DNA of 35,897 bases from an uncultured bacterium (GTDB taxonomy: Bacteria; Latescibacterota; UBA2968): contig CAYYGZ010000012.1 in assembly GCA_964471275.1 (NCBI GenBank), positions 1-35,897 of the forward strand, read 5' to 3'. The notes under the pieces are model-generated. The model ran no database searches, was not told the DNA's origin, and saw only the letters and a list, made by a program, of their open reading frames with translations. Made by a program: the position numbers and the translations under genes. The first letter of the stretch is position 1; each line of letters starts with the position of its first letter. Below are positions 1 to 35,897 of the stretch, in pieces.

Positions 1-131
1 TGGGCTCGGGCCGCGCCGTCATCGACACCATCTCCATTCTCGTCCACGAAGTCATCCTGCGCGCGGGCAAGCGTTGCGTCTGCCGCAACGACGGCAAAGG
101 CCAATGCTCCGACAGTCATCCACTTTCTCAT
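1..131 (-). CDS. 5' part of a secreted protein (signal peptide followed by acidic FVDENGDGVDD Ca-binding-like loop); runs off window edge
   Basis: Not in ORF track. Manual translation from ATG at 131: MRKWMTVGALAFAVVAADATLARA-QDDFVDENGDGVDDGAARA. GGAGGT RBS just upstream, basic N-region, hydrophobic core, A-x-A cleavage site. Confidence 0.8.
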   Translation of the reverse strand, partial: MRKWMTVGALAFAVVAADATLARAQDDFVDENGDGVDDGAARA

Positions 132-222
132 CTTCCTACCTCCTGTGTCTTGGGTTGTTCACCCGGCAAATGAGTTTGATCGAGGTTCGATCATTTGGTC
201 ATTTTGCAGACGCCCCATCCTC

Positions 223-387
223 TGTAACGATGTCCGACTTCCGTATGAGATCTGTAACACTTTGTAACACCGGTCGACACGGATCATAAATCGACAGGTG
301 GCATTCTCCTCGTTCTGACTCAAAAATAGATCATCACGAGGTCGATGTCTGTTGCGGATTGGTTGAGGGATTGTAACCGACTGTAAC
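223..387 (-). promoter_or_regulatory. Tandem GTTACA-N4-GTTACA direct repeats, probable OmpR/PhoB-family regulator binding sites
   Basis: TGTAAC (+) at 223, 253, 263, 372 and 382; two pairs have exact 10-bp spacing; upstream of the minus-strand secreted-protein gene. Confidence 0.6.
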
Positions 388-419
388 GAGTCAGTGGCTG
401 CTAACCTGTTGGATAGAGA

Positions 420-451
420 AAAGCCCCTGATCCAGGAGGATCAGGGGCTTT
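420..451 (-). terminator. Rho-independent terminator (possibly bidirectional)
   Basis: Perfect 14-bp inverted repeat AAAGCCCCTGATCC-AGGA-GGATCAGGGGCTTT; the hairpin ends in a short U-run on both strands. Confidence 0.8.
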
Positions 452-629
452 ATCAGCTGAGGCACTTCACAGACTTATCTAGGTAATATGCTGCAGTACG
501 CCCTATAGCAACGTGTAGAAGAGGCATCGAACAGGGTCACTTCATTTATCTTGGCCTCATCGAAGCAACACCAATCTGAACCATAGAGAATACCCATCAG
601 CTCGCACAAGGACCGCTCACGAAGTGATT

Positions 630-932
630 AAAGCCAGGCCCCGCGCCCAGCGGCGACTTTCTTCCCCGGTTATTTGGTCGGTCAAAGAACCGGGTCGGCG
701 CATCGGGCGCCGAAACCGGGGGCGGGGCGCCCGATCAGCCACACGAACAACCGACCCCCTGTTCAGATCTGCCAAATGCGTATCTCCGCCAAACGATCGC
801 ATCGGGTAGGGGATTGAAACCTACCAGGGATTCATCGAACAAGCTCGATCGAACCCCGAGCTATCTGTCGTGACCCCCTTAGGGCCAAGACAATCAACAC
901 CGGTTCTTGACCTGTGACTCAACCCAGCCTTC
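630..932 (-). ncRNA. Candidate highly structured ncRNA of unknown family
   Basis: Nested helices 680-693/900-912, 694-698/751-755, 702-711/726-735, 760-768/834-841, 776-780/798-802, 805-810/820-825, 842-847/857-862 and 866-877/881-892. Plus-strand A-C mismatches become G-U pairs on the minus strand. No credible ORF. Confidence 0.55.
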
Positions 933-1063
933 TGCATGAATGAACTCCATTGGCATTTCGAAAAATCGAAGGGCAATTGACGATCAGTAAACGAGAGACT
1001 GATCAGTCCGAAACCGTCCCGACCTGTTGCTCCGTCCTTGCCCCACATCCGCCGCCAGATCAA

Positions 1064-1789
1064 CTACGTCAGCAGACGCTCGCGACGCTCCATCTTCCTC
1101 AACCCCAGATACAGCAGCAGTGCACCGAAAACGAATACACCCACCCGGTTGAACAGAACCGTGTCCTCCCAGAGCGTCAGATCGGCGTTCGAAGGCACGT
1201 TGAACGGGTTGAGAAACGGATCGTACATCGTCCCGGAGAGTGATGACGAGAACATCAGGGCCAGCAGCAGGCACCCGAGTGACAGCATCCCGGCCGCATT
1301 GCTACTTCTAACGGACACGGCAAAATAGAACGTCAGATTGGCGATCAAATAGGCAGGTACGGCAGCATTCAATCCGCCGAGCACAAACGGAAACTCGGCA
1401 AAGAGAAAGTAGGACAGAGTGCTCATCGCCAGCGCCGACACCACGAGGATCCCGTGCAGGGACGTCAATCGGACCATCCAGATCGCATAGTGAGACGATG
1501 CCGTGCTGAACAGCGTCTCCAAAGTGTCGCGATCCCGCTCGGAGGCGATAATGTCCATGCTCAGGTAGACCGCCAGCGCGGCCATCGGAACCTGTACCAA
1601 GGTGTTCAGAGCAGCCTCGACGCTGAACCCGTCGCTTGGCCGGAACGTCAGGATCGCGTAGAGGATCGCGTAGTAGCCAGCCACACCGAGGACGCCGAAG
1701 GTCAGCTTCCGGTGAAACACGATCTTCAGGCTCAGCGTGACGATCTCGACACCGCTGCGCCACAGGTCTCTGTAAGTCAGGCCGCCCAC
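1064..1789 (-). CDS. ABC-2 type transporter permease (about 6 TM)
   Basis: Hydrophobic segments and IASERDRDTLETLFST (E-x3-TLE-L cytoplasmic coupling motif of ABC-2 permeases). Likely GTG start at 1789 with AAGGGG RBS, overlapping the upstream gene end. Confidence 0.8.
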   Translation of the reverse strand: MGGLTYRDLWRSGVEIVTLSLKIVFHRKLTFGVLGVAGYYAILYAILTFRPSDGFSVEAALNTLVQVPMAALAVYLSMDIIASERDRDTLETLFSTASSHYAIWMVRLTSLHGILVVSALAMSTLSYFLFAEFPFVLGGLNAAVPAYLIANLTFYFAVSVRSSNAAGMLSLGCLLLALMFSSSLSGTMYDPFLNPFNVPSNADLTLWEDTVLFNRVGVFVFGALLLYLGLRKMERRERLLT

Positions 1790-4700
1790 GCCAACCCCTT
1801 CCGCAGCAGGCAAACGTAGGCATCTTCGAGGTTCGGTGAAGGGGATGTGGCATCGAGTCCGTCCGGACACAACTCGGCGATGAATCGGGCCCGGATGCCG
1901 CCCGGGGATCGGACGTGTGTGATCAGATCAAGCGACGACTCACGGCGCTGGAACTCTTCCTCGGGAATGAGCGCTTCCCACACACGACCGTCGGCAACGG
2001 ATCGCATCGCTTCGGGAGCGCCATTATAGAGTACTTGCCCACGGTTCAGCACGGCAAGCTGGTTGCAGCTTCCCGAGATATCCTCAACGATATGTGTCGA
2101 GAACAGCACCACCCGGTCCTGGCTCAGCTTGGAGAGCAGGTTTCGGAACCGGATCCGCTCGATCGGATCCAGACCGGCAGTCGGCTCGTCGACCACGATG
2201 ATCTGGGGTTGATGAAGCAGCGTCTGCGCGATTCCGACACGTTGTCGCATCCCGCCGGAGAAGGTCCCGATCTGATCATCGATACGGTCCAGCAGGTTGA
2301 CCTCTTCCAGAATCTCGTGAACACGTCTTGACCGCGCGGTCTCTTCCCGAAACCCTTCCAACAGGGCTCGATAGGTCAGATACTGACCCGCACTCAGATG
2401 ATTGTAGAGCCCGAAATGCTGAGGCAGGTAACCGATTAGCCCATTTGTGGATCTCAGATCCGACACATTCTGACCGTTCACGAGTACCGATCCGTAGCTG
2501 GGTTCGAGAACCTGACAAAGAATCCGCATCATCGTCGTCTTGCCCGCTCCGTTCGGACCCAGCAGACCGAACATCCCCTTCTCGATAGAAAGAGTCACAC
2601 CGGCAAGTGCCTGAAACGGTTCGGCCTGCACACCGATCAAGGGAACGGATGCGGCCCCCTTATAGACACCTCTCCGAAGCCATCGCAATCGACCCGTAAT
2701 CGTCTCCGGATCCACCTGCCCCTCCCGCACACGATCGGCCAGCTTGCGTGCCCCGAGTACGGCCAGGAAAAGCACAACGGAAGCGATCGTCACAGACAGT
2801 GTCTTCACCCGAACGTGGGTTGTCACAAAGAACCCGATTGGAAGCAGCAGTCGCCAGATGCGCTCAATCCGCAAGACCCGGGCTGACCCCGAGAAGGAGA
2901 GGCCGATCAGACACGACCCCAGATGACGCAGATAGGCCCACGTCAGCGCAAAGAGGACGAACAGCCACAGCGGGTCTTCCAGGTATGCGTGAAAGAACAG
3001 GATCAGGAGAAGAAGAGGTATCTTCCACTGCAAACTCAGCTTTGTCGTAACGGGGTCTTCGAGTTCACCCTCCAGCAGCCCGCTTCTGTCTGTCCGCCTG
3101 TCGAAGCGCGCCCATTCCCTGCGGAGCCTTCCCGGTCCTCCGTAGATTTTCGTCAACGTGCGAAGTTCCAGTCGGTCTACCGATCCGATCACCACGGCGC
3201 TCGCTTGACGGCTTCGATGGACACGCAGCCCGGCCCACACGATCGTCAGAAACACCAGCCAGAAGGGCAGTGCCACGAGCCCGGTCCAGAACCAGCTCGC
3301 GTATCTGGCGTCGATCCAGTAGCAGGCGGCCGCGGTCATCCCCGTGGCGAGGAGGATACCGATCACGCCGATCTCGAGCAGCCAGGCTTTGGTGCGATCC
3401 AGCCCAACATATGCGACCGGGATGAACAGCAGCGTCGACAGCATCGAAATCGTCAGCCCACCCAGAACCGTTATCGCGAACGGTGGCCAGATTTCAAAAT
3501 CGCCGCCCATCTCGAGCGACAGGGGAAGAACACCCAGAAGCGTAGTTGCCGACGTCATCAGGATTGGCCGCACACGCGACCTGCCCGCGACCAGGACGGC
3601 CCGAGGTCTGCGGAATCCACGCTCTGCTCGAAGCGAACCGACCGAATCGATCAGGATGATCCCGTTGTTCACGGCGATGCCGAGCAGTACGACAAATCCG
3701 AGAAGCGCCATCGGCCCGGCCTGCGAGGTGAGACCCGTCCCCGTCATAATCAGGGCCCAGCACGAGCCGACGACCGCCGTCGGTATCGTACCGAACACGA
3801 TCAACGGGGCGCTGAGCGATTCGAACAGCGAAGCCAGGATCATATAGATGAGCAGCGCGGCAATTGCCATCATCCAGTAGTAAACCGTGTCCGTCTGGGC
3901 AGAAACCAGCTCCACGGTCACACCGGCCGGGATCACCATATCCTGAACAACCGACCGAACCGTAGCTCGCGCACCATCCAGCAGAACCTGCGATTCGGAG
4001 ACATCCGTAGTGAATCGATACTGAACGGAAATTCGACGCGATTGATCCGTCCTAACGATCGTACTGCGTCCTTCATTCGTCCGGACCCGTGCCAGCTCAT
4101 CGAGCGGCGTATACTGTCCACCCACTGTCCTGACAGGAACCTGGCGCAGACCGGCCAGACCCGGACCATCCGCCTCGGGGTCTTCGGTTGTCCGCAGATC
4201 GATCGGTGTTTCAGTGCCGTCGGGGTTCAGGAACGCGACCCGTGTCTGGAAGCCTTCTGGATTGGCCGCCTCAACCGCGTTCAGCACGTGTGTTGTTTCA
4301 AGCCGTCTGTCGAAGAGCGAGATCGCATCCGGGATGATCTCGACTTCGGGCGAGCTCCGTTCGACATCCGCGCGCACGCTGTTCGCGTCGATCTCCACCA
4401 TCTCCTCGAGCCGATAGGAGAGATCATCCGCGATCATTCGCAGAATCGTGAAGTCGTAACCACGAATCACCGCCTCCTCGGACGGTGCCCCGGTCTGCAG
4501 GCTGAACCCGCCGCCACCCCGTCCGCCGCGCCGCCCACCACCTCGACGCCCGCCGCCTCCCGTGATCGGAGCCTCGTAGGTCGCGACGCCTGCATTGAAA
4601 TCGTCCAGCTTCTCATCCAGCTTCGCTTTGATCTCCTCGAGCGACATCCCGTCCGGCCGTTCCCCGCGGTCCTTCAGCATCACGGTAACGCTTCCCAGCC

Positions 4701-6477
4701 CCTCATCGGCGCTCGCCGTAAACCGATTGACACCGGGAAGCTCCCTGACCATCGCCTCCACCTCTGTCACCGCCTCATCCGTGGCCTCGAGCGTGGTCCC
4801 CTCGGGAGTATCTACATAAACGGTGAACTGTGATTCTTCCTGAACGACCTGCTGCTGCAGCATGAAGAAGAAAGACAGGCTTAGCGTGACAAGAAAAACG
4901 AGACCGACACCGATCGAGAGACGGACCGGATGACGAAGACACGCCTTGAGCAGCAGGGTATACTGTTCGATCAATCGACCGGTTGCGAGGGGCGGTGGAG
5001 CGGCCGTGCTGAGTGTTCGGGACGCGAGTGCCGGTACGAGCAGCAGAGCCACAACCAGCGAGGCGAGAACGGGAAACGTGATCGAGAGGGCGAGCTCTGT
5101 CAGGATATCCTGAAAATCGCTCGTGATGAAGACTACGGGAAGGAAGACCACGACCGTCGTACCTGTGGCCGCCACTACGGCACGGCTCACATCTCGTGTA
5201 CCGGCTCTCGTAGCCTCTTCGGGAGACTTCCCCATCTCGAAATGCTTGAAGATGCTCTCCATCACGACAATGCTGTTATCCGCCAGCATCCCGATCGCAA
5301 GGGCAAGCCCACAGAGAGAGAGCACGTTTATCGATAGCCCGAAGGCGTAGAACAGGTTGAATGCCAGGAGAAGCGAGGTCGGAATCGCGAGCAACAGCAC
5401 GGCGACAAAACGGAGGGTGCGCAGAAACAGGAAGAGAACCACCAGACCCAGGAGGACACCCACCAGTGCGGCCTGCTTGAGCGTATTGAGGGCCTCGCCC
5501 ATCAGGTCGGCCTGACTGCTTGTCACGACGATCTCGATCCCGTCCGACGCGTAGACAGTGTTGAGTCGAGTGACTGCCTCTTCTATCCCTGCGGCAACAT
5601 CCAGCAGGTTCGCTTCGTCTTCCTTCTGAATCTGAACGGCAACCGAAGCCTTCCCGTTCACGCGACTGACATCCGTCCGCCGCTGAACGCCTGGGTAGAC
5701 ACGGGCCACATCGCCGATCGTCAGCGGGATCTCCGGCTTCAGGACAACGTCTCGGATTCCCGCGATGTCGGTGAATTGCGTCTGAACGCTCACGGGAAGG
5801 ACACGCGATCCGTCATAGATCATCCCGAGCGAAGCGCGCGGCCGATTGTAGCTCGAAAGCCGACCGTTGATGTCATTGAGCGTAAGTTCGTGCGCCTCCA
5901 TCACGATCGGATCCGCGATGATGGCGACGGACTTCTGTCTGCCGCCTTGCACACCCGCGTTCACCACACCGTCGACAGCCTCCAGCTCCGGGCGGATCTC
6001 GTTCTCGGCGAAATTCCGCAGCCAGTCAAGATCGGCTTCACCCAGGACCTGGAGCATCATAACGCGGGAACTGATGTCGGAAGTATCGAAACGCTGAACG
6101 ATGATGTTCGTGCGGGGGGGAAAGAGCGGCTGCAGCCGTGAGACACGCGACTGGATCTGAAGAAGCGCGAACTTCATGTCTGTATCCGGTGCATAGGACA
6201 CGCGGATCGTCGCGCGGTTGGCCATCGACGTGGAGGTCATCTCGACCACACCGTCGAGCTTCCCGATCTCACCTTCGATCGGAATAACGAGGTCCCGCTC
6301 GACCTGCTCCGGACTCGTACCTCGAAGCTGAACAGCCACAAAAACCTCCGGATAGATCACCTCCGGAAGCAGCTCGACCGGCAGTCGGTCGACCGAGATC
6401 AGCCCCAGCAAACTGAGCGCCGCGAACAGCATCGCCATCGTTACCGGCCGCTTTATGGGGAGATCCGATATACGCAC
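1777..6477 (-). CDS. RND efflux permease (AcrB/AcrD/AcrF family) fused to C-terminal ABC ATPase domain, about 1566 aa
   Basis: RND motifs IKRPV, LPVELLP, GMLADNSIVV, GIAVNNGIIL and RVRPILMT, then Walker A GPNGAGKTT, Q-loop GYLPQ, signature FSGGMRQR, Walker B IIVVDEP and H-loop STH in one uninterrupted frame. GTG start at 6477 after GGAG. Confidence 0.92.
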   Translation of the reverse strand: MRISDLPIKRPVTMAMLFAALSLLGLISVDRLPVELLPEVIYPEVFVAVQLRGTSPEQVERDLVIPIEGEIGKLDGVVEMTSTSMANRATIRVSYAPDTDMKFALLQIQSRVSRLQPLFPPRTNIIVQRFDTSDISSRVMMLQVLGEADLDWLRNFAENEIRPELEAVDGVVNAGVQGGRQKSVAIIADPIVMEAHELTLNDINGRLSSYNRPRASLGMIYDGSRVLPVSVQTQFTDIAGIRDVVLKPEIPLTIGDVARVYPGVQRRTDVSRVNGKASVAVQIQKEDEANLLDVAAGIEEAVTRLNTVYASDGIEIVVTSSQADLMGEALNTLKQAALVGVLLGLVVLFLFLRTLRFVAVLLLAIPTSLLLAFNLFYAFGLSINVLSLCGLALAIGMLADNSIVVMESIFKHFEMGKSPEEATRAGTRDVSRAVVAATGTTVVVFLPVVFITSDFQDILTELALSITFPVLASLVVALLLVPALASRTLSTAAPPPLATGRLIEQYTLLLKACLRHPVRLSIGVGLVFLVTLSLSFFFMLQQQVVQEESQFTVYVDTPEGTTLEATDEAVTEVEAMVRELPGVNRFTASADEGLGSVTVMLKDRGERPDGMSLEEIKAKLDEKLDDFNAGVATYEAPITGGGGRRGGGRRGGRGGGGFSLQTGAPSEEAVIRGYDFTILRMIADDLSYRLEEMVEIDANSVRADVERSSPEVEIIPDAISLFDRRLETTHVLNAVEAANPEGFQTRVAFLNPDGTETPIDLRTTEDPEADGPGLAGLRQVPVRTVGGQYTPLDELARVRTNEGRSTIVRTDQSRRISVQYRFTTDVSESQVLLDGARATVRSVVQDMVIPAGVTVELVSAQTDTVYYWMMAIAALLIYMILASLFESLSAPLIVFGTIPTAVVGSCWALIMTGTGLTSQAGPMALLGFVVLLGIAVNNGIILIDSVGSLRAERGFRRPRAVLVAGRSRVRPILMTSATTLLGVLPLSLEMGGDFEIWPPFAITVLGGLTISMLSTLLFIPVAYVGLDRTKAWLLEIGVIGILLATGMTAAACYWIDARYASWFWTGLVALPFWLVFLTIVWAGLRVHRSRQASAVVIGSVDRLELRTLTKIYGGPGRLRREWARFDRRTDRSGLLEGELEDPVTTKLSLQWKIPLLLLILFFHAYLEDPLWLFVLFALTWAYLRHLGSCLIGLSFSGSARVLRIERIWRLLLPIGFFVTTHVRVKTLSVTIASVVLFLAVLGARKLADRVREGQVDPETITGRLRWLRRGVYKGAASVPLIGVQAEPFQALAGVTLSIEKGMFGLLGPNGAGKTTMMRILCQVLEPSYGSVLVNGQNVSDLRSTNGLIGYLPQHFGLYNHLSAGQYLTYRALLEGFREETARSRRVHEILEEVNLLDRIDDQIGTFSGGMRQRVGIAQTLLHQPQIIVVDEPTAGLDPIERIRFRNLLSKLSQDRVVLFSTHIVEDISGSCNQLAVLNRGQVLYNGAPEAMRSVADGRVWEALIPEEEFQRRESSLDLITHVRSPGGIRARFIAELCPDGLDATSPSPNLEDAYVCLLRKGLAWAA

Positions 6478-6564
6478 TGATCCACTCCGTATACTTTTCC
6501 GCAGGCTGGAACGCCGCAAATTGGGGCACCGCAGGTTGGGACGCCACAGGCCGGAAGCCTGCGC

Positions 6565-9500
6565 CTATCTGGCTACCTCACGACTCACTGCCTTCACCCC
6601 CCTGAACCCATCCACCCATTCATACACCACCGGTATCACCACCAGCGTCATCAACGTCGATGACACCAGGCCCCCAATCACCGCGATCGCCATCGGGGCT
6701 CTCAACTTGCCACCCTCTCCCAGACCGATGGCCATCGGAAGGAGCGCCAGAATCGTGGTCGCACTGGTCATCAGAATCGGCCGCAGCCGATCCCGTGCAG
6801 CTTGCACGATCGCTTCCCGAACCGTCTGTGCCGTCTCCCGAAGCTGATTGATCCGATCCACGAGAACGATCGAATCGTTGACGGCGATCCCGCCAAGCAT
6901 GATCACACCGATAAAGGCGGTGATGCTTAAAGGTTCATTGAGAAGCCAGAAACCCAGGACGACCCCGACACCGGCAAGCGGCAGCGACAGCATCACCGTG
7001 AACGGATGCAGAAAGGACTCGAAAAGGGATGCCATCACCATATAGACAAGCACGATCGAAAGAATCAGCGCAAACTGCAGGCTGCCAAACGATTCGGCGC
7101 GATCTCGCTCTTCGCCGCCGAGCGACACCTGGTAACCGGGAGGCAGTTCGACCCCGGTCAGGATCGCCTGTAGCTGCCCGACAGCTTGCCCGAGCGTTGA
7201 CCCCTCGCTGACATAAGCGTTCACCCGGCCGATCCGCCTCTGTCGTTCACGGCGTATCTCTCGCGGGCCCTCGATGATCTGCGGATCGGCCACGTCGCCA
7301 ACCGTCAGGATGCTCCCATCGGGTGTATCGACGCGGATGCTCGAGAGCTCCGTCATATCCATCTCGCCAAAACCGACCCGGATCGTGCGCGCTCGCTGGC
7401 CCTCGGAATACTCGCCGACATCGTCACCGGACAGCCGACGCTTCAGATCACCGATCAGGTCATCCGGCGTCAGACCGAACGATGCAGCGACATCCAGACG
7501 CAGCGCGAGATCCAGCTCCGGCTGCCCGCCCTGAAAGCTGCTGCGGACATTGTATACGGCAGACGCGGCCGTCAGCCGCCCCGCGAGGTCATCGGTTAGC
7601 CTTCTGAGCGTTTCGAGGTCGTCACCTGAGATCTCGACAACGATCGGCGCGGACTGCGTCCCCATCACCGTCTCAAGCGGGCTCTCGTGCAGCTCGTACT
7701 CCACTTCGACATTCGCAAGATTACGCAGGTGCTCGTCGATCTCATTCACGATCTGGCCGACCCGACGTCGGTCTCCTTCCGACAGCAGAACCGACATCGT
7801 TCCCCGGTTCGGTCCCGTCGGCTCACCGACGTTCCACACCTGTGCGGGGTCCACACCGACACGTCCGTAGACGTGAGCGACATCGTCACCGCCGACCGAC
7901 TTCACGATGTCGTCGATCCGCTGTGCGACACCATCGGACAGCTCCAGTCTTGTGCCCTCGGGAAGCGCGAAAGCCACGTGGAAGATCCCCTGGTCCTCTC
8001 GCGGAATGAACGTCACGTCGATCGCGCGCCCCGTAACAAACGTCAGAGCCAGAACGCCCAGGACGGCAAGGAACACAATCCCCTTCCGGTCGAGTGCTGT
8101 GCCGAGCAGGTTCGCGAAAACCTTGTATCGTCCCTCCACAGATGGCGCGTGCTGTCGTCTGAGCACACGAGAAGCGATCATCGGCACGACGGAGAGAGCC
8201 ACGGCCAGCGAGGAGAGCAGCGAGAAGGCCACGGTCCAGGCCTGCTCCTTGAACAGCTCACCGGCCAGCCCGTGGAGATAAACGATCGGAAGAAACACCG
8301 AAACGGTCGTCAGCGTTGAGGCGAGGATCGCAGTACCCACCTCGCCGGCGCCTCTGGAAGCCGCCACAGACGCATCCTCACCGCGTTCGAGATGCCGGTA
8401 GATGTTCTCGATCACGACAATCGCGTTATCGACCAGCATCCCCGCGCCCAGGGCAAGTCCTCCGAGGGACATCACGTTCAGCGTAAGCCCCTCGAAATAC
8501 ATCAACGTGAACGTCGCCAGAACCGAGATCGGGATCGCGATACCGATCGTGGCCGTCACCGCCCAGCTGCGCAGGAACAGGAACAGCACGACGATCGCCA
8601 GGATGCCTCCGTAGATCGCCGCATCCTTCACTTCAGTCACCGCAAGCTCGATGAACCGCGCCTGGTTCTCCACTACGGTGAAGGTCACACCCGGCAGGTC
8701 AACACCAAGGTCATCTAGCGCGGATCGGGCCGTCGCCACGACGCTGACCGTGTTCGCGTCCGCCTCCTTGTGGATTGCGAGTCCGATACACTCGGTGCCG
8801 TCCAACCTCGAGATTGACTCCCGTTCCTCGTAAACCAGCTCGACCTGTCCCACGTCCGAAACACGTACGGGTACGCGGAGTTCACCGGCCACCGCGCCAC
8901 CGCCACGACGCTCCCCGACGATCAGATCGTGTATATCCTCCAGACTCCTGAGACGCCCCAATCCCTTGACCTGGTAAGAGCGCTTCGCATCCTTGAGCGT
9001 TCCGCCGGACACATCCAGGTTTGCCTGCCCGATCCGCTTGGCAATCGCCCCGGCATTCAACCCGAATGCCTCCAGGAGATACGGGTCCAGGGTCACGCGT
9101 GCTTCCTTCTCCGCGCCACCCTCGATCTCGGCGGATGCCACTCCTTCGAGCGCCTCGAGATTCGGTTTGATCGCCGTTTCGATCGTGCCGAGCAGATCGT
9201 CGATATCCATCGGTCCTCGAAGCTCCGCGTCAGCGTGTACGGCAACCCGCATCACCGGCAGCGCCTGGGGATCTTCCCGCGTCACATCGAGCGTCTCGAT
9301 CGCGTCATCCGCCCCGTAGAACGCCGTCTTCTTCTGAACATCCAGAAGCGCGAAATCCATATCCGCATCCCACGCGAACTCCGCAACCACCACCGATTGA
9401 GATGCGCGTGTCACCGAATAGACACGCTTCACCTTCGAGATCGTCTGCACATCCCGCTCCAGCCGGCGAGTATAGCGCTCCTCCATCTCCCACGGTGACT

Positions 9501-9660
9501 TACCCGGCGCCCGCAGATCCACCGAAATCACGGGCGTGTGGAGATCCGGAAGCAAATCCGTCCCCAACCGCTCGAGCGAGATATACCCGAGCAGGACAAC
9601 GGCCAACGCCGCCATCGAAATCGTGGTCGGAAACCGCGTTGAGAATTCAGGAATAGTCAT
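6565..9660 (-). CDS. RND efflux permease (AcrB/AcrD/AcrF family), 1031 aa
   Basis: Typical length; motifs LGTDLLPD, GMLVDNAIVV, GIAVNDSIVL, RLRPILMT and MAIAVIGGL. Confidence 0.95.
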   Translation of the reverse strand: MTIPEFSTRFPTTISMAALAVVLLGYISLERLGTDLLPDLHTPVISVDLRAPGKSPWEMEERYTRRLERDVQTISKVKRVYSVTRASQSVVVAEFAWDADMDFALLDVQKKTAFYGADDAIETLDVTREDPQALPVMRVAVHADAELRGPMDIDDLLGTIETAIKPNLEALEGVASAEIEGGAEKEARVTLDPYLLEAFGLNAGAIAKRIGQANLDVSGGTLKDAKRSYQVKGLGRLRSLEDIHDLIVGERRGGGAVAGELRVPVRVSDVGQVELVYEERESISRLDGTECIGLAIHKEADANTVSVVATARSALDDLGVDLPGVTFTVVENQARFIELAVTEVKDAAIYGGILAIVVLFLFLRSWAVTATIGIAIPISVLATFTLMYFEGLTLNVMSLGGLALGAGMLVDNAIVVIENIYRHLERGEDASVAASRGAGEVGTAILASTLTTVSVFLPIVYLHGLAGELFKEQAWTVAFSLLSSLAVALSVVPMIASRVLRRQHAPSVEGRYKVFANLLGTALDRKGIVFLAVLGVLALTFVTGRAIDVTFIPREDQGIFHVAFALPEGTRLELSDGVAQRIDDIVKSVGGDDVAHVYGRVGVDPAQVWNVGEPTGPNRGTMSVLLSEGDRRRVGQIVNEIDEHLRNLANVEVEYELHESPLETVMGTQSAPIVVEISGDDLETLRRLTDDLAGRLTAASAVYNVRSSFQGGQPELDLALRLDVAASFGLTPDDLIGDLKRRLSGDDVGEYSEGQRARTIRVGFGEMDMTELSSIRVDTPDGSILTVGDVADPQIIEGPREIRRERQRRIGRVNAYVSEGSTLGQAVGQLQAILTGVELPPGYQVSLGGEERDRAESFGSLQFALILSIVLVYMVMASLFESFLHPFTVMLSLPLAGVGVVLGFWLLNEPLSITAFIGVIMLGGIAVNDSIVLVDRINQLRETAQTVREAIVQAARDRLRPILMTSATTILALLPMAIGLGEGGKLRAPMAIAVIGGLVSSTLMTLVVIPVVYEWVDGFRGVKAVSREVAR

Positions 9661-9722
9661 GGTTTGATGGGTATATCAATAATGACGTTCGACATTCGAC
9701 TCTGCTTCGCCTTCACCCCTCG

Positions 9723-9768
9723 AGCCCCAACGAAGCGACCATCGTTAGCCTGGGGCGCCAGCGCCAAG
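9723..9768 (+). repeat. Degenerate REP-like element (AGCCCC...GCGACC...AGCCTGGGGCG), same family as 29684-29779
   Basis: Aligns by eye with AGCCCCGGAACGGGGCGACC...AGCCTGAGGTG at 29684. Confidence 0.5.
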
Positions 9769-9883
9769 AAACCCACGCCCCTCGCAACACACCGCGCCGC
9801 CATCAACAAACAACACGCCCCACAAAAACCGTCGGCGCCCTTATGGGTAACAGATCCCCACACCACCCAGACGCCTCACGAAG

Positions 9884-9946
9884 ACATCGAACCCCGAATA
9901 TCGAACACCTTCAACATTCGATATTGGACATTCAGCATTCGACATT
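9884..9946. repeat. Short heptameric tandem repeats in partly inverted arrangement
   Basis: ACATCGA ACCCCGA ATATCGA ... ACATTCG ATATTGG ACATTCA GCATTCG ACATT; AATATCGAA pairs with TTCGATATT. Confidence 0.6.
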
Positions 9947-9970
9947 GCCCGTGCCCCTGCCTCATCCCCC

Positions 9971-11041
9971 CTACTTCCTCCCCGAAGACGTCACCCGCAC
10001 CCTTGTCCTCGACCGCAGCGTCTCGTAGTTACTCGTAATCAATCGATCACCTTCCTCGATCCCCTCAACAACCTCGATCGAATCCCGACTCTCCAGCCCG
10101 GTCTCCACCTGCCGCATCTGCGCCCGCGCGCTCTCCTCGACAAACACCACATCGTTCCCCTGCCGCTTGACGACCAATTTCTTCGGGACAACAACCACAT
10201 CGACGTGCGCGGACTTCACGATCTCGGCCCGCACAAACATCCCGGGTCGCAGCATCAGATCTGCATTACCCACGGTGGCCATCACGCGGAGTGTACGCGT
10301 CGCCGGGTCCAGAACCGGATCCACGGCCGTAATCTTCCCGTCGAAAACGCGATCGGTGAACGCGTAATTCGAAACACGCACCGGCTTCCCGAGTTCGATC
10401 GCCAGAACCTGTGAGTTCGGGATTCGCAGATCCACGAGCACCTGGCTGTAATCGACAACCTTCCCGATCACCGCATTCGCCTGGATCTCCGTTCCCTGCG
10501 TAATCTGGGTCACCTCGGTCATCACACCCGTGATCGGGGCCCTGACCTCGGTCTTCCGGACCTTGATACGGGCTTCCTCGTAACTTGTCTCCGCATCCGC
10601 CAGCGCCTTCCTCGCGTTGTTCACTTCGACTTCCGTCGTCAGCCCTCGTGCAAAGAGTGCTTCCTTCTCCTTCACCGTGTGTTGTGCGGTCTGACGCGAC
10701 AGCTTCCGCGAGGCGATATTCGCCCCCACGATCCACTCGTCATTCTCGATCCGCGCAACAACCTGCCCCTCCGTCACCGCAACCCCATCGGACAGACGAC
10801 CGATCCCCTCGACAGCAGTCAAGAACAGATCTCCTTTGACCTCGGTCAGGATCTCCGCCTCACGGATCGAGCGAAGTGTCCCCGTCGCTGTAAGGGTCGA
10901 CTCGATTGTCGACAGCGTGGCAGGTGAAACCGTCACAGGAACCGTAAGATCGACACTCCGTTCCTCGGTGGGCCTGCTGCACGCCGCGGACAGAACGACA
11001 AGCACGAGTACACAACGAATGCTGGGGAAACCTGTTCTCAC
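9971..11041 (-). CDS. RND efflux periplasmic adaptor subunit (membrane fusion protein), lipoprotein
   Basis: Likely GTG start overlapping the upstream TGA. Lipobox-like LSAAC; MFP motifs VRAPITG, DPATRT, LRPGMF and GIEEGDRLI. Confidence 0.92.
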   Translation of the reverse strand: MRTGFPSIRCVLVLVVLSAACSRPTEERSVDLTVPVTVSPATLSTIESTLTATGTLRSIREAEILTEVKGDLFLTAVEGIGRLSDGVAVTEGQVVARIENDEWIVGANIASRKLSRQTAQHTVKEKEALFARGLTTEVEVNNARKALADAETSYEEARIKVRKTEVRAPITGVMTEVTQITQGTEIQANAVIGKVVDYSQVLVDLRIPNSQVLAIELGKPVRVSNYAFTDRVFDGKITAVDPVLDPATRTLRVMATVGNADLMLRPGMFVRAEIVKSAHVDVVVVPKKLVVKRQGNDVVFVEESARAQMRQVETGLESRDSIEVVEGIEEGDRLITSNYETLRSRTRVRVTSSGRK

Positions 11042-14000
11042 CTTCTCCCTCCTCCTCTGCCAAAGCCACCTTGACGACCGCCGGGTCCTCCCCTTCCACC
11101 GAAGTTCCACGCGGGGATATCTTCTTCATACACCAGATCCGGATTGTCCGGATCCACAAAACGCCAGCGAATCGCGTCGGCGTAAAGCCGGCCATCCGCA
11201 TCGTCTGACATCTCAACCGTCGCAGCCACCTGTCCGCTGAACGAGAAGCGGCCGAGTAGATTCCAGCCTCCCTTCAGATGCTCACTCTCGATCTGCAAAG
11301 TGTCGACACCCCCACCGTGAGTGACCCGCAGTTCAAACGATTTACTCAACCGAAGTCGCCGTCTCATCTGTTGCGGCGGGTAGTAGTATGCCACGTCATA
11401 CTCACCGTCCTGCGGAATGCGTGCACGCCACACGGCCGGTTGTGCGCCGTCACCCGGCCGCTTCCACCGAAAATTCGTCTCATATCGGCCGTATGCCATC
11501 GGCAGTTCGCGTATGATCCAGTTCCCGCCCTTCAGCTGTGGACGCAGATACTTGGTGACCCGGCGGACAGGCATCGAGAACCCTTCATCTTCGTTGTCGA
11601 CCACAACTTCCGCCAACCGGGAGTCGTCATCCTCAACGGGTCTGACGTAGGATCGCGGGTTCCCGCTGACAACCTGCTCGGGAATACTCAGGGGGGCCAT
11701 CATCGGTCGCCGATTTCTCGCAAAGAACGGATCGACGGTCACGCGGGTGGGCCGGTCCCAGAGAATCAGCCCGACCTCGACTTCCGTCCCCCCTTCGATC
11801 TCGACACCCTTGACGGCCTCATCCTCCCGGCTCGCCACCGTTACCTGGACAAAGCCACGTCCCGGCTCGGCATTACGCACGCGCACCGTGACCTGGTAGA
11901 CGACCGCCCCCCACCCGTCATCCATCTTGCGCGCCGTCGCTTTTGTGAGCGTGTAACCGGGCACGTGCGTCGAGTAGATCCACTCGTTCACGAGTCGCTC
12001 GAGTGTCTCCTTCCGGTCCTCACGGCGTGTCCCCTCAGCGAACGCGGTCTCGAAGTCCTCAAAGGGCACGTCGGTATAGCGACTTCGGACGCCAATCTCT
12101 TCCATCGTCGAAAGAAAGGCCTCATCACCCACCACAGATTCCACCATACGGAACATCGTCGGGCCTTTCGCATTCAGAGCCCGGCGATACAGATCTGGTT
12201 CGGCTTCGGGATTCAGATCGGCAAATGAGCGCTGCCCCATCTCCGTCATCAACGTATCCCAGGCGGCCGACTCATTCTGCCGTGGCCGTCTCCCTCGGCG
12301 CCCCTTGCCACGGCCCCGCCTGCCCCATCGCGAGCTCGTGGACTCACGCAACGCCGTTTCCACATCCTGCTGCAAAAACAGCGGAAGACCTCGCTCGACA
12401 AGCGCAGACTGCTCACCGGAGAAGGACCGGTCAAACGACCAGAGCTGGACGATCGGACTTCGGAACAGTCCACCTCGGCCGCCTTCCTTGCTGAAGAATG
12501 TCTCCAGCACCGCTGATACGAGCAGATCGCGTTTCACCTGCGCGGGATCCTGGTCGCCACCACGGCTGAACCGTTTCCGACGTTCCAGATCGGTCCTGAA
12601 CCGCTTGCGCAGCAGGACATCCTCTTCCACCATCAGCACACCCGGCTGAACCAGCCCCCCACGCTCCTCCCAACCATCGTAATACCATTGGATCTGAAAG
12701 GGCACCTCGACAACGGAGAGTCTTGGGAACGGGTAGGGCAACCCCGTCTCCTGTTCCATCACATCGATAATCTGATCAAGCGCCCCAAGCGCAGGCTCCT
12801 CTGCATCCTTAAAAAATTCGACCAGTCGGAGATGTGTGCGATGGATATACAACGCCAGATCCACCCCATGGACGTTCGCCTCGAACACCTCGTAGTGACC
12901 GGCATTCAGCGAAAAGGCCGGAACAGCCGACTCGACACCCCACACCGACGTGACACGCCCCTCGGACGCTGACGTATCACGGACTGCGCCCTGTGTGACG
13001 ACCGTCAGATCCTCGGGGATGCTGATCGTCACCTCCGCCGTTGCGTAGTCCGGGTCGACCTCCGCTCTGTAATCGGGTCCCGGTGTTGGATACCACCTGC
13101 TGCGTGGAGGCAGAAAGACAGACCGGGGCGTAATCCACGCCGTCATATCACCCATGTAGAAGGGATGGCGGTTCTTCTTGAGCCGCGCGTCTGTCTGCGT
13201 CAGATCGAAGGCGTCCACATCGACGATCCCGGCATAGGCAACGGTCACCGCCACACTGTCTCCTGACGGAATCGAGAGTGGGATCCGGACCAGGGCCTGG
13301 GTTCGTTCGTGCGGCACGGTCACACCCCCTGCGCTAACCTCAGAAACCGCGAGACCCGCATTCAGACTCAGCAGAAGGGAATCGACGCCCACAGGTTCCG
13401 TATTCGTAAGATTCAGCGTCACCCTCGCCGACAACGGAACGCCCTGGTTCATCAAGTCGAGGGACATCGTGTAGTGGGTCACACGAGGTACGGGGCGGTC
13501 CGCCAGGGACTGGTGTTCTGCCAACAGATCTGCGCGAAACGAAACCGCGTTCGTTTCGAGACGTTCGGAATAGGCATAGACCGTTGCCGATCCGGCGATT
13601 CCGACTACCGCCATTACCCTCCCGATCCACATCCAGCTCGCCGACTGGGCCAGTCGGGGGTACCGGTTGATCGACAGGCCGAGCAGCCCAAACGCCAGGA
13701 TCACATACATCAGACGCTGACGGATCACGTCAGAGACATCACCAATGCCCAACAGGTCGGAGTAGAAAATCGGCGCGAAGAAAGCCCCGAAATCGAACAC
13801 ACCATCGTAGCGTTCGCCCAGAAACATGACGACAGCGATGGTATAGGCGCCGACCGTCAGGGCGACAGCGGTCTGCTTCCTCAGCACAGCGCCCAGCACG
13901 AAGGTCAGGGCTGAGACGAAAACGAGTGAGGGCAGTGCCATCAGCGTCAGATAGATCAGATAGGGTTCCAGCGTGAACGGCACACCCGTGATGCTGATCT

Positions 14001-14403
14001 TCGCGGCCTGGATCAGTACAGTCGTCAGCAGAACACCAAGGCTGAGCGCACCCAGCGCCGTCATCGCTCCCAGATACTTCCCCACAACGAGTTCGGCCGT
14101 CGAGATGGGACTCGCATCGACGACCTCGTGTACGTGGGCCCGCTCATCCCCTGCTCGGAAATCCCCCACTACAAAGGCCACCACGACCGTCTGCAGAAAG
14201 CTGAACACGTAGAACGGTACAAACGCGCTGATCGCGATAGCAGATGGAAACTCGACACCTCTCGCCTCCGCGATAGCCATCACGACACCGATCGCGATCG
14301 GAATCAACATCCCGAGCGTCCCGAGCACGCGAAACCGCGTACTCCGGAACAGCATTATCCGCTCGTATCGAGCCACACTGAATATGTTGAACAGAAAGCG
14401 CAT
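11038..14403 (-). CDS. ABC-2 permease fused to M1 aminopeptidase-like (no HEXXH) and C-terminal golvesin-like beta-sandwich domains
   Basis: N-terminal multi-TM region (ARYER..., ELVVGKYLG); M1-like VTHYTMSLDL, LPYPFPRLSVVE, KGPTMFRMVESVVGDEAF and LVNEWIY; C-terminal GEYDVAYYYP...GGWNLLGRFSF...LYADAIRW. ATG at 14403 fits the family N-terminus. Confidence 0.8.
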   Translation of the reverse strand: MRFLFNIFSVARYERIMLFRSTRFRVLGTLGMLIPIAIGVVMAIAEARGVEFPSAIAISAFVPFYVFSFLQTVVVAFVVGDFRAGDERAHVHEVVDASPISTAELVVGKYLGAMTALGALSLGVLLTTVLIQAAKISITGVPFTLEPYLIYLTLMALPSLVFVSALTFVLGAVLRKQTAVALTVGAYTIAVVMFLGERYDGVFDFGAFFAPIFYSDLLGIGDVSDVIRQRLMYVILAFGLLGLSINRYPRLAQSASWMWIGRVMAVVGIAGSATVYAYSERLETNAVSFRADLLAEHQSLADRPVPRVTHYTMSLDLMNQGVPLSARVTLNLTNTEPVGVDSLLLSLNAGLAVSEVSAGGVTVPHERTQALVRIPLSIPSGDSVAVTVAYAGIVDVDAFDLTQTDARLKKNRHPFYMGDMTAWITPRSVFLPPRSRWYPTPGPDYRAEVDPDYATAEVTISIPEDLTVVTQGAVRDTSASEGRVTSVWGVESAVPAFSLNAGHYEVFEANVHGVDLALYIHRTHLRLVEFFKDAEEPALGALDQIIDVMEQETGLPYPFPRLSVVEVPFQIQWYYDGWEERGGLVQPGVLMVEEDVLLRKRFRTDLERRKRFSRGGDQDPAQVKRDLLVSAVLETFFSKEGGRGGLFRSPIVQLWSFDRSFSGEQSALVERGLPLFLQQDVETALRESTSSRWGRRGRGKGRRGRRPRQNESAAWDTLMTEMGQRSFADLNPEAEPDLYRRALNAKGPTMFRMVESVVGDEAFLSTMEEIGVRSRYTDVPFEDFETAFAEGTRREDRKETLERLVNEWIYSTHVPGYTLTKATARKMDDGWGAVVYQVTVRVRNAEPGRGFVQVTVASREDEAVKGVEIEGGTEVEVGLILWDRPTRVTVDPFFARNRRPMMAPLSIPEQVVSGNPRSYVRPVEDDDSRLAEVVVDNEDEGFSMPVRRVTKYLRPQLKGGNWIIRELPMAYGRYETNFRWKRPGDGAQPAVWRARIPQDGEYDVAYYYPPQQMRRRLRLSKSFELRVTHGGGVDTLQIESEHLKGGWNLLGRFSFSGQVAATVEMSDDADGRLYADAIRWRFVDPDNPDLVYEEDIPAWNFGGRGGPGGRQGGFGRGGGRR

Positions 14404-14420
14404 ACCATCATCTGACTCAT

Positions 14421-14476
14421 TCCCTCTCCCGTATGACGGGAGAGGGCGGGTCGCCGTGAGGCGGCCCGGGTGAGGG
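14421..14476 (-). repeat. REP-like palindrome (CCCTCACCC...CCCTCTCCCGT-CAT-ACGGGAGAGGG)
   Basis: Perfect 11-bp hairpin at 14422-14446 preceded on the minus strand by CCCTCACCC; intergenic. Confidence 0.65.
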
Positions 14477-14518
14477 CTGGCTGGAGCCCGGAAATCCAGC
14501 GATCTACGTCTTCCTCCT

Positions 14519-15403
14519 CTACTCCTCTTCCAACAAACGCCCCAACCGCAGCACGTATGCATCCTCCAGGTTCGGGTCTACCGATCGAGCTCCCTCCGGG
14601 GGCTCTTCTGATCCGACGAAACGAACATCCATCTCGTTCCCCTCGTTGCTCACATTGACCACCTGAAATCGCTCCGACAACGACATAAATGCCCGATCAT
14701 TCACACGCGCTTCCCAGACACTGCCTTCCGCCGACCGAACAAACGCTTCGGGCCTCCCCGTAAACACCAGCTGCCGCGGCGCCAGCACGGCGATCTCCTC
14801 ACACGTGCTGGAGATATCCCCCACGATGTGGGTGGAGATCAGAATCGCCCGATCCGTACTCAGTCTCCCAAGTATGGCCCGAAAACGAATCCGTTCCTCC
14901 GGATCCAGACCGACTGTCGGTTCATCCACAACCAGAAAATCCGGGTCCGCCAGGATGGCCTGCGCGATCCCCAGTCGTCTCATCATACCCCCGGAGAAAG
15001 TACCAGATCGTCGGTCGCGGACCTCCGTAAGCCCCACGTCTTCCAACGCTCTGGCTACGCATTCACGACGTTCAGCGCGCTTCCGGATTCCGGCCAGTCT
15101 CGCCCGGTAGTCCAGGAACTCACCCGCCGTGAGCTGCGGGTAGGATCCGAAGTGCTGTGGGAGATACCCAAGACGTCGGCGAACCGCTTCGCGCTCGGTC
15201 ACCAGGTCGTGACCCTCGATCAGGACCCGCCCGGACGTAGGCAACATCTGCGTAGCCAGGATGCGAATCAGGGTCGTCTTGCCTGCACCGTTCGGACCCA
15301 GCAGCCCAAAAGTGCCCCGCCCGATCTCGAGAGTCAGATCCTCGAGCGCTGGCGGGGCATCTCTGCTGTAGGCCTTCGTCAGATGTTCAATCTGAATGGC
15401 CAT
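14519..15403 (-). CDS. ABC transporter ATP-binding protein (ABC-2 exporter type)
   Basis: IQIEHLTKAY, Walker A GPNGAGKTT, FSGGMMRR, LVVDEPTVGLDP, STH and C-terminal PNLEDAY. Confidence 0.95.
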   Translation of the reverse strand: MAIQIEHLTKAYSRDAPPALEDLTLEIGRGTFGLLGPNGAGKTTLIRILATQMLPTSGRVLIEGHDLVTEREAVRRRLGYLPQHFGSYPQLTAGEFLDYRARLAGIRKRAERRECVARALEDVGLTEVRDRRSGTFSGGMMRRLGIAQAILADPDFLVVDEPTVGLDPEERIRFRAILGRLSTDRAILISTHIVGDISSTCEEIAVLAPRQLVFTGRPEAFVRSAEGSVWEARVNDRAFMSLSERFQVVNVSNEGNEMDVRFVGSEEPPEGARSVDPNLEDAYVLRLGRLLEEE

Positions 15404-15422
15404 AGTCTCTCAATTCGCTCGC

Positions 15423-15869
15423 CTACCGCCCGCCGCCACCGCCACGGTTTCCACGACCGCCAGCACCCCCTCGACCACCCCGGGTGGCCTGACGCTGCAT
15501 ATGCTTCTTGAGTCGGTCGACCTGCGCCTCGTTCAGCACGCTGGACACAGCCGCCAGCAGCTTACCCCGGAGCCCCATCATATCTTCACGGATATCTTGG
15601 AAATCGCGCTCTCCGCTTCGGACACTCCGCATCAGGTCCTGCTGCTTCTGGTGTACGGGCTTGAGCGCCAGTCTCAGCCCGACGAGCTGGTCATCCGTCA
15701 GATTCGACTCTGTATCGAAAGCCAGCATACCCAGAATCTGGCTGGCATTCACGTTCCCACCGCCGCGCCGGCCGCCGCGTCCCCCGCCACCGGGCTGGGC
15801 AACAGCTGCCTCGAACGTGAAACCAACCGTCAACCCGGTGAGCAGCACAGCTATAAAAAAACGCCTCAT
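15423..15869 (-). CDS. Secreted Spy/CpxP-like (LTxxQ) helical protein with Gly/Arg-rich tails
   Basis: GGAGGT RBS; signal peptide ending AVA-Q; NLTDDQ and VLNEAQ motifs bracket a helical core. Confidence 0.7.
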   Translation of the reverse strand: MRRFFIAVLLTGLTVGFTFEAAVAQPGGGGRGGRRGGGNVNASQILGMLAFDTESNLTDDQLVGLRLALKPVHQKQQDLMRSVRSGERDFQDIREDMMGLRGKLLAAVSSVLNEAQVDRLKKHMQRQATRGGRGGAGGRGNRGGGGGR

Positions 15870-15972
15870 CGTGTAACCTCCCTATCTGTGGATGGTGTCC
15901 TTTCGGGCCAACAAGATAACACAAGCAGCCAGCGCACAAAGCCTGCAACTGTCGGTCATCGGCATCCCCCCA

Positions 15973-16001
15973 TTAGATCGGAGAAAACCACACTTTGTTC
16001 C
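15973..16001 (-). promoter_or_regulatory. Putative ECF (sigmaE-like) promoter for the export operon
   Basis: Minus strand GGAACAA-N17-TCTAA about 100 bp upstream of the first gene; resembles the RpoE-type GGAAC.../TCTAA consensus. Confidence 0.4.
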
Positions 16002-16320
16002 CTGTCACGTAGAAAAATCCGCACACACGGACACCCGTTTGAGCATATGAAGTCAGTCCGACACTCATCGGACCGATATGGGGATCCTGCACGGCGAGGT
16101 GCGAGACGACTTCCGAAATCGATATCTCCTCCACCTGCCTGACGTCAGCGCTCTGATCGACTTCGCGAATGCACTCTATATCGTTACATTAGCGAATGGA
16201 GTTCGGTAATAACCCGTTAAGTGCCGTGCCGGTGCCAGAAAGGCGGCCCATCGTGACTCGCCCTCAGATCACAGACGACTGGGAGGGTTGATGATGGTTT
16301 CGTATCTTTTTCATTCCACG

Positions 16321-16476
16321 ATGTCCAAGAAAGAGTTCGTCGCACCCACAGACACGGGGAACATGCCAAGGATGCAGGCCTTCAAAGATGCAGGCTACAA
16401 CGCGGATGGGATCGAATACATCTGGCAGGGCGAGCTGGCCCTCACCTCCCCGAAACACGATGCAGAAGTCCGATGA
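16321..16476 (+). pseudogene. Possible C-terminal remnant of a GNAT acetyltransferase
   Basis: PTDTGNMPRMQAFKDAGY resembles the GNAT C-terminal TDxxNxPMxxxFxxxGY motif; N-terminal part absent; ATGA-coupled to the next gene. Confidence 0.3.
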
Positions 16477-17945
16477 CCCTCCACATTCACCCCGACAATC
16501 CCAAGCTCTTTGAGTACAACGGGCGGCCACTCGTGCTGCTGTGCGCCACCGAGCACTACGGCGCCGTGCTCAATCGGCCATTCCGTTTCGAGCAATACCT
16601 CGAGGACGCCGCGAGCAAAGGTCAGACGCTGACGCGGCTCTTCACCCTGTTCCGTGAGCTCCAGTCGCCCCTCAATCCCTATTCGACCTGCAAGCCCGAG
16701 TCAACGGACTTCGTCACGCCCTTCCAGCGTGGTGGTCCCGGCAAGGCCCTGGATGGCTTACCCCGCTTCGACCTGACGCAATGGAACGACGAGTATTTCG
16801 ATCGCCTGGATGCGTTCGTCAAGCTTGCCGGAGACTACGGGATCGTCGTCGAGGTCGTCCTGTTCTCCAACACCTACGCCGATGACGTCTGGCAACTGAA
16901 TCCCCTGCACCCGGACAACAACGTCAACCTGGACGCTGCCCATTCGCTGAGCTGGCAAGACTACGTCACCGAGCGCAATGCCGAAGTGCTGCACTGGCAG
17001 GAGGCCCACGCCCGCCGCATCGTCGAACACACCCAGCAGTATGAAAACGTCATCTATGAAATCTGCAACGAACCCGGTTCATTCAGGACAGATGCCGACC
17101 TGCCCGGAGCCGACGAGGTCAACGCCTGGCAGTCCCGGATGATCGATCTGGTGCGCGGTATCCAGCGTGAGAGCGGCCGCCGGCACCTGATTGCCGGCCA
17201 GCAGGCGTTTTTCTACGACCCCGAGTTCGAGCAGCCTGCGGACCTCACCTTCGATGCGCTCGACTTTGACGTCGTGAACATGCACCCCTTGCCCAACACC
17301 AGCTTCCGCGGGCGCAGCTACGACATGGGTGCCTTCATGTCCAAGCAACTCAAACTCGCTGCAGTACGCGACTTCGTCCTGGCGTCATACGAAACCCCCA
17401 AGCCCCTGAACTACGATGAGGACAACGTCGCCACCCGCTTTCTCGATCCCGAGGGCTGGACCGTTCACCGCAAGCGGGCGTGGACGACGGTCCTGAGCGG
17501 CGCCCACTACGACATGATCGATTTCTCCATCATCCCCGGTCGGGAGACGGGAACGTCCGAGTCCAGCCGCTGCATCCGCACCTGGATGGGTCACCTGTCA
17601 CAGTTCATCCATTCGGTGGACCTCGTGCGAGGCCGCCCGCTGCCGATCAATTGGCTCCTCCAGCAGCCTGAGCACACGATTGCTTCCGTGCTGGCCCTGG
17701 AAGGAGAGGACTACTGTATCTACCTCGCGGACGACCGGGAACGTGAGGAGGCAGACTGCGGAGAACCGATCGAGGGTGTCCTGGAAATGGTGCTGCCAGA
17801 CGGAGACTTCACCGTCAGCACGTATGCTCCCAGTACCGGCCTCTATTCGCCGGCTTTGCCCATGAGGGGAGGGACAAGCGTGCTCGATCTCCCCGTATTC
17901 CGCCACGACGTCGTCATCCGTATCCAACGTGCTACGGCATCCTGA
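16473..17945 (+). CDS. Clan GH-A (GH5/cellulase-like) TIM-barrel glycoside hydrolase with C-terminal beta domain
   Basis: FDLTQWNDEYFDRL, YEICNEP acid/base motif, PLNYDE candidate nucleophile; no signal peptide. Confidence 0.7.
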   Translation: MTLHIHPDNPKLFEYNGRPLVLLCATEHYGAVLNRPFRFEQYLEDAASKGQTLTRLFTLFRELQSPLNPYSTCKPESTDFVTPFQRGGPGKALDGLPRFDLTQWNDEYFDRLDAFVKLAGDYGIVVEVVLFSNTYADDVWQLNPLHPDNNVNLDAAHSLSWQDYVTERNAEVLHWQEAHARRIVEHTQQYENVIYEICNEPGSFRTDADLPGADEVNAWQSRMIDLVRGIQRESGRRHLIAGQQAFFYDPEFEQPADLTFDALDFDVVNMHPLPNTSFRGRSYDMGAFMSKQLKLAAVRDFVLASYETPKPLNYDEDNVATRFLDPEGWTVHRKRAWTTVLSGAHYDMIDFSIIPGRETGTSESSRCIRTWMGHLSQFIHSVDLVRGRPLPINWLLQQPEHTIASVLALEGEDYCIYLADDREREEADCGEPIEGVLEMVLPDGDFTVSTYAPSTGLYSPALPMRGGTSVLDLPVFRHDVVIRIQRATAS

Positions 17946-17964
17946 CAACACCTTCGGAGAGCCA

Positions 17965-18783
17965 ATGAAAACCGAGCTGCAGGCCAAACAGATCGAGCAC
18001 TACCAAAGTGAGGGATGGCTCATCGTCGAAGACTTCCTGTCCGCAGACGAGTTGGAATCCATAAACACGGCCGTGGACGAAGGAGCGGCCGTCATGGGCG
18101 GCGACAAAGTGAGCGGTGAGCATAACGAAGAGATCATTGACCGCCCGGACACCCACTACAATCAGGTCTTCTTCCAGCGCGCCAACCTCTGGCGCGTAAA
18201 CGACACCATCAAGGGATTCTTCCTCAACCCCGAGTTGGGGAGGATGCTCTGCCGCCTCGCAGGCATCGACGGTATCCGGGTCTGGCACGACCAGACCCTA
18301 CAGAAGCCGCCCTGGGGCAACCCCACTTCATGGCACATGGACGTGCCCAACTGGTCGTTCCACTCCCGCGATTCCATCTCCATGTGGATCGCGCTCAACG
18401 ATGCGACGATCCAGAACGGCTGCATGTACTACATGCCGCGATCGCACCGGGCTGGCGATTTCGAACGCAAGAGTGGTTTCAATCCGAACGTAGGGGCATT
18501 TTTCGATGAGTATCTGGAGTTCCGCGACGTCGAACCGGTGGCCGTCGAGATGAAGGCGGGATCTGTCGGCTTTCACAACAGCCTCATGGCACACGCGGCC
18601 GGGGCTAACATGAAGCCCCATCCCCGCCGAGCCATGACCTGCGCCTACAGGCCGGACGGCGCGACCTTCAACGGCATCCAGAACATCCTCTCCAAGGAGC
18701 GCTTCGAAAGCCTCAAGATCGGCGACGTCCTCGACGACGATGAGCAGACACCTCTCGTCTGGTCATCGCGTATGGCCGATTGA
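17965..18783 (+). CDS. Phytanoyl-CoA dioxygenase (PhyH) family Fe(II)/2-oxoglutarate oxygenase
   Basis: WHMD (HxD), WIALNDATIQNGCM..PRSH, distal HAAG and RRA. ATG at 17965 after GGAGAG. Confidence 0.9.
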   Translation: MKTELQAKQIEHYQSEGWLIVEDFLSADELESINTAVDEGAAVMGGDKVSGEHNEEIIDRPDTHYNQVFFQRANLWRVNDTIKGFFLNPELGRMLCRLAGIDGIRVWHDQTLQKPPWGNPTSWHMDVPNWSFHSRDSISMWIALNDATIQNGCMYYMPRSHRAGDFERKSGFNPNVGAFFDEYLEFRDVEPVAVEMKAGSVGFHNSLMAHAAGANMKPHPRRAMTCAYRPDGATFNGIQNILSKERFESLKIGDVLDDDEQTPLVWSSRMAD

Positions 18784-18842
18784 GGCAGTCAGCGTCATCC
18801 CACGCCGACACCCCACACACTATTCAGCAAAGAGGAAGAGAC

Positions 18843-19886
18843 ATGTCCCAAGGAGCGGTACCGACCGGTCCGGCGGCATACATTGACGGCAGACCCGTAG
18901 CGGAATTGAGGCTGGACGCCGATGACGCCGGCAGAGTGTTCGAGCACGGACGGGGTCCGGATCGCTGCGACGCAATGGGCGCGCGGGAGGCAAGTGTCGT
19001 CCTGCACGACGGAATCTATCATCTCTTCTACGACGGTGCGGAACCCGACGTGGGCTGGCTGGCTTGTCTGGCAACGAGCAGCGATCTCCAGGACTGGCAG
19101 CGGCACGGTAGCGTTTTCAGCTACGGCGAGGCGGGCAAGCGCGATTCCCATACGGCGACCTCTCCGTGGTTCATCAGGCACGATGGGCTCTGGCACGCCT
19201 ACTATGTCGGCTGCACAAGGACCACGGATCCACCGGACTGCGTACCGGACGTTCCTTACTACACGCTGAAGGCAGAGGCCGAGGATCTGAAAGGCCCGTG
19301 GCGCAAGCGCTACGATGTGGACGTTGTGTCGACGGAGCCCAACACGTATCATAGCGATACGGCAAGTCCCGGCTACCTGTTCTGGTTTCAAGGGAAGCTC
19401 TGGACGTTCTTTACGTGTGCAGAGAACGTGAAGCGACCAGACGGGAGGGTGATCCACACGAGATCCCTGGGCATGGCCCACGCACCGCACCCGGATGGTC
19501 CCTGGACCGTTTTGGACGAGTCCGTCCTGCCCCAGGAAGAACAGATCGAGAACAGCTCACTCTACCACGAGGCGTCAAACGGCTGGTGGTTCCTGTTTAC
19601 CAACCACGTAGGCATTGATGAAACCTGGGACGAATGGACCGACGCCATCTGGGTCTATTGGTCTAAGGATCCAACGAGATGGGACCCAGGGAACAAGGCG
19701 GTCGTTCTTGATGGCCGGAACTGCACCTGGTCGCAACAGTGCATGGGTATGCCCTCTGTGATCAAGGTTGGTGAGCGCCTGGCCATCTTCTATGATGCTC
19801 CGGGTGGCAATCGTACAGACCATATGGAGCGGGACATAGGCTTGGCTTGGCTGGACCTGCCCCTGTCTCCACCCGGCAGAGATTAG
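18843..19886 (+). CDS. Five-bladed beta-propeller glycoside hydrolase-like protein (GH43/32/130-like)
   Basis: Repeated blade motifs YHLFYDG, LATSSDLQDW, PDGPW, IENSSL and IGLAW. ATG at 18843 after GAGG. Confidence 0.7.
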   Translation: MSQGAVPTGPAAYIDGRPVAELRLDADDAGRVFEHGRGPDRCDAMGAREASVVLHDGIYHLFYDGAEPDVGWLACLATSSDLQDWQRHGSVFSYGEAGKRDSHTATSPWFIRHDGLWHAYYVGCTRTTDPPDCVPDVPYYTLKAEAEDLKGPWRKRYDVDVVSTEPNTYHSDTASPGYLFWFQGKLWTFFTCAENVKRPDGRVIHTRSLGMAHAPHPDGPWTVLDESVLPQEEQIENSSLYHEASNGWWFLFTNHVGIDETWDEWTDAIWVYWSKDPTRWDPGNKAVVLDGRNCTWSQQCMGMPSVIKVGERLAIFYDAPGGNRTDHMERDIGLAWLDLPLSPPGRD

Positions 19887-20009
19887 GACCGAAGTAGAAG
19901 TTCCAATGTGCAGGCTTGTGGCTATCATTTCTCGGCCCACAACGGTCTCCTCTTCCGTGAGCAACCGAATCGCCCCAGCACAAAGCTGACACCCTCGATT
20001 CTCTCGGAG

Positions 20010-20101
20010 CCTGCCCTGAGCTTGTCGAAGGGTCCCCCGCTTATGCGGGGACAGGCCTCTGCGTCCTCCCTGGCCCGCCGTAGCCCGAAGGGCGAAGGGG
20101 G
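20010..20101. repeat. Cluster of three different REP-like palindromes
   Basis: CCTGCCCTGAGCTTGTCGAAGGG, TCCCCCGCTTATGCGGGGAC and GCCCGCCGTAGCCCGAAGGGCGAAGGGGG lie close together in one spacer. Confidence 0.6.
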
Positions 20102-20126
20102 CTGCGGTGAAAGGTCTTCGAAGCCC

Positions 20127-21329
20127 ATGAAAAAAATCGCCGCCATCGTAACCGTCTACCGTCCCCGGTCCCACGCCGATGTCCTTGTTGGCAAATTCCT
20201 CCACGGCTTCCCCACGGACGGTGCGCTCCAGACCCCGCGCGTGGAGATCGCCTCTCTTTACGTCGATCAGATTCACGACGACGACATGAGCGCAGCGATC
20301 TCGGAGCAGTTCGGCGCCCCCGTCTATCCGAGCATCGTCGGCGCCCTCACCCTGGACGGGGAGAAACTGGCTGTGGACGGCGTCCTGCTGATCGGTGAAC
20401 ACGGCGATTACGCCTGGAACGAGAAGGAGCAGCACCTGTTTCCACGGCGCTACTTCATGGAACAGATCGCCGGAGTCATAGCCACGTCAGGCCATGGTAT
20501 CCCGGTCTTTAACGACAAGCACCTCTCGTGGCGGTGGGAGGATGCGAAATGGATGGTCGAGCGAGCGGCCGAGCTCAACGCACCCTTCATGGCGGGCTCA
20601 TCCCTCCCGGTCACCTGGAGGGATCCCTTCCTCGAACACGAGCTCGATGCGCCGCTAAAAGAAGCCGTCGCCGTCGGATTCTCGGGTCTCGACATTTACG
20701 GCTTCCACACGCTCGAAGTGCTCCAGTGCATGGCCGAGCGACGCGCCGGTGGCGAAACGGGAATCACCGCCGTCACCTGTCTGGAAGGGGATGCGGTCTG
20801 GGAACACGCGCGTGACACGGGATTGTGGTGGAGGACACTCGCCGAATCGGCCTGCGCGACCGTCGACGATTCCGGGAAGGAACCGGGATCGATGGAGGAA
20901 CACTGCGAGAACCCGGCGCTCTTCCTGCTGGAATACCGCGACGGATTCCGGGGCGGCGTCCTCATGCTCAACGGCTACCTGAGAGAACTCGCCTACGCAT
21001 CACGACGTCAGGATCAGTCTGTGGAAGCGACCTGGTTCAAGTGCCAGGGCCACGGCGGAGAAGACGGCGCCTACGCCCACTTCAGCTACCTCGGCCTCAA
21101 CATCGAAAAGATGTTCGTCTCCGGCGTGCCCCAGTATCCCGTCGAACGCACGCTCCTGACATCCGGCGCCCTGGAAGCCGCGCTGACCTCGCGATACGAG
21201 GGTCACGTCAGGCTCGAAACTCCGTGGCTGGATGTCGCCTACCGATCCTTCGACCGACTGGCCTGGCGACCGATTGCGCCGTCACCGATGGGGTCGTGTC
21301 TGGAGCCATATCCGCCGGTGGATCGCTAG
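20127..21329 (+). CDS. Conserved hypothetical protein, distant Gfo/Idh/MocA-type oxidoreductase-like
   Basis: MKKIAAIVTVY start, VDGVLLIGEHGDY, PVFNDKHL, MAGSSLP and YGFHTLE. The longer ORF-track start runs through REP elements. Confidence 0.65.
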   Translation: MKKIAAIVTVYRPRSHADVLVGKFLHGFPTDGALQTPRVEIASLYVDQIHDDDMSAAISEQFGAPVYPSIVGALTLDGEKLAVDGVLLIGEHGDYAWNEKEQHLFPRRYFMEQIAGVIATSGHGIPVFNDKHLSWRWEDAKWMVERAAELNAPFMAGSSLPVTWRDPFLEHELDAPLKEAVAVGFSGLDIYGFHTLEVLQCMAERRAGGETGITAVTCLEGDAVWEHARDTGLWWRTLAESACATVDDSGKEPGSMEEHCENPALFLLEYRDGFRGGVLMLNGYLRELAYASRRQDQSVEATWFKCQGHGGEDGAYAHFSYLGLNIEKMFVSGVPQYPVERTLLTSGALEAALTSRYEGHVRLETPWLDVAYRSFDRLAWRPIAPSPMGSCLEPYPPVDR

Positions 21330-21343
21330 CGCCTGTTGCGGCC

Positions 21344-21379
21344 GTCATACCCGCGTATGCGGGCATCCAGGATCTGGAT
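21344..21379 (+). repeat. REP-like palindrome GTCATACCCGCGTATGCGGGCATCCAG
   Basis: CCCGC-GTAT-GCGGG stem plus ATCCAG/CTGGAT hairpin just after a stop codon. Confidence 0.6.
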
Positions 21380-21546
21380 ATAAAAGAAGCTGGGTTCCCA
21401 TTCCCTGATGCAGGATCACAGTCCCACACGTATTGATCAGACTGCCCCCTGGCACCAATACCATACCGATCTCTACCGGGTCGACGCCCTGTCGCCCAAC
21501 CCGTTGGCGACAACCAGCTTCCGCAAGAGAAAGGGATACGACGACT

Positions 21547-24126
21547 ATGCCCGCACCTGTCAACGATGAACGCCTCGACTTCTGGGACGAGGAGACACGA
21601 CTGTTTGGCGTCGCCCCGCACGGACAACACATCGACGCCACCATCGCCGAACGTCGCGAGATCAACTATAAACCGAGCAACGTAGCTATGGATCACGCAG
21701 ACCGGGTCGAAGGCGATCTGAGCCTGGTCTACACGCCGGCCGACGCAGACGTGCCGCCGAACTTCGGCTTTGTCGCCGGGCTTTGGGGCGAATGTTGGGA
21801 CCTTACTCCGGATATACACCTTCACTTCTGGGTGAAGGTTCAGGATGAATCGTGCCCTGGCTGGGAAGTCCGGCTCATCGACCACAAAGGGTTGGAAGCC
21901 GCGGGCACGCTGCCCGAAATCAAGGCAGGAGAGTGGCAGGAACTCGCGCAGCCGCTCGATGCCCTTCAGGTGTCTGATGGGTTCGACTGGCGGAATACAT
22001 CTCTTCTCGAGTTCACATCCCCATTCGGTAAGAATGCCCGCGTCCATCTCGACGGTGTACGGTTTGAAGGCAGCGGAATCGTCATCGGCATCACGGACAA
22101 GTCCCTCCCCCAACGCGCGACCGAAGCAGAAGCCAGCCGCTCTATCCGGGTCCAAACAGCCTTCAGGAAATCGGTAACTGACGAAAGCTCTCCGTCGAGC
22201 ATTGTCGTCGGCGCATTTGCCAGGATGATGCTCAACGAGGATCTCGAAACGGCCAATCAGCTCCTGGTCGATGAACTGAAGAAGAGCTCCGACGCCAACG
22301 CGTGGGGCCTGCTGCAAACGCCGCTCTATTGCCGCTTCTACTATCACTTCTCTAGCCGCTGCGGGAAGTATCCGGATCGGATGACGCCCGAGACAGAAGC
22401 GCTCCTGCTCGAAACCTTGTGGGATCGCACTGCCGTCAAGAACGATATCGCTCTGGCCCGTCAGAGTACCTGGTGGCTCGACGGAAGCGAGAACCACGAC
22501 CTCAACGCCAAGGCCAGCAACCTGGTTACTTCCCGCATCTTCATGAACGAGCCCGAATACCGGGGCCGTATCTATCCGGACTACGGATTCGGAGGCAGCT
22601 ACCACTATGGACACGCGGGATATTATGGTCCGGGCATCGACCCTGGAACACGCCACGGGGGCGGTCGCGCCAACCTCTCCGATGGGAACGAATACAATGC
22701 TAGGGACCACTACGAAGCCTGGCTGGCATACATGAAGACCTACTTCCGTGAACGGGCCGAGCGCGGCTTCTTCGTAGAGTATGCGGCTTACGGATACACC
22801 AAGCACACGCTGAACATGGTGGATCTGGTCTATCAGTACAGCGGCGACGACGAACTGCACGCCATAGTCGGCGACTTCCTCACGCTCTTCTGGGCAGAGT
22901 GGGCACAGGTATCCATCTCAGGCATTCGCGGCGGGCCAAAGACACGACACCATCACACTGTATACCGGAACGACACACACGGCCTGATCAACTTCCATCT
23001 TGGCGGCGTGGCCAATGCCGGGGTCTGGTGGTATTGGAACCTGATCAACGACTACACACTCCCCTCGGTTATCTGGAAGATGGCACTCGGTCGCAAAGGC
23101 ATGGGATGCTATACCTACAGAGCACGCGGTATCGGTGAAGAGGAGAACGTGCTGCCCCGCCCGCCTGGCAGGGAACGTTCGCTTGTGGTCGATACGGATG
23201 CGCGGTTCTTGAAGAGCACCTATGTCACCCCCGACTACACCCTCGGAACCCAGATGGATCACCCGTCGGCCGTGCACTCACACCTGAGCATCTGCGGACG
23301 CTGGCACGGGATGACGTTTGCACAGTCACCGGAATCACGCATCGTGCCGGTCAGCCTCCCGGAAGGAGCGAACAAGAAGGGCCAGAAGAATCCCTACGAA
23401 CTGGAAGCGATGTATCAGACGGTGCACCACGAACGGACGCTGATCATTCAGCAGGCACGCCGCTGGCACGCCGTACATCCCGAATGGTTTCCCACGAATG
23501 CGGACTACGATCAGCCCATCGGCATCTGGGTCGGGAATGACTGGGATCGCAAGGAGGAAGAAGCGGGTTGGATATTTGTGCAGCGTGGCAATGGCTACGC
23601 TGCAGTTCGCCCGATCCTGTGGGACGAGCAGTATGAACGGGAACAGAAGGTGAAGACGGAGGGCAATCAGGTCTATTTCAATGCGCCAGACGATACACCG
23701 ACCGTCAAACTGCGCCTGGATGGTTACGATTGGAATGACGACGGCACGATCGTGCTTCTGAAAGACTCGCATTCGCCGACGATCATCGAAGCCGGCCGCG
23801 TGTCCGACTATCCGACGCTGGAAGCATTCAAATCCGCCGTGCTCGACAGACCACTCGAACTCTACAAGACCGTTGTGCCGGGTGATCACATCCTTGTCTA
23901 TACTGGATGTGGTGCAGCGGCGAGAGAAGTCACCTTCAACACCGGCGTATCACAGATCCCGACAATTGGGAACGAACCCGTCGACTACAGCTATCCGATG
24001 ACTTTCGACAGCCCGTATCTGAAGTCGAACTATAGAAGTGGTGTAATCCATATCGAATACGGCGACGAACGACTTGAACTCGATTTCTCGTCTACCGAGG
24101 GAAGCGAGGGATCGGAACCGGTCTGA
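21547..24126 (+). CDS. Large hypothetical protein; N-terminal CBM-like beta-sandwich plus possible polysaccharide-lyase-like helical/beta body
   Basis: Long ORF with coding-like codon usage; CBM-like LHFWVK...GEWQE...FDW...LDGVRF; GSENH and aromatic-rich helical region. Function inferred only. Confidence 0.6.
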   Translation: MPAPVNDERLDFWDEETRLFGVAPHGQHIDATIAERREINYKPSNVAMDHADRVEGDLSLVYTPADADVPPNFGFVAGLWGECWDLTPDIHLHFWVKVQDESCPGWEVRLIDHKGLEAAGTLPEIKAGEWQELAQPLDALQVSDGFDWRNTSLLEFTSPFGKNARVHLDGVRFEGSGIVIGITDKSLPQRATEAEASRSIRVQTAFRKSVTDESSPSSIVVGAFARMMLNEDLETANQLLVDELKKSSDANAWGLLQTPLYCRFYYHFSSRCGKYPDRMTPETEALLLETLWDRTAVKNDIALARQSTWWLDGSENHDLNAKASNLVTSRIFMNEPEYRGRIYPDYGFGGSYHYGHAGYYGPGIDPGTRHGGGRANLSDGNEYNARDHYEAWLAYMKTYFRERAERGFFVEYAAYGYTKHTLNMVDLVYQYSGDDELHAIVGDFLTLFWAEWAQVSISGIRGGPKTRHHHTVYRNDTHGLINFHLGGVANAGVWWYWNLINDYTLPSVIWKMALGRKGMGCYTYRARGIGEEENVLPRPPGRERSLVVDTDARFLKSTYVTPDYTLGTQMDHPSAVHSHLSICGRWHGMTFAQSPESRIVPVSLPEGANKKGQKNPYELEAMYQTVHHERTLIIQQARRWHAVHPEWFPTNADYDQPIGIWVGNDWDRKEEEAGWIFVQRGNGYAAVRPILWDEQYEREQKVKTEGNQVYFNAPDDTPTVKLRLDGYDWNDDGTIVLLKDSHSPTIIEAGRVSDYPTLEAFKSAVLDRPLELYKTVVPGDHILVYTGCGAAAREVTFNTGVSQIPTIGNEPVDYSYPMTFDSPYLKSNYRSGVIHIEYGDERLELDFSSTEGSEGSEPV

Positions 24127-24233
24127 TTCTGGGGCAGAACACCAAGGTTTGGGGATCACCATTGACACTGGTACACATCCAGCAGCGAAGATCGAAAAGA
24201 CCACAATGCCATTGACACAGGAGGTCCGAACCG

Positions 24234-24629
24234 ATGGCCAGTGAATTCATACAGCCGGAGAGTGTTCACTCGACCGTAGGGGTGGGTTATTCTCACGTAG
24301 CGAAGGCAGGCGACGCCGCATACATTGCCGGCCAGATCGCTCTGGACACCGAAGGCAATCTGGTTGGGCAGGGCGATGTCGGAGCCCAGACGCAACAGGT
24401 CTACACCAATCTTCAGGCCATTCTCGAGGAACTTGGCGGCAGTCTGACGGATATCGTAAAGCTGACCACCTACTTGACCGATCGCCGTCATCTGGATGCC
24501 CTTCGCAGCGTCCGGAACAGCTTTTTCAGCGACCCGTTCCCCCCGAACACACTACTGTTCGTGAGCGGTCTCGCTCAGCCCGATTACCTGGTCGAGATAG
24601 AAGCCGTGGCCTACCTCCCGTCCTCGTAG
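24234..24629 (+). CDS. RidA/YjgF/UK114 family protein
   Basis: AGGAGG RBS; YSHVAKAG, YIAGQI, IVKLTTYL and VEIEAVA. Confidence 0.92.
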   Translation: MASEFIQPESVHSTVGVGYSHVAKAGDAAYIAGQIALDTEGNLVGQGDVGAQTQQVYTNLQAILEELGGSLTDIVKLTTYLTDRRHLDALRSVRNSFFSDPFPPNTLLFVSGLAQPDYLVEIEAVAYLPSS

Positions 24630-25098
24630 AAGGCCTGATCGAGGCACGATCTGACCAGAATGACATCCAGTGGAGGAGATCGGTAACGCGCTCAAGCTTC
24701 CAATCTGGACATCATCTGTTTCTCGGAAGCACTCGCGGGAGATTGGACTCGACGCGCCGGGGCAATTCTGGGTATGGAGCACGTTGTCGTGGGGAAATAC
24801 GCGACTGCTGGTCAAAAGGCCAAGCACAAGACCATCGCCAGCAGGACGCCTCTGGAGAGAGATGTTTCTCGACATCGGTCTGGATATCAGCTGGAAGGAT
24901 CTGAAGCTGGATATCGCGGCGCGGAACACGTCCCGGGTGTTTGAGGCCGAACAGGCATGAATCGGACGCGTTATCGATCACATCGTGTATGATCCGTACA
25001 AAGCAAGAGCAGTGGCCGGGAAGTAGAAGGATCAGCCAAGAAGACAAATGAATCGGGTCGACCCCGGGGTGGACCCTCAACAAGCCGTGAGGTATAAG

Positions 25099-26460
25099 AT
25101 GTCAAAGCAGAACAAACCCAATGTCGTCTATATCTTGACCGATCAGTGGCGTGCCAAAGCGACCGGCTACAACGGTGACCCGAACGCCGTCACACCGAAC
25201 ATCGATCGGCTGGCCGCGGAATCACTCGACTTTGTGAACGCCATCGGTACGTCTCCCGTCTGTACGCCAGCCCGGGCCGCTTTGCTGACGGGTCGCTATC
25301 CGACAAGCACCGGCATGTTCATGAACGACATCCCGCTCTCGCCTGATGAGCAGAGCATCGGCAAGGCTTTCAAGTCGGGCGGATACGAGACAGCCTATGT
25401 CGGAAAATGGCACGTGGACGGGCACGGCCGTGCCAGCTACATCCCGCCCGAACGACGGCAGGGGTTCGATTACTGGAAAGTCCTCGAATGCACGCACGAC
25501 TACCAGAACTCCGAATACTTCGATGGCAATGATTCGACGATCAAAACGTGGCCCGATTACGACGCGTTCGCCCAGACAGACGACGCGTGCGAGTATATCC
25601 GGCAACATCTCGAGGAACCGTTCTTCCTGGCCCTGTCTCTTGGACCGCCGCACTTTCCGCACAACAATGCGCCAGAAGATATCCAGGTGCGCTTTACGCC
25701 AGAGGATATCCAGTTCTCTCCCAATGTTGTCTTTGACGATGACGAGGCAGAAGCATTCACGCGCAAGGAAGCGGCAGGCTACTACGCGCATATTTCCGCA
25801 ATTGACCGCTGTGTCGGCAGTGTCGTCGATACGCTGAAGGCTAGCGGTCTGGAAGAGAACACCATCCTCATCTTTGCCTCCGATCACGGTGAGATGATGG
25901 GATCCCATCGCCACGGCCCCTTCAAGAAACAGATCTTCTGGGATGAATCCTGCCGGGTCCCCTATCTCCTGCGATTCCCTCCACTCACATCCGAACAGAA
26001 GGGCCGCAAGGTGACCACGCCTTTGGGCACTGTGGATATCATGCCGACTCTGCTGAGCCTGTGCGGTCTGGACATTCCCGATCCGGTCGAAGGGAGAGAT
26101 CTCTCGGCGTGCGTTCGAGAGAGGACGGAACTGGCCGATCACGTCGCGCTCTACATGAGCGTGTCGCCATTCAGTGGGAAGAACCACCTCGATCCTGCCT
26201 ACCGAGCTCTCCGCACTGATCGCCATACCTTCGTGCGGACCGGTGACGGTGACCGCTATCTCTTCGACGATGTGGAGGATCCGTATCAGCTGAGGAATCT
26301 GACGGACGCGCCGGAGGCAATGGATCTCAAGAGCGGGTTGGAGAAGGAACTGGACGAGCAGTTGGCGTCGATCGGCGATCCTTTCAGGGAGAAGGAGTAT
26401 TACCTGGAGAAATGGGGATACGAGGTGAACGATACAGGGGAGGTACCGTATTCGAGGTAG
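25099..26460 (+). CDS. Sulfatase (Cys-type, formylglycine-dependent)
   Basis: KPNVVYILTDQ, CTPARAALLTG, GKWH and SDHG; no signal peptide; ATG at 25099 after GAGG. Confidence 0.95.
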   Translation: MSKQNKPNVVYILTDQWRAKATGYNGDPNAVTPNIDRLAAESLDFVNAIGTSPVCTPARAALLTGRYPTSTGMFMNDIPLSPDEQSIGKAFKSGGYETAYVGKWHVDGHGRASYIPPERRQGFDYWKVLECTHDYQNSEYFDGNDSTIKTWPDYDAFAQTDDACEYIRQHLEEPFFLALSLGPPHFPHNNAPEDIQVRFTPEDIQFSPNVVFDDDEAEAFTRKEAAGYYAHISAIDRCVGSVVDTLKASGLEENTILIFASDHGEMMGSHRHGPFKKQIFWDESCRVPYLLRFPPLTSEQKGRKVTTPLGTVDIMPTLLSLCGLDIPDPVEGRDLSACVRERTELADHVALYMSVSPFSGKNHLDPAYRALRTDRHTFVRTGDGDRYLFDDVEDPYQLRNLTDAPEAMDLKSGLEKELDEQLASIGDPFREKEYYLEKWGYEVNDTGEVPYSR

Positions 26461-26656
26461 TCACCCGGCGTTGGTACCCGCATCCAGGGCACGCTGATGG
26501 TGAGTGTGGGTGATGCCTTTCTGTGCAAGCAGGAATTCCTTGCTTCACGATGGGCACCGAGGACGGACACGTTACCATTGCCTGTGATTGCTGCGATGTC
26601 ATTCTTGTTCACGCCGCGCCGCTTCGGTACTCCCCACCACCTTCTCTCGGGACAGT

Positions 26657-26683
26657 CTTGGGAGCCTTGGTGTGCTTGGGGGT
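26657..26683. repeat. Three 9-mer tandem repeats CTTGGnnnn
   Basis: CTTGGGAGC CTTGGTGTG CTTGGGGGT in an intergenic spacer. Confidence 0.4.
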
Positions 26684-26745
26684 TACTGGGTTTGGCTTTG
26701 GGCGATTGATCCGGGTCTGGAATACACGAGAAACAGGAGACGCAG

Positions 26746-28248
26746 ATGTCACACGATAGATGCAAGGTCGGCTTGTTCAGCATCGGTCTGGCGGCGTACT
26801 GGCCGCAGTTCGAAGGGCTCGAAGAACGGCTGACGGGCTACGGAGCCTTTGTCGGGAAGAAGCTTTCGGACATGGAAGTCGATGTGGTCGATGTGGGTAT
26901 GGTCGACGACCAGCCCAAAGCACTTGCCGCCGGGGACCGCTTTGTCCGTGAGGGTGTCGACCTGGTGGTCTGCTATGTCACGACTTACTCGACGAGCAGC
27001 CAGGTACTTCCCGCGGTCCAGCAGGTCGGTCGCCCGGTTCTGGTCCTGAACCTCCAGCCAACGGCCCAGCTGCGGTATGCGGAAACCGGGACGGGCGAGT
27101 GGCTGGCAAACTGCCAGGCTTGCTGTATACCGGAGATCTCGAACGCCTTCGCACGATGCGGGATCGATTTCCACGTCGTCACCGGATTGCTCGGGTTGCC
27201 CGATCAGCCTGCAGGCGCGCTGGCGAACGAAGTAACGGCGGATCATCCCGCTGCCAGGGAAGCATGGCAGGAGATCGGTGACTGGCTGAGTGCAGTGCGC
27301 GTGAAGCGGGTTCTGAATCGCAGCAGGATCGGGTTCCTCGGGCATACCTACCCGGGCATGATGGACATGTACAGCGACTTCACGCAGCACTCTGCCTACC
27401 TGGGCACCCACATCGAAGTGCTCGAGATGGAGGATGTTCAGGCACGCGTCGATGCGGTGACGGACGACGAAATCGACGCCGTCAGGAAAAGAACGCTCGA
27501 GCTGTTCGACATAAGCGAAGACATCCCGAGCGATCCGCTGGCCAGGAAACCAACCGACGACGAAATGAACTGGGCGTGTCGGGTAGCCGCAGGTCTGGAC
27601 CGGGTCGTTTCCGACTTCGACCTTCACGGGCTCACCTACTATTACCGTGGGCTGGACGGAAATGACTTCGAGCAGCTGGGCTCGAGCCTCATACTGGGCT
27701 GTTCGCTGCTGACGGCCCGAGGTATTCCGTGCAGCGGTGAGGGTGATCTAAAGAACTGTATGGCCATGAAGGTGATAGATGCGCTCGGTGCGGGTGGCAG
27801 CTACACCGAGCTCTACGCGATGGATTTCGAGGATCGCCTGATCCTGATGGGACACGACGGACCGTTTCACATGACCATCGCCGAGGGTAAGCCGGTTCTG
27901 CGTGGGCTGGAGCTGTTCCACGGAAAGCGGGGCGGCGGCGTCTCGGTCGAGGCTCAGGTCAGCCAGGGACCCGTCACAGTCCTGGGCTTGACCCAGACAC
28001 AGGACGGGAGGCTGAGGTGGCTCGGTGCTGAGGGCTGGTCGGTACCGGGCGACATCCTGCGGATCGGGAACACGAACTCACGAATCCGATTCTCGAACAC
28101 GCCGGATGGTGACTTCGACGTAGCGGATTGGATGAACCGTTGGGCGCAGCTGGGTCCCACCCATCACGTTGCGCTCGGGGTAGGACACGAGTCTGCAAAG
28201 ATCGAGAGGCTGGCCAGGCTGCTCCATATGGACTTTGTAGAAGTCTAA
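26746..28248 (+). CDS. L-fucose/L-arabinose isomerase family protein
   Basis: AGGAG RBS; metal-site motifs GEGD, YTE, GHDGP and THH. Confidence 0.85.
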   Translation: MSHDRCKVGLFSIGLAAYWPQFEGLEERLTGYGAFVGKKLSDMEVDVVDVGMVDDQPKALAAGDRFVREGVDLVVCYVTTYSTSSQVLPAVQQVGRPVLVLNLQPTAQLRYAETGTGEWLANCQACCIPEISNAFARCGIDFHVVTGLLGLPDQPAGALANEVTADHPAAREAWQEIGDWLSAVRVKRVLNRSRIGFLGHTYPGMMDMYSDFTQHSAYLGTHIEVLEMEDVQARVDAVTDDEIDAVRKRTLELFDISEDIPSDPLARKPTDDEMNWACRVAAGLDRVVSDFDLHGLTYYYRGLDGNDFEQLGSSLILGCSLLTARGIPCSGEGDLKNCMAMKVIDALGAGGSYTELYAMDFEDRLILMGHDGPFHMTIAEGKPVLRGLELFHGKRGGGVSVEAQVSQGPVTVLGLTQTQDGRLRWLGAEGWSVPGDILRIGNTNSRIRFSNTPDGDFDVADWMNRWAQLGPTHHVALGVGHESAKIERLARLLHMDFVEV

Positions 28249-28323
28249 TCGGGAACGGAGACCCGGCAGCGATTTGAACCCAGACCGTATGTTCAGGTAG
28301 CGTTTCCAGGGGAGGTGCCAATT

Positions 28324-29394
28324 GTGATTGAGCACGTTGTGGTTTCGGTGAAGGAGGGGCGATATCACGGGTGGCCTGCCAACAATGGGATATGGTCTTG
28401 GGGGGATGAAATCCTGGTAGGGTTCACGCAGGGCGACTATGTCCAGCAAAAGGGACACAGTATCGACGGCGTCCAGGAGAACCATCTGGCGAAGAGCCTG
28501 GATGGCGGGCAGACGTGGCGCGCCTATCGTCCAGAAGGCTACTTCAGAGACGAGAACCAGAAATACCGTGGGGGCGACAAGCGACCCGTGGCAACCGCGC
28601 TGAACTTCCTTGATCCCCACCTCGTGGTGAAGATGTTTTCGCAGGGATACCACGGCACGGAGGACCCCGAGGGAGGATTCTTCGTCAGTCGAGATCGTGG
28701 CAATACGTGGGAGGGTCCCCACACCCTTGGAGGGCTCTACGAAAGGGAAGGTCTGAAGGGCAGGATTCTTTCAGCCAGAACCGCCTATCTGCCTCAGGAT
28801 AGGAACACCTGTCTGTTCTTTATCTCAGCCAAGCCGCCGGTGGAGACGGAAGCCGGTAACCGGGTAGGTTGCGTACAGACGAGTGACGGAGGTCGTTCCT
28901 TTGAGTTTCTCTCTTGGGTGACACCGGAGGACGGCAGGTCCGTTGCGATCATGCCGCAAGCCGTCCCGATCTCGCCAGATACTTTCGTGCTCGCCTACCG
29001 GAAGATCTACAAGAATCACGATGGCGACGACGCGATCGAGATCTACCGATCTGAGGACCGGTGCCGGTCGTGGCAGTTCGCGAGCACCGTTACGATCACC
29101 AGGCCGCACTCCAATCCCCCGGCCCTGGTAAGGCTGACCGATGGGCGGCTCTGCTGCGCCTATGGGGACCGCAATGATCTCAAGATCAAGGCGAAGTGGA
29201 GTGAGGATGAGGGCCGGACGTGGGGACCGGAGATTGTGGTGCGCGATGACTACCACCGGTGTCTCGACCGCGATCACGATCTCGGGTATGTAAGCATGGT
29301 GCAGCGGACCGATGGTCGACTGGTGGCCGTGTACTATTGGGCGACGGAAGATCATCCGGAACAGCATATCGCCGCCACGATATGGGAGAACTAG
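28324..29394 (+). CDS. Sialidase-family / BNR (Asp-box) beta-propeller protein
   Basis: Five Asp-boxes (SLDGGQTW, SRDRGNTW, TSDGGRSF, SEDRCRSW, SEDEGRTW) and DLGY. GTG at 28324 is better spaced from GGAGGT than 28315. Confidence 0.85.
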   Translation: MIEHVVVSVKEGRYHGWPANNGIWSWGDEILVGFTQGDYVQQKGHSIDGVQENHLAKSLDGGQTWRAYRPEGYFRDENQKYRGGDKRPVATALNFLDPHLVVKMFSQGYHGTEDPEGGFFVSRDRGNTWEGPHTLGGLYEREGLKGRILSARTAYLPQDRNTCLFFISAKPPVETEAGNRVGCVQTSDGGRSFEFLSWVTPEDGRSVAIMPQAVPISPDTFVLAYRKIYKNHDGDDAIEIYRSEDRCRSWQFASTVTITRPHSNPPALVRLTDGRLCCAYGDRNDLKIKAKWSEDEGRTWGPEIVVRDDYHRCLDRDHDLGYVSMVQRTDGRLVAVYYWATEDHPEQHIAATIWEN

Positions 29395-29620
29395 GATGTC
29401 CAATGTCATGGGGGTGTTGACACATCAAGCCAGTATGTAGGGTTGCCCCCAACGGTGGATTAGCTGTAAGGCACTGTCAATCGAGCAGGAGAGCAGGAGC
29501 AGGGACGAGCAGGCGAAAGATCAGGGCTTGTCTCTCCTGCTAGCCTCTGCTCCTGCTCCCCTGCTCTAGCTTGTCCAGCCCCACAATGGTGTTGACACAT
29601 TGAGCCCGTATGTAGGGTTG
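29391..29620. repeat. Pair of about 55-bp direct repeats (175-bp period) enclosing a GAGCAGG-rich long hairpin
   Basis: GGTGTTGACACAT..AGCC.GTATGTAGGGTTG at 29413 and 29588 (30/33 identical), each 22 bp after CTAGnnTGTCCA; hairpin arms 29483-29520 and 29531-29566. Confidence 0.7.
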
Positions 29621-29683
29621 ATTCGGGATTGCTGCTTTCTCTGCACGCTGTTGACGACAAAGTCTCGAATCTGAATCTGTCCC

Positions 29684-29779
29684 AGCCCCGGAACGGGGCG
29701 ACCGCCCGAAGCCTGAGGTGCGGCCCCGCAGCCTGTCCGTCGAGAGCGCAGCGAAGACGGACTGCGGGGAAAGCCCCAG
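29684..29779 (+). repeat. Nested REP-like palindromes
   Basis: GCCCCG/CGGGGC, CCCCGCAG/CTGCGGGG and GTCCGTC/GACGGAC stems. Confidence 0.55.
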
Positions 29780-30021
29780 AGCTGGACGGACAATCGTGAG
29801 CGCGTCGCGATGACCTATCGGAACCCTAAAAGGAACACCCCCGGCGCGAATCGTACAAAACCGTGTGTTCGGGTAACGGCCTCGACCCGAGGCGGCCAAA
29901 CATCCAACTTCAACGAATCTGAACGGTAAAACACCATTCTGAATCAATACAGCCTGGGCGAACGGAAGGCTGCAGATCTCATAGACTGTCAGAGTGGTGG
30001 TTGAGACGAAAGGAAATCACG

Positions 30022-30480
30022 ATGAAAATCGTAATTGGCGGCGACCACGCGGGCTTTCACCTCAAGGCGCACCTGATGCCCTTCCTCGAGACATCGGGGC
30101 ACCAGGTCACGGATGTCGGGGCTTTCAGCGAGGAGCCTGTCGATTTTCCCGATGTCGCCAGAGAACTCTGCAGCGTTCTGCTCGACGGCAAGGCGGATCG
30201 AGGCATTATGTGCTGTGGCACGGGAGTCGGAGCGGCCATTGCGTGTAACAAGATTCGCGGCATACGTTCTGCGTTATGTCACGACACGCACTGTGCGCAC
30301 CAGTGTGTGGAGCACGACAACGTGAATGTCCTGGCCATGGGGCACTGGATCATCGGGCAGAAGCTTGCGGACGAGATCGTAACAACCTTTCTGGACGCAA
30401 AGTTCGAGGACAACGAAGACTTTCACAGACGTGTCGCAAAGCTGGAGGAACTCGAGGAATGGGGTCGGACACGCACGTAG
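30022..30480 (+). CDS. rpiB: RpiB/LacA/LacB family sugar-phosphate isomerase
   Basis: MKIVIGGDHAG, catalytic CGTGVG, HDNVNVL and HRRVAK; AAGGA RBS. Substrate not certain. Confidence 0.88.
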   Translation: MKIVIGGDHAGFHLKAHLMPFLETSGHQVTDVGAFSEEPVDFPDVARELCSVLLDGKADRGIMCCGTGVGAAIACNKIRGIRSALCHDTHCAHQCVEHDNVNVLAMGHWIIGQKLADEIVTTFLDAKFEDNEDFHRRVAKLEELEEWGRTRT

Positions 30481-30534
30481 TCTTCATCACGGCATCGTCA
30501 ACAGGTCGTCATGGGTGGGGAGATTGGCGAATCT

Positions 30535-31965
30535 ATGGCTGACAGCTCGCAACCCAACATCATATTCATCCTCCTCGATGATCTCGGCAAGGAGTGGATC
30601 AGTTGCTACGGCGCTACCGATGTAGAGACACCGAATATCGACGCACTTGCCCACGGCGGGATGCGTTTTGAGAATGTCTACAGTATGCCGCAGTGCACCC
30701 CGTCGCGGATGTGCCTGCTGACGGGTCAGTACCCCTACCGCAACGGGTGGGTCAATCACTGGGACGTTCCGCGCTGGGGAGCCGGCGCACGATACGATGT
30801 GGATGCCTACCCGTGCAATCTCGGGCTCACCATGCGGGATGCGGGATACGCCACGGCCATCGCCGGAAAGTGGCAGATCAACGACTTCCGAGTCGAACCG
30901 GACGCTCTTAATGCAGCCGGGTTCGACGACTGGTGTATGTGGACGGGTGCCGAAGGGGATAACCCACCAAGCTTCGAGCGCTATTGGGATCCTTATGTCA
31001 TTTACAAAGACAAGCCTGCCAGGACTTACGCAGGCGCGTTTGGTCCGGACATGTTCTGTGACTTTGTGATCGACTTTGCACGCACGCATCATGACAGAGA
31101 GCAGCCGTTCTTCATCTACTACCCGATGGTCTTGACGCACACCCCGTTTACCACGACACCCCACGAACCCGATGTAATAACGAAAGTGGACAAGCACAAG
31201 GCCATGGTTCGATACACGGATTTCATTCTGGGACGGATTGTAGACTCTCTGGATGAAATAGGTGCCCGGGATGACACGCTGCTGGTCTTCACTTCAGACA
31301 ATGGCACGTGTGGGGCGATGGTCGGCCATATCGGTGAGCGCACCATCCGGGGAGGCAAATCAAAGACCATTGAACCGGGCGTGAACATCCCATTCGTAGT
31401 CAACTGGCCTGGCACCATTCCGCCAGACCGTGTCAGCGACGCACTCGTCGATTTCACGGACATCATACCCACCCTCGCAGATCTCACTGATCAGATGATT
31501 CCCGGAATAGACAAGGTGGACGGTTCTTCTCTCGCACCCTATCTGCGGGGTGAGACGGGGCATTCCGATCGCGACTGGATCCTGGCTATGGGCGGCCAGA
31601 ACAACGGGGAGGTAAGTGACCGCGGCGTGGAGAACGAATGGGTTTTCCGTGATCGCGTCGTCCGAGACCAACGCTACAAACTCTACGTGGGAACGGACCG
31701 CAAGCCGCAGAAACTCGTAGACCTTCAGGTTGATCCGGATGAACAGACTGATATCACCGGCAGCGAAGGCGAAGTCGCACTCGCATCCCGTCAGAAGTTT
31801 GAGGCATTGATTCCGCACTGGCCGGAGAGAGATGCGGATCCCATCTGTACACCGCAACCACCCCAGCCCTGGGATAGACCGGTGGAGGTGAAGAGTCAGG
31901 TCTGGAAGAAAGGGAGGTCATTCACCTCACGGACAGATCCGAATATGCCTGGAGATGTCACGTGA
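30535..31965 (+). CDS. Sulfatase (Cys-type, arylsulfatase-like)
   Basis: PNIIFILLDD, CTPSRMCLLTG, GKWQ and SDNG; no signal peptide. Confidence 0.95.
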   Translation: MADSSQPNIIFILLDDLGKEWISCYGATDVETPNIDALAHGGMRFENVYSMPQCTPSRMCLLTGQYPYRNGWVNHWDVPRWGAGARYDVDAYPCNLGLTMRDAGYATAIAGKWQINDFRVEPDALNAAGFDDWCMWTGAEGDNPPSFERYWDPYVIYKDKPARTYAGAFGPDMFCDFVIDFARTHHDREQPFFIYYPMVLTHTPFTTTPHEPDVITKVDKHKAMVRYTDFILGRIVDSLDEIGARDDTLLVFTSDNGTCGAMVGHIGERTIRGGKSKTIEPGVNIPFVVNWPGTIPPDRVSDALVDFTDIIPTLADLTDQMIPGIDKVDGSSLAPYLRGETGHSDRDWILAMGGQNNGEVSDRGVENEWVFRDRVVRDQRYKLYVGTDRKPQKLVDLQVDPDEQTDITGSEGEVALASRQKFEALIPHWPERDADPICTPQPPQPWDRPVEVKSQVWKKGRSFTSRTDPNMPGDVT

Positions 31966-34175
31966 ACCCACCTGTTGAAATCACATTCCAAGCGGACAAG
32001 CTCCCCGCAAAACCGTTCGTCGACATCACGCTCGATGTGATACTCACCGATCCCGAGAATGCGACGATGAGAGTGCCCGCGTTCTGGTCAGGCGGCAATC
32101 GATGGCGGGTGCGCTATGCATCGTCGGTCGTGGGAATGCACGTTTATCACAGCATCTGCAGTGACACCAACGACGCAGGGCTACACGGTGTGGAAGGATC
32201 GGTAGAGATCACAGCCTACACCGGTGACAACCCCCTGTACAAACACGGCCCCCTGCAGATCTCGACAGACAAGCGCCACTTTGAGCACGCTGACGGCACA
32301 CCTTTTCTCTGGCTCGCCGACACTTGGTGGAAGGGACTGAGCAAGCGTCTGAGCTGGGAGGGATTCCAGGAACTGTGCGCCGATCGCAGGGCGAAGGGGT
32401 TCAACACGGTGCAGATCGTCTGCGGGCCCTATCCAGACGAAGAGGCCTTCGATCCCGGCTGGGCAAACGAGGGTGGGATGATGTATGGGAACCGCGAATT
32501 CACGGACCTCAATCCGGAGTACTTCGACTACGCGGATCGTCGTCTCGAACATCTCGTGGATAGGGGACTCCTGCCTGCTTTGGTAGGGGCCTGGGGCCGC
32601 TCCGACTGCAACGCGATGAAGGTGGCAGGCGTCGAGGGACTCAAGCGCCACTGGCGCTATCTCGTTGCCCGATATGCAGCCTACCCTCTCGTTCTGATCC
32701 CGGGCGGCGAGGTGCCCGCCGAGGCCAAGTATGGAGAGGGCAACTGGGGTCAAGTGGTCAGCGATCTCTGCGATCTCGACCCGTTCAAACGTCTCAAGAG
32801 CAGCCACGAATCTACCTGTTCCCTGCGTGAAGACACGCCGCTCAATGACTTCGAGCTGGTGGGCGGCAGCCACTATGCTCCCAAGAGTGCGGAGACATTG
32901 AGCAAATTCACCGGGCGATATGGTCAGCAACCGACCATGCCGCTCGTCTGCGGCGAAACGGGTTACGAAGAACACATGCAGCGCCACTTCGCAGACACCC
33001 AGCGCTATGTATTCTGGATGTACATGCTCAGCGGCGCAGCAGGCCATACCTACGGCGCGGCTGGGCTGCACCACATGGGTGTGGAAGGCAATCCCGGCCT
33101 CAAGCCGATCTGGGACTACACGACCTGGCAGGAGGCCATGACCTTCCCCGGTGCGACACAGGTCGGGATGGGCGGCAAGCTGCTTCAGGACTACCCCTGG
33201 CACCGCTTCGAGCCACACCCCGAGTGGTCCGACCAGGACTGCTTCGCTTCCGGCATCCCCGGCGAGGTGCGATTCATCTATCGCCCCAACCGATCGACCT
33301 ACGACTGGACCGGGCCGCGCATCAAGCACCTGGAAGAGGGAATCGCTTACGAGGCCTTCTACTTCGACCCGGCCACCGGCAGACGCTTCGACCTCGGAAC
33401 CATCAAGAGAGTTGCCGACCATCCCTGTCCTTTCGACGTCCACACGGGTGAGGTAATTCTCGAGGATCAGCTCGAGCAACCTGTCGGGTGGGAGGACCTC
33501 GGGAAACCCAGCGAGCACAGGGAAGTCCCGTCCGGCGTGGCCACTGAAAAGGGCGAGGGGTGGCGTGCGTGGCAGACCAATCGGGTCTCTGTTCACGCAG
33601 AGACGCGTGAGAAAGACGTGATGGTCAGCGTCGAGGCAGGCAGCCACGCCGAGACAGGAATTGTGATTCGCTTCCAGGACCTCGAGAACTATGTTGTTGG
33701 GCTATACAATCCCACGTTGAAGGCCATCTACTTCCTGGAGCGGAGGAACGGTTCGGTGATGCCTTTCTTCACCTACCGAATTCCCCACCTGGGCATCGTG
33801 GATGTTCCCGAGACCGGCGTATCCTTCACGCTCACCGCCGCAGCCTGCGGCGACTACGTGGCCATGCGTCTGGATGATGGAGGGCGGAGTGTTCACACCC
33901 CACCCGTCAAGATCCAGAATCTGCACAGCGGGCAGCTTGGTGTGTGGCGCAGTGACATCGGTGAGCCGCAGCACTACCGCAAGTTCAAGGTGTCAAAATC
34001 GCCTTTCGACACTCCTCCTGAGGACGTGAAGGAAAAGGGGGTCCATCTGATTCGCTCCGGTGAGGACACAGCTCCATCCATCCCGTCGCCACAGGACTGG
34101 GTACTGGTGTTAGCGAGACTGACGGCCTTGACCCAATGCGGCGAAACATCCGACGCCAACGAATCTGAACTGTAG
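31962..34175 (+). CDS. DUF5060 + DUF4038 (apiosidase-like) glycoside hydrolase with extended C-terminal region
   Basis: PAFWSGGNRWRVRY, HADGTPFLWLADTWW, RRAKGFNTVQ, GETGYE, AGHTYGA, FDPATG and QDWVLVL; GTGA-coupled to the sulfatase. Confidence 0.8.
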   Translation: MNPPVEITFQADKLPAKPFVDITLDVILTDPENATMRVPAFWSGGNRWRVRYASSVVGMHVYHSICSDTNDAGLHGVEGSVEITAYTGDNPLYKHGPLQISTDKRHFEHADGTPFLWLADTWWKGLSKRLSWEGFQELCADRRAKGFNTVQIVCGPYPDEEAFDPGWANEGGMMYGNREFTDLNPEYFDYADRRLEHLVDRGLLPALVGAWGRSDCNAMKVAGVEGLKRHWRYLVARYAAYPLVLIPGGEVPAEAKYGEGNWGQVVSDLCDLDPFKRLKSSHESTCSLREDTPLNDFELVGGSHYAPKSAETLSKFTGRYGQQPTMPLVCGETGYEEHMQRHFADTQRYVFWMYMLSGAAGHTYGAAGLHHMGVEGNPGLKPIWDYTTWQEAMTFPGATQVGMGGKLLQDYPWHRFEPHPEWSDQDCFASGIPGEVRFIYRPNRSTYDWTGPRIKHLEEGIAYEAFYFDPATGRRFDLGTIKRVADHPCPFDVHTGEVILEDQLEQPVGWEDLGKPSEHREVPSGVATEKGEGWRAWQTNRVSVHAETREKDVMVSVEAGSHAETGIVIRFQDLENYVVGLYNPTLKAIYFLERRNGSVMPFFTYRIPHLGIVDVPETGVSFTLTAAACGDYVAMRLDDGGRSVHTPPVKIQNLHSGQLGVWRSDIGEPQHYRKFKVSKSPFDTPPEDVKEKGVHLIRSGEDTAPSIPSPQDWVLVLARLTALTQCGETSDANESEL

Positions 34176-34521
34176 ACGCCATTCCGAATCACTAAAGTCT
34201 CGCCTGACGAACGCTATGGTGGACAGACGGACTCGTCTGTCCCTCTTCTTGTTCTGAGCCACCCAGCAGCTAACACCGCAGACACACCATCCTTCGCACC
34301 TGGCCACCAAAACTGGCTATCGCCGGCTGCGTGTTCAGTTGTACATTAGGCTTCGTACCGATGCCGTCAGGGGCGGCCCATCAAAGACCTGCCTCCCCAG
34401 AGAAAGCACCTGCAGATAGAAGAACGAGGTGTGTAGCCTCGTCAGACCCACGGGGTCTTGTAGGTGAAACTGAGCGTGTCGTCATCGATTACACGAACGA
34501 TCAATCAAGGGGAGATTCAAG

Positions 34522-35559
34522 ATGGTAAAGAGTGCAATTCTGGGCTGTCGTGGACGGGCGCGGGCACACGCCAGAGCATACGAGAGTACTGAGCGGGGCA
34601 GGATGGCAGCGATATGTGACATGAATGAAGAGGCCCTGCAGGAATTTGGTGACAACTTCGGCATTGACCAGCGCTACACCGACATCCACCAGATGCTGGA
34701 GAAGGAGAAACCTGATCTGCTACACATCGTCACCGCACCCGTGCTTCGCGGCACGGCCGAACCCATCCGCTTCCCCTTGATGAACATCGCTTCCGAGCAC
34801 AAGGTACCGGCGGTCATCGTCGAGAAGCCGATAGCGGTGATGGGAGAGGATTGGCGACAGATCCAGGACCTTTCGGAGAAAAGTGAGACGAAGTTTGCCG
34901 TGAACACACAGCTTCACTTCCATCCCCAGAACCTGGCGCTCAAGAAGGATGTGGCGGAGGGAAAGATCGGCGAGATCAAGTTGATCGAAGCCAGTTCACG
35001 CAATCCGCCCGTCGATCAGGCACCTCACGTGCTGCAGCTGGTCTCCTCTTACATCGACAATTCACGACCAGTCAAGGTGATGGGGCAGATCGCCGGCAAG
35101 AAGCAGCTCGGCTCCGACCAGCCCTCACCCGACAACGCGACTGCACGGATCGCCTACGAAAACGGCGTGCGCGCCTCAGTGGCCTTCGGGCCGGAGATGG
35201 GGGTCCGCGTTCTTCCGGACACCGGGAACAACCGTCACAAGCGAGTCTGCGTTTTCGGTACAGAGGGCTTCGTCCACTGGCGCTTCGAGAGCTGGGAGAA
35301 ATACACGCCCGAGAGTGGCTATCAGGGAGGCGATCTGGACTATGGCGAGCAGGATGCCGTGGCCCAGATCGGTCTGACCGAAGCGATGTTTGACTGGCTC
35401 GAGGATGAGAGCAAGGTGCATCCGACCAATCTGAAGCAGTCGCTGGCAGAATTCAATCTTCTGCTCGGTATCTACCAGAGCAGATCGATCCGTGAGCCGA
35501 TCGATCTGCCCTTTGATCCACCCGACAGATTCATCGAACACATGCAGAACATTCTATAA
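34522..35559 (+). CDS. Gfo/Idh/MocA family oxidoreductase
   Basis: ILGCRGRARAH Rossmann start, AAICD, KPDLLHIVT and VEKP; GGGGAG RBS. Confidence 0.9.
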   Translation: MVKSAILGCRGRARAHARAYESTERGRMAAICDMNEEALQEFGDNFGIDQRYTDIHQMLEKEKPDLLHIVTAPVLRGTAEPIRFPLMNIASEHKVPAVIVEKPIAVMGEDWRQIQDLSEKSETKFAVNTQLHFHPQNLALKKDVAEGKIGEIKLIEASSRNPPVDQAPHVLQLVSSYIDNSRPVKVMGQIAGKKQLGSDQPSPDNATARIAYENGVRASVAFGPEMGVRVLPDTGNNRHKRVCVFGTEGFVHWRFESWEKYTPESGYQGGDLDYGEQDAVAQIGLTEAMFDWLEDESKVHPTNLKQSLAEFNLLLGIYQSRSIREPIDLPFDPPDRFIEHMQNIL

Positions 35560-35575
35560 GGGGAGCATAGTCAAC

Positions 35576-35897
35576 GTGATTGTCAAACGAACGACCAGAG
35601 CCGAAATCCTCGCAAAACTGCAGCGAAAGATCCAGGTGCGGAAACCGATCTTTATCGCCAGTGCCGGCAGCGGACTGGTGGCCAGTCTGCTGGAAAAGGC
35701 GGGGGCAGACTGTGTGAATACCTTCTCAGGGGCACGCCTGCGCAGCAACGGCATGGGGACTATGTCGATGTTGTGGCCGATCCTGGACTCCAATACGCAG
35801 ACCCTCGACTACACGGAGCAGGACATCATGCCGGCAATAGCCGGCGACGCTTTCATCTGTGCCTGCATCAATGCCAACGATCCGTTGAAAGATATGA
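35576..35897 (+). CDS. Phosphoenolpyruvate hydrolase-like (TIM-barrel) family protein, 5' partial
   Basis: Not in ORF track (no stop in window). Translation MIVKRTTRAEILAKLQRKIQVRKPIFIASAGSGLVASLLEKAGAD...SGARLRSNG...NANDP matches the family pattern PI...AG.GL.A...E..GAD....SG..R..G. Confidence 0.75.
   Translation, partial: MIVKRTTRAEILAKLQRKIQVRKPIFIASAGSGLVASLLEKAGADCVNTFSGARLRSNGMGTMSMLWPILDSNTQTLDYTEQDIMPAIAGDAFICACINANDPLKDM

Follow-up and report, generated by a model that had tools for sequence, protein, structure and literature searches.

Positions 517 to 732 of the window (the whole stretch of DNA analysed here, comprising 35,897 nt of contig CAYYGZ010000012.1 from an uncultured bacterium of the Latescibacterota lineage UBA2968) hold one plus-strand copy of an uncatalogued, lineage-restricted, multi-copy structured repeat of Latescibacterota. 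The copy lies within a 612-nt insertion at the end of an exporter operon, and it is probably, although by no means firmly, a folded single-stranded RNA module that would be transcribed independently of its neighbours. A preliminary description of this DNA had instead flagged positions 630 to 932 as a single structured RNA of the minus strand that was linked to the exporter. Part of that reading stands, as a structured element that is kept by compensatory changes and is possibly pseudoknotted reaches into the interval, whereas the extent, the strand, the set of helices and the exporter link that were proposed for it do not. The features discussed below are collected in Table 1.

Table 1. Features of the repeat copy and of the surrounding insertion, in window coordinates
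Feature	Position	Strand	Basis
Intrinsic-terminator-like hairpin with T run	420..451	-	hairpin 424-451 scored on minus strand
Unique spacer, terminator hairpin to repeat copy	452..516	.	similarity to other copies begins at 517
One copy of the dispersed structured repeat	517..732	+	own-genome similarity and independent profile
Closing helix P1, 535-543 with 621-629, 9 pairs (two G-U)	535..629	+	sequence and alignment of copies
Near-invariant core GGCCCCGCGCCCAGCGGCGAC	637..657	+	pattern in 15 of 15 g7 genomes
Alternative long-range helix, 638-648 with 718-728, 10 of 11 pairs	638..728	+	self-complementarity and fold
Candidate pseudoknot, CGAC (654-657) with loop GUCG (677-680)	654..680	+	read from sequences
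Hairpin P6, 665-676 with 683-694, 11 pairs and one A-G mismatch, loop GUCGGU	665..694	+	fold and comparison
Hairpin P7, 695-701 with 707-713	695..713	+	fold and comparison
Unique sequence, repeat copy to permease stop codon	733..1063	.	contains right two-thirds of the flagged interval
Last exporter-cluster gene, 268-aa membrane protein, no Pfam match	1064..1870	-	context

Copies and taxonomic distribution of the repeat

When positions 452-1063 were searched against the bacterium's own genome (G000), the repeat was identified at five places, the window included, the other four copies being C21 (82% identity to window 517-725), C62 (78% to 616-728), C8 (69% to 593-687) and C212 (91% to 698-729). 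A profile derived from 84 copies in genus g7, with none from the window among them, matched positions 631-689 of the plus strand with E = 8e-9 and gave no other match at E < 1 in the 35.9-kb window. Genus g7 belongs to another family of the same order and is represented mostly by sponge-associated Latescibacterota. Matches to the repeat occur in 18 of 41 related genomes (G000 counted in), being present in all 13 genomes of g7 and in none of the 15 genomes of genus g4. When 168 Latescibacterota genomes were scanned, a 17-letter core was found 3 to 55 times in each of 15 g7 genomes, four times in G000 and six times in G006, and in the rest of these genomes it occurred only at the level of a reversed-pattern control. 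An exact-pattern scan covering one genome per species returned at least 125 stretches, and among the matches listed were Latescibacterota MAGs and sponge-derived bins labelled Gemmatimonadota. Matches in Caldilineaceae and Actinomycetes (L039/L141 and L047) were rejected as chance similarities to unrelated sequence without the family hairpin, and seven matches on viral contigs were likewise discarded as unrelated sequence, the family hairpin being present in none of them.

The family was defined from copies in genera g1, g5, g6 and g7 by the core motif CCGCGCCNAGCGGCG(A/C)C, by a U-rich linker and a hairpin of 10-13 pairs that adjoin the core on its 3' side, the loop being of the GUCG type, by a second hairpin or closing pair around CGCCG after the first hairpin, and by the occurrence of several dispersed intergenic copies per genome. 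The window copy has an exact match to the core motif at 641-657, the linker and first hairpin at 658-694 and the second hairpin at 695-713, and the five places in G000 agree with a dispersed family. The repeat unit contains several helices and measures approximately 217 nt in the window and approximately 270 nt in g7.

The preliminary description had seen no hallmark motifs of a number of known RNA families, and the comparison with Rfam 15 bears this out, as the whole window gave no match at gathering threshold. Among sub-threshold matches in 350-1150, the best were terminator look-alikes at 408-460 and the rest were noise, and nine related loci gave no match at E <= 0.1. No account of such a Latescibacterota repeat was found in those parts of the literature that were accessible to our search.

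Conserved module and variable domain

The conserved part of the repeat is, on the evidence of aligned copies, a 3' module of approximately 95 nt that comprises the core (637-657) and the hairpins at 665-694 and 695-713. Over 14 pairs of copies, mean identity reaches 0.96 in this module, compared with 0.80 in the inner 5' domain and 0.71 in the leader. As a side observation, only L033 and L102 look orthologous, the similarity of flanks having otherwise picked mainly other repeats.

The inner domain, which varies between subfamilies, is enclosed by P1, and the equivalent of this helix in the 84 g7 copies includes three pairs with changes on both sides. Single-sequence folds of the variable 5' domain are mutually inconsistent. 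A column-wise covariation scan of a MAFFT alignment was dominated by G/U-rich tracts and was unusable for this domain, and between subfamilies MAFFT failed to bring corresponding hairpin arms into line.

On the 3' side of P1, the core can form a helix of four pairs (641-644/650-653), the loop size of which varies by subfamily. This helix is invariant in the 84 g7 copies and thus uninformative there for covariation; it is possible, and rests on one compensatory event, a CUGC/GCAG combination in one type B copy. The core is joined by a U-rich linker to P6, a hairpin that is present in the minimum-energy fold of all 14 subfamily representatives with differing arm sequences. The loop of P6 may also pair with the end of the core, giving a possible pseudoknot (654-657/677-680) that is inferred from one compensatory event, the difference between CGAC/GUCG in type A and CGCC/GGCG in type B copies; its arms are invariant within g7, and the pairing is down to three pairs in two G002 copies. 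P7 appears in the minimum-energy fold of five of the seven copies of the window's genus, and three copies have G-U variants of it. In g7, the place of P7 is taken by one base pair on either side of CGCCG, which is Watson-Crick in all 84 copies (AU in 53, CG in 17, UA in 12 and GC in 2). The module is followed by a G-rich tail 3' of P7. In the window, the alternative long-range helix (638-648/718-728) and 641-644/650-653 are mutually exclusive, and in other copies the long-range helix is represented only by a CCCC/GGGG remnant, with none in g5 and g6.

For the whole structure in the 84 g7 copies, the covariation score was 0.083 compared with 0.032 in shuffles, a value reached in none of 500 of them, and when partner columns were slid by one to three positions, pairing fell from 99.5% to 30-50%. 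Compensatory changes keep at least three helices, namely P1, P6 and that at the P7 position. The same comparative signals would also be expected from a selfish element that needs its fold for transposition, or from gene conversion among copies.

Strand of the selected fold

Wobble pairs provide a modest but consistent indication that the selected fold is that of the window's plus strand, which is opposite to the exporter operon, and not that of the minus strand as had been proposed. Over five helices in the 84 g7 copies, 10 cells with G-U (compatible with the plus strand only) were counted against 3 cells with A-C (compatible with the minus strand only), and among single-sided changes in P1 of g7 the corresponding numbers were 9 G-U/U-G cells and 2 A-C cells. 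Further plus-strand G-U pairs are found in the P1 helices of the window copy, C21 and C62, in the P6 hairpins of genera g5 and g6, and in the three P7 variants already mentioned, whereas the C8 copy has a C-A combination in P1 that speaks against the plus strand. As the plus-strand fold of 455-735 is no better than that of shuffled sequences (z = 0.14), the case for structure rests on comparison and not on energy.

Exporter locus and the species-specific insertion

The 3' end of the exporter operon could be compared with four syntenic relatives. In G002, a genome of the same genus, the orthologous permease is 74% identical, and its stop codon is followed by 12 nt and the terminator hairpin, beyond which a conserved TGTAAC-repeat region and then the next gene are located. 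Three metagenome loci (L206, L207 and L208) that encode permeases of 74-79% identity have the same layout, the distance from stop codon to terminator being 12-45 nt in these three loci and G002; L207 is nearly identical to G002, and these are two of the four relatives. The extra 612 nt were identified only in L205, which represents the window's own species with a 100% identical permease. Because all four syntenic relatives lack the segment, 452-1063 is a species-specific insertion in the 3' untranslated region of the operon, of which the repeat makes up only 517-732. The core motif is absent from all 20 other related exporter loci, and neither comparison supports the proposed link between the structured element and the exporter. 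Among contigs of four marine DNA runs, no joint skipping the insertion was observed; coverage was piecewise. A look-up of RNA runs for 300-1300 returned none, and these two results say nothing on expression or mobility.

The terminator that the preliminary description had placed at 420-451 was recovered as a hairpin at 424-451 that scored as terminator-like on the minus strand. Its region resembled Rfam entries only below threshold, and these were the terminator hairpins of sRNAs to which it is unrelated. No sigma-70-like promoter was detected in 1-1300. No U run follows the hairpins of the repeat on either strand, so that they do not fall under the definition of an intrinsic terminator; the separate hairpin at 424-451 does so on the minus strand.

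Positions 733-1063 have no match in the own genome or in the 20 related exporter loci, 733-940 has none in 40 relatives, and the folding energy of 733-1063 is close to that of shuffles on either strand (z = -0.66 for plus and -0.87 for minus). A degenerate second copy of the repeat in this segment was considered and rejected, as only matches of chance size (9-21 nt, inverted or direct) were seen. A coding reading of the flagged interval was also rejected: the open reading frames 821-1063(-), 617-802(-), 624-809(+), 475-609(-) and 674-817(+) have no Pfam match (E <= 0.1), and the translations of 821-1063(-) and 624-809(+) look random.

Helices of the interval 630-932

The complementary segments listed in the preliminary description are present in the sequence as written. 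The closing stem formed by 680-693 (GGTCAAAGAACCGG) and 900-912 (CCGGTTCTTGACC) has 13 Watson-Crick pairs and one bulged A, with a perfect seed of 9 nt; GGCGG at 721-725 is complementary to CCGCC at 786-790; and 827-833 can pair with 851-857, one G-U included, on the minus strand. The minimum-energy fold of that strand shows the last of these as an ordinary hairpin and not a pseudoknot. Among 300 dinucleotide shuffles of 630-932, four contained a stem this long (13 pairs or more, one bulge at most), and the folding energy of the interval was equalled or bettered by 2 of 100 shuffles on the minus strand (z = -2.27) and by 3 of 100 on the plus strand (z = -1.94). The self-complementarity of the interval is thus modestly unusual, above chance but not strikingly so.

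These observations, together with the expectation that read-through of the operon as far as the terminator at 424-451 would yield a minus-strand transcript, are what speaks for a single doubly pseudoknotted minus-strand RNA tied to the RND-ABC exporter. The comparative evidence points the other way. Positions 630-729 belong to a repeat with many dispersed genomic copies, a finding that the preliminary description itself had named as one that would count against it, and the other copies are located beside unrelated genes. No relatives of 733-932 were found in the own genome, in related genomes or in the 20 related exporter loci, and this part is, to judge by these searches, unconserved filler without sign of a conserved RNA; the conserved element extends over 517-732 rather than 630-932. 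The closing stem and both proposed pseudoknots each have at least one arm in the unconserved DNA. Moreover, the segment 680-693 that serves the closing stem as its 5' arm coincides with the loop end and 3' arm of a local hairpin, 665-676/683-694. Since this hairpin is conserved with compensatory changes throughout the family, the closing stem competes with a supported helix.

Neighbouring genes and candidate partners

Copies in the own genome adjoin ordinary enzymes, including a mandelate-racemase-like enzyme, an aminotransferase, a methyltransferase, an HD-domain protein and dehydrogenases, and no transposase was found beside them. The window copy is antisense to both of its neighbours, and the C21 copy is in sense. 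Around 19 g7 copies, the downstream neighbours identified by Pfam (16 in all) comprise 10 co-directional and 6 convergent genes, and the upstream neighbours 7 co-directional and 7 divergent ones. As neighbour orientations are mixed, a role as an orientation-bound leader, riboswitch or terminator is unlikely. A cis-regulatory leader or riboswitch was rejected specifically, there being no constant position or orientation, with the window copy antisense to both neighbours. No conserved promoter motif was seen upstream of the g7 copies.

None of the 134 open reading frames flanking the 19 g7 copies matched a transposase family at the curated cut-off. Y1_Tnp (PF01797) is absent from G000 and from G027 and G030, and is present in 6 of 13 g7 genomes and in 9 of 15 g4 genomes. 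TnpB (PF07282) is likewise absent from G000 and was found in 2 of 13 g7 genomes, compared with 14 of 15 in the repeat-free genus g4. IS110 (PF01548) is represented in G000 by one broken fragment on another contig, and occurs in 4 of 13 g7 and 5 of 15 g4 genomes. The complete genomes G027 and G030, which carry 25 and 10 copies of the repeat, respectively, have no Y1 or IS110 match and only one TnpB match, with E = 6.5e-4. For none of the three kinds of gene (Y1/RAYT, TnpB and IS110) does the occurrence follow that of the repeat.

Arrays and mosaics in genus g7

Two homologous forms of the unit, A and B, are present in g7, often arranged head to head or tail to tail and in arrays with characteristic spacers. 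These arrays also include other small repeats, such as heptamer runs, a 71-nt tandem hairpin and GTAG-headed palindromes. The GTAG-headed palindromes beside some copies look like true REPs. In some copies, an insert of approximately 200 nt takes the place of P6. An A+B pair in G027 occupies 830 nt where the same locus in G033 measures 208 nt, and the intergenic DNA of the two cannot be aligned. Neither terminal inverted repeats nor a target-site duplication were detected at the boundaries of the window and C21 copies, and no clean empty site for the repeat alone was found. On the G027 and G030 chromosomes, copy positions judged by eye show no long same-strand runs and no obvious replichore pattern.

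Alternative interpretations

The interpretation that we consider probable, without holding it firmly, sees the repeat as an old element, interspersed in the genome, that would have been selected on one strand for its fold as a single strand. The selected molecule would be RNA rather than single-stranded DNA, and each copy would possess its own promoter; the near-invariant 3' module of approximately 95 nt could then offer a partner a platform for binding, for which the variable 5' domain would provide the scaffold. The reading as RNA is suggested by the strand bias, by the lack of a partner transposase for single-stranded DNA in complete genomes with 10-25 copies, by the free orientation of the copies and by the lack of an obvious replichore pattern. 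Against it count the promoter searches, which gave neither a sigma-70-like promoter in 1-1300 nor a shared motif upstream of the g7 copies, and the comparative signals that a selfish element or gene conversion would likewise produce.

It is appreciably less likely that the repeat is a selfish non-autonomous mobile element of the MITE or REPIN kind that moves as single-stranded DNA, with the fold and the module serving for recognition by a transposase and with no host function. Its presence or absence between species (the window compared with the four syntenic relatives, and the A+B pair of G027 compared with G033) would be readily explained in this manner, as would copy numbers from 3 to 55 within one genus, the occurrence of copies in both orientations and at contig ends, and the arrays of two unit types in alternating orientation. 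Such an element might, however, be expected to leave terminal inverted repeats or target duplications at the boundaries of the window and C21 copies and to occur together with Y1/RAYT, TnpB or IS110, whereas G027 and G030 have neither Y1 nor IS110. The long same-strand runs that lagging-strand-dependent transposition would give are also missing from these two chromosomes.

Turning back to the independently transcribed RNA module, a bolder form of it would be a new class of multi-copy RNAs in which a pseudoknotted 3' module docks a protein and the diverged 5' domains give each copy its specificity, the whole being an RNA-protein system expanded in sponge symbionts; we regard this as improbable. 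Even less probable is that the copies encode trans-acting, guide-like or scaffold RNAs for an effector protein, with the 3' module as protein handle and the variable 5' domain as the specificity part. An invariant module beside a variable domain that keeps its structure, dozens of diverged copies per genome, an orientation that is free relative to neighbours and a hairpin replaceable by an insert of approximately 200 nt in some copies would all suit such RNAs, but no linked protein gene was found near 19 copies and there is no association with TnpB or IS110. In addition, no Rfam family matches, the HEARO/IscB RNA family therefore included, and the variable domain is closed by a helix instead of offering a free guide.

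A shade less probable again is an action in cis, whereby the inserted 612 nt, irrespective of their origin, would give the minus-strand exporter mRNA an extended, structured 3' UTR, providing for example protection from 3' exonucleases or processing sites. In enterobacteria, structured repeats in 3' UTRs stabilise mRNAs. The location of the insertion between stop codon and terminator fits this proposal, and the Watson-Crick helices of the repeat would also form in the reverse complement; on the other hand, P1 loses its two G-U pairs to C-A mismatches on the minus strand, the insertion is not conserved beyond the window's species, and other copies occur in different contexts and orientations. 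The exporter-linked minus-strand RNA of 630-932, finally, is scarcely credible and appears in practice already refuted by its absence from homologous operons.

Relation to known bacterial repeats and implications

Among known systems, we place the element with the bacterial structured interspersed repeats. The REP, BIME and REPIN sequences of Proteobacteria are single palindromes of approximately 35-40 nt (the REP unit being approximately 20-40 nt) with a GTAG-type head and are associated with RAYT (Y1) transposases. Like them, the Latescibacterota repeat is multi-copy and intergenic and folds as a single strand, and its A and B units in g7 form mosaics and arrays in alternating orientation, with copy numbers that vary between related species. 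However, its units are approximately 200-280 nt long, with several helices and a possible pseudoknot, and there is no co-occurrence with RAYT/Y1, PF01797 being absent from G000, G027, G030 and four other g7 genomes. The g7 mosaic resembles the BIMEs of enterobacteria, but its units are approximately six times larger and more elaborate.

The BOX elements of Streptococcus pneumoniae and the ERIC/IRU elements of enterobacteria are modular intergenic repeats of approximately 100-300 nt that are thought to fold as RNA when transcribed. The Latescibacterota repeat resembles them in these traits, in having no transposase of its own and in occurring in either orientation relative to genes, yet it has no sequence relation to them, is built from one module of approximately 95 nt with interchangeable 5' domains, and is limited to a few Latescibacterota genera. 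With MITEs such as Correia/NEMIS and bcr1 it shares a non-coding, dispersed nature and insertion polymorphism between relatives, whereas its 5' part diverges while the 3' module remains approximately 96% identical, and no terminal inverted repeats or target duplication were seen at the boundaries examined.

The OMEGA RNAs (HEARO/IscB and the TnpB omega-RNA) and the IS110 bridge RNA are structured RNAs of 150-300 nt with pseudoknots that can occur in many copies, some of them without a protein gene. The repeat differs from these in lacking any Rfam match to them (E <= 10 in the window region and E <= 0.1 in nine loci). As for TnpB, its distribution runs opposite to that of the repeat (14 of 15 g4 genomes but 2 of 13 g7 genomes), and IS110 is present in 4 of 13 g7 genomes, with no TnpB or IS110 gene beside 19 copies.

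For the window itself, the result is mainly corrective, in that what had been taken for an exporter-linked ribozyme or riboswitch is a repeat copy and unconserved filler within a species-specific insertion. The wider interest lies in the repeat family, which is absent from Rfam, several of whose helices are kept by compensatory changes across two bacterial families, and which presents the signature of a selected single strand without a recognisable transposase partner. If it is selfish DNA, the family would be an unusually complex analogue of REP and BIME elements. If it is transcribed, it would add a large family of structured RNAs to a phylum that has no cultured model and almost no known non-coding RNAs.

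Exporter operon and its flanking region

A single open frame of the exporter operon (Table) encodes a full AcrB-type RND permease in residues 18-1039 and an ABC ATPase domain in residues 1307-1448. The RND-ABC fusion protein may be conserved, as seven of the 14 related metagenome loci examined have, upstream of the small permease (the last exporter gene, 1064-1870, minus strand), a frame that runs without a stop for 650 codons or more, as far as the edge of the locus. The small permease of relatives ends at the same residue as that in the window; the open frame that continues past its stop codon has no Pfam match and looks like a chance occurrence.

The terminator hairpin sequence (419-451) recurs with two differences in X8, an otherwise unrelated 2.7-kb contig from one marine metagenome run, which suggests that this hairpin could be a small repeat in its own right. 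Beyond it, the visible residues of the next gene look, by eye, like a signal peptide, and the TGTAAC region is probably an operator or promoter region of this gene. A block CTGACTC-GTTACAGTCG-TTTACAA is kept at the equivalent place in the syntenic loci L206, L207 and L208 and in the same-genus genome G002.

Coordinates of the additional features
Feature	Location	Strand	Remarks
Next gene beyond terminator	window 3-131	-	43 residues in view
Repeated TGTAAC motifs	window 215-262 and 372-398		between terminator and next gene
Frame extension beyond small-permease stop	window 821-1063	-	open 80 more codons after TAG, same frame
RND-ABC open frame	window 1777-6519	-	1580 aa, single uninterrupted frame
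Gene-poor, repeat-packed stretch (example)	L197:5773-6127 (G039)
P6-replacing insert	L109:947-1120		also L121, L132, L154, L158

Repeat copies in genus g7

Many copies of the folded repeat in g7, the genus rich in it, are flanked by multi-kilobase stretches with few genes that are dense in further repeats. These further repeats include a 71-nt tandem array based on a CTCCCCCTCTCC...GGAGAGGGGG hairpin, palindromes with a GTAG head that are similar to REP sequences, and runs of the heptamer GCTGAYR, which flank copies on both sides. In some copies, a conserved insert of about 200 nt stands in place of the P6 hairpin. The two ends of this insert are complementary to each other, which makes it an enlarged stem domain or else an element nested within the copy.

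Follow-up and report, generated by a model that had tools for sequence, protein, structure and literature searches.

An export gene cassette joining an RND permease and an ABC ATPase in one polypeptide, conserved across several bacterial phyla

Results

Layout of the cassette

The window analysed here is the whole stretch of 35,897 nt from an uncultured bacterium (GCA_964471275.1, CAYYGZ010000012.1:1-35897). Positions 1064 to 15869 hold seven ORFs, all co-directional on the minus strand. In Pfam and NCBIfam profile searches, all were present, with the domains that the first-pass annotation had described. The gene farthest upstream (15423..15869) encodes a small LTXXQ-like protein of 148 aa with no Pfam or NCBIfam match. 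It is followed, at 14519..15403, by a free ABC ATPase (NBD) of 294 aa, of the DrrA/GldA-like ABC-2 type (ABC_tran, E 4.4e-31; drrA subfamily, E 4.2e-53), and, at 11038..14403, by an ABC-2 permease that continues into a catalytically dead M1 fold and a Golvesin_C-like end, as seen with Pfam, an AF2 model and Foldseek. A periplasmic adaptor (membrane fusion protein) lies at 9971..11041 (HlyD_D23, E 1.1e-24; TIGR01730 RND_mfp, 169.3 bits, above the curated NCBIfam cut-off of 94.9). Beyond a 310-nt spacer (9661..9970) come an RND permease of 1031 aa (6565..9660; ACR_tran, E 2.2e-219, profile positions 3-1020 of 1021) and its partner, an RND-NBD fusion with an ORF of 1580 aa (1777..6519; ACR_tran and ABC_tran). 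A small ABC-2 type permease, 241 aa counted from its likely start, the GTG at 1789 (1064..1789, in an ORF spanning 1064-1870), closes the series.

Several gene starts had to be set inside the maximal ORF. The adaptor, with a maximal ORF at 9971-11110, likely starts at the GTG at 11041. For the large permease, whose maximal ORF (11038-14562) would encode 1174 aa, orthologue alignments point to M54, at 14403. The fusion probably starts at residue 15, since an identical database protein (P0003) has 1566 aa. With starts placed according to the orthologues, the several overlapping junctions announced by the first-pass annotation reduce to two, a GTGA at 11038-11041 and 13 nt at 1777-1789; the remaining junctions are gaps of 19, 115, 310 and 87 nt. 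The 310-nt gap, which contains repeated CGAATGT-like words, is specific to the window: adaptor and RND genes abut in the corresponding locus of a sister genome (L081), and the spacer occurs only once in its own genome and matches no Rfam family. There is no outer-membrane factor gene in the cassette of the window, and OEP homologues are found on other contigs of the genome.

The fusion protein

In this protein, a complete 12-TM RND pump is followed by two extra membrane helices and then by an ABC ATPase, which a four-helix membrane insertion splits. The RND body, residues 15-1039 of the 1580-aa ORF (3403..6477), was delimited by ACR_tran (residues 18-1039, E 6.7e-180, profile positions 2-1019 of 1021) and by alignment to solved RND chains. 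The rest of the chain was modelled with AF2 (residues 1040-1580, pLDDT 82.3). TM13 and TM14 (residues ~1041-1108, 3196..3399; model helices 2-34 and 37-69) bring the chain back to the cytoplasm. There, residues ~1116-1126 (3142..3174) form the first beta-strand of the ATPase (model strand 77-87), with an LTKIYG motif that includes the A-loop Tyr1126; K1124 and Y1126 are invariant among aligned fusion proteins. The chain then leaves the ATPase for an insertion at residues ~1131-1291 (2647..3129), composed of an amphipathic helix, TM15-18 and a cytoplasmic helix (model helices 92-106, 117-140, 144-169, 173-199, 202-226 and 240-252). The rest of the ATPase follows at residues ~1302-1580 (1780..2616), holding Walker A, Q-loop, signature, Walker B, D-loop, H-loop and a C-terminal domain (ABC_tran, residues 1307-1448, E 2.6e-29). 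Strands 1 and 2 are thus separated by some 175 residues including four membrane helices, and the domain is not contiguous.

Fold alignments agree with this split. In all 50 matches listed, solved NBD chains align from model residue 73-77 onwards, and most of these alignments begin at chain residues 0-6, with a later beginning, at residues 35-73, for three ABCG chains of plant or human origin. They skip the insertion, ~210-264 residues being aligned across a span of 463. Z-scores to solved NBDs among the matches listed were 24.9-28.2 (4yer_B, 28.2; LptB, 27.0), and NosF was among the top matches (7osf_B, E 1.7e-17, also 7o0y_B). The insertion bears no likeness to an ABC-2 permease (hhalign probability 0.5%). 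W1165, W1185, R1237 and G1267, in the linker, are invariant in 16 aligned proteins. One variant fusion (L028) is devoid of the six extra helices, and at the same site of its ATPase carries a 55-residue insertion without membrane helices.

Two ATPases and two ABC-2 permeases

In the fused NBD, the A-loop aromatic residue, Walker A Lys, Q-loop Gln, SGG, Walker B Asp-Glu, D-loop and H-loop His are invariant (36/36). The same catalytic motifs are invariant in the 18 aligned orthologues of the free NBD, one row being gapped at the A-loop Tyr. From these motifs, both NBDs look active. In a tree, fused and free NBDs form separate clades of one subfamily, with the phylum split mirrored in each, which marks them, at the sequence level, as old paralogues.

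The large permease is predicted to have 7 TM helices (~13507-14403), then a periplasmic M1 fold (~11731-13485) and a Golvesin_C-like domain (~11167-11526). Pfam matches were weak for the first two (ABC2_membrane_3, E 0.0068; Peptidase_M1, E 0.0011) and clear for the third (Golvesin_C, E 3.5e-16). The M1 assignment comes from structure: with the AF2 model (pLDDT 79.5, pTM 0.73), Foldseek retrieved IRAP (8cgp_B, E 2.5e-19, 638 columns), and also ERAP1, tricorn F3 and PepN. Neither the HEXXH zinc-binding motif nor the GXMEN exopeptidase motif is present in any of the 32 cassette orthologues, which indicates that the M1 domain is catalytically dead. The periplasmic module comprises ~800 residues, and its inactive M1 fold is kept across phyla.

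The small permease is a remote member of its family. It matched ABC2_membrane_2 weakly (E 0.0037; 17 bits, under the cut-off of 27.2) and NCBIfam models only at E 0.0065, and has a distant likeness to the membrane domain of the large permease (hhalign 51%, E 1.5e-4). Its association with the fusion is strict. Among 168 genomes of the phylum, 81 have both genes, 2 the fusion only, none the small permease only, and 85 neither; the two fusion-only genomes (G001 and G095) are fragmented assemblies, and the two genes adjoin in every genome carrying both. The small permease is an obligate partner of the fusion.

A complex of the fused NBD with the small permease was predicted with a score of 0.63. 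Of 157 solved complexes, 116 attained this mark, as did 2 of 215 mismatched pairs; the best of three controls scored 0.00. Runs shared at least 94% of contacts, and partner pLDDT was at least 73. In this model the Q-loop groove of the NBD faces the N-terminal helix of the permease (4-26) and a helix with conserved E91 and F94 (87-98). The NBD-permease interface that the first-pass annotation had anticipated is thus predicted for this pair, although the score may mirror likeness to solved NBD-permease interfaces rather than this pair itself.

Conservation and distribution

The fusion is real and old, and the cassette is conserved across several bacterial phyla. Of 40 relatives, 32 gave one full-length match each, in 31 cases with no stop. 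PF00873 and PF00005 occur together in at least 120 database proteins (all 120 listed), most of them of ~1550-1620 aa, with identity down to 39%. Full-length distant loci, 26 in number, come from Bacteroidota, Zixibacteria and others. The same gene order (free NBD, ABC-2 permease with the M1-like ectodomain, adaptor, RND, RND-NBD fusion, small ABC-2 permease) accompanies the fusion in Bacteroidota, Zixibacteria, Latescibacterota, KSB1 and Acidobacteriota. By hand count, 83 of the 168 genomes of the phylum have the fusion. It is also present in complete single-contig genomes and in cultured species, and the Bacteroidota carriers, whose version adds a gene for a TolC-like outer-membrane factor, include cultured and gut-associated genera.

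Adaptor and second RND are present at 26/26 distant loci, the latter directly upstream of the fusion at 25 of them and at 10/10 relatives' loci. The small permease lies downstream of the fusion at 24/26. The free NBD was found at 21/26, the other five loci ending short of its expected place. All cassette genes but this one are in place in 10/10 relatives; it is adjacent in 8/10, and in the remaining two an orphan copy (62% identity) is encoded at another site, without an adjacent permease. The ABC-2 partners are therefore kept among homologues, both permeases and the free ATPase, in the same order. Because the partners are conserved and an interface is predicted, the first count of two NBDs and two membrane domains stands. 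Apart from these genes, flanking families were shared by at most 3 of 36 loci, and no conserved neighbour hints at the cargo.

The 148-aa protein is the exception. It has a signal-peptide-like start, an LTDDQ motif and Gly/Arg-rich ends; it gave no Pfam match to the Spy/CpxP model (LTXXQ, PF07813) at E up to 0.01, and the LTXXQ clusters among its atlas neighbours (0.87-0.91) are no more than a lead. A homologue was present at one of ten relatives' loci, that of L081, from the same genus. It is a lineage-specific accessory outside the conserved cassette. Of the seven-gene set first proposed, six genes are thus conserved, or seven with the outer-membrane factor in Bacteroidota.

The proton relay of the two RND permeases

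Relay positions were read from an alignment to PDB 8yr0_A. We take the AcrB relay to consist of Asp407 and Asp408 (TM4), Lys940 (TM10), and Arg971 and Thr978 (TM11). The fusion has D414 (36/36), N415 (34/36, with 2 Ser), N951 (36/36), N952, R982 (36/36) and T989 (36/36). The second RND has D411, N412 and N928 (35/35), D929 (24/35), R958 and T965. Neither RND thus has the equivalents of Asp408 and Lys940, and a relay of the AcrB type is lacking from both. The same D-N / N-N pattern is found in four stand-alone RND paralogues of the genome (C44, C195, C169 and C213), and the AcrB-type D-D plus K in none of nine paralogues compared from the same genome. As these residues are common to stand-alone paralogues, they are no argument for an ATP-driven RND. 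The pattern is a subfamily trait, neither the mark of a dead pump nor a consequence of fusion. An earlier suggestion that ATP energises the RND found no support: the TM4 Asp and the TM11 Arg and Thr are retained in both RNDs, just as in the stand-alone paralogues. Going by these residues, the RND part looks like a normal pump.

Discussion

We propose that the cassette encodes a two-step export line in which an RND tripartite pump is tethered to a heterodimeric ABC-2 exporter, a reading that we hold to be about as likely as not. The exporter, of the ABC-2 (type V) kind, would have two unlike halves, one made of the fused NBD and the small permease and the other of the free NBD and the large permease, and the fusion would hold it against an RND assembly of the two RND paralogues. 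Starting from the cytoplasm or the inner leaflet, a cargo that is amphipathic or bears a glycan would be brought by ATP hydrolysis to the periplasmic side, where the M1 / Golvesin_C ectodomain would hold it. The RND, still driven by the proton gradient, would take it up and expel it through the adaptor and an outer-membrane channel. Since RND pumps load from the periplasm or the outer leaflet, it makes sense to pair them with a feeder that brings substrates from cytoplasm to periplasm. Against this reading speak the lack of an outer-membrane factor gene in the window's cassette, the lack of a conserved neighbour that hints at the cargo, and the L028 fusion, which does without the six extra helices. 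A further point against it is the mismatch between the threefold symmetry of an RND trimer and the twofold symmetry of an ABC dimer, which, at a guess, a 2:1 RND stoichiometry would solve. We hold more tentatively, leaning against it, that all parts form a single machine using both energy currencies. One fused NBD per RND trimer would pair with the free NBD, forcing a 2:1 RND heterotrimer, and the six helices would clamp the heterodimeric ABC-2 exporter to the RND, so that cargo raised with ATP from the cytoplasm or inner leaflet would pass by way of the dead-peptidase ectodomain directly to the proton-driven RND and the outer-membrane duct.

An ABC-2 permease with a large periplasmic domain would, by analogy, also fit machines that do periplasmic work without transport. 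The ABC part could be a mechanotransmitter in the manner of NosDFY, MacB, LolCDE or FtsEX, nothing crossing the inner membrane through the ABC permeases; we find this rather unlikely. In this reading, cytoplasmic ATP hydrolysis would move the M1 / Golvesin_C ectodomain so that a periplasmic or outer-leaflet substrate is loaded, unloaded or cleared into the RND. The retention across phyla of so large a module with a complete but inactive peptidase fold fits well with it, as does the rank of NosF among the fold matches of the fused NBD, and a small permease devoid of ectodomain would make the dimer asymmetric. However, most permeases with this ABC-2 fold are true exporters, two-step export fits the data equally, and periplasmic work offers no reason for joining NBD and RND covalently. 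In another reading ATP gates or drives the RND, the fused NBD acting through TM13-18 to replace the proton gradient or as an energy-state switch. The covalent join through six conserved membrane helices, with their four invariant linker residues, and the loss of the Asp408 and Lys940 equivalents speak for this. We nevertheless think it improbable, given the stand-alone paralogues with the same pattern and the invariant TM4 Asp, TM11 Arg and Thr; moreover, the Q-loop groove is predicted to be filled by a canonical ABC-2 coupling helix, and the L028 variant keeps the fusion without the six helices.

Another explanation is co-localisation only: an RND tripartite pump and an ABC-2 system that work independently, though in one pathway or against one stress, would be fused and clustered for the sake of co-expression or co-assembly, and neither mechanical force nor substrate would pass between them. 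Each part does have all features of its own family. Mere co-regulation fits poorly, because the constraints are tighter than it would lead one to expect: the fusion and the complete gene order predate the divergence of several phyla and have been retained, the small permease never occurs without the fusion (0/85 genomes), and the odd interruption of the NBD by a membrane insertion is itself conserved. We consider this explanation unlikely. As to the long ORF being an artefact of a lost stop codon, a frameshift or misassembly, the genome is indeed metagenome-assembled and fragmented (369 contigs). Yet the same frame is open in complete single-contig genomes and cultured species, the linker is conserved at the protein level, and contigs of three other studies show 0 differences, one of them spanning 3309-3550 across the RND-linker boundary. 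With homologues this widespread, we rejected an artefactual origin, whose probability we regard as negligible. The fusion is accordingly not unique to this assembly.

RND and ABC pumps are the two main export engines of the Gram-negative envelope, and textbooks treat them as alternatives. The fusion family has both engines in one polypeptide with a fixed partner set. If the parts cooperate, as in the proposed export line, the cassette would be a natural, direct example of a cytoplasm-to-outside relay from a primary to a secondary transporter. It would also pose a trimer-versus-dimer symmetry problem that is solvable by structure, and present an ABC ATPase that tolerates a membrane domain inserted in its first beta-hairpin. 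A single two-currency machine, if true, would be a transporter class without described precedent. About half of the genomes sampled from one phylum have the cassette, as do many Bacteroidota, and its presence in cultured species makes the question testable. We found no publication on an RND-ABC fusion cassette, in line with the first-pass annotation, which knew of no characterised system with this architecture, and an export cassette joining an RND pump to an ABC motor is apparently undescribed in the literature.

Comparison with known systems

MdtABC-TolC and MuxABC-OpmB are heteromeric RND tripartite pumps. The cassette shares with them two tandem RND permease genes that follow an adaptor gene, and its Bacteroidota version has, like MdtABC-TolC, an outer-membrane factor gene. 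MdtB and MdtC are among the best NCBIfam matches of both cassette RNDs, and MdtB also matched among PDB chains (9lyq_B, E 8.8e-69). In contrast to MdtABC, one cassette RND is prolonged by six more membrane helices and an ABC NBD, the operon has as fixed members two ABC-2 permeases and a free NBD, and the relay reads D-N / N-N(D) instead of D-D / K. We know of no RND carrying an ATPase. NosDFY resembles the ABC part, with an ABC-2 type ATPase of similar fold (7osf_B, 7o0y_B) and a large periplasmic module served by the permease. However, it has no RND, adaptor or fusion, and NosD, which has a role in copper delivery, is a separate protein. SecYEG-SecA with SecDF handles one cargo in two steps, the first driven by ATP and the second, by an RND-superfamily protein, driven by protons; the Sec parts are separate proteins that are not linked covalently, have neither adaptor nor outer-membrane duct, and use an ATPase of another family.

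SecDF is named in a review (PMC8277102), which also describes MacAB-TolC as an ABC ATPase, an adaptor and an outer-membrane channel in one envelope-spanning exporter. The cassette likewise associates an ABC ATPase and an adaptor (with an outer-membrane channel in Bacteroidota), but MacB is an ABC transporter of another fold class serving as the inner-membrane pump, whereas the cassette has an RND as well as ABC-2 permeases. The ABC part also resembles TCDB 3.A.1.145, founded on Q1D520 of Myxococcus xanthus, in which an ABC-2 permease with a C-terminal M1 peptidase domain has its own ATPase, and which its source gives as functionally uncharacterised (PMC3924187). The free NBD and large permease have the same two-gene layout, the latter with an N-terminal ABC-2 membrane domain and then the M1 fold, and the NBDs of stand-alone systems of this type are the nearest relatives of both cassette NBDs. 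The cassette differs in its M1 domain without HEXXH or GxMEN (32/32), its 7 rather than 13 TM helices in the large permease, its extra Golvesin_C-like domain and its setting in an RND operon.

Gene content of the cluster

Seven co-directional ORFs lie on the minus strand between 1064 and 15869. They encode a 148-aa protein (15423-15869) without a Pfam or NCBIfam family, a free ABC ATPase of 294 aa (ABC_tran, E 4.4e-31), a large permease (1174-aa ORF) that matches ABC-2 and Peptidase_M1 weakly and Golvesin_C clearly (E 3.5e-16), an adaptor of the RND type (TIGR01730, 169 bits versus a cut-off of 94.9), an RND permease of 1031 aa (ACR_tran, E 2.2e-219), a 1580-aa ORF (1777-6519) in which ACR_tran (residues 18-1039, E 6.7e-180) is followed by ABC_tran (residues 1307-1448, E 2.6e-29), and a small permease with a weak ABC-2 match. 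The co-directional cluster was confirmed, and the RND, adaptor and ABC domains read by the first-pass annotation were recovered by the Pfam and NCBIfam searches, weakly for ABC-2 and M1.

Starts were placed by orthologues, which shortened several ORFs. Residue 15 is the probable start of the fusion, an identical database protein being 1566 aa long, and M54 (14403) that of the large permease; GTG codons at 11041 and 1789 are the probable starts of the adaptor and small permease genes. With these starts, only two of the several overlapping junctions initially described persist, GTGA at 11038-11041 and 13 nt at 1777-1789.

In the window, a 310-nt spacer (9661-9970) with repeated CGAATGT-like words and a hairpin (9819-9847) parts the adaptor gene from the RND gene; in the sister genome these two genes abut. 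No second copy of this spacer was found in the genome, and it has no Rfam match; indeed, no Rfam family matched at gathering score in the window. Promoter and terminator scans of the window were uninformative (2 sites versus 4.1 in shuffles, and 14 versus 11.3, respectively). Three cluster proteins contain Gly/Arg-rich, RGG-like low-complexity tracts within parts predicted to be non-cytoplasmic: the fusion in a periplasmic loop (residues about 665-690, about 4450-4525), the large permease at residues about 745-765 and at its C-terminus (about 11041-11110), and the 148-aa protein at both ends. In alignment A1, the tract of the fusion is common to Gemmatimonadota, Acidobacteriota and Latescibacterota members, and is short or absent in those of KSB1 and Calditrichota.

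The RND-ABC fusion is real and recurs in distant genomes

The covalent link between an RND pump and an ABC ATPase is real. When long proteins were searched with the linker-plus-ATPase part, ACR_tran and ABC_tran (PF00873 and PF00005) were both present in all 120 proteins listed, most of them 1540-1646 aa long and the least similar 39% identical; their source names include Gemmatimonadota, Acidobacteriota, Latescibacterota, KSB1 and Calditrichota. Of 40 genomes related to that of the window, 32 had a single match covering the whole protein (31 free of stops, the other with a TAG), four had the protein in pieces, either because contigs were fragmented or because frames were split, and four had no match. 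A scan of one genome per species yielded 26 full-length loci at approximately 35% identity, including the cultured Draconibacterium mangrovi, Marivirga tractuosa and Parabacteroides massiliensis, and one Zixibacteria genome. Within the window's phylum, which the source names of the nearest proteins suggest is probably Gemmatimonadota, a match reaching into the linker was counted by hand in 83 of 168 genomes (E at most 1e-96).

The DNA of the window is present in marine metagenomes from 13 studies. Contigs from three other marine studies are identical to it, with 0 differences, and one of these (3309-3550) crosses the boundary between RND body and linker. An RNA library (X20) contained three exact pieces, 2827-3063, 3486-3714 and 8236-8464; the pieces are contigs and could stem from DNA carry-over. 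That the fusion is an artefact is thus a negligible prospect, given its full-length recurrence in 32 of the 40 relatives and at 26 distant loci, and the zero-difference contigs of three studies; nor is it confined to this assembly, the outcome named at the outset as fatal to the hybrid-machine proposal.

A joint omitting 2436-2521, in the conserved Walker A region, was seen in two other sequence sets, X5 and X12 (side 23, likeness 90), and was read as contigs of other organisms. Linker-plus-ATPase proteins devoid of the RND part amounted, in a first search, to 2 short proteins (577 and 553 aa) among 8000 candidates scored; a second search yielded 60 representatives with E of at most 0.001, 19 of them at least 1500 aa long. 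The short ones may be truncated at contig ends. Long open frames at the small permease gene, for example in genome G164, could be mistaken for a triple fusion. As their lengths differ from those obtained from the fusion match, they were put down to alternative frames in GC-rich DNA.

A membrane module within the fused ATPase

Alignment of 16 diverse members showed a conserved linker: two hydrophobic helices after RND TM12, then the motif LTKIYGxPGRxxREW, in which K1124 and Y1126 are invariant, then four further hydrophobic helices preceding Walker A. With 12 + 2 + 4 helices, the fused ATPase stays cytoplasmic. In an AlphaFold2 model of residues 1040-1580 (35 sequences, pLDDT 82.3, pTM 0.65), a beta-strand occupies model residues 77-87 and four long helices lie within 117-226. 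On structural re-alignment, the solved chains aligned from model residue 73-77 in all 50 entries listed, and in most of these this position matched the first residues of the solved ATPase chain. About 210-264 residues were aligned across a span of 463, with Z of 24.9-28.2 (28.2 for 4yer_B, 27.0 for LptB) among those 50 entries. In the model, the A-loop tyrosine thus lies on strand 1 of the fused ATPase, and the four-helix membrane module is inserted between that strand and strand 2. No likeness to the ABC-2 permease was seen for the extra helices (hhalign probability 0.5%), and the reading that the six are a degenerate permease was rejected.

One long-branch variant, at locus L028 (10001-14317, in an unclassified MAG), encodes a fusion of 1438 aa that lacks the six helices and has, after strand 1, a soluble insertion of 55 residues at the insertion point of the other fusions. 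Its gene order is adaptor, ATPase, RND, permease-like gene, fusion, with no small permease downstream.

A conserved six-gene cassette

Each of the seven window proteins was used to search the ORFs at the 26 distant full-length loci and at the loci of 10 relatives. The fusion has fixed partners, in the recurring order free ATPase, large permease, adaptor, RND, fusion, small permease. At the distant loci, adaptor and second RND were present in 26/26, and the free ATPase in 21/26, the remaining five loci stopping short of its expected place. The ABC-2 partners foreseen by the hybrid-machine proposal were there: the small permease at 24 of the 26 loci (all but L028 and L077, which stops at the fusion) and the large permease at all loci other than L014, where the contig ends. 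Conservation of all seven genes held for six of them; a homologue of the 148-aa gene was found only at a same-genus locus, one of the 10 relatives' loci. Five cassette genes were always present in these 10 loci, and the free ATPase gene adjoined them in 8. In the two other genomes its orthologue (62% identity) lies far from the cassette with no permease adjoining (G005:C1:3064348-3065214 and G022:C1:4698572-4699450, loci L091 and L092); the free ATPase is thus retained though unlinked.

In Bacteroidota, a 1.5-kb gene between large permease and adaptor encodes an outer-membrane efflux protein (OEP, E 1.9e-45 at locus L004, of Draconibacterium mangrovi). The window and its relatives have no such gene in the cassette; OEP homologues adjoin other RND genes on other contigs. 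No recurrent neighbour hinting at a cargo was found in a sample that excludes the upstream side in Bacteroidota; the top family occurred in 3/36 loci, all close kin.

Several cassette genes are split into several ORFs, RND, fusion and large permease in a Prolixibacteraceae MAG (L011) and RND and large permease in Marivirga tractuosa strain ac6 (L006), which reflects either decay or sequencing indels. Divergent from the cassette, on the plus strand of the window (16473-35559), lie genes resembling those for sulfated-polysaccharide breakdown: GH5/apiosidase-like proteins, a PhyH dioxygenase, two sulfatases, a BNR protein, RpiB, an arabinose/fucose-isomerase-like protein and a GFO/IDH/MocA oxidoreductase, together with three large ORFs without Pfam family (18780-19886, 19908-21329 and 21433-24126). 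None of these genes was found next to the cassette at the other loci.

Two intact ATPases and their permeases

Catalytic motifs were all invariant in 36 fused and 18 free ATPase sequences, with no degenerate site. In a quick maximum-likelihood tree of 124 ATPase domains, the fused ones formed one clade (SH-aLRT 96, or 94 with L028 included). The free ATPases of the cassette clustered together, near two sequences from truncated contigs and four from Chloroflexota or others. A third clade (support 99) contained stand-alone ATPases, several of them followed by distant relatives of the large permease; the three clades met as a three-way polytomy in this tree. Within each of the two cassette clades, the window's phylum separates from Bacteroidota in the same way, so that the two paralogues have long travelled together.

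Pairing of the small permease with the fusion is strict. Its profile had exactly one match in 81 of the 168 genomes of the phylum, each adjoining the end of the fusion gene; both genes were found in 81 genomes, the fusion only in 2 (G001 and G095, whose assemblies comprise about 500 and 980 contigs), the permease only in 0, and neither in 85. Complex prediction with the linker-plus-ATPase part and the small permease, both supplied as alignments, gave a median score over three runs of 0.63, versus 0.00 for the best of three controls; 116/157 solved complexes and 2/215 mismatched pairs reached the mark of 0.63. Runs shared at least 94% of contacts, and pLDDT of the small permease was at least 73. 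The confidently predicted contacts involve the ATPase's Q-loop groove (model residues 293-357, 393 and 397) and, on the permease, the N-terminal helix (4-26), a short helix (87-98) with invariant E91 and F94, and the C-terminus. An ATPase-permease interface, as the first-pass annotation had anticipated, is therefore predicted for this pair. Its arrangement is the usual seating of an ABC-2 permease on its ATPase, so the score may stem from resemblance to solved complexes.

The small permease has a distant relative in the membrane domain of the large one (hhalign probability 51%, E 1.5e-4, 214 columns), which carries an acidic helix at the matching position. The AlphaFold2 model of the large permease (31 sequences, pLDDT 79.5, pTM 0.73) has an N-terminal helix, seven membrane helices and then a big non-membrane part, which aligns with M1 aminopeptidases across 600-670 columns (9-14% identity; IRAP 8cgp_B, E 2.5e-19; also ERAP1, tricorn F3 and PepN). 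Neither HEXXH nor GxMEN was found in any of 32 cassette large permeases examined. Because there are seven helices, the M1-like part would lie on the side opposite the N-terminus, and would be periplasmic if the N-terminus is cytoplasmic, as it is in other ABC-2 permeases.

Proton relay and mechanism

Relay positions were taken from an alignment to the solved RND 8yr0_A. In the fusion, the AcrB Asp407 position is Asp (36/36), those of Asp408 (34/36) and Lys940 (36/36) are Asn, and Arg and Thr are retained at those of Arg971 and Thr978. The partner RND shares the Asp and Asn, with an Asp one residue past the Lys940 position in 24/35. We compared these with the stand-alone RND paralogues of the window's genome (contigs C44, C195, C169, C213, C17, C28 and C27). 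The AcrB-type Asp-Asp/Lys relay occurs in 0/9 paralogues, cassette genes included; Asp-Asn in TM4 occurs in six of the nine, both cassette genes counted, most also with Asn-Asn in TM10. Those on C44, C195, C169 and C213 show the D-N / N-N pattern likewise, which is therefore an RND subfamily trait, uninformative on ATP drive.

We favour, at about even chances, a tethered exporter. Fused ATPase with small permease, and free ATPase with large permease, would form one heterodimeric ABC-2 exporter; this would be held against the RND assembly and feed it cargo, which the RND would expel. Two difficulties for this proposal are the mismatch between an RND trimer and an ABC dimer, and the missing outer-membrane factor in the window's lineage. 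Alternatively, ATP might power periplasmic work by the ectodomain without transport, in the manner of NosDFY or MacB, which we consider unlikely but worth keeping in mind. Somewhat less probable is that the ABC and RND components are independent systems, merely co-localised. That ATP gates the RND itself or drives it, the latter being one of two roles originally suggested, is the most doubtful of these: the altered relay could have been taken as its sign, but the same residues in four stand-alone paralogues rule out that argument.

We found no publication on an RND-ABC fusion in the full-text literature covered, which excludes most subscription journals and TCDB, nor is one mentioned in the passages on "fused", "hybrid" and "Bacteroides" of a 2021 review of tripartite systems (PMC8277102). 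Within that literature, the parts are of known kinds and their combination matches no described system. The free ATPase and large permease of the cassette have the same two-gene layout as TCDB 3.A.1.145, an ATPase plus an ABC-2/M1 permease, of unknown function according to the passage of PMC3924187 that describes it.

Follow-up and report, generated by a model that had tools for sequence, protein, structure and literature searches.

A conserved RND permease fused to an ABC ATPase domain that is interrupted by transmembrane helices

How an ABC-type nucleotide-binding domain (NBD) can be divided by a membrane-spanning stretch, and what such a stretch would do in a protein that is also an RND permease, are questions raised by one gene in a 35,897-nucleotide stretch of DNA from an uncultured bacterium (GCA_964471275.1 CAYYGZ010000012.1:1-35897; the whole stretch is hereafter referred to as the window). 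An initial annotation, made from the sequence alone, had proposed that an ABC ATPase domain is split here by an insertion of 177 residues. All parts of this arrangement are found in one 1580-residue frame, and an AlphaFold model agrees with it. The analysis confirms a conserved bacterial protein that consists of an AcrB-type RND permease, a transmembrane (TM) hairpin, and an intact ABC ATPase interrupted after the A-loop Tyr. Its parts are as follows.

1777–6519, minus strand: RND-NBD fusion, one stop-free frame of 1580 residues from the first TTG
3403–6468, minus strand: complete RND permease domain (Pfam ACR_tran, residues 18–1039), with ADNSIVV in TM4, AVNNGII in TM10, and RVRPILMT kept
3196–3399, minus strand: extra TM hairpin hp1, between the RND domain and NBD strand 1
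3142–3174, minus strand: NBD β-strand 1, RLELRTLTKIY, ending in the A-loop Tyr1126 (3142–3144)
2611–3141, minus strand: 177-residue insertion (from translation and model)
1780–2616, minus strand: rest of the NBD, from strand 2 to the C-terminal domain (from motifs, Pfam and model)
Minus strand, NBD motifs: Walker A 2536–2559; Q-loop 2419–2430; FSGGM 2248–2262; Walker B VVDE from 2196; H-loop 2092–2100

The split ATPase domain

Residues are numbered in the 1580-residue frame; the database form (P0001) has 1566 residues and starts at a GTG at 6477. In the fusion, residues 18–1039 match positions 2–1019 of the 1021 positions of ACR_tran (E 7e-180) and residues 1307–1448 match ABC_tran from profile position 3 onwards, with no Pfam family between the two. 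LELRTLTKIY (residues 1117–1126, positions 3171–3142) lies 177 residues from ALAGVTLSIEKGMFGLLGPNGAGKTT (ALAGV), which starts at residue 1304 (position 2610). In the free ABC ATPase of the same window the translation, MAIQIEHLTKAY-SRDAPP-ALEDL, reads through this site with just six residues, the short linker that had been noted there. The insertion does follow the A-loop Tyr directly, as annotated, but its length was slightly off: strand 2 begins two residues before the AL, and the structural insertion is about 175 residues. The fused NBD of the window protein contains GPNGAGKT, YLPQ, FSGGM, VVDE with the catalytic Glu, and STH, and would, as far as its sequence tells, be an active ABC ATPase.

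A model of residues 1040–1580 (541 residues), computed with AlphaFold from an alignment of 106 sequences, has a pLDDT of 92.5 and a pTM of 0.80. It contains, in order, a helical hairpin (residues 1041–1108), a strand (1116–1126), an amphipathic helix (1131–1145), the four long hydrophobic helices of the insertion (1156–79, 1183–1208, 1213–38 and 1241–65), a second amphipathic helix (1279–91), and strand 2 from residue 1302. Model residues 76–470 superpose on LptB residues 2–228 (222 of 230 residues, RMSD 1.9, Z 28.3), and 77–466 match MJ0796 residues 1–232; structural alignments to free NBDs begin at model residues 74–77, against residues 1–3 of the free NBDs, and a wider structure search without Foldseek (48,161 chains) gave the same placing of strand 1 in the NBD. 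LELRTLTKIY, for which a structure model had been proposed as a check, sits in the NBD sheet, superposed on strand 1 of free NBDs. According to the model, strand 1 completes the NBD and Tyr1126 occupies the A-loop position.

Modelled alone, the insertion forms the same helices (pLDDT 91.3, pTM 0.64). Foldseek found 0 matches to this model among solved structures at E ≤ 0.001. A wide VIA search gave a best Z of 9.3 (RMSD 3.5, 102 residues aligned), among unrelated helical bundles, and the sequence of the insertion has no Pfam or NCBIfam match and no usable ESM Atlas match; none of this proves novelty or absence.

Conservation and topology of the insertion

Residues 1050–1330 gave 1268 matches at E ≤ 0.001 among 8000 candidates, and each of the 120 matches listed has Pfam domains of both RND and ABC proteins or is a truncated fusion. 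A search for a split NBD standing alone, without an RND domain, gave one match among 8000 candidates, which starts inside an RND end; this search missed known shorter relatives and thus speaks neither for nor against such a form. The family comes from Gemmatimonadota, Latescibacterota, Acidobacteriota, KSB1, Calditrichaeota, Bacteroidota, Krumholzibacteria, and one Pseudomonadales MAG, under generic database names. Matches occur in 70 of the 132 genomes of the window's own class and in 26 of its 34 high-quality ones, counts in which related genomes are not independent. A single-protein scan of named genomes gave no match, and an alignment-based scan of genomes was swamped by ordinary ATPases.

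I compared 385 proteins, most of which had been found using the 1050–1330 region or its NBD as query, a choice that favours such matches. In 263 of these an RND end is followed by a Walker A motif, with a long linker in 232 and a short one in 31. The A-loop aromatic residue is present in all 232 long fusions (Tyr in 229, Phe in 3). Strand 1 was located by a regular expression in 226 of the 232; two cases were misplaced and six missed, and all eight have K-x-Y on inspection. In the set below 60% identity, the strand 1 motif is kept in homologues (K in 79 of 79, Y in 77 of 79), an outcome that supports the initial annotation on this point. The catalytic motifs are similarly intact among 224 long fusions: Walker A, signature and H-loop in 224 each, the Q-loop in 223, and hhDEP in 221.

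These observations leave a negligible probability that the arrangement is an artefact, whether from a chance LxKxY motif or from a chimera produced by assembly or frameshift. The modelled strand completes the NBD, the aromatic residue is never lost in the long fusions, and no internal stop occurs in any listed match from the class genomes. A second sample of the study that may be the source yielded an identical contig (2155–3462, 0 differences, 0 gaps), and since it spans the region unchanged the split frame is not an assembly artefact. One contig in one run has a joint skipping 2556–4507, but with 24 letters on its short side at 90% likeness. The runs that hold at least half of the sampled words are, with one exception, marine or seawater metagenomes; one RNA run yields an identical 237-base contig inside the insertion, although contigs do not demonstrate transcription.

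Within the insertion, the following elements are distinguished.

3085–3129, minus strand: AH1, an amphipathic basic helix directly after the A-loop, at the gate-helix position (hydrophobic moment 0.86, mean net charge +3.6)
2896–3054, minus strand: hp2, a TM hairpin (2983–3054 and 2896–2973) that resembles hp1 (from the model)
2725–2883, minus strand: hp3, a TM hairpin (2806–2883 and 2725–2799; from the model)
2620–2697, minus strand: AH2, an amphipathic basic helix with a P-x-I-G motif (from model and alignment)

The two amphipathic elements are conserved in the set below 60% identity (in AH1, W in 71 and R in 65 of 79; in AH2-P-x-x-G, G in 70, P in 64 and G in 63 of 79). The insertion TM helices have few conserved residues beyond Trp and Pro, and insertion length ranges from ∼160 to 260 residues across the long fusions. 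TM counts rest on hydropathy and the model. The annotation had given about four hydrophobic helices in the insertion and two further TM segments before strand 1, numbers that the model reproduces. By crude hydropathy, two segments precede strand 1 in 213 of 226 long fusions. For the insertion this count is not uniform: no more than 162 of the 226 have four segments, while 45 have three, 8 have five, 8 have two, and 3 have fewer. An even count had been said to leave both NBD pieces cytoplasmic. The charge pattern agrees with this positive-inside arrangement (0.2–1.2 K/R in each of the three short outer loops and 5–14 in the inner loops, over 79 sequences below 60% identity), as does the variant P0367, whose 113-residue insertion has two TM segments: by eye, one whole hairpin (hp2) is lost and the count stays even, in a form represented by one cluster only. 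The charge pattern is what six added TM helices with both NBD pieces in the cytoplasm would give. P0367 also has an acidic expansion in the periplasmic part of its RND domain.

The origin of the insertion was addressed by comparing hairpin profiles. hp1 and hp2 align with an hhalign probability of 69% and a score of 19.6 over 31 columns, against maxima of 12.5 for column shuffles (0 of 60 as high) and 12.8 for 18 pairings with RND hairpins, and 9.5 for a reversed profile; for scale, the RND domain's own TM5-6/TM11-12 repeat scores 20.9. For hp3, which a triplication would have to include, the score is 10.4, with 1 of 60 shuffles as high and one RND control hairpin reaching 12.8. Judged by profile similarity, part of the insertion, namely hp2, is probably a duplicate of the hairpin that precedes strand 1.

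The gene block and the short-loop fusions

The fusion belongs to a block in which the free ATPase comes first, followed by a large ABC-2/M1-like/Golvesin protein, an adaptor, an RND permease, the RND-NBD fusion itself and a small ABC-2 permease.

14519–15403, minus strand: free ABC ATPase, 294 residues, 48% identical to the fused NBD, with a short strand 1–strand 2 loop
11038–14403, minus strand: large ABC-2-like permease with an M1-peptidase-like region (no HExxH) and a Golvesin C domain; presumed start at 14403
9971–11110, minus strand: periplasmic adaptor (RND MFP; TIGR01730 above cut-off)
6565–9660, minus strand: partner RND permease, 1031 residues
1064–1789, minus strand: small ABC-2-type permease, ∼240 residues; presumed start at a GTG at 1789, overlapping the fusion stop (ABC-2 Pfam matches below cut-off, including a weak PF12679 at E 0.004)

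The last five genes keep this order in 16 of 16 class loci, picked from the 70 matching genomes for long contigs and spread, and also in four Bacteroidota loci and one Pseudomonadales locus (L002–L005, L014); in L007, L011 and L012 the block starts with the free ATPase. For the large permease (∼1120 residues) no NCBIfam family was found, and it is likely the cargo- or signal-binding part of the machine. The window's block contains no outer-membrane factor (one weak match is on another contig, beside another RND gene) and, by Pfam, no glycan-synthesis gene. A 500-residue gene that precedes the adaptor in the Bacteroidota loci, and a gene of 520–560 residues in the short-loop genomes described below, are presumably outer-membrane factors. 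No sigma-70 promoter match was found on the operon strand.

Several other features were noted around the block. Just upstream of the free ATPase, a 148-residue ORF (15423–15869, minus strand; no NCBIfam family) has a signal-peptide-like start and Gly/Arg-rich ends and is single-copy in the genome; Gly/Arg-rich stretches are also present in the periplasmic part of the fused RND domain and at the end of the large permease. Five GTTACA hexamers, two pairs of them 10 bp apart, occur within 165 bp (223–387, minus strand) upstream of a secreted-looking ORF starting near 131. The hexamer occurs 9 times in the whole window, against 5.1 expected, and I take its spacing to suggest response-regulator direct repeats. 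In L002, a tandem repeat of ∼17 codons per unit (222–844) lies between the large permease and the next gene. The plus-strand genes at 16473–35559 (sulfatases, a GH5/apiosidase-like gene, an apiosidase-like gene, a BNR protein, a sugar isomerase and a PhyH-like dioxygenase) apparently serve ordinary carbohydrate and sulfate-ester catabolism, unrelated to the pump block.

In the short fusions, one of which comes from Ca. Omnitrophota, the strand 1–strand 2 loop is 27–57 residues long, without a hydrophobic segment in 26 of the 27 located (P0367 is the other one), and 21 of the 27 located have no hairpin before strand 1. Inspected by eye, this loop begins with Tyr, followed by residues that look helical; some members have I-P...I-G-x-R-P before strand 2, resembling the end of the long insertion. 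Free relatives have 4–5 residues at the site (20 of 25 located). Two short-loop genomes, G132 (L121, C30) and G133 (L122, C5), have this gene set in a different order, namely an adaptor, an ATPase, a small permease, an RND permease, an ABC-2/M1-like protein, the RND-NBD fusion and the 520–560-residue gene already mentioned, with an adaptor frame that is longer in L121 and L122 (506–554 residues from stop to stop). Two NBDs and two ABC-2-like permeases are thus encoded in each of the window, G132 and G133. The idea that the TM insertion goes together with the small permease was discarded, since G132 and G133 carry a small permease too, upstream.

In trees of the NBD, fused domains separate from free ones (support 99/95), P0367 is placed among the long forms, and 11 of 15 short forms fall outside a clade that contains long ones (83/89), with 4 inside. 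The long forms make up a single clade in 0% of bootstrap trees; AU tests reject neither a single long clade (p 0.42) nor a single short one (p 0.40), so that these trees are compatible with a gain as well as a loss of the helices. Because the short-loop group does without them, the four TM helices look, from these sequence comparisons, like an add-on to the fusion, and would not be needed for the core cycle. The insertion likewise appears dispensable for the fusion, because short-loop fusions occur in operons with the same gene set.

Proposed mechanism and alternatives

The term type V ABC transporter is used here in the sense defined in the available text of PMC8386196. When the C-terminal 541 residues of the fusion were predicted together with the small permease, three runs gave a complex score of 0.70, whereas the highest of three controls had 0.00. 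The threshold for a complex is reached by 116 of 157 solved complexes and by 2 of 215 mismatched pairs. The runs agree in at least 90% of contacts, with a partner pLDDT of at least 76. The confident part of the predicted interface brings the Q-loop groove, the helical subdomain and Tyr1126-Gly1127 (model 87–88) against permease residues 84–95 and its N-terminal helix (5–23). The TM helices of the insertion are absent from the confident contacts with the small permease, where residues not named are uncertain, not excluded. This interface resembles the usual type V docking, and the score may stem from likeness to solved type V NBD-TMD complexes. On this model, the ABC-2 permease encoded next door is predicted to be the membrane domain that the fused NBD engages.

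The reading that I give an even chance as a whole is that the protein contributes one half of a type V exporter, a heterodimer linked to an RND pump of two paralogues, and that the insertion is a membrane-embedded, enlarged form of the loop that makes the gate helix in Wzt. The fused NBD and the small permease would form one half of the heterodimeric (ABC-2) exporter, the free ATPase would, by elimination, dock on the large ABC-2/M1-like permease, and the fusion would connect the exporter with the pump that the two RND paralogues and the adaptor form. The insertion would be an enlarged strand 1–strand 2 loop, in which an amphipathic helix at the Wzt gate-helix position is followed by two TM hairpins and by another amphipathic helix. 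It may enter the bilayer beside the ABC permeases, hold the ABC module close to the RND within the membrane, move with the RecA-like subdomain upon ATP binding, and help gate an amphipathic or lipid-linked cargo or pass it to the RND. Computation shows the split NBD fold and its catalytic motifs, the conservation of the protein, the recurring gene set, the sister group with short loops, and a predicted docking of NBD and permease; beyond this, I infer the pairing of the second half, the position of the insertion at a lateral gate, its ATP-driven movement, the cargo hand-over and the nature of the cargo.

The comparison with Wzt is drawn from the available parts of PMC6379404, which describe its gate helix as basic, placed between strands 1 and 2 of the NBD directly behind the adenine-stacking Tyr, and lying at the water-lipid interface and at the permease interface, where it moves about 8 Å upon ATP binding. 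In Wzt (WzmWzt) and TarH (TarGH), as in the fusion, a basic helical extension follows the A-loop Tyr directly and the partner, for the fusion by prediction, is an ABC-2 permease (PMC6379404; PMC11041684, in the parts available, where KpsT is described as being without a gate helix). Wzt however has a short helix, whereas the fusion has four TM helices and a second amphipathic helix, an NBD placed behind an RND domain, and two different permeases. Wzt and TarH are not among the matches listed in the sequence, family and fold searches, which does not exclude homology, and the likeness is positional, since the best NCBIfam scores of the fused NBD are GldA/DrrA-like, all below cut-off. By analogy, the fusion may work like a gate-helix NBD, with no family membership implied.

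What the insertion does in the long fusions is a matter of whether it anchors the NBD or couples nucleotide binding to the membrane domain, both of which had been suggested from the sequence and may apply. A purely passive role, in which the six extra TM helices serve only to hold the NBD to the membrane at a given distance from the RND, a hairpin having been duplicated into a tolerant loop with no gating, seems to me rather unlikely, even if much speaks for it: hp2 resembles hp1, the TM surfaces are poorly conserved, insertion length varies widely, short-loop and two-TM forms exist, and loops at this site can be dispensable, as the available text of PMC5065228 describes for the CFTR regulatory insertion. 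Against a mere spacer, the RND domain and hp1 already anchor the NBD, AH1 and AH2-P-x-x-G are conserved where the TM surfaces are not, and the short forms retain their loop of 27–57 residues instead of the few residues of free ATPases. A sensory function is very improbable: the ABC module and a non-catalytic M1-like periplasmic domain would sense peptide or the envelope state and switch the RND on, with the insertion as a sensor of the bilayer or a binding site for an additional membrane partner. The loss of HExxH from the M1-like region suits binding over cutting and both insertion ends are basic and amphipathic, but no regulator gene was found in the conserved block, where only the window's own operon proteins were looked for.

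The RND domain bears on a more active alternative, that the insertion lies against the TM domain of the RND and transmits closure of the NBD to the RND cycle, with ATP replacing or supplementing the proton-motive force. Covalent fusion would suit such a lever. In AcrB, D407, D408 and K940 are essential (according to the available text of PMC8277102), and the fused RND domain has DN in TM4 in 202 of 202 long fusions and never Lys in TM10 (VNN in 186); the D408 and K940 equivalents are thus replaced, and they are likewise missing from the partner RND (26 of 26). However, the equivalents of D407 and R971 are retained in the fused RND, an ABC permease is predicted as the partner of the NBD, and the same DN/VNN pattern is present in three other, unfused RNDs of the genome (C44, C169, C195), on contigs without a close copy of this ATPase. 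The pattern is therefore a subfamily trait, not linked to the fusion, and the loss of D408 and K940 is unsupported as a sign of powering by ATP. I regard direct driving of the RND by ATP as improbable, and retain the heterodimeric exporter tied to the RND pump as the working model.

The remaining parts have known counterparts. MdtABC-type HAE-1 pumps, like this block, have an adaptor followed by two tandem RND genes, and MdtB is the second-best PDB sequence match of the fused RND (E 1e-68); MdtBC heterotrimers are known (PMC8277102, available text). MdtB and MdtC however have no NBD or extra TM helices, the D408 and K940 equivalents are present in MdtB and absent from the fused RND, and the NCBIfam scores of the latter are far below the MdtB and MdtC cut-offs (272 vs 1584 and 305 vs 1774 bits). 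The best structural match of the fused NBD is with DrrA/GldA/NosF-like ABC-2 ATPases (TM_1403, 4YER; Z 29.8 over 268 residues, including the C-terminal domain), which, unlike it, are free subunits with a short strand 1–strand 2 loop. The CFTR NBD1 regulatory insertion and the loop of ABCG2/G5/G8 are at the same site of the fold, A-loop included, but in the available text of PMC5065228 these are soluble and mobile, ∼20–40 residues in ABCG, and none is described as membrane-spanning. A literature search over titles and abstract openings, with few subscription papers, found no description of a membrane-spanning NBD insert or of an RND-NBD fusion.

The protein is real and conserved; its parts are of known kinds, and together they may make up a machine of a new type. 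In the usual view, ABC NBDs are soluble motors that touch the membrane via coupling helices only, and RND and ABC pumps are alternatives with different energy sources; here both pump types are on one polypeptide, and membrane helices emerge from the ATP-site loop. More tentatively, the family could represent a hybrid exporter class that has not been described, one covalent machine made of a type V ABC transporter and of an RND pump from a subfamily without half of the AcrB proton relay, where a membrane lever at the adenine-stacking residue turns ATP binding into gating, into cargo hand-over to the RND, or into RND motion. The natural series of loops, from 4–6 residues in free ATPases through 27–57 in short fusions to two TM helices in P0367 and four in the long forms, allows a direct test of the role of the strand 1–strand 2 loop, which is unsettled for the gate helix of Wzt and the regulatory insertion of CFTR as well, and of whether an RND pump can be fed or driven by ATP.
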